Shown: piece by piece, positions 1 through 47,463 of the stretch
How positions within the stretch are numbered: position 1 is the first letter of the stretch
Layout of the letters: every line of letters starts with the position of its first letter
Source of the DNA: a virus
IMG/VR virus record: IMGVR_UViG_3300017963_000091
Direction: 5' to 3' (one strand)
Length of the DNA stretch: 47,463 bases
Position numbers and translations under genes: made by a program
The notes under the pieces: generated by a model
Databases searched by the model: none
Told to the model about the DNA's origin: nothing
What the model saw: only the letters and a program-made list of their open reading frames with translations

Positions 1-36
1 CGCGTTCTTTTCGGTCACGCCGCACCCGTGCGGCCA
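1..36. repeat. 36-bp direct terminal repeat of the contig (copy 1)
   Basis: Bases 1-36 (cgcgttcttttcggtcacgccgcacccgtgcggcca) are identical to 47428-47463. A minus-strand ORF reads in frame across the implied junction, so this is a circular-assembly overlap or a short DTR. Confidence 0.95.
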
Positions 37-111
37 CTCTGTCTCGAAGATGCGAACCTGGTCTGAACACGCATCCAAGCGCCGCAGCATTTTCGCGGTA
101 ATCCGTTTCAT
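1..111 (-). CDS. hypothetical protein, N-terminal 37 codons of a junction-spanning gene (continues 47427..47155; about 127 aa in total)
   Basis: ATG 111..109 overlaps the TGA of 108..710 (ATGA). MKRITAKMLRRLDACSDQVRIFETEWPHGCGVTEKNA runs to base 1. Its last 12 codons lie in the terminal repeat and match the start of ORF 47155..47445. Confidence 0.7.
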   Translation of the reverse strand, partial: MKRITAKMLRRLDACSDQVRIFETEWPHGCGVTEKNA

Positions 112-710
112 TTGTCCCGCGCCCCCAATTCGTGATATTCCCGCCAGATGTTCCGCGCCACGTCGCCCCACCGGCACGCGGCAACCACGGCGCGCTCTGC
201 AATGTCGAGATGCTTGCGCATCTCCGCCTCGGCGCGTTGCGCGGATTCCGCCACCGAGTCACGCGTCGCGTCACGCTCGCCGCTGCGTACGTCGGCGGCT
301 TCCTCGCGTGCCGCCAACTCATGCCAGAACGCTTCCGTCGCCGCGTCGGGCAGGGTGTGCGGCACGCGGCTCTCGGCCTTGACCAGCCGCGCCGTCTCGG
401 CCTCGCCTGCGCGGTGATAGAGTAGTTCCTGCTCAGTCATGGCTCGCCTCCTGTATTTCGGCGGATTGCAGCCGCGACACGCATTGCACAGCACCATCGT
501 CGGTCGCTCCCCGTTCGGCCCGCACCAGCCGTAGCCGTAGGGCGAATCGCACAGTTCGCAGAACCCCAATTCGATCTTCGGCGTCACGCTGCCGCGCACC
601 GTGGTATGCGCCAGCCGTGGTCGCCGCGTGCCGTTGCGGACGCGCTCGCCCTCGACGCGACACGCCGCACGGTAGCCACGCAAGCGCCGCTCAAGCGTGT
701 GGGTTCTCAT
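108..710 (-). CDS. hypothetical Cys-rich protein (200 aa)
   Basis: ATG preceded by GGGAGGG. The N-terminal half has Cys pairs (GFCELCDSPYGYGWCGPNG...LCNACRGC) suggesting a zinc-binding module. The C-terminal half is acidic and helical. No family recognised. Confidence 0.7.
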   Translation of the reverse strand: MRTHTLERRLRGYRAACRVEGERVRNGTRRPRLAHTTVRGSVTPKIELGFCELCDSPYGYGWCGPNGERPTMVLCNACRGCNPPKYRRRAMTEQELLYHRAGEAETARLVKAESRVPHTLPDAATEAFWHELAAREEAADVRSGERDATRDSVAESAQRAEAEMRKHLDIAERAVVAACRWGDVARNIWREYHELGARDK

Positions 711-829
711 GGCTTGCCCTCCCTATAGCAAGAACTGCAAAGAAAAAACCCGTAGCTCTTGACAAGCCACGGGCGATGTGGTAGTATTCCTGACGCTCTC
801 GGCGTTATGCGAGCATTGCGGTGGTTCAT
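707..829 (-). CDS. 40-codon leader/upstream ORF candidate running through a terminator hairpin
   Basis: Hand-translated, below the ORF-track cutoff. GGAGG (841..837) lies 7 nt before ATG 829..827. The product MNHRNARITPRASGILPHRPWLVKSYGFFLCSSCYREGKP reads through hairpin 749-773, and its TGA (709..707) overlaps the ATG of 108..710 (ATGA). Confidence 0.35.
   Translation of the reverse strand: MNHRNARITPRASGILPHRPWLVKSYGFFLCSSCYREGKP
739..773 (-). terminator. intrinsic-terminator-like hairpin plus U-tract (copy B)
   Basis: Minus-strand RNA CCCGUGGC-UUGUCAAGA-GCUACGGG forms an 8-bp stem. One pair is G.U and would be a C-A mismatch in plus-strand RNA. It is followed by UUUUUUCUUU and then GCAGTTCTTGC (738..728). 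Confidence 0.55.
759..787 (+). promoter_or_regulatory. sigma70-like promoter, rightward (antisense to the leader ORF)
   Basis: TTGACA (759-764), 17 nt, TAGTAT (782-787). The -35 box lies in the loop of terminator B. Confidence 0.4.
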
Positions 830-1068
830 TTTCGGGCCTCCACATTTCGCTCTCTCTGCCTGTCCGGGCGCGCCGAGAGCACCTACCTCACTTTTTCAGA
901 ACACTCCATAAGATGCGCCAATTCGACATTTCATAGATTATTTGACGTGCCGCTATGCAGAAATTGCGGCCTGTGCAATGGATTAGCAACCGCCCATGTA
1001 TCGGTGCGTCTGATAATGTTGGACGTTGAGGGCGTTGAAGTTAGTATAAAGTTCCCCGCAAGAACTGC

Positions 1069-1103
1069 ACAAAAACGGGCCATGCCGAGATCGGCACGAC
1101 CCG
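1069..1103 (-). terminator. intrinsic-terminator-like hairpin plus U-tract (copy A)
   Basis: Minus-strand RNA CGGGUCGUGCCG-AUCU-CGGCAUGGCCCG forms a 12-bp stem with two G.U pairs that are mismatches on the plus strand. It is followed by UUUUUGU and then GCAGTTCTTGC (1068..1058). It lies ~175 nt downstream of the stop of 1280..1543. Confidence 0.6.
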
Positions 1104-1279
1104 TGGTTGGCAAGCTGACAGGGTGACGTGAAAGTCCAGCCAAAGGTGGCCGATTTGGCCAAGGGCGGGAAATTCGCCTGCCAGCCGCACCAAGTTTTTT
1201 GTTCAGAGCCATTTGGTTTCCTTTGACTCTTCACGTCACGTCCTTAGCTTACCACACGAATCCGCCCGTGTCAAGTCAA

Positions 1280-1543
1280 TTATCGGAATTTTTTTGACAT
1301 TCTGTCGCAGGGTGTCATAAGTGCCGGATGGTACAGGTTTTCCCCGTTGAATTTTCCTTCGGTCATCATGCGGTAGGCGGTCGCGTTGGAGATCATCCGG
1401 CCCGACGGGCGGCCCCAGCCGAGGTGCTTGAGCGCCCACGTCGTCTCGGTGATCCAGCGCAGCCCGTCGCGGTACTGCTTGCGCCCGAACGGCTGCCACG
1501 CGAGAACGAACCCGTGCGGGTGGTCCTCGACGATTGCCACCAT
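1280..1543 (-). CDS. hypothetical protein (87 aa), stand-alone transcription unit
   Basis: ATG 1543..1541 is preceded by GGGGAGA. It has its own TTGACT-17-TACCAT promoter upstream and terminator A downstream. Sequence MVAIVEDHPHGFVLAWQPFGRKQYRDGLRW...; family not recognised. Confidence 0.6.
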   Translation of the reverse strand: MVAIVEDHPHGFVLAWQPFGRKQYRDGLRWITETTWALKHLGWGRPSGRMISNATAYRMMTEGKFNGENLYHPALMTPCDRMSKKFR

Positions 1544-1579
1544 AGCAGTTCTCCCCAAGTGAGGCGAAACGGCATGACG

Positions 1580-1608
1580 ATGGTAGCAAATTGGCGGGGT
1601 GAAGTCAA
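1580..1608 (-). promoter_or_regulatory. sigma70-like promoter, leftward
   Basis: On the minus strand: TTGACT (1608..1603), 17 nt, TACCAT (1585..1580), about 35 nt upstream of ATG 1543. Confidence 0.45.
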
Positions 1609-1701
1609 GGGGAATTCGGGGGAAAAGTTAGGTTTTTTTAAGGTCTGATAACCGGACTTATGTTACTACGCTAACCCGATACGGCTGCGCGGGTTAGGAT
1701 T

Positions 1702-2010
1702 TCACGGCCCGTCCTCGTAACTGTTTCGCGGCGGCGGTTCGCTGCCGTCGGGCAGGTCGGCTGTGGCGATATGCGCCGCCAGCGCACGCAGCTTCTCCGG
1801 GTCGCGGCTGACGTGTGGCGGCAGAATCACCGGCAGCTTGTCGAGCAAGTCTTCTGAGGAAATGGCGCATCCGCGTTCGTAGCATTCATCCGAACACGTT
1901 GGCCGGTTGCGCCGCGTGCATTTCCACACGGTTGTATGGACACCCGGCGCGGTTTCCATTTCTCCGATAATCTCACCCCTGAAGGCGCAGTGGCGCAGAG
2001 GATTTATCAT
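1702..2010 (-). CDS. hypothetical Cys-rich protein (102 aa)
   Basis: ATG 2010..2008 overlaps the TGA of the upstream gene (ATGA), with GGAGG 4 nt upstream. Contains the Cys cluster KCTRRNRPTCSDECYERGC. Confidence 0.6.
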   Translation of the reverse strand: MINPLRHCAFRGEIIGEMETAPGVHTTVWKCTRRNRPTCSDECYERGCAISSEDLLDKLPVILPPHVSRDPEKLRALAAHIATADLPDGSEPPPRNSYEDGP

Positions 2011-2264
2011 GCCGCCTCCAATCCAACGAGTTTCCGACGATCTGCATATGGCGCAGCCAGCACACGCGCGGCCAGCGGCCATCCGTTATCCACGCTACGC
2101 TGATAGATGCCCGCGTGGCTGTCGGGACGTGCCGCGCATTCTTGGCACACCCACACAGCCGGTACGTCGAGCAGCCGCTTCTGCGGGGTCAGTTCGCCGA
2201 CCGTGGACACCGCACCGCAGTCGTCGCACTCGCGGGGCTGGTCGGGATGGTATTCCGGATGCAC
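2007..2264 (-). CDS. hypothetical zinc-ribbon-like protein (85 aa)
   Basis: GTG 2264..2262 is preceded by GGAGGG with a 6-nt spacer. Two CxxC pairs (ECDDCG ... CQEC). The ORF-track start at 2303 is a TTG without an SD. Confidence 0.5.
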   Translation of the reverse strand: MHPEYHPDQPRECDDCGAVSTVGELTPQKRLLDVPAVWVCQECAARPDSHAGIYQRSVDNGWPLAARVLAAPYADRRKLVGLEAA

Positions 2265-2299
2265 GCGCTTCCCTCCACAGGCTTGCAAAAATCTTCGAC

Positions 2300-2539
2300 T
2301 CAAGTTCGGTTTTTCGAGCTACGGCGCGTTTTTTCGGCGGCACTTGGCCGTCGCGGGGGTCTGCCGCCTACACCGCGTCTCGCGGGATTGCGGCCCATGC
2401 GGAACGGCCAGAGCGGGCAGGCCCGGCTCTCGCACTCGCGGACGGCCTTGCACCCGCCGACGCACTCAAGGCAGAACGCCCGTATGGCGCGGCATGGGGT
2501 CAATATGGGTTCTCCCGCAACCAGCGTTGGTGCGCACAT
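2300..2539 (-). CDS. small Cys-rich zinc-finger-like protein (79 aa)
   Basis: The pattern RAIRAFCLECVGG...RECESRACPLWPFRMGRNP (CxxC ... C ... CPLWPFR) is one I recognise from small conserved phage/plasmid proteins of unknown function. Basic C-terminal tail. Confidence 0.65.
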   Translation of the reverse strand: MCAPTLVAGEPILTPCRAIRAFCLECVGGCKAVRECESRACPLWPFRMGRNPARRGVGGRPPRRPSAAEKTRRSSKNRT

Positions 2540-2655
2540 CGAACGTCGCTATCTTTGCCATTGTTGGTTGGTCGCCTGCGTATAAGGGTATAACTCCTAC
2601 GCGGGTTCCAGCCCGCCTCCATCCATGACCGCTTGGGTGCGTTGTCGGTCTTCAT
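2500..2655 (-). CDS. small basic ORF (51 aa), doubtful
   Basis: GGAGGGAG lies just upstream of ATG 2655..2653, 12 nt after the upstream stop. It overlaps the next gene by 40 nt, and the composition is not convincing. Confidence 0.3.
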   Translation of the reverse strand: MKTDNAPKRSWMEAGWNPRRSYTLIRRRPTNNGKDSDVRCAHQRWLRENPY

Positions 2656-2666
2656 ATCTCCCTCCG

Positions 2667-3032
2667 TCATTCGGCAGATTGCGCCGCCCGTTCCCGCGCC
2701 CACTGTATCAGCAGCAGGCCAGCGCGCGTCGCCGCACGCTCGTTGTCGCACTTCTCGCCGCATACGATGTGGCCGAGTTCATGCGCCACGATTTCCTCAA
2801 GCGTGTACGTCTCGCGCGGGTCGGGGTAGCGCACGTCGAGCCATATCTTCGCGCGGCGTATATCGTCGTCGAAGTCTACCCGCGCGCTGACCCATTCCTC
2901 TTCCTCGTCGGGCTTGAGTTCGCGCCGCCCGACGGTGATCTTCCAGTCACGGAACAACGGCACGTGTGCGGTTAGGTTATGCACAATGTTTTCCACGGGG
3001 CATTGCTCCGGGATGCTGGTGTAGACGTTCAT
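2667..3032 (-). CDS. small HExxH zinc-metallopeptidase-like protein (121 aa)
   Basis: GGAGG precedes ATG 3032..3030. Motif IVAHELGHIVCGE (HExxH). The ORF-track N-terminal extension to 3158 has no SD and is low complexity. Confidence 0.65.
   Translation of the reverse strand: MNVYTSIPEQCPVENIVHNLTAHVPLFRDWKITVGRRELKPDEEEEWVSARVDFDDDIRRAKIWLDVRYPDPRETYTLEEIVAHELGHIVCGEKCDNERAATRAGLLLIQWARERAAQSAE
2670..2682 (-). repeat. conserved 13-mer GCAATCTGCCGAA (minus-strand sense), exact copy 1 of 4
   Basis: Plus-strand ttcggcagattgc. It encodes the C-terminal QSAE of 2667..3032 and is followed by TGA. Confidence 0.9.
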
Positions 3033-3088
3033 ACCTCCGCCTTCACTTCCCGCGTTTCGGTGCGTTGCGTCTTCCAGCACAATGCTGG

Positions 3089-3108
3089 CCTTGCCTTGCC
3101 TTGCCTTG
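3089..3108. repeat. pentanucleotide microsatellite (CCTTG)x4
   Basis: ccttgccttgccttgccttg lies in the 116-nt spacer between 3149..3724 and 2667..3032, 57-76 nt upstream of the latter's ATG. Confidence 0.9.
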
Positions 3109-3148
3109 CCGCGCCGCGCCTCGCCCCGCCCAGCCGGGCCCTGCCGCG

Positions 3149-3724
3149 TCATTTCCAAAGCGATACTTCAAACTTGCCGTAGACGCCGCGAAATGTGCCG
3201 AGGCCGCTGGCGATTCCACCGCGCTCGAACATCAGGCGCAATGCGGTTTCGTCAAATACGTCATTCTCGTAAAGCGCAAGGTGAAATTCGAGTTCCCAGG
3301 GCAACGCCACGACGGGTCGCGCCTTGGGATTGGGGATGCCGCCCTTGACCCGCGCCACGCGCCGGTCAAGACTGACGCCGTTCTGCCCGAATCCGGCGAA
3401 AACAATGGGCTTGCCCTTGCGGCGAAGCGGCAGTTCGTATTCCTCTATTGAAACATAACTGAGATACATCTGCGCAAGGGTCTTATACGAGCGACTGTCT
3501 GAAAACAGCTTGACCGCGCTCTTGGTGTTTTCAGCGCACAGGAATGAAAGGATGTTTGCCGAGGGCACGACGAGCGTTTTTCCGTCTTCGGCAAAGTACA
3601 TCTTCTGTTCCGGCATGAGTTCGGTTTTGTTGTCGCCGGGATAACGGTCGAACATGATCGGCCTCAGCCCTGAGAGCCGCACGGTACGCTGCGTCACGCC
3701 TTCCTGCTTCTTCGGCTTTGCCAC
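3149..3724 (-). CDS. hypothetical protein (191 aa)
   Basis: GTG 3724..3722 with GGAGGG 7 nt upstream. Globular-looking sequence; no diagnostic motif recognised. Confidence 0.75.
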   Translation of the reverse strand: MAKPKKQEGVTQRTVRLSGLRPIMFDRYPGDNKTELMPEQKMYFAEDGKTLVVPSANILSFLCAENTKSAVKLFSDSRSYKTLAQMYLSYVSIEEYELPLRRKGKPIVFAGFGQNGVSLDRRVARVKGGIPNPKARPVVALPWELEFHLALYENDVFDETALRLMFERGGIASGLGTFRGVYGKFEVSLWK

Positions 3725-3799
3725 GTTTCTTCCCTCCGTTGCGCCGCGTGTGCGCGGCTAGAAACTCGGCCTCCAGTTCGTCAAAGTCAAACGGGAGTT

Positions 3800-4621
3800 C
3801 TACGCTTGTAACGCTTGGGCTTTCTGTGATTTGATGAGGTGAATGTGGTCTCGGCACCTTGTTCCCTCCGCGGTGATGTCCCATGAAATCAGGCCAAAGT
3901 CTACCAGCCCGCTCATGCGAAGCGCGCCGTATCGGCTACCCATGCCCTGCAACGCTGGCAGCGTCATGGCCGTTACCTTGCGTTGGCCGACATAATGCGA
4001 CGTGCTGCCGTAGTAATGGACGTGTCCGCGTAGTATCCAATCCCCGCGCGGCTGCAACCCGGCCTCGGCCCATATCGAATTCCACAGGGCGTCGCGCTTG
4101 ATTGCCGTCGCGCGCCCGTGCGGGATTTGGCTCCCGCCGATGTGGTGCTTCAGGTCAAAGGTGACTTCGTTCTTACCCACCTTGACCGTTACCCATTCGT
4201 GGTTCCCGATCTTCGCGCCCAGCTTGTCCGCAACGGGGTCTTCCCACGACTCATAGTTCCCCGCGTGATAGGGCGTGCCGCGTACCATGACAATCTGCTT
4301 GGCCTTCCACGGGGCAAGGCAAGCAACCGCCATGTCGGCTTGCTCGTCCCGGTCGGTGGTAACGAGTTCCACGCCCCCGCTGCGTTCTCCGCGCCCGTCA
4401 ACGCAGTCGCCGGATACGAGCAACAGGTCAACAGGCCGAAGTTCCTTTATCTTCGCGGCGTACCAGTTCCATGCCTCGCGCTGAATATCGCCGTATTTTT
4501 GCCAGGCGTGTTTTGTTGTGTTTGGCGCGTGCCACTGGTACTCAGGTGGGGTCAACCCGACGCGGTGCCCGCAATGCAGGTCGCCTAGCGCAACGACGCG
4601 CTTCCGTCTCTGCTTCGCCAT
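3800..4621 (-). CDS. calcineurin-like metallophosphoesterase (273 aa)
   Basis: Motifs GDLHCG, SGDCVDGRGE, GTPYHAG and LRGHVHYY appear in the canonical order of the metallophosphoesterase superfamily. GGAGGG precedes the ATG. Confidence 0.85.
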   Translation of the reverse strand: MAKQRRKRVVALGDLHCGHRVGLTPPEYQWHAPNTTKHAWQKYGDIQREAWNWYAAKIKELRPVDLLLVSGDCVDGRGERSGGVELVTTDRDEQADMAVACLAPWKAKQIVMVRGTPYHAGNYESWEDPVADKLGAKIGNHEWVTVKVGKNEVTFDLKHHIGGSQIPHGRATAIKRDALWNSIWAEAGLQPRGDWILRGHVHYYGSTSHYVGQRKVTAMTLPALQGMGSRYGALRMSGLVDFGLISWDITAEGTRCRDHIHLIKSQKAQALQA

Positions 4622-4650
4622 CTACCGCCCTCCGTTCTGAACCCTGTTCA

Positions 4651-4872
4651 CTATTCGGCAGATTGCTTCACCATCCTTCGCAGCCCGCGTATCGCACGGC
4701 GCAACGCGACACGCGCTAGTCGGTAGGCGCGCAGCATTTCGGCCAGCCGCACCTGACGCATGTAGAGCGCCCAGCCCTTGACGGAAATCAGCCACGCCCA
4801 CGGCTTGCGCTTGATGAGATCGTTGGACTCGCCGAGCGCGTTGTAGGCGTCGCGCTCAAGGTCGTCGGTCAT
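4651..4872 (-). CDS. hypothetical protein (73 aa)
   Basis: ORF with an ATG start. Arg-rich helical C-terminus ending QSAE-TAG inside the conserved 13-mer. Confidence 0.6.
   Translation of the reverse strand: MTDDLERDAYNALGESNDLIKRKPWAWLISVKGWALYMRQVRLAEMLRAYRLARVALRRAIRGLRRMVKQSAE
4654..4666 (-). repeat. conserved 13-mer GCAATCTGCCGAA, exact copy 2 of 4
   Basis: Plus-strand ttcggcagattgc. It encodes the C-terminal QSAE of 4651..4872, followed by TAGTGAAC. It lies 33 nt upstream of the ATG of 3800..4621. Confidence 0.9.
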
Positions 4873-4976
4873 GTGTTTGCTCCAGCGCGGCGTCGCGCTT
4901 CATTTCGTATGCTTCTTCGGGCGTCGGCACGCAGCCCGCGAGTGTGGCGAGCTGACCGCGAGAATTACTACGGTTC

Positions 4977-5147
4977 TCACGGCACACCCACCCAATACAG
5001 TTCAGCGAACGCAGTCCAGAACGCGCGCCAGCCCAGCCAGAGCAGCCAGACAACGCCGCACATGACAACGGCTACCGCCCAAGTTATCAGCGCGCATTGG
5101 GCTACTTTCAGCACGTTCACCCACTCGTCGTCGTTCGGGCGTTTCAT
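4977..5147 (-). CDS. small single-pass membrane protein (56 aa), holin/antiholin-class candidate
   Basis: Hand-translated, below the ORF-track cutoff. ATG 5147..5145 overlaps the TGA of 5144..5413 (ATGA). MKRPNDDEWVNVLKVAQCALITWAVAVVMCGVVWLLWLGWRAFWTAFAELYWVGVP has one long hydrophobic helix. Confidence 0.5.
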   Translation of the reverse strand: MKRPNDDEWVNVLKVAQCALITWAVAVVMCGVVWLLWLGWRAFWTAFAELYWVGVP

Positions 5148-5413
5148 CGCGCTACCACCCTTTTCCGCTCCGCGTAACTCGGATTTCTCACGCGCCGACG
5201 CACCGCCAGCATGAACGTCATGGCTGCGGCCAGACCCGGAAGGGGAGAAAGCATGAACGCAATGAACATCGGCCAGTCCACAGGGTCAGGCGTCACCCAG
5301 CGGCATGTGAGGTAATCGTAGTGCACAAAATCGTATAGTATGCCGCATTGCCAGAACGCGACGCCGCCGAGGGTTACGATGAAGATGTAAACCCCGACGG
5401 CGTTCAGTAACAT
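5144..5413 (-). CDS. membrane protein (89 aa), holin candidate
   Basis: AGGAG precedes the ATG. Hydrophobic segments VGVYIFIVTLGGVAFW and WPMFIAFMLSPLPGLAAAMTFMLAV, then a basic tail RRRVRNPSYAERKRVVAR. Confidence 0.55.
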   Translation of the reverse strand: MLLNAVGVYIFIVTLGGVAFWQCGILYDFVHYDYLTCRWVTPDPVDWPMFIAFMLSPLPGLAAAMTFMLAVRRRVRNPSYAERKRVVAR

Positions 5414-5421
5414 GGCGGCTC

Positions 5422-5847
5422 CTATGCGGACTTCGCCTTGATGATCTTGTCCTTGCGCCGGTTGTCCACGAGCGCGCCACCAGCAGCCGCAAGCGTCAGC
5501 AGTTGCACCGCGCCCGCGATTCCCGCTGTAGGCGTCAGCCCGCCGCCCGCAGCCGTCTGGCCCAGCGCGCCAACGACCCCGACGATCTGCTGGCGCAATT
5601 CGTACTGCTGTTCGAGGTCGGCTTTTGCGACCTCAAGCGATTTCAGCTTGGCCTTGTAGTCGGCCTTGATAACCGCCGCCTCGCGCTGCAACTCCACGGC
5701 GGTCACTTTTTCGCCGGGGTTCAGCACGCTCTGCGTCGTCGGCTGGCAGCCCGCGAACGCGACGGCAATCAGCAACGCCACAACCAACGCAGTGCTGAGA
5801 TAGCGGTTGTGGTCAATCCACTTCAACGCCTTGTGCAGCCCGTCCAT
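5422..5847 (-). CDS. unimolecular-spanin-like protein (141 aa)
   Basis: N-terminal hydrophobic signal ending in a lipobox-like AFAG|C, a helical middle, and a C-terminal TM segment (AGIAGAVQLLTLAAAGGALV) with a basic tail. This matches the T1 gp11-type u-spanin architecture. Adjacent to holin-like genes. Confidence 0.5.
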   Translation of the reverse strand: MDGLHKALKWIDHNRYLSTALVVALLIAVAFAGCQPTTQSVLNPGEKVTAVELQREAAVIKADYKAKLKSLEVAKADLEQQYELRQQIVGVVGALGQTAAGGGLTPTAGIAGAVQLLTLAAAGGALVDNRRKDKIIKAKSA

Positions 5848-5866
5848 GTCGGTCCTCCTTTCACCT

Positions 5867-5879
5867 TTCGGCAGATTGC
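5867..5879 (-). repeat. conserved 13-mer GCAATCTGCCGAA, exact copy 3 of 4
   Basis: Plus-strand ttcggcagattgc. Its first G is the last base of the TAG stop of 5879..6172. It lies 19 nt upstream of the ATG of 5422..5847. Confidence 0.9.
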
Positions 5880-6172
5880 TACTTCGTCGTGAAGTGCCCC
5901 ACCAACCACCAGAACGCGGCGGCCAGCGTACCCGCCAGCGCGCCCCAGAACTTGCTATGGTAGTTCATGTCGCGGCGCATCGCGGCGATCAACTCGCCGT
6001 GGTCATCGAGCTTGTTGTCTACGCGCCGCAATAGCGATTCCTGTGATTTGACCAGCGCGTGAGTTTCGGATAGCGAACGCACAATCTCGGTATGCTCGCC
6101 ACAGAAGCCCCGTGTCAGGTTCGGCGGCGGGTCGCGTAGTTGCGTCTCAGCGTCGTGTATGCCTTCGCCCAT
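5879..6172 (-). CDS. tail-anchored membrane protein (97 aa)
   Basis: Soluble helical N-terminal part and a single C-terminal TM (FWGALAGTLAAAFWWLVGHF). The ATG overlaps the stop of the ATP-grasp gene (TGATG). Confidence 0.6.
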   Translation of the reverse strand: MGEGIHDAETQLRDPPPNLTRGFCGEHTEIVRSLSETHALVKSQESLLRRVDNKLDDHGELIAAMRRDMNYHSKFWGALAGTLAAAFWWLVGHFTTK

Positions 6173-7224
6173 CAGTTGTCCAATGCTGCCAGAAGTCGCC
6201 CGGTGTCCCTTCCGAGGTCATTGCGGTACTGCACGCCTTCCACGCCGAATCGGCCTATCGTCTTGTATGCCCTGTGCGTCGCTTCCTTGTGCCAAACACA
6301 CCACGGTTTCGGCCCATCGGTCGGGCGCTCCGGCCTGCCACGCGCCGTCACGCTGCCGAGTATCCCCACTTCCGCGCCGTAGACGTATTCCCCGCCAACC
6401 AGCGACACGTCCAGCGGCCAGAACCGCTTGCGCTGCCCGGAGTCCAGCTTGAACGCCACGGGCGCGTCAGGCTTGGCGACCGCAACGGGATACCACGGCA
6501 TCGTCAGGACAATCGCGCAGGCGCAGTCCCCGCTCGGCGTCGCGTCCCCGCTCAACAGCGCGGCCAGCCCGCCGTAGACCATCTCGCTTACCGCCTCAAT
6601 GACCGCCGGTTGCACCCCGATACTCACGCCATCGCAGTACAGCCCGTCCTCATGCCTCACGACAAAGATACTGACCAGTCCCGCGTAGCCCGCCGCGCCC
6701 AACTGCTCCGACAGCGGGTGCAGGAACCACTCGACAAGATGGCTGTGTTCGTCTACCGGCGCGACCTGACAGGCCGTCGGCCCGCTCGGTGCGCCCAAAT
6801 CGCCCGCCAGCAGCCGGTCGTGTATCACGCCCTTGTAGAACGGCTTGCGCCAGCCGCCCTCGTACCAGCCGCCGACCAGCAGCTTGTACGGCGGGCGTTG
6901 TGCCTCACCCGGCACGGGCCGCTGCCCCGCCTTGTCCATGACGGACTTGTGGAACTTCGCGTCAAGCGCGACAAGTTCCGGCCACTTTCCGCCGAACAAC
7001 ACACGGTTGCCATCGGCCTTGAGTTCCTCGACCAGCTTGCCCCAGCCCGGCCCGTCCACAACCACGGCGTCGGTGCGGCTCGCGGGCTGTGGCGTCGGCA
7101 CGCGAGTAAACATCCCCGCGCCGCAATGCAGGCCGGATAGGTGAAGCGATGCCCGCGCCCCGGTCTGTTCGGCCTGAAACGCGAGCGGCACGCCATACGA
7201 TTTCGAGATAAAGTGCAGCTTCAT
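6172..7224 (-). CDS. ATP-grasp-fold enzyme, PurD (GAR synthetase)-like (350 aa)
   Basis: ATG 7224..7222 overlaps the TGA of the 1335-aa gene (ATGA). The layout resembles PurD by eye: N-terminal MKLHFI..., DAVVVDGPGWGKLVEEL..., a central GYAGLVSIFVV block, and a C-terminal GILGSVTARG...VQYRNDLG (compare the PurD ...R-x-D-I-G end). Needs profile confirmation. Confidence 0.5.
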   Translation of the reverse strand: MKLHFISKSYGVPLAFQAEQTGARASLHLSGLHCGAGMFTRVPTPQPASRTDAVVVDGPGWGKLVEELKADGNRVLFGGKWPELVALDAKFHKSVMDKAGQRPVPGEAQRPPYKLLVGGWYEGGWRKPFYKGVIHDRLLAGDLGAPSGPTACQVAPVDEHSHLVEWFLHPLSEQLGAAGYAGLVSIFVVRHEDGLYCDGVSIGVQPAVIEAVSEMVYGGLAALLSGDATPSGDCACAIVLTMPWYPVAVAKPDAPVAFKLDSGQRKRFWPLDVSLVGGEYVYGAEVGILGSVTARGRPERPTDGPKPWCVWHKEATHRAYKTIGRFGVEGVQYRNDLGRDTGRLLAALDN

Positions 7225-10200
7225 TTCTTTTGCCCCTTCTTTGCCTTCGACCGTTTCGACAACTCGTTGTGCCACTCGATAACCTTGTCCCGCCAGTCCT
7301 TATGCGGAACTCCGCGCCTCGTCGTGTGCTTACGAATCGCGTATGCCAGATCGTGGTCCGTCATTTGATCTATCGGGAAGCGTCGCCACGACACCACGTC
7401 CTGCTCGTCAATCAGTAGCTTATCGGCCCACTCCTTTGTCATATCTTCCGGTGCGTTCTCGATGATTGCCTTGACATTGCTGTTGTATTCGCGTACCAGC
7501 TTCCGCGCGTCTCGGCTGCGTCCGAGTATGACGCCGATTTTCTCCCGCTCGCCACGCGCGGAGTACATCATGGACAACGCCTGCTGCCGGCGCTTCTCTG
7601 CCTCGCTGAATGTCGGGCGCACACCGGTAAACGCCTGCACCGCCGCAAGCGCGTGGCTCAGGTTGCGCTGCCGGTTGCGCCGGTATACGCTCGACGAGAT
7701 GGGGGCCAACTTCTCCAATTCGTAGAAGAAGTATCGGTTCAGCTTTTCAAGCGCCGGGTCGTGCTTGTATGCCACGCGCTCGTCGCGCCAGTCGCGGATG
7801 CCCTTGCCCATCGCCACGCTTGCCATGTCATAGGCCATGTCCAGCGTGGGCGCGCGCATACCGCCGACGCGCCGTATCGCGCCCGCCGCCGCCTTGTGCG
7901 GCTTGCCCCGCGCCGTCTGGTACAGCACGTCCCAGTAGTCCTTGTCGTAGGTCAGGAAGTCAATGTAAATTTCCCGGCCCTTCTCGTCCTTGTGCCCCGT
8001 GTCCGCTTTGAACAAGTCGCGCAGATCGTCCGGTGTCTTGGGCTTCTTCGGCGGCTTGCCCGTCAACAGGTAAGTCGTCACGGCGGCAATCAGCGCACTC
8101 AGCATCAGCGAGTTGGCGATATTTCGACGGGACTGCCCCCCGCCGCCAGCCTTGCTCCAGTCGGTCATGGCCTTGAATATCGTGCGGAAATTTCCTTCGG
8201 CGTAACTCGGCGCGATGAAGATGAACCGCAGCAGCGATGTCATGGTTCCGCTACGCCCGAACAGCCGCTCGTTCATCTCGCCGTAAAAGTTCTGAATAGT
8301 CTTGTGTACGTCGGCCTTTTCGCCCGTTGTCAGTTGACGGCCCAGCGACTTCTCCCGTGCCGCCACAGCGTCAAGCCACTTCGTCGCCTTTACCTTCGGA
8401 ATGTACTTCTCGAACATCCAATCCGCGAATGCGACCGGAATCTTGATTGGCGTCATGGCGACCCGCAATGCCGCGTACTTGTTAGCGCGGTTTATCCAGT
8501 CGCGCACGACACCCACGGCCCTGGATTCAAGGGAATACTTATGCCCGCCGCCCGTGGCGACATATTCCTTGTACCACGGCTCGCTGAATATCGGGTCGTT
8601 TTCCGTGAACCCGCGCGTCAGGCCGCGCCCCAGTGTCTTGCCGCCCGTCAACATGAAATACCCGCTGTCCGCAAGCGATTGCTTTGCGATATTTAATAGG
8701 TGGAACGCACTTCCCGCGAACTTGGTAATGCGCAGCGCGTTATTCACGCCGCGAAACGTGCGGAGCGGCGCAGCCTGTGACACGAGGTTTGCGCTAATCA
8801 TGTTGTTGACCAGCCGTGCCAAGTCCGGGTCGAGCAGCACGTCCTTGAACGTCGGGTCGTGGACTTCGCGCGCTATCTGCGGGGCTGCGTTACGTTCCCA
8901 TATATACCGGCCTTCGCCCGATTCCATGAGTTTGTCGCGCATGTCCTGCATTGCACCGCGCTTCGCAATCGCAACGTACTCGGCCATCAGGTTATGCACT
9001 GGGTTCGGATTGCGTATCTTCAATCCGGCGGCACGCGCATCGGCGTAGGTCGGGAATGTCTTTTCTTTCGTGTAGCGGTCAGTGGTCTTCCAGTATTTCA
9101 GGAAGCGGTCTACCGCGTCGGGGTTCTTGTAGATGCCGTAGAAATAGTCCTGCACCTCGTTGATGTCCTCGCCCGCGATCTCTTGGAGTGCCTTGTAGTT
9201 GAACTCGGCAATCTCGTCTATCGCGCGACGCAGGGACGGGTCTTTCAGTTCGGCGGGAAGCCGCGCAAACGCGCCGCGTTGCAACGCTCGCGCCTTGCCC
9301 TCCAATCCGTGCTCCCGCGTGGTCATCAGGTCTTCCAAAACATCGGCGGGGTACTTGTCCAGTTCCTTGGCGAGCGTGCGTATCGTCTTGTCCGCCGTTT
9401 CCAACATGCGCTGCTCAAATTCCAGTCGCGCCACGTCGCCCTTGTGTACTCCGCGCATCACCGTCCCGTAGACCTCGCGGCCCAAGTTCTCCTTGATTTC
9501 CACAATCTTGGACGGCTCGGCACCCGTGACTTGGAGTACTTTCGCGCCTGCCAGCTTGAACGCCTTGGCCGCGTCCGATGCCCGCTTGCCGAGTGCGCGT
9601 ATCGTCTCCGCGCCGGGGATGTAGACTTCGCCGCGCTGCCCCGCCTTGGCGCGGGACAACCCCTTTGCCGGTGCGGGAGTCTTGGGCTTCCCGTATAGCG
9701 CGCGTGCGCTTTCCTCGGTGATGCCGAGCGGGTGTTTCCCCTTGTCTGCCGCCAACGCTTTGAGGTCTACTCGGATGGTCATGCCGGGTTTCAGGCCGGA
9801 CGGGTCGAGTCGGACATCCCCTTGCGCTTGAAGCTGTCCCGCATCTTCTCGTATCCCTTCGGCATGTTGTGCCTCCTTTGCCTTAATTTTCGCCGCGACT
9901 TTCTGCGCGGCCTTGTTGAATCGCGCCAGTTCCTTCTTGGACGCCACGGCACGCTCGCCCTGCTGCGCCTTCACGCGCTCCAGCGCCTTGACCAGCACGT
10001 CGGGCGATTCCACGGGCTTGGGCTGCACGGGCGCAACGGGTTTGGTTGTCGGGGCTGTCGCATCCGGCGCGGGGCCACCCGACTGTGCCGCCTGTTGTAT
10101 TACCGCACCCGCGCCGCCCGACACGACACCCAGCCCCGCGCCCGCAACGGCACTCTCCGCTATGCGCCGCCACTCTTCAAGCAGCCTTTTGTCAGGGCTG

Positions 10201-11228
10201 TGTCCAAGTTTCTCGGCTGCCACGGACACGATTTCCTGCATACCTTCGGTCAAGCCTTCAACCGCACCTTGTTCAGCGGCTGCTCTGGCGAGCCGCGCCA
10301 CGGCGCGCAATGCCCCCCGCTTCACGGCCTGACCTGCACCGCTCTTGTTGAACAACCGCGCAACGGGTATCATTTCGAGCATACCGTTGACCGCGCCTAC
10401 GCCAACGCCTTCCAGTGCGGCCACGGGTTCGGGCGCGCCCTCCTGTAACGCCTGTCGGTACTGTGACCCGCCCTCTTGCGCGGCCATGAACGCGAAGCCG
10501 CCCACCGGCCCGCCGAGTCCGTAACTGGCAATGCCGCCTCCCAGAATCGGGGCCTGTTCGCCAAAAACGTTCACCCACCAGTCCGGCGACGTGATCTTCT
10601 GTCCAAGTCCGGCGCCCGGTGCGGGGCCGCGCGACGGCCCGAAGGCCGGTATCGCAGCGTCGGCTGTCGGGATTCTTGGCTCAGGCGCACCGGGAAGTCG
10701 CTGCTCTACCAGTTGCCCCGCCGCCCCAAGATTCTCGCCCACATTGATGATACCGCGCCCGATAGCGTACCCGGCCTCTCCAAGAAGCGACCGGCGTTCC
10801 GGTTCTGCCAGCAACGCCGACGGGTCGGCCATCTGGCGCACTTCCCATGTCGGGGACTGCATCCTTAAGCCAGCAATCGGGTCGGTGCCAGCCGCCCAGC
10901 CCAATGACGGCTGCTCCGGTACGCTCATATCCGCGCTGATGCCCGCGTTCTCCGGCGTGCGTCGTTCCGTGCGCGGGAAGTACTTGCTGTCGAGTACCGC
11001 AACTTGCGCGCCCGCCTTGCCAGCGGACTGCTCCACGCGCTGGTGGGAATCCGGCCTGTCCTTGCCCCAAAAGCCGCGATAGGCCGCTGCCTTTTTTTCG
11101 TCGGGCAGGGCAGAGCATTCCGGGCTTTCGGCAAGACGCAGCCAGTAGCCGCGCTTGGCGGCAGCCTGCTTGTCCGGCGACAACGCCTTGTATTCCGGCG
11201 AGTTTTCCAGTTCAGCCCAGCGGCTCAT
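7221..11228 (-). CDS. large internal virion/ejection protein candidate (1335 aa)
   Basis: The size class and its position after a nozzle-like gene and two Gly/Gln-rich proteins mirror T7 gp16. Duplicated ~20-aa N-terminal motif, an Ala/Gly/Pro-rich linker, and hydrophobic segments such as NIANSLMLSALIAAVTTYLLTG. No enzymatic motif recognised. Confidence 0.5.
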   Translation of the reverse strand: MSRWAELENSPEYKALSPDKQAAAKRGYWLRLAESPECSALPDEKKAAAYRGFWGKDRPDSHQRVEQSAGKAGAQVAVLDSKYFPRTERRTPENAGISADMSVPEQPSLGWAAGTDPIAGLRMQSPTWEVRQMADPSALLAEPERRSLLGEAGYAIGRGIINVGENLGAAGQLVEQRLPGAPEPRIPTADAAIPAFGPSRGPAPGAGLGQKITSPDWWVNVFGEQAPILGGGIASYGLGGPVGGFAFMAAQEGGSQYRQALQEGAPEPVAALEGVGVGAVNGMLEMIPVARLFNKSGAGQAVKRGALRAVARLARAAAEQGAVEGLTEGMQEIVSVAAEKLGHSPDKRLLEEWRRIAESAVAGAGLGVVSGGAGAVIQQAAQSGGPAPDATAPTTKPVAPVQPKPVESPDVLVKALERVKAQQGERAVASKKELARFNKAAQKVAAKIKAKEAQHAEGIREDAGQLQAQGDVRLDPSGLKPGMTIRVDLKALAADKGKHPLGITEESARALYGKPKTPAPAKGLSRAKAGQRGEVYIPGAETIRALGKRASDAAKAFKLAGAKVLQVTGAEPSKIVEIKENLGREVYGTVMRGVHKGDVARLEFEQRMLETADKTIRTLAKELDKYPADVLEDLMTTREHGLEGKARALQRGAFARLPAELKDPSLRRAIDEIAEFNYKALQEIAGEDINEVQDYFYGIYKNPDAVDRFLKYWKTTDRYTKEKTFPTYADARAAGLKIRNPNPVHNLMAEYVAIAKRGAMQDMRDKLMESGEGRYIWERNAAPQIAREVHDPTFKDVLLDPDLARLVNNMISANLVSQAAPLRTFRGVNNALRITKFAGSAFHLLNIAKQSLADSGYFMLTGGKTLGRGLTRGFTENDPIFSEPWYKEYVATGGGHKYSLESRAVGVVRDWINRANKYAALRVAMTPIKIPVAFADWMFEKYIPKVKATKWLDAVAAREKSLGRQLTTGEKADVHKTIQNFYGEMNERLFGRSGTMTSLLRFIFIAPSYAEGNFRTIFKAMTDWSKAGGGGQSRRNIANSLMLSALIAAVTTYLLTGKPPKKPKTPDDLRDLFKADTGHKDEKGREIYIDFLTYDKDYWDVLYQTARGKPHKAAAGAIRRVGGMRAPTLDMAYDMASVAMGKGIRDWRDERVAYKHDPALEKLNRYFFYELEKLAPISSSVYRRNRQRNLSHALAAVQAFTGVRPTFSEAEKRRQQALSMMYSARGEREKIGVILGRSRDARKLVREYNSNVKAIIENAPEDMTKEWADKLLIDEQDVVSWRRFPIDQMTDHDLAYAIRKHTTRRGVPHKDWRDKVIEWHNELSKRSKAKKGQKK

Positions 11229-12124
11229 TGTAACCCCAAGGGTGCGCCCTGTACGCCCGACCCGATGTTCATGAGTTCGTTCAACTCCGCGCTCACGCCG
11301 CCAAGATGCACGCTCTGTTTCTCAAACGCGGCACGCCGCACCTGTGCCCGCTTCTTGAGTAGCGCCTTGATTTGTGCCAGGATGTCGGCTTGCGCCGCTC
11401 TGTCCAGTGTGGTCGCGTAGAGGTCTCGGAGCGCCTTGATTTCCTCGTCTATATCGTCCACTTCCCACTCGACACGCCGCTGAATATCCATCGTGGACGG
11501 GGCCTTGCCCTTGCCTTCGGTCTTGGCGCGCGCACGATTCAGTTCCGCCGTCGTCTTCCGCACGTCGTATTCGCCCGTGGCTCGCTCCTCCATGCCTTTT
11601 GCCGTGGCGGCTCGCCCGGCGTCCCGCTTCCAGCGCGGTTCGGCATACCCTTCCCTGAGCATCCCGCGCCCGGCAGCAACGGGTTCGTTCCGCCACGCCT
11701 CTTCCGCCTCACGCTCGCGCGCCGCCTTGCCTACCGCAATGTCGGCCTTGCCGCGTGCGGTTTTCAGGTCGGCCTTTCCGCGCACGTCGAGTTCCTGTCC
11801 GAGCCGTCCGAGCGAAGTTTGGAATTTTTCCGCCTCGCTCTGGCCGGTTGACATAACGCCCGCTACCGCGCCCGCGTTCGGCACACCGAGCTTCTGCATC
11901 AGCGGTTGCGCGGATGCCGCGAGTTGCTGCGCCGCCTGCTGGTCGCCGCGTGCCACGAGTTGCTGTATCGCGGTCTGTACGAGCTTCAGCGACGTGAGCG
12001 CGTGTCGCTGCTCGCGGTCGGCCTGTTCTCCGCCGAGTCTGGCTGCGTTTTGCCCTGCCGCCGTCCATGCCAACGCCGCACGCGGCACATAGGGTTCAAT
12101 TCCAAAACCTGCTCGTCCTGGCAT
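11225..12124 (-). CDS. coiled-coil-rich structural/internal protein candidate (299 aa)
   Basis: The stop overlaps the ATG of the 1335-aa gene (ATGA). Ala/Glu/Lys/Arg-rich helical sequence. Confidence 0.55.
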   Translation of the reverse strand: MPGRAGFGIEPYVPRAALAWTAAGQNAARLGGEQADREQRHALTSLKLVQTAIQQLVARGDQQAAQQLAASAQPLMQKLGVPNAGAVAGVMSTGQSEAEKFQTSLGRLGQELDVRGKADLKTARGKADIAVGKAAREREAEEAWRNEPVAAGRGMLREGYAEPRWKRDAGRAATAKGMEERATGEYDVRKTTAELNRARAKTEGKGKAPSTMDIQRRVEWEVDDIDEEIKALRDLYATTLDRAAQADILAQIKALLKKRAQVRRAAFEKQSVHLGGVSAELNELMNIGSGVQGAPLGLQ

Positions 12125-12153
12125 TGTCTATTCCTTTTCTCTTTTACAAACGG

Positions 12154-13131
12154 TCAGAACAACAGACCGCCAAACGGGCCTGCACCCCCCATCAGACTAC
12201 TCAGCCCGAACCCGCCACTAGACCCGCCCGATTTCGACTGTGCTTGCGTCTGTACGCTGGGCTGGCCGCGCCACATGGCGTTGAGATTTGCCAAGGTGTC
12301 CGCAAACTGCCCCGTGCCGCGTTGCAACTGGCCCAACAACCCCACCTGCGGTTCAAGATAGCTAGTCGTCATCGGCGTGCCGAGATACGCCAACGCCTGC
12401 TGAATGATGGGGCTGTATTCCGGCTGTTCCTGCATCCACATCTGGTAATCGGTGTCCAGCGCGGCCTGCGCCAATTCACGCGGCAGCGCGCCGTATTCCA
12501 TCCCGGCCATGACGTTTTGTAACATCGCCGAGCGTTGCGGGTCGTCGGATTGCGCGGCGGCGATTCGCGCCTGTGCGTTGAACAGATCCCGCGCCTGCTG
12601 GTCGGCCAACGCCTGCTCGTACACGCTCTGTGCGCCCAGCCCGATCTGGCCCGCGACATTCTCCGCCGAACTTGCCAAGGCCCGATTCATTGCGCTGCCG
12701 CTCCGCCCGCCGCTGGTCGCGTAAGCGTCCTCCTTGGCCTGCGTGCTCAAGTCCTTGAACTGGTTCTGCCAGTATTTCCCGACGTTCTGGTGGTACTGTC
12801 CGATGCGCTCCTGCGGGTTCACGCCGCCGACGGCGTTGCCCGCCAGCGTAGACGCATATGCCGCCTGTCGCTGCGGCATGTACGCGCCCAGCCCGCCCAT
12901 GTACCGACCGAGCATCCCCTGCGCGGACTGCTCCATGCCGGACAACGGCGCGACACGCTGGCCCCCATAAGCGGGCAGCCCCTTCCTAATCCGCTCCTGT
13001 AAGTATGTGCTCAACAGATTGGATACGCCCCGCTGATTGCCCGAAAGTGTTGACCCCACTTTCAACTTGTCGGGCGAATCGAACAGCCCGCCCGTCAGTT
13101 TGCCCAGCGCGTTGCTAAAACTGAATCCCAT
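12154..13131 (-). CDS. Gly/Gln-rich internal virion protein candidate (325 aa)
   Basis: Starts MGFSFSNALGKLTGGLF... and ends ...SGGSSGGFGLSSLMGGAGPFGGLLF. The composition is typical of ejection/internal proteins of podoviruses. Confidence 0.55.
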   Translation of the reverse strand: MGFSFSNALGKLTGGLFDSPDKLKVGSTLSGNQRGVSNLLSTYLQERIRKGLPAYGGQRVAPLSGMEQSAQGMLGRYMGGLGAYMPQRQAAYASTLAGNAVGGVNPQERIGQYHQNVGKYWQNQFKDLSTQAKEDAYATSGGRSGSAMNRALASSAENVAGQIGLGAQSVYEQALADQQARDLFNAQARIAAAQSDDPQRSAMLQNVMAGMEYGALPRELAQAALDTDYQMWMQEQPEYSPIIQQALAYLGTPMTTSYLEPQVGLLGQLQRGTGQFADTLANLNAMWRGQPSVQTQAQSKSGGSSGGFGLSSLMGGAGPFGGLLF

Positions 13132-13141
13132 TGTCGCGCCC

Positions 13142-13417
13142 CTAACTCAAAGATGCCGATTTCATGGTGCCGTCCACGTTGACGTACAACGCCTCGTTCC
13201 CGCCGTCCGTGCGTACCACCACCTGATTCTCGTCCACGCCCGCCGTCGTCGGCAGTGTGGAAAACGCCGTCAGTGTCGCCTTGCCCTGCGCCAAGTCCTC
13301 GTACACGCCCTGCGCCCATACAATCAGCGCACGGTGCAACTCCGCCAGATACCGCTGCGCCTTCGCGTCGTCGAGCTTCGGCACGGGCGGGAAGTTCGGG
13401 AAACTCGTCGTCCTCAT
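13142..13417 (-). CDS. hypothetical small structural-region protein (91 aa)
   Basis: ATG 13417..13415 overlaps the TGA of 13414..14949 (ATGA). The longer ORF-track start is inside the upstream gene. Confidence 0.55.
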   Translation of the reverse strand: MRTTSFPNFPPVPKLDDAKAQRYLAELHRALIVWAQGVYEDLAQGKATLTAFSTLPTTAGVDENQVVVRTDGGNEALYVNVDGTMKSASLS

Positions 13418-14949
13418 CGGTCTGAACCCACCGTATAGCGCACGCCCAGCCAGCGCAGCCAGAACCGCTCGCCGCTGTTGTCGTTCTTGAACCGGAGCCG
13501 CAACTGCCGCCCCACGGTGTCCACATAGAAGCTGTACCGGGCGTAGTCGCTCACAAGCGTCTGGTCGCCCGCCTCCGTCCACGTCGCGCCCAAGTCGGTC
13601 GAGTACGCCACGTCCACGCTCGCGCCCTTGGCCTCGAACATGATCTCAATAATGCGCTTGTAGTGGTTCACATAACGGTCGTCGAGCACCAAGTCCTTGG
13701 ACTCCCAGCGCGCGTCTATCGCCGTCCCGTTGTCGTCGAGCGACACCAGGTCATCCTTGAAAATGTACCCGCCGCTGTTGGCGAAGCAGCGGAAGTTGCG
13801 GCCCTCGAACCCGCCCAAGGCGTCTATCGGCTCGTGGTCCATCTCGTCAATCGTTTTGTCCGACGGCAGTTCGTCAATCGTGCCGCGTGAGCCGAGTTCC
13901 AACGCGCTCGCCGCCGTCAGGTTCTCTATCGTGTCAATCGTCCACCTGTCCTGCTGGTAGTCGTAGACATACTGCCGGTTGATTTTCCCGCCCGACTCCC
14001 CGTAAGGAACGTACAGATAGTACAAATGTTCGTCCTCGTTCAGCATGGCGAAGCACTTGGGGAAATTCGTGCGCGACACGTTCTTGAACAGGTCGTCGCG
14101 GATGCGCCCGCCCACGCCCGTCAGCGCCGTGCCGTTGAACAGGTACACGTCGTCCTGCCCCATGAAGATGTGGTCGAAGCCGAGGTCAATCACCGTGCGC
14201 GGCGCGAGCGTGCCCTTGTTCGGCACCGCCACGTCAAACCGAAACACCGCCAGCCCGCCGACGTACTGCCCGATGTAAATGCGATTCCCGCAATAGACGG
14301 CGAGCCACGCGCCTATCGGCACGCCGCACTGCGCGCCCGTCGGGTCGCCCTCCAAGTCGAAATACCCGCCGCCCGCCGACGTGTCGTACTCGTCGGTCTT
14401 GCCGAGTTCGCTCCAACGGATACGGTACGGATAGCTTGTCCCGTCCTCGTTCGTGCCGAGCAGCAGCAGCCGGTCGGCAAACGTCACCACGGCGCGGCAC
14501 AGATGGTACGTCGGCGTCTGGTAATCGTCGCCGCCCGCGAGGTCGGAGGCATTACCCGTGCCCGTCCATACCTGAACGTGGTCAACGCCGTTCGTGTAAA
14601 TCCATGTATCGTTCATCGTGCAAGCCGAGTGCCGCCCGCCGACCGTGCCGCTCAACCCCGACTTGACGGACGTGAATGTCGCGCCTGTCCACTTGTAGAG
14701 GTTGGAGAGCGTCGCCATCATCGCCGTCGTGGAACCCGCGAGCCGGTCGAAGTCGTTCAGCAGCACGGGCGTCGAGGCCATAGACGCGCTCATCAGCGTC
14801 GTGTAGCCGCGCCGCTTGAATACCTCACCGCCACGGAACCGCACATTCTGCACGCGGGGCGTCTCGTCCCCGCCAATCATCGTCGGCGGGTCTTCCTGAT
14901 TCAGCCCCGCCGCAGGCGCGGCGATCTGGAAGAACTGTGCGTTCGCCAT
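13414..14949 (-). CDS. tail tubular/nozzle-like structural protein (511 aa)
   Basis: ATG 14949..14947 overlaps the TAA of the tail-fibre gene (TAATG). The N-terminus ...NVRFRGGEVFKRRGY resembles the conserved start of podoviral tail-tubular proteins. Beta-rich repetitive sequence. Confidence 0.45.
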   Translation of the reverse strand: MANAQFFQIAAPAAGLNQEDPPTMIGGDETPRVQNVRFRGGEVFKRRGYTTLMSASMASTPVLLNDFDRLAGSTTAMMATLSNLYKWTGATFTSVKSGLSGTVGGRHSACTMNDTWIYTNGVDHVQVWTGTGNASDLAGGDDYQTPTYHLCRAVVTFADRLLLLGTNEDGTSYPYRIRWSELGKTDEYDTSAGGGYFDLEGDPTGAQCGVPIGAWLAVYCGNRIYIGQYVGGLAVFRFDVAVPNKGTLAPRTVIDLGFDHIFMGQDDVYLFNGTALTGVGGRIRDDLFKNVSRTNFPKCFAMLNEDEHLYYLYVPYGESGGKINRQYVYDYQQDRWTIDTIENLTAASALELGSRGTIDELPSDKTIDEMDHEPIDALGGFEGRNFRCFANSGGYIFKDDLVSLDDNGTAIDARWESKDLVLDDRYVNHYKRIIEIMFEAKGASVDVAYSTDLGATWTEAGDQTLVSDYARYSFYVDTVGRQLRLRFKNDNSGERFWLRWLGVRYTVGSDR

Positions 14950-15974
14950 TACCACGTTTCCGCTATGTAGGTGTAAGTAACCCCGCTGCCGTTGACGTAG
15001 GCGTGATTGCCGACGGTAAAGCCCGCCGCGTCGAGCGATATAATGAACGTCGTCAGCCAGTTGCCCGCCGCGTCCTTCGCGTAGAGGCCGTCTTGGTTAG
15101 TCTTGACTACGGGCAGGTGTCCCTGATATTGGGCGTACACGGTGACTTTCTTCGGCTGCCAACTCAGGCCGGTAATCGCGTGCGAGGCCGTGGCGTCGCC
15201 CGTGTAGGTGCCCGTCGCCACCTTGGCGAATACGCCAATGACTTGCTCGTACCGCACCGCGTCGCCGTTCTCGGTCGCTGCAGCCAACCCCGTGATTTTG
15301 CTGCTGCCCATCGCAAGGCTCCCGGCCAGCGTCAGCGTCCCGTCCACCGTGCCGCCGCCCTTCGGCAGATACGCCGGATGCCCGTCAAGGTACACCGTGT
15401 AGCTCTGGCCCGATGCCGTCGTGCCGTCGTACACGCGGTCGAGCGTGATCTGCGTGTTGCTGTCCACGCTGGAAATGACGTAGTATTCGCTGTCCGGGCC
15501 GAGCAGGATGTCATTCGCCGCGATGTTCCCGCTCCATGCCGTGCTGTTGCCTGCGACCGTCGCGCTGGCGTTCGTTACGTCTATTGTGCCCGTCGTGTAG
15601 GTCGTGACGGCGGCGGAGTGGTTCGGCGTGCCCACGGTCGTCCACGCCTCGTCCGTGTAGTTGTATTTCTTGAGCAGGCCGGTGTCGGTCTCGTAGTACA
15701 ACGCGCCGTCCTGCATACCCGCCGCCGCCGTGGACGGCTTGTTCGCGGCCAGCCCGTAGTTGCTGCGACCGGATTCCTTCCGGTGCCGCCAGAGGTTTTC
15801 TTTCCCCGTTTCGTCCGCGTGCGCGTAGTGCTCGACGTTCGCGCGCTCGCGCACGCCCTTGCGGGTGCTCTCAATCAGGTCGTCTATGTCGTCCTGATAC
15901 TGACTGCCCTGATCCGATTCGTCCCACGCATTGTCCGCACTAGTCGCTGCCGAGTCCGAGTTGCTTAGAGTCAT
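14949..15974 (-). CDS. tail fibre protein (341 aa)
   Basis: LPKGGGTVDGTLTLAGSLAMGSSKITGLAAATENGDAVRYEQV matches the widespread fibre motif (L-x-GGT-x-x-G-x-L ... I-T-x-L-A-x-x-x-x-x-x-D-A-V). Acidic N-terminus. Confidence 0.7.
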   Translation of the reverse strand: MTLSNSDSAATSADNAWDESDQGSQYQDDIDDLIESTRKGVRERANVEHYAHADETGKENLWRHRKESGRSNYGLAANKPSTAAAGMQDGALYYETDTGLLKKYNYTDEAWTTVGTPNHSAAVTTYTTGTIDVTNASATVAGNSTAWSGNIAANDILLGPDSEYYVISSVDSNTQITLDRVYDGTTASGQSYTVYLDGHPAYLPKGGGTVDGTLTLAGSLAMGSSKITGLAAATENGDAVRYEQVIGVFAKVATGTYTGDATASHAITGLSWQPKKVTVYAQYQGHLPVVKTNQDGLYAKDAAGNWLTTFIISLDAAGFTVGNHAYVNGSGVTYTYIAETW

Positions 15975-16881
15975 GTTGCTCGCCCCATACTGCCATGATG
16001 TTGTCGTCTATCTGCGCCATACGCCCCCATGCGTATGGTTGGGTCTCTTTGCCGAGCCGTGCGCCGCACCGATGACACGCCTTCGCCTGCCATGAGCCGA
16101 CAAGGTAATCCGACGTGCCGTTGTCGTGCCGCTTCGCTTCCAAGAACACCACCTGATACCAGTCCCCGTTGATGCGAACGTAACCCGAATTGTCCGTGCC
16201 GACGCAGCAGTTCGACGCCACCACGTCGGGCCGCTTGACTTTCACGGGCTTCGGCGCGGGCACGGGCGCGTCGCCCTTGGCGCACCCGTTGAACAGGAAG
16301 GCATAGTCCGCCGCCTTGCCCCAGTGTTCAATCTCTTGGAGATATTGACCGTCTTTCGGTTCGCGCATTCCCGTCAGGTTGCTGCCGTGGCGAATGTCTA
16401 CAATGGGCACAGAAGAAAAGACTTGGTTCGTTGAGTCCGGTTCGGCCCATGCTGGCCCGCCCGCACTCTGTTCCGTCTCCTGCAACTTCTTTTCAATCGC
16501 CGCCCACACCGACCCCTTATCACCGCACAGGCCACTCAACAGCGCGGTATGGCGCGGGAAAAACCCGTGTGCGTTTAGAACCATGACATTCAGGTTGTAA
16601 TAAATCTTGGCACCCCAGTCCGTTTGGAAATGTTCGGCTGGGTACAGCACGTCATCCTCGGCCAGATAAATGTCGTCTGATTGCGCCTTGCGCAACCCGT
16701 CTATGATTTTCCGATAGATGTCCTCGTGCGCCTTCTTGTACTTGCGCGGGCCAACCATCTCGACAACCTCGCCGCCCGTGGCGCGCACCGCTGAATACAA
16801 CACGCTCAGGCAGTATTCCCGCAACACGCCGCTTGCACGCTCGTCAGAGTAGTACACGACGCTGAATTTCGGTGTGCTCAT
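15940..16881 (-). CDS. GT-A-fold glycosyltransferase-like protein (313 aa)
   Basis: GGGAGGAAGAA precedes ATG 16881..16879, which overlaps the TGA of the methyltransferase gene. KFSVVYYSDE... and DDIYLAEDDVLYP (DxD-like). The ORF-track extension to 17136 lies inside the upstream gene. Confidence 0.5.
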   Translation of the reverse strand: MSTPKFSVVYYSDERASGVLREYCLSVLYSAVRATGGEVVEMVGPRKYKKAHEDIYRKIIDGLRKAQSDDIYLAEDDVLYPAEHFQTDWGAKIYYNLNVMVLNAHGFFPRHTALLSGLCGDKGSVWAAIEKKLQETEQSAGGPAWAEPDSTNQVFSSVPIVDIRHGSNLTGMREPKDGQYLQEIEHWGKAADYAFLFNGCAKGDAPVPAPKPVKVKRPDVVASNCCVGTDNSGYVRINGDWYQVVFLEAKRHDNGTSDYLVGSWQAKACHRCGARLGKETQPYAWGRMAQIDDNIMAVWGEQHDSKQLGLGSD

Positions 16882-17378
16882 TTCTTCCTCCCGACGCCCC
16901 AGCAGTCCACGCCGCAGCGCATTGGGGCTTCGTATGCCTCGACCACTTCCATGCCGCCCTGCTCCAGCAGGGCGCGCATCCCGTCCTCCAAGATACGAAA
17001 GCAGTCCAGCGGGTAGCGGTGGGTGTGGAATCGCCTCGGTGCTACGACAAACGCATACCCGCCAGACCGCAGTATCCGGCCAATCTCGCAGACAATCCGC
17101 CACGGATTCCGCGAGTGTTCCAACACCTGTCCGCACAGCACCAAGTCCGCGCTCACGTCGGGCAGGGGAATCTCCATGTCATTCTTCATCACCACGTCCA
17201 CGTTCTTGCCAGTCGTCACGTCTACGCCGATGTAGCTCCACTTGTCGTCCATCAGGTCGCGGTACGTCCCGTTCACGTCCTGTGACCCCACGTCCACAAC
17301 GGCGTACTTCTCGCCGCGCCAGTCGGTAAGGTACTTGTCCATCAGTTTCGCTATGCCGTCGTGGCTTTCCCTGTGCAT
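16878..17378 (-). CDS. class I SAM-dependent methyltransferase (166 aa)
   Basis: VVDVGSQ (motif I), DLVLCGQVLEHS and ILRSGGYAFV give a Methyltransf_11-type layout. Confidence 0.85.
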   Translation of the reverse strand: MHRESHDGIAKLMDKYLTDWRGEKYAVVDVGSQDVNGTYRDLMDDKWSYIGVDVTTGKNVDVVMKNDMEIPLPDVSADLVLCGQVLEHSRNPWRIVCEIGRILRSGGYAFVVAPRRFHTHRYPLDCFRILEDGMRALLEQGGMEVVEAYEAPMRCGVDCWGVGRKK

Positions 17379-17575
17379 CAGTTCCCCTCCTTTTTGTTAT
17401 TGGTTTCGGTTGTGATTGCTCTCCGTCGCGCGTGGAGCATTTGGCGCGCCACCGTAAACGCCCAGTCGGCAGTGGTATCCGTCCAATGTAGGCCGTTGAA
17501 CGAGGACGCCCGGCCCTGCACATACCTCATGGCCGCATCGCTCATAAACTGCTTTTCGTCATCGGTCAACATCAC
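17378..17575 (-). CDS. hypothetical small protein (65 aa)
   Basis: ORF bridging the GT2 and methyltransferase genes, overlapping both. No motif recognised. Confidence 0.5.
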   Translation of the reverse strand: MMLTDDEKQFMSDAAMRYVQGRASSFNGLHWTDTTADWAFTVARQMLHARRRAITTETNNKKEGN

Positions 17576-18548
17576 CTGTCTCCCTCCGCCAGTTCCCGCA
17601 CAATCTTAGAAACGCTTCGTCGGACAGCAGGCAGCGTTCCCGTATCCGCCTGCCGTACTCCCGTAGTTCGGCAGATTGCGACACCGCGTCAAGTACCGCA
17701 CGCGACACACCCGCGTCGGCCATGTGGCCCGCGAACATCTCATACGCCGGATTCTCGAAGAGTATCCGGTACATGGACGCCATTTGCAGGTCTTGCTGCC
17801 CTCGCGTGTTCGTGTACGGCGCGTTGCCGGGGTCGCGGAACTCGTGCGTCACGTTCACCGTGCGGGTCAGCGTGATCGGCACGCAGCACTTCGCCGCGAG
17901 GATGGACATGGCGCACTCGGAATGGCCCGTCGTGCCCGACAGCGCCAGCCAGCCGCCCATGCGTTCAAGCACGTCTTTTGGTATCGCGTAGCACGCGCCC
18001 ATCATGCCCGTCGTTCGCGCCACGTCGCCCTTGTCCGCGCCGCGCCAGTAGACTTGCAGCAGCCCCTTGTCGTTCACTTCCAGCCGCGCACCGAAATGGT
18101 TATTGCAGCCGCCGTAGGCGAAGCCCCGTGTCCGCTTGGCAACGGCGCATATCCGCGTGATGTCGTTCGTCTTGAACCGCATGTGTGCGTCGGTGAAAAA
18201 CAGCACACGTCCATGTGCGGCCAATGCCCCGATGTGTCTGCTGCCCGCGCAGCCCTGACGTGTAATGTTGTAGACCGCCGCGCCGTCCACGCGCCGTTCG
18301 CTCATGTCGTCCACGACGATGATCTCCGCGCCGGGACACGTCTCGCGGATGTTCGCCACGGTATTCGGCAAGTCCGGCTCGTTACACGCCGCGATGATGA
18401 CGGAAATGTCGCTGGCGAGCATCTTGGACTTACACTGGCCGCATCGCTTCGATTCAGCCACGCGCTCCATTGCCAGCAAGCGTTCTCTAAGCGTTGTGCC
18501 CAACAACTGCCCCGTTCTACTCGACCGCCACTCGCTCCATGCGTCCAC
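17559..18548 (-). CDS. family-2-type (GT-A) glycosyltransferase with a D-x-H motif (329 aa)
   Basis: ISVIIAACNEPD ... EIIVVDDMSE ... FFTDAHMRF. This is the classical GT2 N-terminal signature, with DAH at the metal-binding position. Confidence 0.8.
   Translation of the reverse strand: MDAWSEWRSSRTGQLLGTTLRERLLAMERVAESKRCGQCKSKMLASDISVIIAACNEPDLPNTVANIRETCPGAEIIVVDDMSERRVDGAAVYNITRQGCAGSRHIGALAAHGRVLFFTDAHMRFKTNDITRICAVAKRTRGFAYGGCNNHFGARLEVNDKGLLQVYWRGADKGDVARTTGMMGACYAIPKDVLERMGGWLALSGTTGHSECAMSILAAKCCVPITLTRTVNVTHEFRDPGNAPYTNTRGQQDLQMASMYRILFENPAYEMFAGHMADAGVSRAVLDAVSQSAELREYGRRIRERCLLSDEAFLRLCGNWRRETGDVDR
17667..17679 (-). repeat. conserved 13-mer GCAATCTGCCGAA, exact copy 4 of 4
   Basis: Plus-strand ttcggcagattgc. 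It lies inside the 3' part of the GT2 gene (encoding QSAE), about 90 nt upstream of the start of 17378..17575. Confidence 0.9.
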
Positions 18549-19257
18549 GATGCACGACCAGAAAATGATTCACCTTCTCGCCCTCGCGCCGGTCATGGCG
18601 CAACAGGCCATTCCCGCCCCCACCCGTAATCGCTTGCGCATACCGCCCCATTTCCATTGTGAGGAAGTAATGCCAATACCCGCTGAATACGATGTCCACG
18701 CCGCCTACGGAAACGACCGCCTCGATGTCCGGTTGCCCCGGAAGCGTTCGGTCAGACGCCGGAATCTCCGGCAACGGCTTGTGCGTGAACAGGTATCGCC
18801 TGTCGCACGGCACGGCTAGTTCGGCCCGCAACCAGTCGAGCATCGCGGCCCGCTCCGCGCCCGCGAGTTCTGTATTCAGCACAACGTATCGCGTGCCACC
18901 GTCGGCCAGCACGTCGTAGTCGCGCCCGTATCGCCCGCGCCAGAATTCCAACGCGCCCGGTTCGTCAACATCGTGATTCCCGCATACCACATGAACCGGC
19001 ATGTCCAGCCCGGACACAAGCGTATCGAATCGCGCCCAGCCCTCACGCCAACGCGGCCCATGCACCACGTCGCCCACGACGAACAACCTGTCCGCGCCCG
19101 TCGCGTTGATTGCGTCCACCCACGACTCGTCGAAGTCCGACACGGGCAAGTGCAAATCGCCCACGACGGCGAATGATGGCGTCGTGCCGTGCGCCGCCCA
19201 TAGAATCGGGACGGCCAGCACAGCCGCGCAAATAATAGCTAACGCCAGTCGCTTCAT
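18517..19257 (-). CDS. secreted metallophosphoesterase (246 aa)
   Basis: Signal-peptide-like N-terminus MKRLALAIICAAVLAVPILWAAHG, then the GDLHLP, VVGDVVHG and VCGNHD motifs. Confidence 0.8.
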   Translation of the reverse strand: MKRLALAIICAAVLAVPILWAAHGTTPSFAVVGDLHLPVSDFDESWVDAINATGADRLFVVGDVVHGPRWREGWARFDTLVSGLDMPVHVVCGNHDVDEPGALEFWRGRYGRDYDVLADGGTRYVVLNTELAGAERAAMLDWLRAELAVPCDRRYLFTHKPLPEIPASDRTLPGQPDIEAVVSVGGVDIVFSGYWHYFLTMEMGRYAQAITGGGGNGLLRHDRREGEKVNHFLVVHRGRMERVAVE

Positions 19258-19499
19258 CTCAATCTCCCGAATGGGAGTCTATCTCACAATTCGGCCCATG
19301 TCAACTTCGGCCACGCCCAAACGTTCCGCACTGATGACACGCCTTGGATGGCCATGAGATCGTGAAGGTCTTGGACTGATTATCGCGCAGTTCTTTCGCC
19401 TTCTCCGCAAACGCCAGCAGTTCTGCCTTCGTCAGTTGAAACCACGCCACCTGGCACCACGTTCCGTTTACGCGAAGATGCCTCGTACCCTCTTGGTAA

Positions 19500-19679
19500 T
19501 CACAACCTCGACACCTCCACGTCGGGCCTGTTCACCTTCTCGGCAGCGCGCCGCGCAATATCCGTCTCCATGTCTTTGAGCATTCGTTCCCGATGCTCCT
19601 GACAGGGCGCGCAGTCGCCCTTGTTCGCTTTGTTCTTCGCCGCCGCCCGCCGGTAATGCTCCAACCCTTCCCCGGCCAT
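19500..19679 (-). CDS. hypothetical small protein (59 aa)
   Basis: ATG 19679..19677 lies 2 nt after the upstream stop. Basic, helical, contains CAPC. Confidence 0.45.
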   Translation of the reverse strand: MAGEGLEHYRRAAAKNKANKGDCAPCQEHRERMLKDMETDIARRAAEKVNRPDVEVSRL

Positions 19680-19681
19680 GA

Positions 19682-20095
19682 CTATTTCTCCAATCCCGCA
19701 AAGAAGATTTCCTCGCACTTCGCCGCCACGTCGGCGGTAAGGTGCCCGTCACCAACCAATCGCGTCAACTCGTCGCGGATGCCGTCCTGTGTGTCGGGAA
19801 TTGTCCCGTTGAACGCCTTCAGCAGTTCAACAGACGCCGACGCCGCCCGTTCAATGGCCGCTTGGCGTTGTTCCTCCGCACTGGCCGGAACGTCTACGGG
19901 GACAACTCCTTTCCATTTCCCAAGCGGACAATTCGATTCTGGCCCATTCAGGAATTCGTACTCGATAGCCACGCGAAACGCTTTTCCGTTCGCCTCGCAG
20001 TGTGGCCACTTGTCTTTGTATCCCGGCCTAGCTACGCACTCGAAGCACGCTTCACAACGCCGGTGTCGTCCCCAGCCCAACGGTGTCAGTCCCAT
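19682..20095 (-). CDS. hypothetical Cys-rich protein (137 aa)
   Basis: AAGGGTGAG precedes the ATG. The N-terminus has CEACFEC ... PHCE ... NCP. Confidence 0.6.
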   Translation of the reverse strand: MGLTPLGWGRHRRCEACFECVARPGYKDKWPHCEANGKAFRVAIEYEFLNGPESNCPLGKWKGVVPVDVPASAEEQRQAAIERAASASVELLKAFNGTIPDTQDGIRDELTRLVGDGHLTADVAAKCEEIFFAGLEK

Positions 20096-20105
20096 GTCTC
20101 ACCCT

Positions 20106-20789
20106 TTATGAATAAACCGTCTGTGTTGCGGGAAACGTTTCACTACCGCCGCCGCCCAGACACGCGCTGTCGAATTTCGTGTAGAGGCCGTCCGGACAAT
20201 CGCCGTCGCCCGTAGGCGTGCGTTTGTAGTCGGCCTGACCGTGCGGGTCCGGCCCGCCGTTCGTGTAGAAGTAGAGCGGAATCACCCAATAGCCGTCCGC
20301 GCATTTCAGGCGGTCCGTCAGTCCCGCGCGATAGTCGCCGCTTGCCACGGTTGACCCCGTCCACTCGCACTTCGGCCCCGGCGGGAAACCGCCCGTGTAC
20401 TGCGTCAGCGTCATAATGGACCCGGCACCGAACGGCCCGACGCCACACGCGCCCTGATCGCTCACGTCTAAGTAGTAGGTGGATTCGCATCCGGTGCAAT
20501 TGTCGGTCGGGCATGTGCCCGGCGCTGGCGTGGTCGTTGTCGTCGTTGTGGTAGTAGTCGTAGTTGTGGTCGTTGTCGTCGTAGTGGTCGTCGTAGTTGT
20601 TGTGGTCGTCGTAGTCGTTGTGGTTGTCGTGGTCGTGGTAGTCGTTGTCGTTGTCGTAGTGGTCGTGGTGGTAGTCGTCGTTGTGGTAGTGGTTGTCGTG
20701 GTGGTTGTAGTCGTCGTCGTCGTGGTGGTTGTAGTCGTCGTGGTAGTGGTCGTGGTTGTGGTCGTTGCCGTCTTGAGGCAGGGGAACAT
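20106..20789 (-). CDS. poly-threonine (79xThr) protein with a Cys-rich C-terminal domain (227 aa)
   Basis: MFPCLKTA, then 79 consecutive Thr, then a 140-aa domain with 8 Cys (CPTDNCTGC ... KCEW ... KCADGYW ... DCPDG ... ACLGG). The ATG overlaps the TAA of the upstream fibre-like gene (TAATG). Confidence 0.75.
   Translation of the reverse strand: MFPCLKTATTTTTTTTTTTTTTTTTTTTTTTTTTTTTTTTTTTTTTTTTTTTTTTTTTTTTTTTTTTTTTTTTTTTTTTTTTTTTTTPAPGTCPTDNCTGCESTYYLDVSDQGACGVGPFGAGSIMTLTQYTGGFPPGPKCEWTGSTVASGDYRAGLTDRLKCADGYWVIPLYFYTNGGPDPHGQADYKRTPTGDGDCPDGLYTKFDSACLGGGGSETFPATQTVYS
20529..20765 (-). repeat. 237-nt (ACN)79 tract encoding poly-Thr
   Basis: The plus strand is an unbroken run of NGT triplets (ggt/cgt/tgt/agt in irregular order). 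All four Thr codons are used, so this is not a perfect microsatellite. Confidence 0.95.
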
Positions 20790-21370
20790 TAGTCTTGGCT
20801 CACCGTTCGCTTGAGGACTGCCACTACGGTCAACTCTTCCGCCCCGGTGCCCGCGTCATCTACCACGCACTTCAAGAGGTCGTTCGCGCTCAACGCGGTG
20901 GTGCCCAGCACTGCCGGTGTCGCCGCACTCACGCTGCTGCGCTCGGTCGCGTCTATGGTCAACTTCGTGCTGAACACGGTCGCCCACGTCGTCCCGTTAT
21001 CGCCCGATTTCTGCACGTCTATGGTGATCGCGCCGCTGGTCGAGGCCGTCGCCACGGTCGCATGTATCCGGTCAATCGTTGCCGCCGGGTACACCAGCGG
21101 CCAGTATTGCAGGGTGCGGGCCGTAACGGTGCCGAGCGTCCATGCCGCGCTTTCGTAAACGGTATGGGTGTGGGTTGACGCGGAACTCCCCACGTCGTCA
21201 TTGTCTACGTCGTGCGGGTTGTCGGTGTCCTCGACGTGCTGTTCCAGCGCGTCAAGCCGCGTGTCTATGTGCTCGTGCGTCGTGTTCAGGCTGCTCGTCG
21301 TCAGGCGTGCGGCGGCGGCAAGCGCGTACAGCGTGTCGTAATAGTTCGCCACTATCCCGTCTCCGTCCAT
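20789..21370 (-). CDS. tail-fibre-like protein (193 aa from ATG 21370; GTG 21400 also possible)
   Basis: DTDNPHDV (an NPH motif common in fibre proteins) and a Thr/Ala-rich beta-type C-terminal domain. No clear SD for either start. Confidence 0.55.
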   Translation of the reverse strand: MDGDGIVANYYDTLYALAAAARLTTSSLNTTHEHIDTRLDALEQHVEDTDNPHDVDNDDVGSSASTHTHTVYESAAWTLGTVTARTLQYWPLVYPAATIDRIHATVATASTSGAITIDVQKSGDNGTTWATVFSTKLTIDATERSSVSAATPAVLGTTALSANDLLKCVVDDAGTGAEELTVVAVLKRTVSQD

Positions 21371-21546
21371 GTCGTGTCGGGGTCGCTTCGCGCCGTCCAC
21401 GTCGTGCCCGGCTCGTCGTATTTCCGCTTCGTCATGGTCGCGTCGTCATAGTCGGTCACGCCGGATACCGTCGCGGCGTCATCGTCCACGATCTCGAAGT
21501 CCAACTCCGTCCCGGCGCGCGCCGTATAGGTCAAATCAGTTGTCAT
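21352..21546 (-). CDS. small acidic Thr/Asp-rich protein (64 aa)
   Basis: ATG 21546..21544 overlaps the TGA of the adaptor-like gene (TGATG). MTTDLTYTARAGTELDFEIVDDDAATVSGVTDYDD... Confidence 0.45.
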   Translation of the reverse strand: MTTDLTYTARAGTELDFEIVDDDAATVSGVTDYDDATMTKRKYDEPGTTWTARSDPDTTWTETG

Positions 21547-22202
21547 CAACCGTACTCCGGTTTCAGCCAGTAACTACCCGGATGCCGGGTGCTCTCCCCG
21601 AACTGCGGTCGCCAGCCGGGCCGCGACCTGTCCTGAACAATCGCCTCCTTCAAGTCGCGTCGCCACTCGCTCGTCCACCACGCCGCCCGGTCGAATTCGC
21701 CAAGACTCGCGTACAGCCGCGCCGTCGCGTGCTCAATCAGCACATGATCTATCTGGTCAATGTCCGGCGTGTCGTCGTCGTTCGACAAGTCGTCCGGCCA
21801 CTTGACATAGTTGATATACACGGTGTAATCATCGTCCGGCTTCGCGGGCAGTTCCCAGTAATTCCCGTCGCGTGCGAAGCACCACGGCTTCTCCGTGTCC
21901 GCGTCGTCCGGGTTCGGCTCGCGCTCCATCAGCCAGCGTTTGTCGCGCTCCTCAAGCCACTCGCTCTCCGTCCCGCTTATCAGCCGGATGCCGATGAGCG
22001 TTTTCATGTCGGACGGGAACGAATAGCGAAAATCATCCTCGTCCAGCGTGGACTCGAATTCCCGGTAGAGATCGAGCCAGTCGTGGCGCGTGGCGACAAT
22101 GCGCAGCGCGTCGTTCAGCAGCGAGAGAATCAGGGTGTCCTTGTCGTTGCGCCCCGTGTTGTCGGTCACGCGGTCAACGAGTTCAGCTTTCGTCAGAGCC
22201 AT
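21546..22202 (-). CDS. head-tail adaptor / tail-tubular-A-like protein (218 aa)
   Basis: The N-terminal pattern MALTKAELVDRVTDNTGRNDKDTLILSLLNDALRIVA... is typical of adaptor-type proteins. Size is similar to T7 gp11, and it lies in the structural operon. Confidence 0.45.
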   Translation of the reverse strand: MALTKAELVDRVTDNTGRNDKDTLILSLLNDALRIVATRHDWLDLYREFESTLDEDDFRYSFPSDMKTLIGIRLISGTESEWLEERDKRWLMEREPNPDDADTEKPWCFARDGNYWELPAKPDDDYTVYINYVKWPDDLSNDDDTPDIDQIDHVLIEHATARLYASLGEFDRAAWWTSEWRRDLKEAIVQDRSRPGWRPQFGESTRHPGSYWLKPEYG

Positions 22203-22211
22203 GTTGTGCCC

Positions 22212-23234
22212 CTAGAGAAATTCGACATGCGGCGGCGGGTTGTGCTTCATGTTCCACAGGATACGGTTGAACGGGTCGCACCGGCACAGCGGCACACAAT
22301 CGCGGAAGTCTATGCTGTCAATCACGTCCCGCCGACGGTCGCCGTACCAGATGTTCTCAAGCGAGTTCTCGTGGATGTTGCCGAGCGCGTACTTCTCCTT
22401 GCCCCGCATGTGGCAGCAGAGCCATACCGTACCGTCCGCGCCGACGACCGTGGCGAACGCCTGCCCGTAGCACTTGCCGTAGGGCCGACCCGTGTTCCCC
22501 ATGTTGCGGAACTTGTTCTCGCTCCACACCACGGCGTAGTCCTTGCGCGTGTACCCCAACGACCGGCAATACGCCGACTCAATCGCGGGCAGCAGCTTTG
22601 GCTTGTCGAGCGTCTCGTGGAACGGCCTGAATTGCAGATAGTCCACGCCGAGCATGGCGCAGAGCGACGCGCATTTCTCCATCTCGTTTATCGTGTGCGC
22701 GCCGACAAGGAAGCCGACGCCGATAGTCGTTTCCGCGCCGCGCTCGCGCTTCGCCTCGGCCAAGACCCGGATGTTCGTTATCACCCGCTCAAAGTTCTTC
22801 GTCCCGTGTGTCTTGGCATACAACCCCGCCGTCGCGGCGTCGAGCGATACCCGTATCCACGTCGCCCGGAACAGGTCGCCGTATAGTTCCGGGTTCAGCA
22901 GCACCCCGTTCGTAATCAGGCCGACACCCAACCCCGCGTCCACGGCGTACCGCATCGTCGCGGGCGCGGACGTGTGGCATAGCGGCTCCCCGCCGCCCGT
23001 GAATATCAACCCCCTCACCCCCAGTTCCACTGCCTCGTCTATCACGCGCCGCGCCGCGTCCGTTTCGAGCGACGCGGTGGACTTGTACCGCCCGCCCGCG
23101 CAACACGGGCAGTTGTCCGTGCAGCGGTTCGTCATGTCCAGTTCCATCGTGATCGGCGTACCGTCGCCCGCCCGCTTCCATTCCGCCACCCTGTCAGGAT
23201 GGAAGTGCAGCTTGCTTCCGCTGATTGGATTCAT
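22212..23234 (-). CDS. radical SAM enzyme with a Cys-rich SPASM/twitch-like C-terminal region (340 aa)
   Basis: CTDNCPCC (CX3CX2C), GLIFTGGGEPL, and C-terminal Cys clusters CYGQAF...LCCHMRG...CVPLCRC. ATG 23234..23232 is preceded by GGGGAG. Confidence 0.85.
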   Translation of the reverse strand: MNPISGSKLHFHPDRVAEWKRAGDGTPITMELDMTNRCTDNCPCCAGGRYKSTASLETDAARRVIDEAVELGVRGLIFTGGGEPLCHTSAPATMRYAVDAGLGVGLITNGVLLNPELYGDLFRATWIRVSLDAATAGLYAKTHGTKNFERVITNIRVLAEAKRERGAETTIGVGFLVGAHTINEMEKCASLCAMLGVDYLQFRPFHETLDKPKLLPAIESAYCRSLGYTRKDYAVVWSENKFRNMGNTGRPYGKCYGQAFATVVGADGTVWLCCHMRGKEKYALGNIHENSLENIWYGDRRRDVIDSIDFRDCVPLCRCDPFNRILWNMKHNPPPHVEFL

Positions 23235-23403
23235 TTCTCCCCATGTCGTGTACCACGGTAACCGCGCAAAGAATCGCTGCCGCCGTGGCAATGCCCGCGA
23301 AAAGCCCCAAAGCCAGATTGCCCGTCAACCGAAACGCGGTGTAGTTATGACTCGCAACTATCGTCGCTACGACCGTCAGCCCCGTCAGCACCTTGCGCGC
23401 CAT
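23194..23403 (-). CDS. small two-TM membrane protein (69 aa), doubtful
   Basis: MARKVLTGLTVVATIVA...LALGLFAGIATAAAILCAVTVV. It overlaps both neighbours, by 59 and 41 nt. Confidence 0.35.
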   Translation of the reverse strand: MARKVLTGLTVVATIVASHNYTAFRLTGNLALGLFAGIATAAAILCAVTVVHDMGRNESNQRKQAALPS

Positions 23404-24052
23404 CTGTCCTGATGAACCCCATATGCGCCCCCGTTCTCTCCCAAACATCCCGCTCGAAGTATGCCAATACCCCGCTGTTCACCAACCTGTCCGCCGACTC
23501 CTGATAGCCCTTGTGCTTCCAGTCATGTACGATGACGTAGCCGCCCACCGGCACGTCGGGCGCAAACGTCTCCAAGTCCGGCGGGCCGATGTCAAGGTAC
23601 AACATGACGCGCTCCCCGCATCCGTCCGGGTCGGCGGCACGCGGTATCTGACTGACTACCCACCGCCGCCGGTCGCCGTCGTAAACGTCTATCCCGCCAT
23701 ACGCATCGCCCCACAATGGCAAGGCTTTCCGAATGTCATGACCAACATTGCCCGCGTCGCAGGCGAACACGACCGGCTGGCAACTCGGCGGCGAACAGTA
23801 ACGCGCCCGCTTCACGGGCACGCGATTGAGTTGCGCATACATTGCCAAGTACACCGCCTGCACGCCGTCCCCGCAGCCGAGTTCCAGAATGTACGTCGGC
23901 CTGACTGTGCGCAGAAACGCCTCGATCTGCCGCAAGTCGTCCCAGCCCTTCACCACCTGCCGCCCGAACAGGCTCTTGAACTCATATGCGGGCAATGCCA
24001 TCGCAGCCGCGAAGTCGTCAGGGAATGGATAGGTCTTCGTGCCGACGGTCAT
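23345..24052 (-). CDS. class I methyltransferase-fold protein (235 aa)
   Basis: YILELGCGDGVQAVYLA (motif I) and GGYVIVHDW. The ATG overlaps the TGA of the upstream methyltransferase gene (ATGA). Confidence 0.6.
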   Translation of the reverse strand: MTVGTKTYPFPDDFAAAMALPAYEFKSLFGRQVVKGWDDLRQIEAFLRTVRPTYILELGCGDGVQAVYLAMYAQLNRVPVKRARYCSPPSCQPVVFACDAGNVGHDIRKALPLWGDAYGGIDVYDGDRRRWVVSQIPRAADPDGCGERVMLYLDIGPPDLETFAPDVPVGGYVIVHDWKHKGYQESADRLVNSGVLAYFERDVWERTGAHMGFIRTDGAQGADGADGRSDDSCES

Positions 24053-24621
24053 TTTTCCCCCTCCATCGGTCTTCGATACGCGCCGACGACGCCGATTGAC
24101 CCAATGTGCCGGAACTCCGACTTCGGCACGTTGTCGTCAATGGCCTTCTGTACCGCCGGGCAGTTCACGTCATGGAGCGCGAGTATCCCGCCCGGTGGGA
24201 TATGCTTCGACCACGCCACAATGTCAGCCGACGCCGCTTCGTAAGTATGTGAGGCGTCTATGAACACCATCGCCACGCGCCCGTAAGCCCATGACCTGCC
24301 CGCGTCCGCGCTGTCGCCCGTCAGGATTCGCACACAGTCGGTCAGGTCAGCCAGAGCCAATGCCTTCGTCGCCATCTCCTCGCTGCCGCTCTTTTGTGTA
24401 CTCGGCACTGTGCCCCAGATGTCATAGCCAAAGAGCGTCGCGCCCGTGTCCCGGCACGCCGCGCCCAACGCGCACGCGCTGCGCCCGCGATAGACGCCGA
24501 GTTCCACGACATGCTTGCAGCCCGTGTCAAGCACCGCGCTCGTCGCCAGCGCGTAAAGCAGCGCGCCGTCGGCGGGCGTCATCAACCCCTCAGTGCGCTT
24601 GAATCGCTCGTACCAGTGCAT
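24049..24621 (-). CDS. class I SAM-dependent methyltransferase, Methyltransf_24/TylF-like (190 aa)
   Basis: VVELGVYRGRSACAL, FIDASHTYEAASADI and GGILALHD. ATG 24621..24619 overlaps the TGA of the GT2 gene (TGATG). Confidence 0.8.
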   Translation of the reverse strand: MHWYERFKRTEGLMTPADGALLYALATSAVLDTGCKHVVELGVYRGRSACALGAACRDTGATLFGYDIWGTVPSTQKSGSEEMATKALALADLTDCVRILTGDSADAGRSWAYGRVAMVFIDASHTYEAASADIVAWSKHIPPGGILALHDVNCPAVQKAIDDNVPKSEFRHIGSIGVVGAYRRPMEGEK

Positions 24622-26066
24622 CACACATATCCCTCTGCGTTGTAGTAATGCTTCGTTCTGACGCCCCAGTGTGCCATGAGGCGGTTGCCTCTGTCCCGAA
24701 CGTGTCGCCACAGCCCGAAGTCCTGTCCAAGCCAGTTCCCGATCTCGCCAACGGGGTACTTGAAGTTCTGCAACACTTCCTTGCGTATCAGCACAAACCC
24801 GACGCCTGACGCGCCTATCGGGGTGCATCCGTCGCTCGGCGGGCGCGGCAGGTCGCCGGGGAATCGCTCTATCGGCTTCAATCCGACCGACCCGTCTTTC
24901 CGATGCTGCCATTCCATCGCCAGAAGCCGATTGTTGTCCACGATAGGCCGCGAGTAGTACACGCCCGTCACGGCGTCCACGTTCGGAGCCATGCCCTCGA
25001 ACAGCCGCCGCGCCGCGTTCGGCTCATACGGCTCGTTGTCGTCCTCGATGCTCAGGATGAACGGCGTCGAAAAATGCGGCGTCGCTCGCGACCACATCTC
25101 GGCCATGCGCTCCGGCATGACCATGCACCTGTTGTGCAGGTTCGTGTACGAGACCCGCGTGTCGTCTTTCTGGTAAATCGTGTTCCGCGCCTTGCAGTTC
25201 GCAAGATACTCCCGCAGCATCTTTCCGCGTTCAGCGTCGTTCGTGTTGTCGTAGAAGAACAGGGTCGTCCTGTCCCAGTCCAGTCCAAGGTTCTCCAGCA
25301 TGTCGAAGAACCGCCGCCCGGTAATCGGCCTGCCCGGCCCGAACGGGGTGAACACGGTGATCGGTCTACGCCGCAGCACTTCCTGATACCACGGCATCCG
25401 GTTCTGGAAACTCGCCGTCAGGCTCCCCGCGTGCGTCCGATGCTCGTAGTTGATATTGGCATACGCCGCCCACCACCCGTGTTCCAATATCCGCAGCCAC
25501 AACTCCCAGTCCTGAAACACGGGCAGATTGCCCCAGCCGCCGACACTCTCAATCGCGCGCCGCCGCACCATGCTCTGGCCCGCGATGTAGTTCTCGCGGT
25601 ACACGCTCGGCCTGTTCTTGCCGCAGCCCTGACTCTCGTACAGGCCGAAACTCGTGTGCATGGGATAGACAAGGCCGATGCGCCGTTCGGTGAATCGGTC
25701 ATGCAACGCCTTGAGATAGCCTTTCGGCAGCACGTCGTCGGCGTCCATGAACACAATGAACTTGGATTTCGTCATGCACAGGCCGCGCTGGCGCAGGGCG
25801 CAAATGTTCCGTTCCACAGGCCCGACCACGGCCACCTTCACCCCCGACGCACGCGCCACCGCCACGCTGTCGTCCTCGCTGGCATTGTCCATGTAGACAA
25901 TCTCGCGTGCGCCGGGGGTCTGCCGCTGCACGCTCTCTATGGCGTCTTTCAGGTATTGCCCGTAGTTCCGGCCCGATATGATGACCGCAACGGGCAGCCG
26001 CTCCTTGCTCTGCGCCAAGTCCGGTATCATAAACTCGCGGAATCGCTTGATGATGTCCAGGGTCAT
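24621..26066 (-). CDS. two-domain glycosyltransferase, N-terminal GT2 (481 aa)
   Basis: VAVIISGRNYGQYLKDAIESVQRQT...EIVYMDNASEDDS...FVFMDADDVLP gives the GT2 signature and DxD. The second half has another GT-A-like block (...FFYDNTNDAE...FILSIEDDNEP). Confidence 0.85.
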   Translation of the reverse strand: MTLDIIKRFREFMIPDLAQSKERLPVAVIISGRNYGQYLKDAIESVQRQTPGAREIVYMDNASEDDSVAVARASGVKVAVVGPVERNICALRQRGLCMTKSKFIVFMDADDVLPKGYLKALHDRFTERRIGLVYPMHTSFGLYESQGCGKNRPSVYRENYIAGQSMVRRRAIESVGGWGNLPVFQDWELWLRILEHGWWAAYANINYEHRTHAGSLTASFQNRMPWYQEVLRRRPITVFTPFGPGRPITGRRFFDMLENLGLDWDRTTLFFYDNTNDAERGKMLREYLANCKARNTIYQKDDTRVSYTNLHNRCMVMPERMAEMWSRATPHFSTPFILSIEDDNEPYEPNAARRLFEGMAPNVDAVTGVYYSRPIVDNNRLLAMEWQHRKDGSVGLKPIERFPGDLPRPPSDGCTPIGASGVGFVLIRKEVLQNFKYPVGEIGNWLGQDFGLWRHVRDRGNRLMAHWGVRTKHYYNAEGYV

Positions 26067-27328
26067 TTGAATGCCTTCGGGAACTCCGCCTTCAAAATGG
26101 TCATAATGGCGTCATACTCCACGCCCTCGATCTTCGCGTCCTTCGCGTGCCGGTTCATCTGCGCGTAGTCGCTCGGCACCAGGTCTTTCCCCAGCGTCTC
26201 ATGCAGCTTGCACCCCGGATACGGCGTCAGGAACGCGGGGCTGTAGTAGTCCACGTCGCAGTCCTTGACGAGCCGCACGGTCTGCATCGTCTCGCTCGGC
26301 GTCTCGCCGGGGATGCCGTGTATGATGTTTCCGACTATCCGGCAGCCCAGCCGCTTGAGCGTCCGGCACGCCTCGTAGTTCTGCTCGACGGTCGTGCCCT
26401 TCTCCAAGTAGTCCAAGTGCCGCTGGCACCCGCTTTCCAGCCCGACGTTCACCGTGTCGAGGCCGATACCGCGCAATGCCTCGAACATGGCGGGCCGCTT
26501 CACGATGATGTCGGCGCGACACGCGACGTTGAACGGGATACCGCCGCACACCTTCGGATACTCGCGTATGAATTCCTCGACCCATTTCCGCCTGAGCGTG
26601 AACAGGTCGTCTATGAACTCGATGTAGGCGGGGTGGTACTGTCGCGTCAGGTGCTTGAGTTCCATCATCACATGCGCGACGCTGCGTATCCGCACTTTCG
26701 GCCCGAACACCGTGTCGCTCACGGGATAGCAGAACGCGCATTTGTGCGGGCACCCGCGCCCGACCATGACGGTCACGAACGGATAGGCGCTGTGCCATTG
26801 CCCGCCGTGGTAGAGTTCCCCGCCGCGATAGTCTATGAGTTCCCGGTCTATGGGAAGAAGCGCGTCGAGGTCGGGCGGTTCCCCGGCCACCACGCGCTCG
26901 TACCCGACAAAATAGTCCCTGAGCATGTCGCACAGCGTCCACTCCCCTTCGCCTGTCAGGATGTAGTCAATCTGCGCCTTCTTCTCCGCGTCTTCCGGCT
27001 TGATGCTGACATGCACGCCGCCCATCACGGTCGTCACATGCCGCGCCTTCTCTTTCAGCCGCTTCAGATAGTCGCACGCGACGGGGAAGTCCACGGTCAT
27101 CGCGCCGACGCCGACGAATTCCGGGTCGCGCAACAGCGTGTCGTTCACCGCGTCTTCAATACACTTATGCCGCCGCAAGTCCACGATGGTAACGTGGTGC
27201 CCGTTGCGGTTCGCTTCGGTCGCCACGGATAGAAGCCCGTGCGGGAGGGAGTTGTGCCTTCTTCCCTCCCGCGCGTAGCAGTTCCAACCGTGCATCGTTA
27301 CGTTCGGCACTACCAACACGCCCTTCAT
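26063..27328 (-). CDS. B12-binding-domain radical SAM enzyme (421 aa)
   Basis: A Rossmann-like cobalamin-binding N-domain (HHVTIVDL...FVGVGAMT...VMGGVHVS...ILTGEGE) is followed by VGRGCPHKCAFC (CX3CX2C). This is the class-B radical SAM layout. Confidence 0.9.
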   Translation of the reverse strand: MKGVLVVPNVTMHGWNCYAREGRRHNSLPHGLLSVATEANRNGHHVTIVDLRRHKCIEDAVNDTLLRDPEFVGVGAMTVDFPVACDYLKRLKEKARHVTTVMGGVHVSIKPEDAEKKAQIDYILTGEGEWTLCDMLRDYFVGYERVVAGEPPDLDALLPIDRELIDYRGGELYHGGQWHSAYPFVTVMVGRGCPHKCAFCYPVSDTVFGPKVRIRSVAHVMMELKHLTRQYHPAYIEFIDDLFTLRRKWVEEFIREYPKVCGGIPFNVACRADIIVKRPAMFEALRGIGLDTVNVGLESGCQRHLDYLEKGTTVEQNYEACRTLKRLGCRIVGNIIHGIPGETPSETMQTVRLVKDCDVDYYSPAFLTPYPGCKLHETLGKDLVPSDYAQMNRHAKDAKIEGVEYDAIMTILKAEFPKAFK

Positions 27329-27385
27329 GGCTCCCCTTTCCTTCCTGTCAGGGTCAATTAGCTCTCCACTATACGGTAGATTGCA

Positions 27386-27727
27386 TCAATGGTAGATGCC
27401 GGTGGCGATAAACTTCACCGCGCCCACGTCCGTGCCGTCCGATACCTCGGTCAGCGGGCCGTCGGTAGATGAAGAATAATCGCCCTGGTACGCCTTGAAT
27501 GCCTTGTCGGTCGCGCTCCACGAGAGGACATACCCCTCGTCGGTCGCCCCGGCAGGCGCGACGGTGACTGAAATCGTGTCATCGTGAAAGAACTTCGTGA
27601 TGCCCGTGATCTCAACCAGCGTCGAGTTGTACTCTGTAATGTCCACGGTGCCGGTGATGAGGCCATAGTTGCGCGTGCCTCGTTCCGGCTTCGGGGTGTC
27701 CAGAGTAACCGTTGCTGTATACGCCAT
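27386..27727 (-). CDS. hypothetical capsid-region protein (113 aa), beta-rich
   Basis: ORF with an ATG. Thr/Gly/Val-rich beta-like sequence, two genes downstream of the MCP. Decoration-type role is only a guess. Confidence 0.55.
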   Translation of the reverse strand: MAYTATVTLDTPKPERGTRNYGLITGTVDITEYNSTLVEITGITKFFHDDTISVTVAPAGATDEGYVLSWSATDKAFKAYQGDYSSSTDGPLTEVSDGTDVGAVKFIATGIYH

Positions 27728-27838
27728 GAAAAACGCTCCAAGTGTCGTGGGGGCCTAAGCCCCGTTGTACCGTTTACCTTGAAGCATCGGGGGCGGGCCT
27801 CACTAACGATGCCCGCGCCCCCTTTGCCTCTTCTCCGC

Positions 27839-28603
27839 CTAGTCGAGCATCAGCATGACCGGCTGGTACTTGGCATCCTCGTCGTTCGCGGCGTCGAACA
27901 GCCGCATACCGACAATCGCCTCGCCCGCCGCGTCCTGAGACTCGACCGTTCCGTCCACGCTTGACCCGATGGTCAGAAGCCGCTGGCCCGCATTGTTGCC
28001 CTCGGCCTCGTCCTGCAACACGCCGCACAGGCCGCGTGTCTGGCCCCAAAAGTAATACGCCTCCGTGACCGCGATACGCGGCACACAAATCGGCGTTTCC
28101 TTCTGGTCTTTGTTCGCTTCCTGTACGACATACGGCGATTGCACCAGCACGACATCGGTGTCCGACGTGCTCCACGCGACTTTCAGCCCGCCGTAGATGG
28201 TAACGGTGCCTGTAGACGATGAATCAATGGCCGCGTTCTCGGCAATGTCGTAGGTATTGCCCGCGCCCGTGCCCTCGTCCACAATCAACACGCCGTCCTC
28301 GTACTGGTTGGCTGTGATCGCGCTCGCCGCCGTGATGGTGAGGTCGGCTGTGCCGATGGCGTGCGCCACCGTCACGGTGTCCTCGGCGTCCGAGTCGGCC
28401 ACCGCCGTCGCCAGCTTGCCCGCGCTCAACGCCTCGTTCGCCTTGCAGTAGCGAAAGACCGAATCGCCAACGCAAAGTTTCGCGCCGAGCGGGTGCTGCT
28501 TCGTTGCCGACTCCTCTGTAATCCAGTGGGCCGGACTTGTTACAAAATGCTTGCCCGAAACAAACTGCCCGCCCCTTCGGGTGTCCCAAGGAGGTTGTGA
28601 CAT
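27839..28603 (-). CDS. capsid-associated structural protein candidate (254 aa)
   Basis: Immediately downstream of the MCP. Ala/Gly/Thr/Val-rich beta-type sequence with two similar halves. Possibly decoration/cement-like. Confidence 0.5.
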   Translation of the reverse strand: MSQPPWDTRRGGQFVSGKHFVTSPAHWITEESATKQHPLGAKLCVGDSVFRYCKANEALSAGKLATAVADSDAEDTVTVAHAIGTADLTITAASAITANQYEDGVLIVDEGTGAGNTYDIAENAAIDSSSTGTVTIYGGLKVAWSTSDTDVVLVQSPYVVQEANKDQKETPICVPRIAVTEAYYFWGQTRGLCGVLQDEAEGNNAGQRLLTIGSSVDGTVESQDAAGEAIVGMRLFDAANDEDAKYQPVMLMLD

Positions 28604-28643
28604 GAAAAGTTGCCCCTTACATTTCGCCTGTGTCTAGGCTCCA

Positions 28644-28689
28644 CCCCGCATTGTCTTGCGGGGAGGGTGCCCCGGCCACGTGCCGGGGC
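28644..28689 (-). other. two GC-rich stem-loops just downstream of the capsid gene stop
   Basis: gccccgg-c-cacgtg-ccggggc (28669-28689) and ccccgc-attgtctt-gcgggg (28644-28663). Neither has a U-tract. Similar GC hairpins occur at 27750-27763 and 27789-27822. Confidence 0.45.
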
Positions 28690-28698
28690 CTGCCCCTA

Positions 28699-29649
28699 CT
28701 ACGCCGCAATGGTCGTCAACACCCCGCAGGTGCCGGGATTGTCCACAATCAACTGCGCGCGCAACACCAACTGCGCCGTTCGGTCAAGGCCGTTCGGCTT
28801 CTCTTTCCACTTCGTCCACTTGAAATCGGCGGACGGTGACACCGCCCACTCGACCGCGCTGGAGTCGAGCATGTACATCGCGCCACTCGTGCAGTCGTGA
28901 TCCAAGGTGATGGGCGTGCCGCTCCAACCGACGTTGGCGAATTCGGCGTCACCCATCTTCTTGTCCGTAATCCACTTCTGCTCGCGCGCCACAGCGTTGT
29001 ACGCCTCATACGAACCCTTGTCCGTAATGACGTAATCCACGCTGCCGTACTTTTCGCAGTCCAGCTTGAGATCGAGCATGTCGTCAAGCAGGTAGGTGTA
29101 GTAGCTGCCCGTACTCGTCTTTTGCTGGTTCCGCCACAGGGGGTAGTTTGCGCGGTTGATGCCCGCGATAGTCCCCGTGGACGGAGAGCTTGCGATGTAG
29201 TACGGCAGGCCCGACAGGTCGAGGCCGACGGGCGTGGTCGCCCACAGCATCGCCTGTACTTTCTTCTCCAGACCTTTCACGGTGATCTGGATGTTCTTTT
29301 TGACAAGGTTGATAATCGCCGACTGCCCGGTGTTCTCCTGCTCGTCCGTCCAGAATCGCGTCAGGGAGTCCCCGACGTTCTTCATGTAGTAGACGGCCTG
29401 AGAGATGTAGTCCGGGTCAACCTCGTCGAACGTCGCGCCGCGTCCGAAGCTCTTGGCGGTGTCCGGTTCAACCAACTGAACCGGCCTGTTGATGGACCGC
29501 CCGCCAACTTCGGACACCCGGTTCTTCCGTTTCAGCCAGAAGAACAGGGGGCGCTTTTGGAACGTTGGGTCAATGACCGTTCGGCCCATCTTGCGAAGGG
29601 TCGAAGAGTACATTGAGTTGTAGTACTCGGTTACGCTCGCAAAAGCCAA
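28699..29649 (-). CDS. major capsid protein, HK97-fold type (316 aa)
   Basis: Lies between the scaffold-like gene and capsid-region genes. Size and sequence style (…GGRSINRPVQL…, …NYPLWRNQ…, C-terminal …LVLRAQLIVDNPG…) are typical of HK97-fold coat proteins. TTG start with GAGAAAGAGA upstream. Confidence 0.75.
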   Translation of the reverse strand: MAFASVTEYYNSMYSSTLRKMGRTVIDPTFQKRPLFFWLKRKNRVSEVGGRSINRPVQLVEPDTAKSFGRGATFDEVDPDYISQAVYYMKNVGDSLTRFWTDEQENTGQSAIINLVKKNIQITVKGLEKKVQAMLWATTPVGLDLSGLPYYIASSPSTGTIAGINRANYPLWRNQQKTSTGSYYTYLLDDMLDLKLDCEKYGSVDYVITDKGSYEAYNAVAREQKWITDKKMGDAEFANVGWSGTPITLDHDCTSGAMYMLDSSAVEWAVSPSADFKWTKWKEKPNGLDRTAQLVLRAQLIVDNPGTCGVLTTIAA

Positions 29650-29687
29650 AGTTGTCTCTTTCTCGTTGCGCCGCCAAGGTCACGAGG

Positions 29688-30356
29688 CTATGTCGCGCCG
29701 GGGTATCCCCCCTGCGCCTGTAGTTCCCTGAAAGTATCCAGCGCGGCATCACCGAGACTCGTGTACTCCTTGTCGGCATTTGCCCCAGCCGAGTTCGGTT
29801 TCTCAGAGGCCGCGCGCTTGGCACTCTCTGCCTTCGCGGGATCGGGCTTCTTCTCAGGCGTCGGCGGTGTCGCGGCCTTGGGCCGCTTCGCACGCGCCAG
29901 CGCCATCAAATCTTCGTCCGCTAACGTCGGATACTTCTTTGCGAGCTTCAACACGTCCGATTCGATCTCCTTCCAGTCCGGCACTTCCTTTGCATACTTG
30001 TCGCACAATTTCTGCTGCGCGCTCTGCTTGATCTGGTACTGCACCATCGAAGTGACCTTCTTCAGTTCCGCTTGCAGAGCCTTGATTTGCGCATCACGCG
30101 GGTCAGCTTCCTCGCCCGCTTGCTGTTCTTGTGTTTCGTCACCCCCAAACCACTGTTTGTACAGCGTGTCGAGTTCTTCGCTATCCGCCGACTCCGACGA
30201 GTTCGCCTTCTCCGTCTCCAACGCCTCCACCTTCGCTTGCAGGGCCTTCAACTGTTCCGCCGCTGTCGGCTCCTGTGTCTCCGTCGTCTGCGTCTCCTGC
30301 GTCGCTTCCGTCGTCTGCGTCTGCTCCGTCGTCTCCGTCGCTTCCTGTTCCGGCAT
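29688..30356 (-). CDS. scaffolding protein candidate (222 aa)
   Basis: Very acidic T/E/Q-rich N-terminus and a helical heptad-like middle, directly upstream of the MCP. AAGGGG lies 7 nt before the ATG. Confidence 0.65.
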   Translation of the reverse strand: MPEQEATETTEQTQTTEATQETQTTETQEPTAAEQLKALQAKVEALETEKANSSESADSEELDTLYKQWFGGDETQEQQAGEEADPRDAQIKALQAELKKVTSMVQYQIKQSAQQKLCDKYAKEVPDWKEIESDVLKLAKKYPTLADEDLMALARAKRPKAATPPTPEKKPDPAKAESAKRAASEKPNSAGANADKEYTSLGDAALDTFRELQAQGGYPGAT

Positions 30357-30564
30357 TATCTTGCCCCTTGTTCAAGGCCCTTGTTGCCTTCTCCGCCATG
30401 TTGCGCAACCGCTTCTCGTCGAGCGCCTTCACATGAATGGCACGCTGCAACTCGATGAACACGATGTCAGCCATGTACTGCGCCCACTCGCCGTCCAACG
30501 CCACCACCGCGCCCTTCTCGTCGAACGTCACATGCGCTTCCGTCCCTTCCGGTATCTTCCTCAT
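30181..30564 (-). CDS. hypothetical protein (127 aa) whose 3' end overlaps the scaffold gene out of frame
   Basis: ATG 30564..30562 overlaps the TGA of 30561..30884 (ATGA). The first ~65 aa look protein-like. The last ~58 aa (GSDGDDGADADDG...) are the alternative frame of the scaffold N-terminus. Confidence 0.4.
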   Translation of the reverse strand: MRKIPEGTEAHVTFDEKGAVVALDGEWAQYMADIVFIELQRAIHVKALDEKRLRNMAEKATRALNKGQDNAGTGSDGDDGADADDGSDAGDADDGDTGADSGGTVEGPASEGGGVGDGEGELVGVGG

Positions 30565-30884
30565 GCCGTCGTCAACTCCACTGGCGGGTTGCCGTGCTGC
30601 TGCGCAACATGCGACTTGGCAACGCACAGCCGCTCCGCGACCTCTTTGGTCAGTTCCACAACGTACCGTGGTTCTTCGCCGTTCGCCGCCGCTTCAGGAT
30701 TGGCTAATCGTGGACGTTCCATGCGAAGGAATATCCACACCAAATCGCCAAGAAGATTCAGGCTTTCTTGCAAGCGACCGCGCGATTGTTCCCGGCGCTC
30801 CAGTTCTTCCTCGCGCTTCTTGGCGAGCAGTTCCAGCAAATCGTCCACGTCAAGGTCATCCAACGTCTCCCAATACCCAACCAC
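30561..30884 (-). CDS. hypothetical protein (107 aa)
   Basis: ORF between the zinc-ribbon gene and the scaffold region. Acidic helical N-terminus. Confidence 0.55.
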   Translation of the reverse strand: MVGYWETLDDLDVDDLLELLAKKREEELERREQSRGRLQESLNLLGDLVWIFLRMERPRLANPEAAANGEEPRYVVELTKEVAERLCVAKSHVAQQHGNPPVELTTA

Positions 30885-30895
30885 TTCTTTCCCTC

Positions 30896-31192
30896 CTAAT
30901 CATCCATCCTGTCGTGATACTGGTATCCTCTGTGTATCTTCCCACGCCTCCGGCATTCGTTCTCCAACTCGCGTGTGCTGGACACGAACACCCGCCCCTT
31001 CGGATTGCCCGGCCCTTCCAATTCAAGCCAGCGCGCCTTGAACCCGCCCACTTCCGGCTTTGTCCGATGCTCCCAGTCCTGCGTTAGAAACGTGCCGCAC
31101 GCCTGACACTTCTGCCGATTGCGTTCAGCTATCGCGCACGTCCGCTCACATCGCCCCTTGCATGTCGGGCATCGGAACTGGTACGTTGGCAC
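30896..31192 (-). CDS. FmdB-type zinc-ribbon protein (98 aa)
   Basis: MPTYQFRCPTCKGRCE...CQACG matches the MP-x-Y-x-[FY]-x-C-x2-C ... C-x2-C signature of the FmdB/CxxC_CxxC_SSSS family. Confidence 0.7.
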   Translation of the reverse strand: MPTYQFRCPTCKGRCERTCAIAERNRQKCQACGTFLTQDWEHRTKPEVGGFKARWLELEGPGNPKGRVFVSSTRELENECRRRGKIHRGYQYHDRMDD

Positions 31193-32972
31193 TTCCGCCC
31201 CCCATCATCTGCTGCTGGCCCGCGCCCTGCAACACGTCGCCGAATGCACCCAGGCCCATGACACCCGGCATCTGCGGCGGGTTCAGCACGGCGTCGGCAT
31301 CCACCCCCTCGAACTGGCGCATGACGTGCCGCTGCAACTCCTGCATCTGCTGCGGCAGCAGGAATTGCGCCATGACCTGAAACAACGCAATCGCGTCCTG
31401 CTTGCGCTGTTCCTTCGTCATCGGCAGCGCGTCGTCGGGCTGTACGAGGTAATCGTATTCGCCTTCGAGTTCAGGCCCGGAATAGTTCACCCAGTACTGC
31501 ATCCCTTCCGGCCCAGCCACACGCGCCACACGCGGCTTGTCCCACCACTTGAACACCATCTGCGCACACGCACGCATGATGCTGGCGAACATATCGGCCA
31601 TCACGTCGCGCCGTTCGTCCACGCGAATCTGACTGTTCTGCTGGACAATGTTCGCCTCCGTCGCGCTGGCGCGGCTCTGCCCGCCCTCCGCGCCACGGTT
31701 GAACTCGCCCATCTGGTTGCGGCCCTGACCCAACAGGTCGCGCATGTCCGCCTCGATCAACTCGCTCCAACTCGCCAGATCGTTCGGCATAAACCCGTCA
31801 AGTTCCTTGATGTCGTCGGCCAGCTTGCCGACCTCACCGTCCGTCTCGATGAACTCGAACGGTTTGTCGCTCGTAAACTTGTGCTTTTCGCCGTCGGGTA
31901 TCAGCCCCTTCTTGACAAGCAGCCGCCGCAACGCCATCTTGCGGTACTGCTGCTGTAACCGCCGCGTCGTGTTCAGTTCCTCCTGCTGCGGGTGAAGCAC
32001 TTGCGCGTCGGAGATGCCCCAAAACGTCTTGGGATGCTGGTTGAATATCAGCGCCCTGAACGGCAGCCCATCGAACTGCAACTCATCGAAGTCGTCGCGC
32101 AGCATCTTCTTGTGCGTCAGGTTCAGCGTAATCACGCGCCGCGCCTTCGCCTCGTGGATTTCCCACAGTTCCACCCACTCGTCGGTAATGGACTTGGGCC
32201 GCGTATTCTCCGGGTCTTCGGCCTTCGACTGCCACGATTCCGGCGTAATCATGCGCGGCTCGTCGTGGTCGTTGTACTCCTCGCTGCGCGTCGGCTCCAG
32301 CCCGCGCTTGTCGCCCTTCTCGTACAGCGGGCTTTTCATCACGTCGTCTATCGTGCGGAGCGTGCGATGCGCGCACCAGCGCGCGTCCTCAATACACGTC
32401 GCCGACGGGTCAATCAGGAAGTCTTTCGGGTGCACGCGCAAGGCCCACGGCATCCCCGGCTGCACGTCGAGGCTGTATTCGAGTTTCTTGAACTCCTCGT
32501 CGAACTGTGCGTCCGTCTCGCCGCTCGCATCGGCCACGCCCATCGGCGTCATCATCGGGCCGAGCAACCGTTTCGGGTCGAATCCGTGCTCGCTGTCGTA
32601 GCCGAGCTTGACAATGCCCGTGCCGCATACCAGCGCGTCGAGCGCGGCGCGTTTCATGTTGCGTTTGAGCGCCATTTCCTGCACCAGCCAGTTCAGCAGG
32701 ACTTCCAGCACACGCGCCCCGGCGTCCATGCCGTATCGCCTGCCCGTCACCGTCACACGCGGGTTGCGGAAATAGATCTGCGGTATCAGACTCTTGAACT
32801 GACTGAACATGTAGTTGATCGGGAGCTTCTGGCCGAGCGTCGTCCAGTCGCCGACATAGAACTGCTCCCATTTCTGCCAGTCGTCGGAGTGCCCGTACTT
32901 GCGCTGGTACTCGATGCCGCGATGTATCTGGTCTTTCCAGTACCGGATGTCCGCCGTCTGCTGCTGGGCCAT
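31146..32972 (-). CDS. portal protein (608 aa)
   Basis: ATG 32972..32970 overlaps the TerL stop (TGATG). Size and position between TerL and the scaffold/MCP genes. Confidence 0.75.
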   Translation of the reverse strand: MAQQQTADIRYWKDQIHRGIEYQRKYGHSDDWQKWEQFYVGDWTTLGQKLPINYMFSQFKSLIPQIYFRNPRVTVTGRRYGMDAGARVLEVLLNWLVQEMALKRNMKRAALDALVCGTGIVKLGYDSEHGFDPKRLLGPMMTPMGVADASGETDAQFDEEFKKLEYSLDVQPGMPWALRVHPKDFLIDPSATCIEDARWCAHRTLRTIDDVMKSPLYEKGDKRGLEPTRSEEYNDHDEPRMITPESWQSKAEDPENTRPKSITDEWVELWEIHEAKARRVITLNLTHKKMLRDDFDELQFDGLPFRALIFNQHPKTFWGISDAQVLHPQQEELNTTRRLQQQYRKMALRRLLVKKGLIPDGEKHKFTSDKPFEFIETDGEVGKLADDIKELDGFMPNDLASWSELIEADMRDLLGQGRNQMGEFNRGAEGGQSRASATEANIVQQNSQIRVDERRDVMADMFASIMRACAQMVFKWWDKPRVARVAGPEGMQYWVNYSGPELEGEYDYLVQPDDALPMTKEQRKQDAIALFQVMAQFLLPQQMQELQRHVMRQFEGVDADAVLNPPQMPGVMGLGAFGDVLQGAGQQQMMGGGSANVPVPMPDMQGAM

Positions 32973-34567
32973 CAGTTGCGCCTCAAGTATGAAAATTCGT
33001 TCGGTGCGGCGTACCATTCCCCGCGCTTCTCGTCGCGCAACAGGGCGTCCACGGCCTCGTCCACGCTGTAGAACTTCTTGTAGAAGTCGGCCCATTCCGC
33101 TTCGGTCGTGATGTGACGCCGCTCACGCGGCGGCTTCGGCAATATCGCGGTCTTCGACAGGTTCACCGCGTCGGACAGCGCGTCGAGCGCGTCGTCATGC
33201 CCGCGCCGCTTGGCGTCCATGCGGAAGTCGCGCATTTCGGCCTCAAGCGGCTTCGCTCGGCCACGCGGCAGCTTCAATGTCCCGCGTTCCACGAACGGTT
33301 GCAGGCCCGACACGATGCGGTATTCCTTCGACGCCTTGCCCCCGCGCTTGATTTCCTTGACCGGCAGGCGTTCGCCGCGTTCGGCCTCAAAATGCGGCAG
33401 GATACGCGGCAACATGGCCTGCGCCGCAACGGATTCAATGCCGATAATGCGCGGATTCCAGCGTTCATTCACGCCGAACAGGATTTCAATGATCGTCATC
33501 GGGTTGTACTTGCCGTAACGCACGTCGAGCACGTAGCGGATGCCGTTGGAATCCACGCCAATGGTCACAACGGCGGTGTTGTCCGCCTTCTCGCTGTCCG
33601 AATAGGCGAGATCAACGGCGGTGTAGCAGCGCAGGGACTCCGCCCAGCCCTTTTCCGCCTCGGTCGGGTCATAGAAGTTCTCGCCCGTCAGGTCGAACAC
33701 GAGTTCGGACGGGTCAATCGGCTCATTCAAGTACCACAGCCGGAATATCGTGCTGCCCGCCGTCTCCGCGATCTCCTGCAATGCCGACATCGGGTAGGAG
33801 CGCGGCATAGTCGCCACGCAGTCGGGACTGCCCCATTCGCCCTTGACTGCGCGGAACTCAAAATTGTTCGCCCTGAACCGCTCGTTGGTGCGCAGAACGT
33901 ACTCCACAAGGTCCTTCTGCGCCCAGCGCGTGCCGACGTTCAGCAACCGCCCGTGTTCCGGGTCGTTCAGCAGGGACAACGACTGCTTGTACCAGCCAAT
34001 CGCCTGCTGAATGTCGTCGTTCGTCGGCAATATCTCGTCGCCGGTCGAGTCGTCGGGCTTCGCGGTGAGAAGGTCGTCCATGACAATCTCGTCCACGGCC
34101 CGCGAGATGACCCGCGTTGTCGCTCCGGCCACGCTGAACGTCGGTGTACCCTTGAGGCTGGAACGCCGGAGGGAGCAGGATTCTGCGCTCCAGCCCTTGT
34201 TGAAGTCCGGGATTACTTCCGGGTAACACCCCCGAAATAACGGGTTCCGCTCAACGTGGCCTTGTAATTCCTTGAGTTTGATCTTCGCGTTGTCCACCGT
34301 GTTCATCGTCAACAGGAACGTCACATCGGGATGCCGCACGCCCCGCCAGAGCGGGTACGCGATAGTGCAGAGCGTGGACTTGTAGAACTTGCGCGGCATG
34401 GTCGCATTGATGCGCGTGCGCGCCGGATTCTGCAACGCCTCGCAGAGCGGGCCGTGTACGTCGCGTTCGAGCTTGTCATAGCCCAGGATGCCCGCCGCGA
34501 AGCCGAACAGGTCGCGCAGCCCCATGTCCCGGAGCCGCTGTAGCTCCGGGGTCGCCGCCTTGCCCAT
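32972..34567 (-). CDS. terL: terminase large subunit (531 aa)
   Basis: Walker-B-like EIVMDDLL, then RNaseH-like nuclease motifs AVDLAYSD...VTIGVD, IIGIESVAAQ and GHDDALDALSDAV. Directly upstream of the portal gene. Confidence 0.85.
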   Translation of the reverse strand: MGKAATPELQRLRDMGLRDLFGFAAGILGYDKLERDVHGPLCEALQNPARTRINATMPRKFYKSTLCTIAYPLWRGVRHPDVTFLLTMNTVDNAKIKLKELQGHVERNPLFRGCYPEVIPDFNKGWSAESCSLRRSSLKGTPTFSVAGATTRVISRAVDEIVMDDLLTAKPDDSTGDEILPTNDDIQQAIGWYKQSLSLLNDPEHGRLLNVGTRWAQKDLVEYVLRTNERFRANNFEFRAVKGEWGSPDCVATMPRSYPMSALQEIAETAGSTIFRLWYLNEPIDPSELVFDLTGENFYDPTEAEKGWAESLRCYTAVDLAYSDSEKADNTAVVTIGVDSNGIRYVLDVRYGKYNPMTIIEILFGVNERWNPRIIGIESVAAQAMLPRILPHFEAERGERLPVKEIKRGGKASKEYRIVSGLQPFVERGTLKLPRGRAKPLEAEMRDFRMDAKRRGHDDALDALSDAVNLSKTAILPKPPRERRHITTEAEWADFYKKFYSVDEAVDALLRDEKRGEWYAAPNEFSYLRRN

Positions 34568-34568
34568 G

Positions 34569-34874
34569 TTACCCCTGTGTCGAGGATTTCGCCGAATACA
34601 CGATGAACTTTGCGCCCGCGCCATTCACGTCAGCGTATAGTCCGTAACGCGCCGCAACCGGGGTGATGCGTATGTTCGCGGTCGCCCCCGCAGCAGCCGT
34701 GGCAGTCAACAACATGGTGCCGTCCGCGCTATCCACGTCGTCGTAAATCTTGAGCGTAGCCGCGCCCGACCCGCCAACCAACGTCGCCCCGAACAAAATG
34801 GCAGGCTCGGCCCGTACCGCCGTGTCAGCCGCCAACTCCCCGCTCGATTCAGCTACCGCCAGATTCCACGCCAT
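34569..34874 (-). CDS. hypothetical Ala/Gly-rich protein (101 aa)
   Basis: ORF between the TerS-like and TerL genes. No motif recognised. Confidence 0.5.
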   Translation of the reverse strand: MAWNLAVAESSGELAADTAVRAEPAILFGATLVGGSGAATLKIYDDVDSADGTMLLTATAAAGATANIRITPVAARYGLYADVNGAGAKFIVYSAKSSTQG

Positions 34875-35388
34875 CTCCGTCCTCCACGGTAAATTCAGCC
34901 TCTATCGCGTCCTTGAACACGCTCTCGGCACGCTTTATCTGCTCGGTCGTGATGTTGATGACCACGCCCGCATTGTCCCCAGCACCCACGCCCATCGCCT
35001 TGTACGCCTTCTCGATGGCGCTCAACTTGTTCGCGTCACTCAGCCGCGCCCAGCGGTCATCGTCAAACAGCGCCGCGTGCCGACCCGCGATCTCCTCAGC
35101 ACGGTCGCCCAACAGCCGCTTCACCGCCTCCGGCCCGCGCCCATACTCCCTCGGACGCGCCACCGCCTGCTCCGCTAACGCCAGTAACCGCTTGATCTCC
35201 TCAATGACCACCGGCGAATGGAGCCAAATGCTCGCCCGGTCAGTCGGTACACCCAACGCCTCGGCAATCTCGGCGCTGTTCATCCCGTCTACATGCAAAC
35301 GCGCAGCCTTCGCCGCCTTCGCGTGCAAGTTCCGTAGCCGACCACAACTCGATTTCCATACGCTCGGTATGACGCCCGCTGAACGCAC
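34849..35388 (-). CDS. terminase small subunit candidate with HTH (179 aa)
   Basis: HTH-like MNSAEIAEALGVPTDRASIW. Positioned upstream of TerL. GTG start 6 nt after the upstream stop. Confidence 0.45.
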   Translation of the reverse strand: MRSAGVIPSVWKSSCGRLRNLHAKAAKAARLHVDGMNSAEIAEALGVPTDRASIWLHSPVVIEEIKRLLALAEQAVARPREYGRGPEAVKRLLGDRAEEIAGRHAALFDDDRWARLSDANKLSAIEKAYKAMGVGAGDNAGVVINITTEQIKRAESVFKDAIEAEFTVEDGDGVESGGS

Positions 35389-35394
35389 TATCCC

Positions 35395-35733
35395 CTATCC
35401 CCCGGCAGCTTCAACCGCAAACTCACGCAACGCCCGCGCAGCCATGTCACACGTCACGTCCGCGACCTTATCCCGACAAGCGCCGTCAGGATTCGCCCGT
35501 ATATCATACCACCCCACGAATGCACAGGACTGCGCCTTGAAGTCGGGGGCGGTCGGAATACAATATGCGGCTACGCCCCAATCCGTAATTCGCTTCCCGT
35601 CATCGTCATACGTCGGCCATACCGACTTTGGCTCCGTCCACTTCTCGCCAACACGCTGACCACGCGCCACCACAGCGCGCGTCATGTGCGGCAAGAACTC
35701 GTAGCATAACGCCGCCTTCTCGCTGTCACGCAT
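35395..35733 (-). CDS. hypothetical protein (112 aa)
   Basis: ORF with an ATG that overlaps the upstream gene by 8 nt. Confidence 0.55.
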   Translation of the reverse strand: MRDSEKAALCYEFLPHMTRAVVARGQRVGEKWTEPKSVWPTYDDDGKRITDWGVAAYCIPTAPDFKAQSCAFVGWYDIRANPDGACRDKVADVTCDMAARALREFAVEAAGG

Positions 35734-35977
35734 CCTTCGCTCCCTGCTCCACTTTGAGACACCCGGCAGCGTCTATCCGCTTCCCGATGATAACCGGAAG
35801 CTCCTGACCAGCATACACGTAAAAGTCCTTGTCCATTACCGCCTGCCCGCAATCCCTACACCAATACGCAACAAGCTCACTCGGCATTGTCCCGTTCTCC
35901 CGTGTGAACACCGGAAACTCCACCTTCACCGTCACCGCCATGTACCCACGCTCCCCACACCCGCCGCACGTCACCAT
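35726..35977 (-). CDS. zinc-ribbon protein (83 aa), first gene of the long leftward operon
   Basis: GAGGAGGAGGGAG precedes the ATG. CGGCG ... CRDCG forms two CxxC pairs. Confidence 0.6.
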   Translation of the reverse strand: MVTCGGCGERGYMAVTVKVEFPVFTRENGTMPSELVAYWCRDCGQAVMDKDFYVYAGQELPVIIGKRIDAAGCLKVEQGAKDA

Positions 35978-36098
35978 GACTCCCTCCTCCTCAATACGAC
36001 AAACAACCGCCTAACATGCCCCTAAAAGCCGCTACCAGCCCCGTAGAGCGATTTTTTCGCGCACCCCCCTGTCCAGTCACCCCCAACACCCCAATCTC

Positions 36099-36139
36099 GC
36101 CAGAACGCGCCAGAACGCCATATACAACGTGTGTTGTAT
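36099..36139. promoter_or_regulatory. operator-like elements: tandem 10-mer plus a 7-4-7 palindrome
   Basis: GCCAGAACGC x2 (36099-36118) is followed 3 nt later by ATACAAC-GTGT-GTTGTAT (36122-36139), in the leader of the leftward structural operon. Confidence 0.4.
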
Positions 36140-36249
36140 TACGGGACACCCCTGAAATGCTCGCGCTATTCTGGCGGGGTGATATATATACATCTGCGCC
36201 CCCTTCGGGGGGACCACCCCGGCTCGTGTATGTGCTTGCTGCTGCCATA

Positions 36250-36480
36250 TAGTGTAGTGTACTGCGCTTGCTGCGTGTTGCTGCGTGTATGTGTTACGCC
36301 GCGCTGTGTGTGCTGCGTTGCGCTGCGTGTAGCTGTGTGTGCTGTGTTGCGGTGTGGGGAGATGCAGCGAGGGGTGCGGTGTGATACGAGCGGATACGGC
36401 GTGTTGTGTTACGCTGCGTGATGTATTCTCCCGATCTCGGTGCGTTGGTGCTGCTGTGTGGTGTTGCTCGTGTCCAGCTC
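36250..36480. repeat. strand-skewed G+T-rich low-complexity tract with five GCTGCGT copies
   Basis: GCTGCGT occurs at 36270, 36280, 36312, 36322 and 36413, in two pairs spaced 10 bp apart. The plus strand is dominated by G and T, so leftward RNA would be C/A-rich and G-poor. The ORFs here translate to low-complexity nonsense. Confidence 0.8.
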
Positions 36481-36642
36481 GGCGAACGCCACCGCAGTCT
36501 TTGGGCCGTTGCTTGCTGCACTCGCTGGACACTCGCTATTAACACGTCTATTCATTAATATAATGGGCAGATGTTGACCTCTTGTTGACCATTAGGGCGT
36601 GGCGAGTTCATATAATGTAGTGATAGCGGGAAATAATTTTTC

Positions 36643-36670
36643 TTGACATGGGCTATTATGGCGGTATAAT
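36643..36670 (+). promoter_or_regulatory. near-consensus sigma70 promoter, rightward
   Basis: TTGACA (36643-36648), 16 nt, TATAAT (36665-36670), in an AT-rich patch that also has TATAAT at 36559 and 36611 and TTGACC at 36574 and 36585. A leader hairpin CCAGGC-CGGA-GCCTGG follows. Confidence 0.6.
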
Positions 36671-36721
36671 ATAGGTAAAGGCCAGGCCGGAGCCTGGCGG
36701 GTTTAGATGGAGGACGGAACG

Positions 36722-37036
36722 ATGGACGCGAAGCACACGGCGGATGACAAGATCAGGTGGATGCGCGATTACCGTGGCCGCACGGGCGGCACATTGGAAC
36801 AGGCGCGGCGAGCATATCGCCTGGCTAGGCGGCTGCGGGCCTGCCGCGACGCTTGCGAGGGCATCCCGACCGAAGCCCTTGAAGCTGGCGTCGTCAAGGA
36901 ACTGCTGGCGGCGCTGGAGTCCGCCGTGGACATCCTCGACGGGTTCACCGACGACGACGGCATTGCTGCGCGAGACAGGGCATACGCCGCAATCGCCAAG
37001 GCGAAACCCAAGGGGAAAGCCCATGCCACAGATTGA
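36722..37036 (+). CDS. hypothetical protein (104 aa)
   Basis: GGAGGA (36709-36714) lies 7 nt before ATG 36722. One of only two plus-strand genes. Helical; no motif recognised. Confidence 0.6.
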   Translation: MDAKHTADDKIRWMRDYRGRTGGTLEQARRAYRLARRLRACRDACEGIPTEALEAGVVKELLAALESAVDILDGFTDDDGIAARDRAYAAIAKAKPKGKAHATD

Positions 37037-37187
37037 ACTCCCGAAATTCAACTGCTTCCGCTGCGGACACGTCTGGATTCCCCGCAAGCCGAACAAGCCC
37101 CGCGTGTGTCCCAAGTGTAAGTCCGCGTGGTGGGACAGGCCGCGTAGCGGGCCTATTCAGCCCGCATCCGCGCCGCATACGTCTTGA
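37023..37187 (+). CDS. small zinc-ribbon protein (54 aa)
   Basis: AAGGGGAAAG precedes ATG 37023. MPQIELPKFNCFRCGHVWIPRKPNKPRVCPKCKSAWW has CxxC...CxxC. The 3' end overlaps the convergent gene 37153..37527 by 35 nt. Confidence 0.55.
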   Translation: MPQIELPKFNCFRCGHVWIPRKPNKPRVCPKCKSAWWDRPRSGPIQPASAPHTS

Positions 37188-37527
37188 TTTTCGCTTGTGC
37201 CCTGCGCCATGTGCGGTACACTGCCGCAACATCTACGCCAAGCCCTGCGGCAATCTCGCGGAACGTGTAGCCCGCCCACATGCGTTCGCGCCACACGCGA
37301 TACTGCCGTTTCGTCAACAGCCCCATGCATTCCTCGACGTCTTGGAGCCGTGCCGCCGCCGCATCGGCCCTGTTGCGTACCGCGCCCGCCTCCGTGTCGG
37401 CAAGTTCCTTATGCCCGCCGCCCGTTGGGGGCAATTCCTCCGGCCCGACCCGCCCCAACTCCGCCTTCATGTCCTTGCATAACGTCTTACAGCCCGCCCG
37501 CTTGGGGCACTCGTTGCACGTTACCAT
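37153..37527 (-). CDS. sigma-70 region-4-like HTH protein with a Cys-rich N-terminus (124 aa)
   Basis: LTKRQYRVWRERMWAGYTFREIAAGLGVDVAAVYRTWRRAQAKI matches the region-4/LuxR-type HTH pattern. The N-terminus has CNECPKRAGCKTLC. Confidence 0.65.
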   Translation of the reverse strand: MVTCNECPKRAGCKTLCKDMKAELGRVGPEELPPTGGGHKELADTEAGAVRNRADAAAARLQDVEECMGLLTKRQYRVWRERMWAGYTFREIAAGLGVDVAAVYRTWRRAQAKIKTYAARMRAE

Positions 37528-37538
37528 GATGTGTCCGC

Positions 37539-37925
37539 CTAGAAGGTCCTGACAATGCCGCTTCCACCGTTGTTATATGCCGCCCGCTCAAGGTCTCGAG
37601 GGTCTCCATAGTTCTCCGCGTTCAGCCCGCCATCATGCTCGTCTCGGCCCAACTCGTCTATAAACCATGCCTCCAGCCGCTCGCATGTTTCCTTTCTGCA
37701 TCGTTCCGGGCCGGGGTCGTCACATGACGCGCACGGAAGCACAAACGATGCGGTGCGATCACGCATGGGGCCGCGCTTCCGCCGCGCCGCGTGGTTATGC
37801 GCCCCGTACCCCAGCCGTCGTGGCGTCTTTCGGCATTCCGCAACCCGCTTGTCCACGTGCCCCGGCCCGTCGTCAATCTCCAAGTCCCACAACTCGCGCT
37901 CGGTCAACAGCCACCCTTGGGCCAT
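37539..37925 (-). CDS. hypothetical protein (128 aa)
   Basis: GGAGGATGGAAC precedes ATG 37925..37923. The longer ORF-track start lacks an SD. Confidence 0.55.
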   Translation of the reverse strand: MAQGWLLTERELWDLEIDDGPGHVDKRVAECRKTPRRLGYGAHNHAARRKRGPMRDRTASFVLPCASCDDPGPERCRKETCERLEAWFIDELGRDEHDGGLNAENYGDPRDLERAAYNNGGSGIVRTF

Positions 37926-37953
37926 GTTCCATCCTCCGCCAACCCCCCCTCCA

Positions 37954-38403
37954 CTATTCGGCGGAATGCGCCCGGTGCAGCAGGATGAGGTCTTTGCGAG
38001 AGCGGCGCAACCATTGATTTGTTCCAAAGGGCTTGACATGCACACTCCAAGCATCGGTTAGTTTGTTGCTGGACCTATCTTCTCTTGCAATACCAGTCCA
38101 AGCCGTTTTGCGGTCCTCCACAAAATCCCCCTCGCGCAGTTCCGCCTTGCGGGTCACGCGAACCTTGCTGGCGCGAACGGAGAATCGCCTGAACGGGTCT
38201 GTGCTTTCAAGCCACAGATGATTTTCGCGCCGCGCCAGCACAACGCACGGGCCGCATGGGTCGCCAGATAGAACTTCAACCTCATCCCCGCACTCTGGAA
38301 TTTCGTCCCTCGGCTTCCGTCCATGTGGGGCGCGGCGCGTCCACGGGTTCGCAGCCGAACATGCGGCAACTAGCGTGTTGATCGTGTTCGTCGTAATGCG
38401 CAC
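37954..38403 (-). CDS. hypothetical protein (149 aa; start uncertain)
   Basis: GTG start. The N-terminal 122 nt overlap 38282..38557 in another frame. Ends HSAE-TAG in a 13-mer variant. Confidence 0.45.
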   Translation of the reverse strand: MRITTNTINTLVAACSAANPWTRRAPHGRKPRDEIPECGDEVEVLSGDPCGPCVVLARRENHLWLESTDPFRRFSVRASKVRVTRKAELREGDFVEDRKTAWTGIAREDRSSNKLTDAWSVHVKPFGTNQWLRRSRKDLILLHRAHSAE

Positions 38404-38557
38404 CCGGCGCGTATGGATTTCCCTTCATCCTTTTGGGCTTTTCCGGCTCGACAAGGGCGTCGAGGATGTTCCGCATTTGCTCTGTGGTTACGTAATGGTC
38501 AAGCTGGTTGCAATCCAAAGTCCGACTGGCCCGCTCCACGGCTTCCTTGCTACTCAT
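38282..38557 (-). CDS. hypothetical protein (91 aa)
   Basis: AAGGAGA precedes ATG 38557..38555, which overlaps the TGA of the upstream gene (ATGA). Confidence 0.5.
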   Translation of the reverse strand: MSSKEAVERASRTLDCNQLDHYVTTEQMRNILDALVEPEKPKRMKGNPYAPGAHYDEHDQHASCRMFGCEPVDAPRPTWTEAEGRNSRVRG

Positions 38558-38919
38558 GGCTTCTCCTTTCCGATTTTCAGAACGGCGGCGATAAGCCGCG
38601 TGTCAAAGTCCGGCTCGTCTGGATCGTGTGGAACGGCTTCGATATATGCGTCTTCCGGCAGAAACCGCCGCGCCGCGTCGCGCAGGATGCAGTAGGCGAG
38701 GCCAGGAGAGAACGAACACTTGTATTCACCATCAACGCTAGTCCACTCTGGCGACCTTTTCGACCGCCACTCGTGGTACAGGTGTTCTCCATCAAGCCGG
38801 GCGCGCTCTTTAGATTCCGGCCCCTCAATCGCGTCGCCCTCCCATTCCAGCAACCCCGCCAGCACCTTCACGGCCTCGCGGCCTTCCGGCGTGTCCCATG
38901 CGTTCATTTCGTTACTCAC
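38554..38919 (-). CDS. hypothetical protein (121 aa)
   Basis: GTG 38919..38917 overlaps the TGA of 38916..39170 (GTGA), with GGAGGA 6 nt upstream. Confidence 0.55.
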   Translation of the reverse strand: MSNEMNAWDTPEGREAVKVLAGLLEWEGDAIEGPESKERARLDGEHLYHEWRSKRSPEWTSVDGEYKCSFSPGLAYCILRDAARRFLPEDAYIEAVPHDPDEPDFDTRLIAAVLKIGKEKP

Positions 38920-39170
38920 CACAAGTCCTCCGTCATTAGAATTGGCGGCGCTTTTGCCTTGCCCGGCAGTTGGCCGCAGATAAACGCCTCCTGTGCCGCA
39001 AGCCCGCGTGTCAGAAACTCGCCCTCGCTGTTGACAAAGCCCTGACACGCACCAGTCCGCCGAGCCGAGGCCCCGGCCTGTACCATAGCTCGTATAATGT
39101 CATCATGGCGCTTCGGGCGGGGCAGTGTCCATACCTTGTCCGGCGTCTTGATTGCGGCGGCAACTATCAT
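38916..39170 (-). CDS. hypothetical protein (84 aa)
   Basis: GGGAGTGG precedes the ATG. MIVAAAIKTPDKVWTLPRPKRHDDIIRAM... resembles a recurrent small phage protein pattern (AAI+..DG.. .RHHDI) of unknown function. Confidence 0.6.
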   Translation of the reverse strand: MIVAAAIKTPDKVWTLPRPKRHDDIIRAMVQAGASARRTGACQGFVNSEGEFLTRGLAAQEAFICGQLPGKAKAPPILMTEDLW

Positions 39171-39191
39171 CGGTTCACCACTCCCTATTCA

Positions 39192-39626
39192 CTATTCACC
39201 ATTGGGCCGTGCAATCTTCCTTTCCGCCTCAAGCATCGCCTCGGCATACTTCATTTCGTCGCGGCGCAAGCGGAGCGTGAATTCAATTACGGGTCTCCTG
39301 CCCCACACGCCATCTGCGTTGGGCAGCGTGTTTTCTATAGCAGTCACCAATCTCGATGTCCTATGCGGGGCCGCCAACAGCCACCCCTCAAGCCACGCGA
39401 GCAGTTCGGGGATGGGCTTGGGCGTATCCGAATGTCCCCACTCGGGCGTTTCGAGCATTAGCCCGCCGCAGTCCTTTACGCAGTCGCCCTCGGATTCTTC
39501 GACGCTGGAATACGGTGCCTGAACGTGGCAATCTTCGCACTCGAAGATTTGCTCGTTTTGATGTCCCTCCCCACCCCTCCGCTCTACAGCTTCGCCAAGC
39601 GCCTCTTGAATCTCAGTCTTGTCCAT
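39192..39626 (-). CDS. hypothetical protein (144 aa)
   Basis: AGGAGG lies 6 nt before ATG 39626..39624. Contains CEDCH ... CVKDCGG. Confidence 0.55.
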   Translation of the reverse strand: MDKTEIQEALGEAVERRGGEGHQNEQIFECEDCHVQAPYSSVEESEGDCVKDCGGLMLETPEWGHSDTPKPIPELLAWLEGWLLAAPHRTSRLVTAIENTLPNADGVWGRRPVIEFTLRLRRDEMKYAEAMLEAERKIARPNGE

Positions 39627-40041
39627 CGCGGGCCTCCTGAAGCCGTGAGATAATCCCCATAAGTTCAATACGCCTGGCATCGTCGTTGTGCGTGTGGGAA
39701 AGCGTGACCTCGGCGCAAAGCAGCCCCGCGTCAAGCCGCCCACTCAATGCGGCATTCTCCCCCCGCAGCCGCTCGATCTCGGAGAATAGTTGGCGCGCAG
39801 TGTCGAGGATTACTTGCGCGTGGTCTACGTTGTAAATGAACCGCGACTGTAACCGCTTCCGAATCGCGTCCAGTTCCGCCTGCGTCATGGACTTGCTCAT
39901 GGGTTTCTCCACAACAGACCGCTGGCAGTGGGAACAATAGTATCCGCCCCCGTCCTCCGAAACGCACCACTCGCGCCCGCAGCCGGAACACACCGTCCCG
40001 ACAATGCGCGTAGATGGGACGGGGTAAACGCCATCGCTCAT
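39613..40041 (-). CDS. zinc-ribbon plus coiled-coil protein (142 aa)
   Basis: The ATG overlaps the TGA of the upstream gene (ATGA). CSGCG ... CSHC, followed by a helical region. Confidence 0.6.
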   Translation of the reverse strand: MSDGVYPVPSTRIVGTVCSGCGREWCVSEDGGGYYCSHCQRSVVEKPMSKSMTQAELDAIRKRLQSRFIYNVDHAQVILDTARQLFSEIERLRGENAALSGRLDAGLLCAEVTLSHTHNDDARRIELMGIISRLQEARDGQD

Positions 40042-40355
40042 TCCGTGGCCTCCTCAATCCGCCGCCCGCACTTCGGGCAGTAAGGTCCATTTTTTTCGAT
40101 TGGCCCGTCTGGCGTAGGTAGCACTTGCCCGTCACATCCACCCTGCCACATGAATCGGTCGGGTGTTCGTGCCACCCACACGCACGGCCCGTCGTCCTCG
40201 ACGAAGCGGACGGCGCGGATAGAGTCGGGGATCACCGCCACCTTCGCCTCGCTCCGCCGAACCCCGTGCGCAAACCTCCTCCGCCGATATGGTTGCCCGT
40301 CTCGGCGTAACAGTTCAGCAACCCAAATCACCGCCCGCTCAGGCTTCGCGTTCAT
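40038..40355 (-). CDS. hypothetical protein (105 aa)
   Basis: GGAGGGGAG precedes ATG 40355..40353. C-terminal CPKCG. Confidence 0.55.
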   Translation of the reverse strand: MNAKPERAVIWVAELLRRDGQPYRRRRFAHGVRRSEAKVAVIPDSIRAVRFVEDDGPCVWVARTPDRFMWQGGCDGQVLPTPDGPIEKNGPYCPKCGRRIEEATE

Positions 40356-40368
40356 ATTCGCTCCCCTC

Positions 40369-40587
40369 CTATAAGCAGCGCTTCGGGAATCGGTACAAAA
40401 CGTGTTCCTGACCACACCCCATCGCATCGCAGTTGTGATATTGGGGGTGTGTTTCGGGTAGGTCTGGCGGAATGCCACACACGACGATATGCGTTTCCGT
40501 TTCGTAGGCAACGCCGATAGGATGTTCGGGTTGCAACCGTGCGGCATGTTCGCCACAATGCTGACACCATCCGCTAGTCTTGCTCAT
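40369..40587 (-). CDS. small Cys/His-rich protein (72 aa)
   Basis: AAGGAGA precedes ATG 40587..40585. CQHCGEH ... HNCDAMGCGQEH. Confidence 0.55.
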   Translation of the reverse strand: MSKTSGWCQHCGEHAARLQPEHPIGVAYETETHIVVCGIPPDLPETHPQYHNCDAMGCGQEHVLYRFPKRCL

Positions 40588-40598
40588 GGCTTCTCTCC

Positions 40599-40895
40599 TT
40601 AGAAACACCCGGCGCATGGGAGTTCCGTATTCAGCGTGTTCGCAAACACCGTCGCCTTGCGCCGCCTCTTGGACTTCGCATCGCGCCAGCCCTGTTCGTA
40701 GGCGTCTTGGCGCACGGCGCGTATCGCGTCGTGTATGCGGCGGTGCATGTACCGCGTGACCAACTCGGCGGCGGCACAGTGTTCTTCGCTCGCCCCAAAC
40801 CGCCACACGCTCTCCGTGTCTGCCGTATCGTCATGGGGCAGGTCCGTGTCCACCTCAATGACAACTGCCGTCCCGTCGCGCTTCACCCTCAGCAT
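40599..40895 (-). CDS. hypothetical protein (98 aa)
   Basis: GGAGGGA precedes ATG 40895..40893. Confidence 0.55.
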   Translation of the reverse strand: MLRVKRDGTAVVIEVDTDLPHDDTADTESVWRFGASEEHCAAAELVTRYMHRRIHDAIRAVRQDAYEQGWRDAKSKRRRKATVFANTLNTELPCAGCF

Positions 40896-40897
40896 GG

Positions 40898-41272
40898 CTA
40901 TCCCTCCAAAAGTTCGCGCTTCCCGCGTGCCCACTTGACACACACAAGCGGCGCGGCGGGATGGTGTGTATTGAACAACTGCCGCTTCAGCTTGAAGTCC
41001 CGCGTCAACATGCCCTTTACGTCAATGTATTCGGGCCACAGGCTCGACCCCAGTTCTTCTTCGACCTCGTTATGCCACACGCAGAAGTCCAGCGTCCACC
41101 GGATGTGCCCCGGCAGCGTCACCGTAGGATGCACGTCAATGTGCAGCACGTCGCCGTCCTGCTCCATCTTGAGCATGTGCAGGTACGCGCATTCGCGGGC
41201 CTCCATCTTGGAATCGTGCGTGCGCCCGCAATGCGGGCAGTTGCGCACCCTTACGGCTCGGTACTTGTTCAC
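40898..41272 (-). CDS. DUF1064-like (PD-(D/E)XK-type) nuclease candidate (124 aa)
   Basis: NKYRAVRV ... HDSKMEARECAYLHMLKMEQDGDVL ... WTLDFCVW ... EYIDVKGMLTRDFKLKRQLF follows the DUF1064 pattern (NKY.A.K...FDS..E...L......G.I..L.....F.L ... DF.V ... D.KG..T..F..K..L). The GTG start overlaps the upstream TGA. Confidence 0.7.
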   Translation of the reverse strand: MNKYRAVRVRNCPHCGRTHDSKMEARECAYLHMLKMEQDGDVLHIDVHPTVTLPGHIRWTLDFCVWHNEVEEELGSSLWPEYIDVKGMLTRDFKLKRQLFNTHHPAAPLVCVKWARGKRELLEG

Positions 41273-42189
41273 TCGGGCATCTCCCTCACTCGCAGCGGTT
41301 CAGGCCACTCGGATACATCATGCGACACGCGCCAGCCGTCTTGTTGGCACAGATAATCCCATACGGCGGGAGAAATTGGCCAAGGCTTATCTTCTTCAAA
41401 GTAAGTGTCGTCTCTGGCGAAAAACAGTTTTGTTTTCGGCACCGGCACCTGCTTGACGTAGCACGGCAGCCGCGCAGCCTTGCATTGCTGCACCACATCG
41501 AGAATCCATTCCAACCGGCACGGGCGGCGCTTCGGGCCTGACTCACAGCCGATGGCGACCCAATCAAGTGTTTGTGGACGCAACGCATCCACGCCATTCC
41601 AGAACTCGTCCGTTCGTGCGGACAAGCTGTCGTTGCCATCCGCGTTACACAAATCCACCGGCCCAAGCATCGGCTCAAGGCTTATCCAACGCCGTCCCGG
41701 AACCTTGAGCAGTTCGGGTATCTTCGCGTCGGCCTCGGCTTGATTGCAGACCGTCACGCCGTTGATGACGTTCGGATAATCCGTTTCCAAGATGCCGCAG
41801 CCCGACCCCCTTCCGAACTTTTCAGCTAGGCGTTGCGGACGCTTCGTCAGCGTGAAAAAGGTGTGCCTACTTGCCTTCCCCATCGCGTGTAGGATTTCCC
41901 GTGCGCGGCCAGTACTTACGTCCGGGTGCATCCAGTCGCCCGTAAAGCAGACCAGAACACGGCGCGGCTTCAGCCAGTGCAGCGGCCAATCAAGCCGGTC
42001 CTCGTGGAACTGAATCTTGCTGAACGGGTGCGCGTACTGACGCGGCATCTTCTTGCCCGCGAGATACGCCTTGTGCCGCCGGTCGTGTTCCGCCTTCGCG
42101 TAGCAGTTGTCGCAACCGGGACTCCCGGAGTGCGTACACCCGGTTATGACCGTCCAGTTCTCGTCGCCGTAGTCAAATCCCGCGCTCAT
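41269..42189 (-). CDS. phage Gp37/Gp68 family (DUF5131-like) protein (306 aa)
   Basis: WTVITGCTHSGSPGCDNCYA ... LDWPLHWLKPRRVLVCFTGDWMHPDV ... HTFFTLTKRPQRL matches the family pattern (TGC...S.GC.NCYA ... P..W.KPR.IFV.S.SD..H ... H.F..LTKR). ATG 42189 overlaps the upstream TGA. Confidence 0.75.
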   Translation of the reverse strand: MSAGFDYGDENWTVITGCTHSGSPGCDNCYAKAEHDRRHKAYLAGKKMPRQYAHPFSKIQFHEDRLDWPLHWLKPRRVLVCFTGDWMHPDVSTGRAREILHAMGKASRHTFFTLTKRPQRLAEKFGRGSGCGILETDYPNVINGVTVCNQAEADAKIPELLKVPGRRWISLEPMLGPVDLCNADGNDSLSARTDEFWNGVDALRPQTLDWVAIGCESGPKRRPCRLEWILDVVQQCKAARLPCYVKQVPVPKTKLFFARDDTYFEEDKPWPISPAVWDYLCQQDGWRVSHDVSEWPEPLRVREMPE

Positions 42190-42875
42190 CGCACCGCTCC
42201 TTTCTGCATTTCGTTCCTCTGCTTCTGCAACGCCGCACGCCGCGCGTTCCGCATTAGCCGCCTGTCCTTGCCAGTCAGTTCCAACACGTTCAGCCCCGCC
42301 AGCCGCGAGGCGATTCGTGGTTCCCATCGGTCTATCTGCGCCAAGGATAGATTGCTCGTTACAATCGTCGGCTTGCAGTCGTTGATTCGCCGCGAGATGA
42401 TGTTGTAAAGTGTCTCGCGCCGCCAGTCCGTCTCGGCCTCCGACCCGATATCATCCAACACAAGGCCGATGACGCTGATGTATTTTGGAAGCACGCGCGG
42501 GCCGTCCCGCCGCCCGAATGACTCTTGCAGTTCCCGAAACAAGTCCGGCACGCTCACGAAAAGCGCGTCTGTCCAATAGTTCGGCACGCTCTTGCCCTTG
42601 GCGGCATCCCACCGCCCGCCCGTGATTCTCGCGGCGACATTTCGCTTCATCCAATCCTTCAGAATCGCTACGGCAAGGTGCGTCTTTCCAACGCCAACCG
42701 GGCCGGTGATGAACACCCCGCCGCGATCCTCGTAATGCCCGTCGCGCCGCAGTTCAAGCCCGGCATCCCAATACAGCTTCGGTATCCCGGCCCGCCGAAG
42801 AGACGCCTCATACCTCGACCGTCTCTCCGATGCCGTCAAACTTGCCGGGGTCTGACCTAACCCTGCGATGGACAT
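42186..42875 (-). CDS. DnaC/IstB-like AAA+ helicase-loader ATPase (229 aa)
   Basis: Walker A GPVGVGKTHLAVA, Walker B LVLDDIGSE, and sensor region PTIVTSNL. AAGGAGG precedes the ATG. Confidence 0.85.
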   Translation of the reverse strand: MSIAGLGQTPASLTASERRSRYEASLRRAGIPKLYWDAGLELRRDGHYEDRGGVFITGPVGVGKTHLAVAILKDWMKRNVAARITGGRWDAAKGKSVPNYWTDALFVSVPDLFRELQESFGRRDGPRVLPKYISVIGLVLDDIGSEAETDWRRETLYNIISRRINDCKPTIVTSNLSLAQIDRWEPRIASRLAGLNVLELTGKDRRLMRNARRAALQKQRNEMQKGAVR

Positions 42876-43581
42876 TCTTCGCCTCCTTGATAAGCGGCTT
42901 CAACACGTCCCACACGTCCTTGCCGATATTCGCTTCGTCCTGAATAGCCCCGGCGATTTGCTCAGTCGTTACGCCCTGCTCAAGAGCGGCGACGACGTGC
43001 TTGTGGATCGCCTTGAGCGACTGCGGGCATTTCAACTTCCGGTTCAACTCGCCTATCAGGAATCCGGCGTCCTGATTCGCGGCAGATGAACCCCTCTTTT
43101 CCCGACCGAATGAATCGGAGTCTGAAACCGGCGCGACGCGCCCTTGTTCTTTCTTTCCTTCTTTCTTTCCTTCTTTCTTTCCTTCCCGCGCGCGCGCGCG
43201 TAGAGCGGCATCGTCGTGCCGTTTCCAGGCACCCTCTTGCCGGATGTCGGAACTATCCAGCCAGCGGATACTTACAAGTCTTGGGAGCGCGGCGGCAATC
43301 GTTTTTTCCGGGAGTCGGGTAATCCGGGCCATTGAGCGGGGATCATGGGGGGTGCCGTTCGCCCGCATGAGGGTGCCGCGTGGTCGGCACTTGGATGCCA
43401 GAAGGATGAGGGCACAGCCTACGCCGTAGTGTGCCGCGCCGTCAGGATGGTCTACCAGTTCAGTATAGCCGTCGCCGTCCTGCGTGTTCGGCATCGGCAC
43501 CCATGCGAGGTCTTTGCGGTCGCGCGTGCGGTTATTCTCGTAGGTCTCATTCCAGTTCGCGATTCTATACAGCGTTGCCAT
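42808..43581 (-). CDS. replisome-organiser / replication-initiator-like protein (257 aa)
   Basis: A winged-helix-like N-terminal domain typical of phage replisome organisers, a low-complexity RARAREGKKEGKKEGKKE linker, and a position directly upstream of the DnaC-like loader. Confidence 0.55.
   Translation of the reverse strand: MATLYRIANWNETYENNRTRDRKDLAWVPMPNTQDGDGYTELVDHPDGAAHYGVGCALILLASKCRPRGTLMRANGTPHDPRSMARITRLPEKTIAAALPRLVSIRWLDSSDIRQEGAWKRHDDAALRARAREGKKEGKKEGKKEQGRVAPVSDSDSFGREKRGSSAANQDAGFLIGELNRKLKCPQSLKAIHKHVVAALEQGVTTEQIAGAIQDEANIGKDVWDVLKPLIKEAKNVHRRVRSDPGKFDGIGETVEV
43147..43200. repeat. 41-nt polypyrimidine tract (12-mer TTCTTTCTTTCC x3) abutting (CG)7
   Basis: 43147-43182 holds three exact 12-mers. 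The pure pyrimidine run extends to 43187. cgcgcgcgcgcgcg occupies 43187-43200. All lie inside the linker of the replisome-organiser gene. Confidence 0.9.
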
Positions 43582-43610
43582 GCTCCCCTCTCAATCGTTG
43601 TCACCGCTCA

Positions 43611-44066
43611 CTATTCTAACCCTTGGTTGAAGTCCACGCGGGGAAGGTGTTTGACTGAATCAATCACATTCCCGAAATGTGTCCGGCTCGCGGCCAGAAT
43701 GTTGTTGTCGCAGATAATGGGCCGCTGCTCCCAGCACGGTAGTTCTCGGAATGCGCCCTCAATCTTCGGCACGGCGCAAAATTCGCAGCGATTCGGGCAG
43801 CCCCGCGTTGTGAACGTAGCATCGTCGTTATGGATTGGCAGCGCGTGGATAGGGCATTCGCCGGGTGTTTCGGCCCATGTAATATGCTCCGGCGTGCCGG
43901 GGGCGTCGCATTGCGCCAAGTCTACCGCCGGGCCGCCCGCAACGACCCGCCCACGATGGTGCATGGCGCGGTGTTCCGCGTCTGGCAGTAGCCATGTGAA
44001 TGGAACGGATAGATAGAGTGTATCGCCGTCAATCCATTCCACTATTCGCTTCGCCCATTTCGTCAT
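43611..44066 (-). CDS. radical SAM N-terminal fragment (151 aa), probably truncated
   Basis: TRGCPNRCEFCAV (CX3CX2C) sits only ~55 aa before the stop. The ORF ends ...VDFNQGLE-TAG, where full-length relatives would continue. There is no continuation in any frame before the next gene. Confidence 0.55.
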   Translation of the reverse strand: MTKWAKRIVEWIDGDTLYLSVPFTWLLPDAEHRAMHHRGRVVAGGPAVDLAQCDAPGTPEHITWAETPGECPIHALPIHNDDATFTTRGCPNRCEFCAVPKIEGAFRELPCWEQRPIICDNNILAASRTHFGNVIDSVKHLPRVDFNQGLE

Positions 44067-44395
44067 GCCAGATCAATCCTGTGCGCGGGCCGACCTGTCA
44101 CCGGGCACGTCACGGTTTCCTTCTCGCGCTTGATTTTCCCCGCGCGCTCCAGGTCGCATAGTCGGCGCTGTACCATGTAGTAGTCCAGCCCCGTCCATTC
44201 CGCGATTTGCGCCGCCGTGGCGGGCAGCCGACCCCGCTCGGCACAATGCGCGATGGCCCACAGAACCAGCTTGGCCTGCCGACTGATCGCCCCGCTCCGG
44301 TTCAGCGCGTCGGCGTTCAGGTGGCTCGCCATCGGGTCCGAGCGGTGCGACATGGCAGAGCCTACGCGCTTCGGGAATAGCGTTGCCTGGGTCAT
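44063..44395 (-). CDS. winged-helix (MarR-like) DNA-binding protein (110 aa)
   Basis: AKLVLWAIAHCAERGRLPATAAQIAEWTGLDYYMVQRRLCDLERAGKIKRE. ATGA overlaps on both sides. Confidence 0.6.
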   Translation of the reverse strand: MTQATLFPKRVGSAMSHRSDPMASHLNADALNRSGAISRQAKLVLWAIAHCAERGRLPATAAQIAEWTGLDYYMVQRRLCDLERAGKIKREKETVTCPVTGRPAHRIDLA

Positions 44396-44574
44396 GGCGT
44401 GGCCTTATTCGCCCGCCGCGCTTGGGCTGCCGTCCTGGCGTCACATGGCGCGTGTCCCGGCCCGCTATGGACTTTCCACCAGATGTCGTCAATGCGCCTA
44501 GCCTCACTTTCCGGCATATCGGAATAGGCCCACCGCGCGCCGCATTTACAGCACATGGCCTTCTTTGTCATCAT
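44392..44574 (-). CDS. small Cys-containing protein (60 aa)
   Basis: GGAGGAAGAG precedes ATG 44574. MMTKKAMCCKCGARW...HAPC. Confidence 0.5.
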   Translation of the reverse strand: MMTKKAMCCKCGARWAYSDMPESEARRIDDIWWKVHSGPGHAPCDARTAAQARRANKATP

Positions 44575-44622
44575 CTCTTCCTCCGCATAACCCGGTTCCA
44601 TCGTCACACAGAATCTCGGTAC

Positions 44623-45387
44623 TCATATCTCCGCCCTCTCAAAAGTGAGCGCCCAGACGTATGGGTTCGCGGCCCAGCCGTAGCCGCGCTTGGCGTTTAT
44701 CTGATTCCAGAGCAACACGAAGGCACCGCGCGCCGTTGCTTGGCGTTCGCCGGGCGGCCAGTCCTCAAGGCCAAAGCGGTTCATTATCGGCCCCTGTTCA
44801 TATTTTCTGACGCCTTCCGCCAACACGTCTTCGGGCGTAATCTCCTGCACCTGCTCAACCCGCACGCCATTGTTGACAAGCAGAACCCGCGACGCCCACT
44901 TCGGCATGAACCGGCCAGAGAGGAACGCCGGGCGCGGTTTGGCGGACGGCATTCCAGCGTGTGTTTTTGGCACCCATTTACAGGAGCGATACCCGTCGGC
45001 GGCATATTCGGCAAGAACAGAATAACCAAGGGGTCCGGCGGGGTCGGACGTAATATAGACAACCCGGAACGCTTCCTGCAACCAGAGTCCGTCGCCGGGC
45101 ACGCCGTACGGGCAGTAATGTAGCCAGTCGTTCGGGATGAAGGGACCACAGCCCGTATGAACAATCTCGCGGTTGCGTTTGGCGTAAGTGTCATATCGAA
45201 GAGTGCCGTCCGGGTATGTTCCGATTTTTATGCGCTCGGGTGCGAATATCCGCCGGGTCTGACCCTTCCTGAACTCGCGCGACCCGCAATGCTCGCAGGG
45301 GAACGGTACGCTGATCTTCCCGCACTGCGCGCAGGTCAGGATCGCGCGGACCATCGGCGCGGAAAATAGAATCGGTCGCGATTTCAT
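44623..45387 (-). CDS. ASCH/PUA-like domain protein with an inserted zinc ribbon (254 aa)
   Basis: PILFSAPMVRAIL ... KGQTRR ... CPYGVPGDGLWLQE ... MPKWASRVLL ... VEQVQEITPEDVLAEG follows the common phage ASCH-like pattern. CAQCG...CEHCG is inserted after the first strand. Confidence 0.55.
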   Translation of the reverse strand: MKSRPILFSAPMVRAILTCAQCGKISVPFPCEHCGSREFRKGQTRRIFAPERIKIGTYPDGTLRYDTYAKRNREIVHTGCGPFIPNDWLHYCPYGVPGDGLWLQEAFRVVYITSDPAGPLGYSVLAEYAADGYRSCKWVPKTHAGMPSAKPRPAFLSGRFMPKWASRVLLVNNGVRVEQVQEITPEDVLAEGVRKYEQGPIMNRFGLEDWPPGERQATARGAFVLLWNQINAKRGYGWAANPYVWALTFERAEI

Positions 45388-45716
45388 GGCTTCTCCTGTC
45401 TTGCGTCGTGCAAGAACCCGGTGCGGTACATACGAGAGTCCATCCGCAGCCGCCTGTTCTCGGCCTCCAGCCGCTCGACTGCCTCGATAAGCGCGGGGGT
45501 GAACTCGTGGGCGGCGACCGCAAATTTTACATCGGCCTCATATGGGAAGTGCGCGTTGGCGCTGAACAGCACCCGGTCTTTACCGAGTTCATATAGGCAT
45601 AGAATTGTGGCGTCACCCTCGTATAGATCGCGTGCGTCGGCCCTGCCAGCGTGCCAGTTGGGCGTCGTCGCCGCATGTAGTATCTTGATTCGCTCAAGGT
45701 CTAGTGGCGGTGTCAT
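45384..45716 (-). CDS. hypothetical protein (110 aa)
   Basis: GGAGATAAGCC precedes the ATG. The stop overlaps the downstream ATG (ATGA). Confidence 0.6.
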   Translation of the reverse strand: MTPPLDLERIKILHAATTPNWHAGRADARDLYEGDATILCLYELGKDRVLFSANAHFPYEADVKFAVAAHEFTPALIEAVERLEAENRRLRMDSRMYRTGFLHDARQEKP

Positions 45717-45785
45717 GGCTTATCTCCAAGTGCAACCACGGCAATCGTCAATATCCAACAGTGTTCCGTGCGCATAACACGCCTC

Positions 45786-46733
45786 CTATTCCTGTACCGG
45801 CGGATACCTGTCGGGGTGCTTGTCCACTTCCGTCTGCCAGATGACGCCAGAGCAACCGCGCTCGACTTTCGCTTCCTTGTCCCAGTCGCTCTTGACGCAC
45901 TTGAAGGCGACCTTGCCGCCCCACTTGCGCTTATCGTTCATGTCTGCGCCGCATTCGGGACACTTCGGCGGCTGTGGGGTTTGCGGCGGCTTGCCGACCG
46001 CCTCGTTCTTGACTTCCAGCGCGGCCTTGTATAGCGCCGCGATCTCGGTGTCGTTCAGCTTATCCGTGCTGGTCTCCGGCGTGCCGCTGCGTTCACAGGC
46101 AAGGTTGAATTGCGCGTCATTCAACCAAGCCGGGTCTTCAAGGCGGGTTTTCATATCCTTTGGCGAGAGTTCGCCGACCGACTCATCAAAGAACTCGCGC
46201 ATTTCCTCGGTTGCCTCGTCTGGCGTGCGGGTGCGCGGTGCGGGTGTTGCCCTGCGCGGTTCTTTGCCCGTGTCATCGGGCGGCAAGGCCCATGCGGGCA
46301 GGGCCGGTATCGCGTTCCGGGCGATCACCCACGACCGCCCGCGTTTCTCAATCTCGACCCACTGGCTCGGCAGGTCGTAGAGATACCGCCCAATGCCGAA
46401 GCCCGATGCGGCCACACGCTTGAAGGCGTCGCTAATCCCGCCCTTCGTCGCCTCGATGTCCGTGGTGTCTGCCCCGTCCTCTTTATGCACCCAGCCGCCG
46501 TCCACACGCACACTGAGGCGGCAGAGCACGCCCTTTCCGTTCATCGTGCGATACTCCGCCGTCCAGCCGTCCCAGCCGAACACCTCGTCGAGGCGGCGTT
46601 GCACGGCGCGTGCATCGAGGTACGCCAACACGAGGCCGCGTTGCTTCGCCTCACTGGTGCTGCCGATGCGCCACTGCACGTCCTTCGCGGGAAACGGGCG
46701 CAACAACGCATCCCGCATTTCGGCTGTGTCCAT
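45786..46733 (-). CDS. Rad52/Rad22-family single-strand annealing protein with a C-terminal zinc ribbon (315 aa)
   Basis: FPAKDVQWRIG ... VLAYLDARAVQRRLDEVFGWDGW ... GGISDAFKRVAASGFGIGRYLY is the Rad52-like SSAP core. The C-terminus has CPECG...FKC. Confidence 0.8.
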   Translation of the reverse strand: MDTAEMRDALLRPFPAKDVQWRIGSTSEAKQRGLVLAYLDARAVQRRLDEVFGWDGWTAEYRTMNGKGVLCRLSVRVDGGWVHKEDGADTTDIEATKGGISDAFKRVAASGFGIGRYLYDLPSQWVEIEKRGRSWVIARNAIPALPAWALPPDDTGKEPRRATPAPRTRTPDEATEEMREFFDESVGELSPKDMKTRLEDPAWLNDAQFNLACERSGTPETSTDKLNDTEIAALYKAALEVKNEAVGKPPQTPQPPKCPECGADMNDKRKWGGKVAFKCVKSDWDKEAKVERGCSGVIWQTEVDKHPDRYPPVQE

Positions 46734-46744
46734 CGTGCTTCCTC

Positions 46745-47158
46745 CTATGGCATGTTATGCGCGCCGGGGCCGAGCGGGATTCCCGTTCTCTCGCTCCACG
46801 CCGCCCGCCGTCTGTATTGGCCCATGGCAAGCCGTTCGTCGAGCGTCGTGTTCTCGCGTTCGGCAAGCCAAGCCTCGTGTTGCGCACGCGCCAAACGCGC
46901 CTCGCGGACGCGGCGCGCGATTTGCCCGCGCTCGAACACGAATTGATACCACTCGTCCGGGTTCGCCCGGCAGGTGTCCGCAATGGTTTGTAAATCGCCG
47001 CCGAAGATTTCGTCTAGCTGTTGCCAGCGTCGCGGCGGAATCGGCGTGCGGCCCCTGCTTCGGGACACGCGCTCGCGGTAGTCGAGTTCGATCTGCGCTT
47101 CGCAGAACGCCGCGTCAGCCGCAGCGTCGCGTAGCGCGAGTTCGGTATCGGGCGTCAT
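46745..47158 (-). CDS. hypothetical protein (137 aa)
   Basis: ATG 47158..47156 overlaps the TGA of 47155..47463 (ATGA). The 235-aa ORF-track version adds an out-of-frame reading of the 33-bp repeats. Confidence 0.6.
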   Translation of the reverse strand: MTPDTELALRDAAADAAFCEAQIELDYRERVSRSRGRTPIPPRRWQQLDEIFGGDLQTIADTCRANPDEWYQFVFERGQIARRVREARLARAQHEAWLAERENTTLDERLAMGQYRRRAAWSERTGIPLGPGAHNMP

Positions 47159-47463
47159 TTCTTTCCCGCCTCCCGCATCCGCCACGCGCGCACAAACGCG
47201 GTGGCCTTCGCCTTCTCGTAGGCTTCCAACGCGGTGGCCTTCGCCTTCTCGTAGGCTTCCAACGCGGTGGCCCTCGCCTTCTCGTAGGCTTTCCACGCGG
47301 TGGCCTTCGCCTTCAGGTAGGCTTCCAACGCGGTGGCCTCCGCCGTCTCGTAGGCTTTCCACGCGGCACCTTTCAGCACCCGCTCCGCGAGCCAATGAAT
47401 GTTCAGTTTCAGTTCCACGGCGCGCGCCGCGTTCTTTTCGGTCACGCCGCACCCGTGCGGCCA
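47155..47463 (-). CDS. C-terminal part of the junction-spanning gene; protein with five 11-aa ALEAYEKAKAT-type repeats
   Basis: The frame is open from base 47463 (WPHGCGVTEKNAARAVELKLNIHWLAERVL...). The N-terminus is at 111..37 across the circular junction. The repeats are encoded by the 33-bp tandem array. Confidence 0.7.
   Translation of the reverse strand, partial: WPHGCGVTEKNAARAVELKLNIHWLAERVLKGAAWKAYETAEATALEAYLKAKATAWKAYEKARATALEAYEKAKATALEAYEKAKATAFVRAWRMREAGKK
47198..47362. repeat. 33-bp tandem repeat x5
   Basis: The unit is gcggtggccttcgccttctcgtaggcttccaac. Copies 1 and 2 are identical; copies 3-5 have a few substitutions. In frame within 47155..47463. Confidence 0.95.
47428..47463. 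repeat. 36-bp direct terminal repeat of the contig (copy 2)
   Basis: Identical to bases 1-36. Confidence 0.95.

Follow-up and report, generated by a model that had tools for sequence, protein, structure and literature searches.

Our results suggest that two islands of enzyme genes in an uncultured groundwater phage may well encode a cytoplasmic system by which the phage decorates proteins of its own virion with methylated and radical-SAM-tailored glycans, and this is the reading toward which we lean. The window, i.e., the whole stretch of DNA analysed (47,463 nt), is a complete circular 47.4-kb genome, and the phage is SU10-like, of the short-tailed podovirus type. All the genes discussed lie on the minus strand. 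Island A comprises a B12-binding radical SAM enzyme (A1), a tandem two-domain glycosyltransferase (A2), two methyltransferases (A3 and A4), and a SPASM radical SAM enzyme (A6). Island B comprises a signal-peptide metallophosphoesterase (B1), a GT2 glycosyltransferase (B2), a methyltransferase (B4), and an uncharacterised protein with an ExD motif (B5). The islands are flanked by a capsid protein, an SU10_adaptor protein, a tail fibre, and a phrog_3287 structural protein, and the claim of the initial annotation that both lie inside the virion operon is borne out. On one side of island A are the capsid-region genes and on the other, as its downstream boundary, is the head-tail adaptor of SU10 type (21546–22202; PF24175, 59.9 bits); island B ends at the tail fibre gene (14949–15974; PHROG matches to tail protein and tail fibre, E 1e-13). 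This order resembles that of SU10 and is not strictly the T7-like one that had been proposed.

The relatives that we recovered encode capsid proteins 43–71% identical to that of the window, and in all of them island A was found where the capsid genes meet the adaptor gene. Comparing gene neighbourhoods, as the initial annotation had advised, shows that island A is fixed throughout the lineage and combines its tailoring genes in different ways; it is neither recent cargo nor the insertion originally described. A2 is the sole invariant gene of the island, and the tailoring genes are reshuffled between relatives: both radical SAM enzymes are missing in some of them, whereas the glycosyltransferase is never missing, and a polysaccharide deacetylase was found in only one (L002). 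Within the islands, genes overlap by ATGA (A1/A2, A3/A4, and B4/B5) or TGATG (A2/A3 and B3/B4), and gaps of 110 and 242 nt lie upstream of A6 and B1, respectively; the latter contains one sigma-70-like promoter match (19304–19276). The overlaps were as initially described, but the strict late co-expression read from them is not established, because island B may carry its own promoter. This promoter-like site, together with the exported appearance of B1, would fit a moron. We recognised no homologue of integrase, flippase, C5-methyltransferase, TET, or ThyA and no hydroxymethyl-pyrimidine pathway in the complete genome. The two-island system contains no sugar-nucleotide synthesis genes, and hydrophobic segments are absent from all its enzymes except B1.

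Nearly all of the enzyme assignments made by the initial annotation are supported by Pfam profiles. A1 (26063–27328) is a class B radical SAM enzyme with a B12-binding domain (PF02310, 59.2 bits for a cut-off of 32.1), a radical SAM core (PF04055, 78.4 bits), and the CX3CX2C motif CPHKCAFC at residue 193. Its scores are far under all NCBIfam equivalog cut-offs, including that of its second-best match, HpnJ (119 bits, cut-off 578). Matches to solved structures include AprD4 and QCMT (9ccb), the closest being QCMT, a protein glutamine C-methyltransferase. The phage clade of A1 shares at least 49% identity, and the nearest cellular relatives are Chloroflexi proteins of uncharacterised role (36–39% identity). 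Only one relative was found in GenBank phages, that of Streptomyces phage SF3 (24% identity), whose gene has thymidylate kinase and NUDIX genes as neighbours. In three viral islands (the window, L014, and L044, the last also encoding a polysaccharide pyruvyl transferase), the B12-radical SAM gene stands between glycosyltransferase genes, and in L002 it adjoins the polysaccharide deacetylase gene. An island of B12-radical SAM and glycosyltransferase genes lies immediately upstream of the head-completion genes of a siphovirus-type contig.

The core enzyme A2 (24621–26066; Glycos_transf_2, 59.5 bits) is a tandem GT-A, or double, glycosyltransferase, and its two metal-binding acidic motifs, DADD and E341/D343, are invariant. 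Its AF2 model is confident (pLDDT 86.8) and fits tandem GT-A enzymes. The best Foldseek matches are PmHS2, K4CP, LH3, mimivirus R699, and ColGalT1 (E 2e-18 to 1e-13), at 10–14% identity and with overall TM-scores of 0.3–0.4 that reflect a different domain arrangement; matches to giant-virus glycosyltransferases are of the generic GT-A fold. Sequence matches in the PDB include the prophage-encoded TarP, and weak matches were found to GtrB-like O-antigen conversion PHROGs (E 1.6e-4) and to HpnI and HpnB in NCBIfam. Searches of GenBank phages and of 185,579 species genomes detected no full-length homologue of A2, and no prophage copy was found. Similarly, tblastn searches with A1, A2, B2, and B5 against 50,697 GenBank phages returned nothing comparable. 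None of the homologues found assigned the island genes to O-antigen or capsule loci of a host, the location that the initial annotation had named as evidence against virion modification.

The remaining genes of island A encode candidate tailoring enzymes. A3 (24049–24621; Methyltransf_24, 80.4 bits) is a class I methyltransferase of 190 aa that matches a PHROG labelled 'DNA methyltransferase'; a 287-aa version of this ORF was dropped after the TGATG junction and the public gene call refined its start. A4 (23345–24052) resembles CmcI/rhamnosyl-O-methyltransferases with a CmcI score under the Pfam cut-off (19.9 bits), is 40% identical to a homologue in L004 that carries a recorded RMNT_CmcI match, and is also homologous to a protein of L002. 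A6 (22212–23234) combines a radical SAM domain (PF04055, 61.3 bits; motif CTDNCPCC at residue 38) with a SPASM domain (PF13186, 41.8 bits) and has homologues in L018, L020, and L021. Among proteins of solved structure its best homologues are BlsE and DesII, both of which modify sugars, and its NCBIfam matches are mostly peptide or cofactor maturases. The gene list initially given for island A stands except for a small membrane ORF (23448–23194), which, though hydrophobic, overlaps both A4 and A6 and is not called by the public gene caller.

In island B, the metallophosphoesterase, GT2, and methyltransferase assignments are likewise supported by Pfam. B1 (18517–19257; PF00149, 47.9 bits) looks exported, judging from its hydrophobic, signal-peptide-like N-terminus (Kyte-Doolittle peak at residues 1–26). 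B2 (17559–18506; Glycos_transf_2, 43.2 bits; start codon uncertain between 18548, 18506, and 18470) is 315 aa long and has no ricin-type lectin domain. All ten of its PDB sequence matches are polypeptide GalNAc-transferases (GalNAc-T1, T2, T4, and T12), with marginal similarity (best E 2.2e-4). The DxH motif lies at residues 106–108, and a downstream His is present where 'VTHEF' aligns to 'VGHVF'. We found no homologue of B2 in the relatives, GenBank phages, or IMG/VR. B3 (17378–17572) is a 64-aa ORF that has no family match and is translationally coupled to B4 (16878–17378), a class I methyltransferase (Methyltransf_11, 41.9 bits) that also matches a PHROG of SAM-dependent methyltransferases (E 1e-10). 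B5 (15940–16881; 313 aa), with the motif 'AEDDVLYP' and a Cys-rich C-terminal part, had been described as GT-A-like. This was not sustained: Pfam and PDB searches gave no match, and hhalign assigned a probability of 0.5% to its relationship with A2. It belongs to an uncharacterised viral family represented by 35 IMG/VR loci, mostly adjoining Methyltransf_24 genes, with a full-length homologue in L020.

Several structural genes next to the islands encode candidate acceptors. The poly-Thr protein (20106–20789) consists of an 8-residue N-terminus, an unbroken run of 79 Thr, and a Cys-rich C-terminal domain of ~140 aa. The ORF is real, as originally claimed, with all four ACN codons used in the run; on the other strand, this DNA reads as poly-Val. 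The protein is a candidate mucin-like acceptor, and a poly-Thr protein is also present in L020, directly after homologues of B5 and p203. However, the C-domain family has low-complexity spacers of differing make-up, rich in SR, TG/DE, or TVR, so poly-Thr is one spacer variant and does not define the family. The tract could also be a plain flexible spacer, and the mere eight residues before it count against this protein as a virion acceptor. Its start codon overlaps the stop of the gene for the fibre-like protein p203 (TAATG; 20789–21400), which has weak PHROG matches and homologues in L002 and L020. Near island A, p254 (27839–28603) follows the major capsid protein gene in the slot of SU10 gp10 and is kept at that position in all relatives recovered; Pfam and PHROG searches gave no match, and it may be a minor capsid protein or a decoration protein, which makes it a candidate acceptor for island A as well. 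The gene for the small protein p113 (27386–27727; 24% Ser+Thr) directly precedes island A in all relatives. T36, T41, and T44 are invariant in its alignment, which also contains a Y-N/H-[AS]-T motif, and p113 is another candidate glycan acceptor.

From homology and synteny we infer the following model. Polypeptide GalNAc-transferases start mucin-type O-glycosylation on Ser/Thr, and B2 would similarly attach the first sugar of O-linked glycans to these residues. The 79-Thr tract, encoded two genes upstream of island B, is its most obvious target, and other Ser/Thr-rich fibre proteins are alternatives. A2 would add or polymerise two sugars, likely on p254, p113, or the capsid protein, all encoded just upstream, on the glycan started by B2, or on both. 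The Methyltransf_24, CmcI-like, and Methyltransf_11 enzymes would methylate the sugars, A1 would C-methylate or rearrange a sugar (a residue of a protein being a possible substrate too), and A6 would perform a sugar transformation of the BlsE/DesII type. Because sugar-nucleotide synthesis genes are lacking from the system, host sugar nucleotides would be needed, and because the tailoring set varies between related phages, each phage would show a different glycan. The resemblance of B2 to GalNAc-transferases, a weak match, favours protein O-glycosylation. The glycosyltransferase-flanked B12-radical SAM genes and the homology of A6 to BlsE and DesII argue for a carbohydrate substrate. A cytoplasmic, phage-specific system is favoured by the lack of hydrophobic segments in all enzymes but B1, by the failure to find full-length A2 homologues in the species genomes or GenBank phages searched, and by the absence of a recognisable integrase, flippase, or base-modification gene. 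The fixed slot of island A, the coupling of genes within the islands, the poly-Thr protein next to a B5 homologue in L020, and the mycobacteriophage precedent described below also speak for the model. Against the model count the affinity of A1 to QCMT, the maturase matches of A6, the apparent export of B1, the PHROG label of A3, and, for B2, the missing lectin domain, the marginal similarity, and the lack of homologues in relatives.

Alternatively, the enzymes might alter a surface polysaccharide, teichoic acid, or LPS of the host and leave virion proteins unmodified, for instance to mask receptors against loss of progeny on debris or to exclude other phages. Soluble GT2 enzymes also work on lipid-linked envelope precursors; enzymes of the GT2, polysaccharide deacetylase, and pyruvyl transferase kinds are typically those that handle envelope glycans; A2 matches GtrB-like proteins and TarP and has capsule polymerases among its best fold matches; and B1 has a signal peptide behind a promoter-like site. 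We nevertheless consider this unlikely: transmembrane glycosyltransferases, flippases, and polyprenol-phosphate transferases are absent, no integrase or lysogeny module was recognisable, no full-length A2 homologue was found in the cellular genomes searched and no prophage copy, B2 resembles protein O-glycosyltransferases, and the translationally coupled genes keep a fixed position in the head-to-tail block across divergent relatives. Somewhat less probable still is direct, RiPP-like modification of structural proteins, with A1 C-methylating side chains as QCMT or PoyC do, A6 cross-linking capsid or fibre, and the glycosyltransferases forming a separate or secondary layer. QCMT is indeed the methyl-coenzyme-M-reductase (MCR) glutamine C-methyltransferase, A1 also matches RiPP C-methyltransferase families in NCBIfam, the top NCBIfam matches of A6 are maturases (tungsten-cofactor oxidoreductase, PqqE, mycofactocin, and sactipeptide), and the genes adjoin the small structural proteins p113 and p65. 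Yet all these scores are far under family cut-offs, the solved homologues of A6 modify sugars, the B12-radical SAM gene keeps company with carbohydrate genes in four viral islands, and both radical SAM enzymes are dispensable in some relatives, the glycosyltransferase in none.

Two further readings appear remote. A glycolipid or metabolite could be produced during infection by chemistry resembling that of hopanoids, with HpnI (GT2), HpnK (deacetylase), and HpnJ (B12-radical SAM ring contraction). L002 carries exactly this trio of GT2, deacetylase, and B12-radical SAM, A1 and A2 match HpnJ and, weakly, HpnI/HpnB, and A1 has its closest cellular relatives among Chloroflexi enzymes; but A1 falls far short of the HpnJ cut-off, L002 alone among the relatives recovered has the deacetylase, lipid-related genes are absent, and the tandem GT-A architecture and structural-operon placement are left unexplained. 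The least probable reading is that genome bases are decorated against restriction. Phages do use GT-A and GT-B enzymes to attach a variety of glycans to 5hmC, and several of these enzymes have TarP-like folds (bioRxiv 10.1101/2023.12.21.572611); A3 matches the 'DNA methyltransferase' PHROG, and the SF3 relative of A1 neighbours nucleotide-related genes. However, known pathways require a C5-methyltransferase, TET/5mYOX, or a ThyA/ThyX-like hydroxymethylase (bioRxiv 10.1101/2023.12.21.572611), none of which was found among the scanned ORFs of this complete, circular genome. In addition, the islands sit in the virion module, away from replication genes, and B2 is like protein O-GalNAc transferases.

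Virion glycosylation thus remains our preferred reading, and its parts resemble several known systems. B2 shares with GalNAc-transferases (CAZy GT27) the NE(P/A) strand, the VVDD motif, the DxH metal motif, and the downstream His, and a long Thr tract such as that of the window is the classical kind of GT27 acceptor. In contrast to these Golgi enzymes, B2 is a proposed cytoplasmic bacterial-virus enzyme without the lectin domain, its similarity to them is marginal (E 2e-4), and its Gal/GalNAc-T motif is poorly aligned. A2 shares its tandem GT-A architecture with PmHS2, K4CP, LH3, ColGalT1, and mimivirus R699. In the giant chlorovirus PBCV-1, A064R-type enzymes are multi-domain proteins with glycosyltransferase and methyltransferase domains. 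Virus-encoded cytoplasmic glycosyltransferases and methyltransferase activity build its methylated capsid glycans (PMC9614988, PMC5408694), independently of host machinery as in our model, but PBCV-1 is a eukaryotic virus with atypical N-linked glycans and no known radical SAM enzymes. GenK, GenD1, and Fom3, class B radical SAM enzymes acting on sugars (PMC12931638), share with A1, as do QCMT and PoyC, the B12-binding Rossmann domain and the CX3CX2C core, although A1 reaches no equivalog cut-off. Finally, according to Freeman et al. 2023 (cited in PMC11600133), mycobacteriophages (Che8, Corndog and other members of cluster O, and Myrna) glycosylate capsid and tail-tube proteins, and cluster O phages carry three tandem glycosyltransferase genes downstream of an O-methyltransferase gene. 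They have no detectable sequence relationship to the window, whose scaffold is that of an SU10-like podovirus and for which glycosylation is a prediction. The window also encodes, beyond what those phages carry, a core enzyme of tandem GT-A architecture, a poly-Thr protein, and the two radical SAM enzymes.

The window carries an exact 36-base repeat at its two ends (1-36 = 47428-47463), and this terminal overlap shows that the contig closes into a circle of 47,427 bp and is a complete phage genome. Another assembly of this phage, L001, shares 99.97% identity with it but has an indel near 36737-36820. The G+C content is ~0.61 and the minus strand holds nearly all genes. Based on profile searches, this strand encodes a large terminase (34624-32972), a P22/SU10 portal (33095-31146), a scaffold-like protein and the major capsid protein (29649-28699). 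A small zinc-ribbon ORF (30896-31192), which is kept in all relatives and matches Zn_ribbon_8 in them, lies between the portal and scaffold genes, the latter being located between this ORF and the capsid gene. The phage proteins p254 and p113 come next, followed by the first group of modification genes, island A (22212-27328), and directly after it by an SU10-type adaptor (22202-21546; PF24175, 59.9 bits). The genes for p65, the fibre-like p203, a poly-Thr protein and two small Cys-rich ORFs are found between the adaptor and the second group, island B (15940-19257), which is directly followed by the tail fibre (15974-14949) and a phrog_3287 structural protein (14949-13414), both identified by profile searches. 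The large proteins encoded beyond this point are probably internal or ejection proteins. The 1335-aa product of 7221-11228 (-) is probably an ejection or internal protein as well; its residues 210-465 weakly match the virion RNA polymerase PHROG phrog_2206 (E 1.7e-6), and a single hydrophobic segment spans residues 1037-1055. This layout agrees with the gene order of E. coli phage SU10, which runs from portal gp6, capsid gp9, Ig-like gp10 and adaptor gp11 to long fibre gp12, short fibre gp16 and nozzle gp17 (PMC9509320). The initial annotation had called the order T7-like; the islands do lie within ordered virion genes, but the match of layouts makes SU10-like the better label.

No near-identical cultured phage was detected by megablast. 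For the capsid protein, identity reaches only 20-24% with the counterparts from Brucella, Bradyrhizobium and Myxococcus phages and from a faecal-metagenome phage record. Pattern scans of IMG/VR with single proteins (the capsid protein and the island enzymes A1 and B2) yielded zero matches. Among the early-region products are Rad52, a DnaC-like loader, DUF5131 (41269-42327 (-), 166.9 bits), DUF1064, and ECF-sigma-like and HTH proteins. A 151-aa ORF (43611-44066 (-)) shows weak similarity to the first part of the Radical_SAM profile (E 0.0026) and could be a third, degenerate radical-SAM-like gene. A 33-bp tandem repeat (47195-47366; 5.2 copies, 89% matches) is located inside the minus-strand ORFs 47452-46745 and 47445-47155 and, if translated, would give 11-residue repeats.

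Most enzyme assignments of the initial annotation were borne out, with scores exceeding the Pfam cut-offs for seven proteins. In island A, these are A1 (PF02310 B12-binding, 59.2 bits against a cut-off of 32.1, and PF04055 Radical_SAM, 78.4 bits), A2 (PF00535 GT2, 59.5 bits), A3 (Methyltransf_24, 80.4 bits) and A6 (PF04055 Radical_SAM, 61.3 bits, and PF13186 SPASM, 41.8 bits against a cut-off of 21.5, over profile positions 1-66 of 67). In island B, they are B1 (Metallophos, 47.9 bits), B2 (GT2, 43.2 bits) and B4 (Methyltransf_11, 41.9 bits). The genome has two metallophosphoesterases, since a second PF00149 ORF (25.7 bits) is found at 3800-4621 (-), distant from island B. The remaining island A enzyme, A4, scored 19.9 bits with the CmcI profile, which is under the cut-off, and its 40% identical homologue in the related contig L004 has a recorded RMNT_CmcI match. 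Two earlier calls were not confirmed. The protein B5, described as GT-A-like, does possess the E..D motif of its viral family but has no match, GT-A or other, in Pfam, NCBIfam, PHROGs or PDB sequences. The 84-aa ORF proposed as a small membrane protein is hydrophobic, but it overlaps its neighbours and was skipped by a public gene caller. Hydrophobic segments are absent from all island enzymes except B1.

After start-codon refinement, ATGA junctions were found at A1/A2, A3/A4 and B4/B5 and TGATG junctions at A2/A3 and at B3/B4 (B3 being a 64-aa ORF), while TAATG joins p203 to the poly-Thr gene. Gaps of 110 nt and 242 nt precede A6 and B1, respectively. Neither gap folds better than shuffled sequence (z-scores of +0.34 and +0.65, respectively). 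The 242-nt gap contains the best sigma-70-like match of the region (TTGACA-17-TAGACT, 19276-19304 (-), 10/12 matches), and island B could be transcribed separately; the count of promoter-like matches across the region is no higher than expected by chance. An uncalled GTG-start ORF of ~50 codons is also present in this gap.

Tracing capsid protein, A1 and A2 homologues led to relatives of this phage on contigs from groundwater and other metagenomes, with capsid proteins 43-71% identical to that of the window. A modification island fills the slot after the capsid, p254-like and p113-like genes in every contig covering the region, and the SU10 adaptor comes after the slot wherever the contigs extend that far. 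The islands had been regarded as insertions; for island A, occupation of the same slot in all relatives covering it points instead to a fixture of the lineage. In the window, the island is composed of a B12-binding radical SAM enzyme (B12-rSAM), a tandem glycosyltransferase (GT), a Methyltransf_24 methyltransferase (MT24), a CmcI-like protein and a SPASM radical SAM enzyme. L004, L005 and L006 present B12-rSAM, tandem GT and CmcI methyltransferase; L002 presents tandem GT, a 63-aa ORF, a CmcI-like protein, a polysaccharide deacetylase and B12-rSAM; L018 and L021 present MT24, B12-rSAM, tandem GT, MT24, SPASM enzyme and two unknown proteins; L020 presents tandem GT, SPASM enzyme and MT24 with no B12-rSAM; and L012 and L017 present B12-rSAM and tandem GT before the contig ends. 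The ~485-aa tandem GT (A2) is therefore the sole invariant island gene among the relatives, and the tailoring enzymes are combinatorial. The two extra genes of L021 (13112-14688, equivalent to L018 7472-9036) separate the SPASM enzyme gene from the adaptor gene, and their products of 252 and 273 aa have no significant family match, only a faint one to class-I tRNA synthetases (E 0.044). In L004, the next gene past the adaptor (12276-13424) encodes a protein in which Cys-rich modules are repeated ('GACCMPDGSCSVLTEAACS..GGNYQGDDEVCDPNPCP') and which has a PEPDPEPEPEP linker; it is unrelated to p65 and p203 of the window.

Similar gene sets were found in other viral contigs. L014, a contig of a different morphotype with HK97-gp10-like, tail-completion and head-completion genes, carries a GT2-like gene (its first ORF, cut by the contig edge and assigned by tblastn), MT11, B12-rSAM (49% identical), GT2 and GT4 immediately upstream of the head-completion genes. 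The unrelated 68-kb IMG/VR contig L044 (9410-15703) encodes a B5-like protein, MT24, polysaccharide pyruvyl transferase, GT2, B12-rSAM and GT2. The gene content of the relatives, L014 and L044 indicates that B12-rSAM enzymes are repeatedly set among carbohydrate enzymes in viral islands.

The invariant transferase A2 appears specific to this group of phages. It has 15 full-length homologues at ≥48% identity, and the contigs of the six that were examined all belong to this phage clade; below that group, identity falls to 26-28% and then only the N-terminal domain aligns. A scan of one genome per species across 185,579 species yielded only N-domain relatives (≤33% identity, the best in Chloroflexia) and zero prophage copies, and tblastn found no homologue in GenBank phages. 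An AF2 model of A2 (pLDDT 86.8, pTM 0.86) has tandem GT-A enzymes as its best fold matches: heparosan synthase PmHS2 (E 2e-18), chondroitin polymerase K4CP, human LH3, mimivirus R699 and ColGalT1. The two-domain PmHS2 and K4CP were matched across 500-555 alignment columns. The N-domain carries a DxD-type metal motif (D108-A-D-D111) invariant in 17 sequences, and the C-domain an acidic motif (E341 and D343, 'SIEDD') invariant in the alignment. In its predicted structure, A2 is thus a tandem GT-A enzyme, whose first domain has a metal motif and whose second, likewise GT-A, has a separate acidic one.

The two radical SAM enzymes of the window could be assigned to classes, each possessing a CX3CX2C motif (CPHKCAFC at residue 193 in A1). 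With its cobalamin-binding N-domain and CX3CX2C core, A1 belongs to class B (B12-binding) of the radical SAM superfamily. It scored far under every NCBIfam equivalog cut-off (BchE, HpnJ, HpnR, QCMT, PhpK and others), the best being BchE (123.8 bits, cut-off 481) and HpnJ (119.3 bits, cut-off 578). Among proteins of solved structure, it is closest to the MCR glutamine C-methyltransferase QCMT and to AprD4. A1 forms a phage clade whose closest cellular relatives (36-39% identity) are uncharacterised Chloroflexi proteins; that Chloroflexi and Chloroflexia provide the best cellular matches of A1 and of the A2 N-domain is a weak hint on the host or the gene donor. Chloroflexi relatives of ~466 aa and 38% identity (L015 7357-9401, L016 4311-6355) adjoin genes for an HTH regulator and for a large member of the alpha-amylase family in the single case that was examined. 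The sole GenBank phage relative of A1, gp36 of Streptomyces phage SF3, lies beside thymidylate kinase and NUDIX genes and was rejected as an analogue because of this different context and an identity of 24%. A6, with its core and C-terminal SPASM domain, is a SPASM-domain radical SAM enzyme. It reached no NCBIfam equivalog cut-off, its NCBIfam matches being mostly peptide or cofactor maturases, and the solved structures closest to it are those of BlsE and DesII, which act on sugars.

In island B, all ten PDB sequences matched by B2 at E ≤ 1 are polypeptide GalNAc-transferases (T4, T2, T12 and T1; best E 2.2e-4). The alignment takes in the strand 'SVIIAACNEP' and 'EIIVVDDMS', and the DxH motif D106-A-H108 aligns with DSH/DCH ('FFTDAHMRF' vs 'TFLDSHCEC'). 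A downstream His also aligns ('VTHEFR' vs 'VGHVFR'). The second of the aligned stretches is not significant by itself. GT2 was the only Pfam domain found in this ~315-aa protein. No homologue of B2 was found in GenBank phages (tblastn) or IMG/VR, and the window alone covers its position, which no contig of the relatives reaches. B5 belongs to an uncharacterised viral family defined by its N-terminal domain and present at 35 IMG/VR loci (L022-L056), often as 2-3 adjacent paralogues and usually adjoining Methyltransf_24; E75 and D77 ('AEDDVLY..HF') are conserved in 20 members. Pfam searches with these 20 members gave two matches at ~E 0.04, PDB profile searches gave noise only (including nitrogenase and lectin matches), an hhalign comparison of B5 with A2 was not significant (0.5% probability), and the single-sequence AF2 model has a pLDDT of 32.

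Candidate acceptors are encoded next to the islands. Ser and Thr account for 24% of p113, 28% of p65, 23% of p203 and 46% of the poly-Thr protein. The poly-Thr ORF (20106..20789 (-)) contains 79 consecutive Thr codons (ACG 30, ACC 21, ACA 15, ACT 13). The same DNA is equally synonymous when read as poly-Val on the other strand, a reading chosen by one public caller; the Thr frame is the plausible one because it is co-oriented with its neighbours, coupled to p203 and continues into a conserved domain. A frameshift fusion with p203 was also considered; the poly-Thr frame is open for just 22 codons upstream. The C-terminal domain (140 aa, 20109-20528) is Cys-rich, belongs to a family whose alignment is highly variable and has zero matches in GenBank phages. 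Ahead of this domain, homologues carry low-complexity spacers that vary in composition: P0181 (86% identical) has acidic T/G/D/E/S repeats, P0184 has SR/SGS repeats over ~150 residues, P0185 has a T/V/R-rich stretch, P0188 has TG/SETE repeats, and P0182 and P0189 have essentially none. In L020, whose capsid protein is only 46% identical, the adaptor is followed by a p65-like ORF, a full-length B5 homologue (31-35% identical, motif conserved), a p203 homologue and a poly-Thr ORF of at least 205 aa that reaches the contig end in at least 23 Thr with mixed ACN codons. A second phage thus also encodes a poly-Thr protein close to a gene of the B5 type. In p113 (27386-27727 (-)), a Y-(N/H)-(A/S)-T motif is conserved, with an N-x-T sequon in 5/7 relatives, and T36, T41 and T44 are invariant in the alignment of the relatives; these are possible modification sites.

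The most economical reading, which we modestly favour, is that the islands encode a cytoplasmic system glycosylating virion proteins, with both glycan and acceptor predicted. The position of the island is fixed inside the head-to-tail gene block, the genes within islands are translationally coupled, the core transferase A2 is phage-specific and the island enzymes are soluble. In addition, B2 is similar to protein glycosyltransferases that act on Ser/Thr, each island has genes for Ser/Thr-rich proteins next to it, and the tailoring enzymes have sugar-related relatives (CmcI/rhamnosyl-O-methyltransferase, MT24, deacetylase, pyruvyl transferase and BlsE/DesII-like). Judging from adjacency, each island would serve the proteins encoded beside it: the targets would be capsid-surface proteins for island A and, for island B, the poly-Thr protein associated with the fibre. 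The elaborate virion glycan system proposed initially is supported as far as enzyme islands in the virion operon are concerned, and its interpretation only in part, in a refined form with combinatorial tailoring around one fixed transferase. This combination of a fixed transferase with interchangeable radical SAM, methyltransferase and deacetylase genes suggests surface-glycan diversification and diversifying selection on the phage surface. More tentatively, the system might produce a true viral mucin, in which the ~80-Thr tract would be densely O-glycosylated by a phage enzyme related to animal polypeptide GalNAc-transferases, the glycans being extended by the tandem GT-A enzyme, tailored by B12 and SPASM radical SAM enzymes and several methyltransferases, and the tailoring swapped between related phages. 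If so, its C- and O-methylated sugars would be known from no other virus, and tailoring swaps would diversify the virion surface.

Modification of the host envelope glycan rather than the virion appears unlikely. In its favour, enzymes of these classes are common to envelope glycans in general, B1 has the features of an exported protein, island B has a promoter-like site ahead of it, and the A2 N-domain has a weak GtrB-like PHROG match (E 1.6e-4), its only link to a Gtr-type seroconversion module. However, such modules combine a GtrA flippase with membrane-anchored GtrB and GtrC in a temperate phage, and this complete genome has no recognisable integrase, flippase or membrane-bound GT; moreover, no cellular or prophage copy of A2 was found in the 185,579 species scanned, and the placement in the structural operon is conserved. 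Glycolipid chemistry of the HpnI/HpnK/HpnJ type, at which the L002 trio of GT2, deacetylase and B12-rSAM hints, is very unlikely, with scores far under the family cut-offs. It is highly improbable that the enzymes hypermodify the phage DNA with sugars. Known pathways of this kind require a C5-methyltransferase with TET/5mYOX, or a ThyA/ThyS homologue (bioRxiv 10.1101/2023.12.21.572611), and none of these was found in a Pfam scan of the larger ORFs of the complete genome (ORFs under ~100 aa lying outside the scan). That the radical SAM enzymes modify structural proteins directly, in a RiPP-like manner, is improbable too, although QCMT is the closest solved homologue of A1; such modification may coexist with glycosylation.

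If the virion is indeed glycosylated, this would extend virion glycosylation to environmental SU10-like podoviruses and tie radical SAM chemistry to a virion-surface glycan, which to our knowledge has not been reported. The poly-Thr protein and a minimal, lectin-less GalNAc-T-like enzyme would form a natural pairing usable for engineering bacterial O-glycosylation, and the combinatorial tailoring set would offer compact, testable enzymes for new sugar chemistry. Most evidence for phage virion glycosylation so far comes from actinobacteriophages, in which it changes recognition by antibodies. In mycobacteriophages, tandem glycosyltransferase genes and an O-methyltransferase gene modify capsid and tail-tube proteins (PMC11600133). 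The likeness lies in GT genes beside virion structural genes, known in the window from gene maps. In contrast, none of A2, B2 and B5 had an actinobacteriophage match when GenBank phages were searched by tblastn, and a Gordonia phage GT gave only a generic fold-level match. Chloroviruses constitute a second precedent for virus-encoded virion glycosylation (PMC9614988, PMC5408694). Polypeptide GalNAc-transferases (GT27) possess a C-terminal ricin-type lectin domain, whereas none was found in B2. Going by its genes, the present system would be set apart from these by a tandem GT-A enzyme that never varies, tailoring by radical SAM enzymes and methyltransferases that can be exchanged, a GalNAc-T-like enzyme of minimal size and a poly-Thr protein that recurs in a second phage.

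Follow-up and report, generated by a model that had tools for sequence, protein, structure and literature searches.

What is a run of 79 uninterrupted threonine codons doing in the tail region of a phage genome, and what becomes of the protein that it encodes? The window considered here (the whole stretch of DNA that was analysed, 47,463 nucleotides) is a complete phage genome of 47 kb with nearly all of its genes on the − strand. The gene that raises the question, its parts and the ORFs that overlap it are as follows.

20106..20789 (−): poly-Thr/Cys-rich ORF, 227 aa; described here by sequence, codon counts, in-frame GC3, homologues, an AF2 model and an identical independent contig
20766-20789 (−): its N-terminus, 8 aa, MFPCLKTA
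20529..20765 (−): 79-codon Thr tract, mixed ACN in scrambled order with weak 36-nt periodicity (TRF, entropy and lag test)
20109-20528 (−): 140-aa all-beta C-terminal domain with eight Cys
20106-20108 (−): stop codon
20494..20814 (+): antisense poly-Val ORF, 106 aa, judged spurious, chosen by public gene callers over the poly-Thr gene
20789..21400 (−): 203-aa ORF with a single Cys, its stop overlapping the poly-Thr start; possible partner or anchor, with weak PHROG tail matches

The architecture described in an earlier sequence-only reading of this DNA is borne out by the sequence: 20106..20789(−) encodes MFPCLKTA, exactly 79 Thr and 140 aa with eight Cys, and its start overlaps the stop of the 203-aa upstream ORF in a TAATG coupling. 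In the C-terminal domain GC3 is 0.76 in this frame, and the two alternative frames give 0.57 and 0.60. The same reading had proposed that the tract mixes all four ACN codons and is selected at the protein level, and both points hold. The codon counts are ACG 30, ACC 21, ACA 15 and ACT 13; codon positions 1 and 2 are invariant (158/158), while third-position entropy reaches 1.92 of a possible 2 bits. Identical codons are rarer than expected at lags 1-5 (P=8e-5), and Thr codon usage is flatter than genome-wide (chi-square p=2e-5). TRF finds 6.3 copies of a 36-nt period at 80% match, and the longest exact internal repeat is 23 nt. Chance does not account for the tract, as the other window proteins contain 5.8% Thr and their longest homopolymer run is 4 residues. 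Fixed AC positions, near-random third positions and a codon order more scrambled than chance show that protein-level selection acts on the tract. A mucin-like PTS region is a long Ser/Thr-rich region selected for its composition; here 79 of 79 residues are Thr and the variation is solely synonymous.

An independent 37 kb contig in ENA (ERZ27256783 k141_1588057) matches the window at 100.000% identity across 20,912 bp, all 79 Thr codons lie inside the identical stretch, and the tract-spanning ORF has a product of equal length in three contig records. The exact 227-aa product is absent from public protein records. Instead, the ENA gene calls at this locus consist of the 106-aa poly-Val ORF and a 102-aa C-terminal fragment, which displaced the real ORF; such proteins are consequently missing from protein databases, an annotation blind spot. 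The poly-Thr ORF has no detectable signal peptide, and we found no phage tRNA gene able to supply the Thr run. A frameshift fusion of the 203-aa gene to the poly-Thr gene was considered and rejected: the frame is +1, but there is no slippery or shift-prone site ahead of the TAA.

The C-terminal domain is a rare new family, judging from homology searches. An exhaustive HMMER search of 1.84 billion representative proteins recovered about 10 homologues, none of which was returned by a word-index protein search. The domain has no match in Pfam or PHROG and none by tblastn against 50,697 GenBank phage records, and 20 kb of window sequence likewise returned nothing by megablast against GenBank phages. 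Its Cys are kept in the homologues; in a protein made in the cytoplasm these residues may form disulfides or bind metal, both being conceivable. Modelling of the domain, which the sequence-only reading had called for, depended on these relatives: AF2 on the single sequence gave a useless pLDDT of 31.6, whereas a nine-sequence alignment yielded a confident all-beta fold (pLDDT 89.3). A lectin- or receptor-binding-like relative, about which the same reading had asked, did not appear, as Foldseek against PDB and BFVD found nothing significant (best E 0.24-0.27, TM <=0.42). An 8-stranded up-and-down barrel of the streptavidin or hemophilin kind was tried as the fold; the resemblance is weak (TM 0.38-0.42) and we do not claim it.

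In the homologues the conserved domain is preceded by a variable Ser/Thr-rich spacer in place of the Thr run, consisting of differing low-complexity sequences with 31-47% Ser+Thr that are TG/DE-rich, SR-rich or VTR-rich (SR/SG-rich in P0004). The acidic spacers of the relatives had raised the idea of a haloarchaeal or halophilic host, which we rejected, the window proteome not being acidic (median pI 6.1). The homologues also have an N-terminal domain, which was sought in the window and not found; the poly-Thr protein begins with just 8 aa. The picture of a Cys-rich head held off an anchor is thus not supported, there being no anchor. Attachment may instead run through the folded Cys-rich domain, which would leave the Thr run as a free brush; another phage has a 101-Thr protein of the same topology.

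The order of genes around this locus connects the protein with a set of putative modification enzymes and with the tail, as listed here.

13414-15974: fibre/structural genes; the poly-Thr gene sits between these and the adaptor gene
15940-16881 (−): 313-aa protein of no known family, downstream of the GT27-like gene
16878-17378 (−): Methyltransf_11 methyltransferase (Pfam E 1.6e-10), downstream of the GT27-like gene
17559..18548 (−): GT-A glycosyltransferase (GT), GT27-like, 329 aa (Pfam Glycos_transf_2; PDB matches to polypeptide GalNAc-transferases)
19682..20095 (−): 137-aa protein with four invariant Cys (C14, C17, C33, C56), conserved downstream partner of the Cys-domain gene
21546..22202 (−): head-to-tail adaptor (SU10_adaptor, Pfam PF24175, E 6e-16), start of the tail module
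22212..27328 (−): modification-enzyme block between the capsid and adaptor genes, comprising the next five
22212-23291 (−): radical SAM/SPASM enzyme
23345-24052 (−): CmcI-like methyltransferase
24049-24912 (−): Methyltransf_24
24621-26066 (−): GT2 (Pfam)
26063-27328 (−): B12-binding radical SAM enzyme

Two related viral loci, L002 and L003, keep the order Cys-domain protein, 137-aa protein, GT. Homologues of the 137-aa protein, which has no match in Pfam, NCBIfam or PDB, directly follow the Cys-domain gene in both (E 3e-13 in L002, 64% identity in L003). Homology to L003 is visible even at the DNA level, from 20532 to 19701 at 73% identity, and begins exactly where the tract meets the domain. 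A point against a functional link is that in the window the poly-Thr and GT27-like genes stand three ORFs apart; between them come the gene of the 137-aa protein, an ORF of 72 aa and a metallophosphoesterase that is predicted to be secreted. In L003 and L007 the GT27-like gene likewise has a Methyltransf_11 gene after it, and in the window this gene and that of the 313-aa protein (15940..17378) are candidate glycan-tailoring genes. No database match was found for the 313-aa protein; as a TOD1_MUCI70 relative it was rejected, since it resembles neither that domain of L007 nor any PDB chain. Enzymes of the block 22212..27328 may serve glycan elongation or methylation. Of the three GT genes counted earlier on this strand, two have Pfam support (17559-18548 and 24621-26066), and the earlier label of a fibre-like gene upstream goes back only to the weak PHROG tail matches of the 203-aa ORF.

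Which of these enzymes could act on threonine? On sequence evidence the GT at 17559-18548 is specifically ppGalNAc-T-like, and we propose it as the initiating O-glycosyltransferase. Phmmer of the single sequence against PDB matches solely ppGalNAc-Ts. With a three-sequence profile the top 15 matches are all GalNAc-Ts (E 1.2e-16 to 1e-8, with GalNAc-T12, T1 and T4 at about 1e-16), and the next class follows at 8.5e-6. The other window GT2 (24621-26066) serves as an internal control and matches other families. Residues D87-x-H89, G175..E178 and H202 are invariant across nine viral homologues of the enzyme and align to FLDxH, WGGENLE and GHVF of GalNAc-T12, T4 and T2. Pfam gives Glycos_transf_2 alone, with no ricin-type (CBM13) lectin domain, and the sequence contains no hydrophobic N-terminal segment that could form a type II membrane anchor. 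Its relatives also have no lectin domain and carry Methyltransf_24 and TOD1_MUCI70 domains; in L003 a Methyltransf_24/CmcI domain is fused to the enzyme. Three GT27-like enzymes found no match by tblastn in the 50,697 GenBank phage records, and a comparison of the window enzyme with 185,579 species genomes gave one weak match, in a Gracilibacteria MAG.

The association of long Thr runs with such enzymes extends to other viruses. A search for long Thr runs beside GT genes, which had been suggested as a check, shows when run on IMG/VR that the pairing recurs in unrelated viral contigs. Our IMG/VR survey yielded at least 118 stretches with 30 or more ACN triplets and 121 Thr-frame ORFs; many of the (ACN)x30 matches are from giant-virus MAGs. 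The view that the architecture is new needs qualification: it is apparently undescribed in the literature searched, as is any poly-Thr/GT27-like system, but it is not unique, since a Cys-rich C-terminus is found in 20 of the 121 Thr-frame ORFs. In IMG/VR, GT27-like genes adjoin poly-Thr proteins of four further kinds (L082, L077/L067, L039 and L123+L011, the last having the ORF with 101 Thr), and the pairing spans viruses of 30-61% GC. With the same three GT27-like queries, the 1.07 Mb of DNA surrounding viral (ACN)x30 tracts gave 4 kinds of locus and the 2.3 Gb of GenBank phages gave none, although the IMG/VR and GenBank sets do not form a matched control. In the reverse direction, 2/2 independently found IMG/VR GT27-like loci have a Ser/Thr-rich, Cys-rich protein directly upstream. 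The L129 linker is of the classic PT/ST type. On the other hand, the GT27-like cassette of L007 stands beside fibre-like genes with no obvious mucin-like neighbour, which counts against reading these genes as a module. The Cys-rich domains linked to other poly-Thr tracts have no detectable homology to that of the window; for L123 hhalign finds none, and for L097 the hhalign match is suggestive only (52% probability, E 1.4e-4).

Taken together, these observations make it reasonably probable that the locus is a self-contained phage mucin-type O-glycosylation module with its own acceptor, a protein probably displayed on the tail. The idea of mucin-type O-glycosylation, raised at first from the Thr run, is much strengthened by a ppGalNAc-T-like GT conserved with the gene and by the recurrence of the pairing in unrelated viral contigs. 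In the proposed mechanism, the 79-Thr run would be a dedicated acceptor, ORF 20106-20789 being the only mucin-like acceptor within the window. The GT27-like enzyme (17559-18548) would load sugars onto it in the host cytoplasm, after which the remaining phage GTs and methyltransferases would extend these and O-methylate them. The resulting protein would carry a stiff hydrophilic bottle-brush on a small folded beta domain with eight Cys. At about 0.25 nm per residue the brush would be about 20 nm long, and up to about 28 nm if fully extended; these per-residue lengths are those usual for mucins. The action of the enzyme on the tract, the sugar that it adds, the location in the virion and the role there are what we infer from sequence and gene neighbourhood.

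Carried on the virion tail or neck, the protein would act as an adhesive or shielding glycan appendage. Such display is the most likely location because of the gene position and the architecture of the homologues. The tail-region context noted earlier is confirmed: the poly-Thr gene lies past the SU10-type adaptor and ahead of the fibre genes, encoded in the tail module as is expected of a fibre or receptor-binding protein. In L002 the tape measure gene precedes the Cys-domain gene. L130 encodes a fusion of the spacer and Cys domain with a homologue of a tail-region protein of L002 and L003, whose L002 counterpart is encoded just downstream of the tape-measure gene. This tail-region protein (220/228 aa in L002/L003) has no similarity to the 203-aa protein of the window. 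Fibre and receptor-binding proteins are further marked by an N-terminal virion-attachment domain and a known fibre fold, neither of which the poly-Thr protein has. Virion display thus seems less secure for the window protein than for its homologues, as it has no recognisable attachment domain.

Could the Thr run instead be a plain, unglycosylated flexible spacer, with the GTs acting on capsid or fibre proteins or, in superinfection exclusion, on host envelope glycans? The homologue spacers vary widely in composition, as if length and disorder alone mattered, and the L007 cassette by fibre-like genes without a mucin-like ORF would fit such a role. Against this, all homologue spacers keep 31-47% Ser+Thr and the window spacer is 100% Thr, the enzyme is nearest to peptide O-GalNAc transferases rather than polysaccharide synthases, and the pairing extends to four more kinds of poly-Thr protein and to both reverse-test loci. 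Unmodified poly-Thr is, moreover, poorly soluble and prone to beta-aggregation. We therefore regard a plain spacer as unlikely.

The radical SAM enzymes of the block raise a different prospect, in which the Cys domain or the Thr run is their substrate and receives a RiPP-like cross-link or C-methylation (for example Cys-Thr thioethers), alone or with glycosylation. The SPASM gene (22212-23291) and the B12 gene (26063-27328) do share one operon-like block, Cys and Thr abound in the protein, and the weak best NCBIfam matches include the maturases PqqE, MftC, StsB and ApyD. However, these scores are all far beneath the family cut-offs, and L002, L003, L129 and L130, which keep the Cys-domain/GT module, show no such gene. 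Sactipeptide and ranthipeptide precursors are short, with a leader and a Cys-rich core, and are encoded next to a conserved rSAM/SPASM maturase, whereas the C-terminal domain is a confidently folded 140-aa beta unit and the related loci seen have no rSAM/SPASM gene. Sugars, too, are substrates of radical SAM enzymes of these classes. Such cross-linking is accordingly, in our estimation, distinctly unlikely.

Glycosylation without virion display would make the protein a lysis-released or host-acting decoy, a matrix or biofilm factor, or a nucleotide-sugar sink. The want of an attachment domain and the predicted secretion of the metallophosphoesterase would suit this, but the gene lies within the structural module, encodes no signal peptide and is coupled in translation to a neighbour that gives weak tail-protein matches, and the L130 fusion joins spacer and Cys domain to the homologue of a tape-measure-adjacent protein; we give a non-virion role little credence. 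Finally, that the ORF is not expressed as such (the tract length being an assembly artefact, the antisense poly-Val ORF being real, or the tract being a non-coding repeat before a 102-aa gene) could appeal to the public gene calls, to the four-fold degeneracy of GTN, with which two fixed bases and one free base suit Val on the + strand equally well, and to a 237-nt tract that exceeds a typical short read, yet it is very improbable given a Thr frame that runs from the first start codon, overlapping the upstream stop, into a conserved domain, relatives whose homology starts at the first residue past the tract and which have a translated spacer at the same position and strand, the preponderance of − strand genes, an identical independent contig and short internal repeats, and comparable ORFs that occur again in other viruses.

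If the phage does make a mucin-like glycoprotein, the consequences reach beyond this genome. To our knowledge, ppGalNAc-T-initiated mucin-type O-glycosylation is ascribed to animals and a few protists, the ppGalNAc-T family is otherwise regarded as eukaryote-specific, and descriptions of glycosylated phage virion proteins to date come mainly from mycobacteriophages. Tentatively, and at somewhat less than an even chance, we suggest that mucin-type O-glycosylation is widespread and undescribed in tailed phages and other uncultivated viruses, that GT27-like enzymes and homopolymeric-Thr Cys-module acceptors make virion-displayed viral mucins whose ORFs gene callers systematically miss, and that these enzymes are kin to, or the source of, the eukaryotic ppGalNAc-Ts. 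A ppGalNAc-T-like enzyme with a 79-Thr acceptor would then be a compact mucin-making unit, movable into other hosts, and possibly a minimal bacterial system for the production of mucin-like glycoproteins in biotechnology. It would bear on how phages stick to, hide from and move through glycan-rich surroundings, and on the evolutionary history of GT27.

Several known systems resemble parts of this arrangement. Linkers of cellulases and modular glycoside hydrolases are Pro/Thr-rich, 20-50 aa long, mixed in composition and O-glycosylated by host machinery; they share the Thr-rich spacer, whereas the window has a run of 79 pure Thr and a virus-encoded enzyme. Chloroviruses and giant viruses use their own GTs and tailoring enzymes to glycosylate structural proteins without the host secretory pathway, and in carrying such genes they are like the phage. 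Their glycans are N-linked or belong to fibrils and sit on capsid or fibril proteins of eukaryotic viruses, and we know of no GT27-like/poly-Thr pair described for them. The enzymes that glycosylate Gram-positive stalks are GT4 GtfA/B or membrane-bound GT-C. Gram-positive serine-rich-repeat adhesins and Ser/Thr-rich disordered regions, O-glycosylated by dedicated enzymes (PMC12041528), share the long Ser/Thr low-complexity stalk with a folded domain or brush. They differ in being cellular proteins served by other enzyme families, and the window has no accessory Sec export system.

In mycobacteriophages the targets of glycosylation include the tail tube as well as capsid proteins, with no dedicated homopolymeric acceptor. 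Phage-encoded virion glycosylation is on record for Che8 and its relatives (PMC11256854, PMC12582341, citing Freeman et al. 2023). There, as would be the case here, phage GTs and methyltransferases modify the structural proteins of the phage within the host and produce a glycan coat; by tblastn, the GT27-like enzymes and the C-terminal domain have no similarity in GenBank phages. The nearest parallel to the putative module is the mucin-type O-glycosylation of animals and apicomplexans (GT27; for example Toxoplasma CST1). The phage enzyme departs from those systems in its low identity, in the fusion of its relatives to Methyltransf_24/CmcI and TOD1_MUCI70 domains, and in dispensing with a ricin-type lectin domain, a membrane anchor and the Golgi, as its setting would be the bacterial cytoplasm. 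Homopolymeric Ser/Thr stretches are typical ppGalNAc-T targets (PMC3417536; PMC5225312). Like GT27 enzymes, the phage enzyme has DxH, WG..E and the second metal-binding His, with GalNAc-T1, T2, T4, T10 and T12 as its best solved-structure matches, and like mucins, its putative substrate pairs a homopolymeric Thr acceptor with a Cys-rich module flanking the Thr-rich region.

The ORF at 20106..20789(-) encodes, as the sequence-only reading described, 227 amino acids made up of MFPCLKTA, exactly 79 threonines (20529..20765) and a 140-residue domain with eight cysteines (the C-domain), and its ATG shares a base with the TAA that ends the upstream 203-aa ORF (TAATG), in agreement with the proposed start-stop coupling. 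Threonine accounts for 5.8% of the window's other proteins, in which the longest homopolymer run is four residues. Within the tract, first and second codon positions are fixed (158/158) and third positions carry 1.92 of the possible 2 bits of entropy (ACG 30, ACC 21, ACA 15, ACT 13), a usage flatter than that of threonine codons elsewhere in the genome (chi-square p=2e-5). Codons match one another at lags 1-5 less frequently than shuffling would give (P=8e-5), which is the opposite of a slippage product and bears out the earlier view that the tract is not a slippage-type microsatellite; TRF finds only a degenerate 36-nt period with an 80% match. The longest exact repeat inside the tract is 23 nt, which short-read assembly can resolve. 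Over 20.9 kb, tract included, the window agrees at 100% identity with an independent public contig (ENA ERZ27256783 k141_1588057), and the ORF across the tract has equal length in three contig records.

With two bases fixed and one free, each triplet would also suit a poly-Val protein read from the plus strand, and this is the reading that public gene callers chose, together with a fragment of the C-domain; both calls appear on the compared contig L004 (7657-7977 and 8057-8365).

Public gene calls across the tract
20494-20814, plus strand: antisense poly-Val ORF, 106 aa
20106-20414, minus strand: C-terminal fragment, 102 aa

Against poly-Val, the Thr frame links the first available start codon in frame with the conserved domain, GC3 over the C-domain is 0.76 in this frame as compared with 0.57 and 0.60 in the others, and C-domain homologues carry a translated spacer at the same position and on the same strand. 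On the strength of this frame continuity, GC3 and the homologues' spacers, the Thr reading is favoured. The exact 227-aa product is not on record in protein databases because callers put the poly-Val ORF and the fragment in its place, and homopolymeric ORFs of this kind are probably overlooked systematically.

The C-domain has no match in Pfam, PHROG or NCBIfam, nor by tblastn in GenBank phages. Exhaustive searching of 1.84 billion representative proteins with HMMER returned 12 matches at E <= 0.001; eight of these were accepted as true homologues for the alignment, and a later profile search added P0013, a tandem half-domain relative. The eight cysteines, which may pair in disulfides or hold a metal, are conserved across homologues, with C54, W56, C76, W81, C111 and G114 invariant. 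While a single-sequence AlphaFold2 model failed, a 9-sequence alignment gave a confident all-beta model of ten strands (pLDDT 89.3, pTM 0.84), for which Foldseek found nothing significant in PDB or BFVD. As modelled, the C-domain is a new small domain family of a fold class without a match.

In the homologues, the C-domain is preceded by low-complexity spacers that are T/G/D/E-rich (P0001, P0008), SR-rich (P0004) or VTR-rich (P0005), all with 31-47% Ser+Thr, and most also begin with a domain of about 50 aa, which the window lacks. The closest relative, P0001 on the related contig L003, is 86% identical within the domain. DNA identity with L003 (73%) runs from window position 20532 down to 19701 and therefore begins at the tract/domain border and continues through the next gene. 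Judged from these alignments, poly-Thr is the window lineage's own form of a replaceable Ser/Thr-rich spacer. Separately, a module of about 50 aa (roughly V.IRLT..Q...L....F.YL.FP......GL.VY.SG.LPT) occurs in three consecutive copies in L002 (3376-4993), a phage with a tape-measure protein, and in L003 (78-1837): at the C-terminal end of a 220/228-aa protein, as a 62/63-aa ORF of its own and at the N-terminal end of the spacer/Cys-domain protein. A docking or hetero-oligomerisation role is possible.

The window (GC 61%) is a whole contig, and since its first and last 36 nt are identical, the assembly is probably circular and complete, at about 47.4 kb. It contains no tRNA genes. Nearly all genes lie on the minus strand, in the order terminase, SU10/P22-type portal, major head protein, modification-enzyme block, SU10-type adaptor, 65-aa ORF, 203-aa ORF, poly-Thr ORF, 137-aa ORF, 72-aa ORF, metallophosphoesterase, GT27-like GT2, Methyltransf_11, 313-aa ORF and tail fibre/structural proteins.

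Features of the window
3800-4621: second metallophosphoesterase
7221-11228, minus strand: 1335-aa protein, possibly internal to the virion or ejected from it; its sole PHROG match, to N4-type virion RNA polymerase, is weak (E 1.7e-6)
17559-18548, minus strand: GT27-like GT2, resembling polypeptide GalNAc-transferases (ppGalNAc-Ts)
18517-19257, minus strand: calcineurin-like metallophosphoesterase between the 137-aa and GT27-like genes, with a hydrophobic, signal-peptide-like N-terminus MKRLALAIICAAVLAVPILWAAHG
22212-27328, minus strand: modification-enzyme block (B12-binding radical SAM, GT2, Methyltransf_24, CmcI-like methyltransferase, radical SAM/SPASM)
29688-30356, minus strand: 222-aa ORF in a scaffold-like position just upstream of the major head gene, with a T/E/Q-rich repeat PEQEATETTEQTQTTEATQETQTTETQEPT (tandem repeats at 30256-30340) that is the window's second most Ser/Thr-rich segment
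41269-42327 and 45786-46733, minus strand: DUF5131 protein (E 7e-49) and Rad52/22-family recombinase (E 2e-18) of the replication/recombination arm
47195-47366, near the contig end: 33-bp unit, 5.2 copies, 89% identity

The modification-enzyme block sits between the major capsid and adaptor genes, an unusual set of genes to find inside a structural module, and every NCBIfam match of its radical SAM enzymes is far under cut-off. L002 and L003 keep the succession of Cys-domain protein, 137-aa homologue and GT2 homologue; in neither does a metallophosphoesterase lie between the last two. In L003 a single polypeptide joins the GT to Methyltransf_24/CmcI and TOD1_MUCI70 domains, and the genes after it are a Methyltransf_11 and another GT2, whereas in the window Methyltransf_24, CmcI-like, Methyltransf_11 and the second GT2 are separate genes.

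Searched against PDB as a single sequence, the GT27-like enzyme finds polypeptide GalNAc-transferases only (E 2.4e-4). A 3-sequence profile spans the whole catalytic domain (best E 1.2e-16) and matches GalNAc-T12, T1, T4, T2, T9, T10 and T7, with the next enzyme class at 8.5e-6; as a control, the window's other GT2 matches different PDB families. Nine viral homologues (23-28% identity) share an invariant (H)NE Asn, DxH, a Trp, WG..E and a downstream His, which are the GT27 metal-binding and Gal/GalNAc-T motifs. Canonical GT27 enzymes have a lectin domain and a membrane anchor and the window enzyme has neither, so that it is a predicted GT27-type catalytic domain rather than a canonical member. 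A scan of 185,579 species genomes returned a single weak relative.

An IMG/VR scan for (ACN)x30 gave at least 118 stretches, many of those listed being pure microsatellites or from giant-virus MAGs; of the 121 Thr-frame ORFs among the matches listed, 20 have at least six Cys within 160 aa past the tract. The search for long Thr runs beside glycosyltransferases that had been suggested from sequence succeeded, with GT27-like pairs at four kinds of locus among the matches listed. L082 encodes 77 Thr and a Cys-rich C-terminus, directly followed by a GT27-like gene, L077/L067 a 42-Thr ORF beside one, and L039 an FN3-like domain, 22 and 48 Thr and a 225-aa domain, again directly followed by one. At L123+L011 (IMGVR_UViG_3300024262_006261; GC about 36-39%), a 192-codon open frame (stop to stop) comprises a 19-aa N-terminus, 101 consecutive Thr in mixed codons, exceeding the window's 79, and a 71-aa six-Cys C-terminus, with a GT27-like gene two genes downstream. 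Matches of the L039 and L077 enzymes are likewise all, or nearly all, ppGalNAc-Ts (E 1.9e-21 and 7e-8). With E-values normalised to equal database size, three GT queries found these 4 kinds of locus in 1.07 Mb of viral DNA around listed (ACN)x30 tracts and nothing in 2.3 Gb of GenBank phages, an unmatched control set. In the reverse direction, the GT27-like enzyme retrieved two IMG/VR loci, L129 and L130, both with a Ser/Thr-rich spacer and Cys-rich protein directly upstream of the GT (2/2). The L129 linker is of PT/ST type; the L130 spacer and Cys domain form one protein with a homologue of L002's 220/228-aa protein, whose gene lies downstream of that for the tape measure. An exception is L007, where GT27-like, TOD1_MUCI70 and Methyltransf_11 genes lie beside fibre-like genes with no mucin-like ORF.

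We propose that the poly-Thr run, the sole mucin-like segment in the window, would be a dedicated acceptor to which the GT27-like enzyme attaches O-linked sugars in the cytoplasm, after which neighbouring enzymes would elaborate and methylate the glycan. These steps would yield a brush some 20-28 nm long, attached to a Cys-rich beta domain. From the gene position and the L130 fusion we argue for its display on the tail. The sequence-only reading pictured a stalk holding a Cys-rich head; since hardly any sequence precedes the Thr run in the window and 101-Thr proteins, attachment may instead be through the folded C-domain, with the tract as a free tentacle. That adjacency means modification we infer, as we do the sugar identity, the virion location and a biological role in adhesion, shielding or spacing.

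Neither a phage GT27-like enzyme nor a phage poly-Thr glycoprotein is described in the literature searched, which had incomplete coverage. Virus-encoded protein glycosylation and mucin-type glycosylation are already known kinds: homopolymeric Ser/Thr stretches are classic ppGalNAc-T targets (PMC3417536, PMC5225312), mycobacteriophages are known to encode glycosylation of their own virions (Freeman et al. 2023, as cited in PMC11256854 and PMC12582341), and streptococci glycosylate Ser/Thr-rich disordered regions (PMC12041528). At the IMG/VR loci L104, L102, L037, L105 and L070, a distinct small Cys-rich module (roughly C..(.)C.W.W....W.L....C...C.C) is repeated in a row, poly-Thr linkers separating one copy from the next, similar to the alternation of PTS and Cys domains in mucins.
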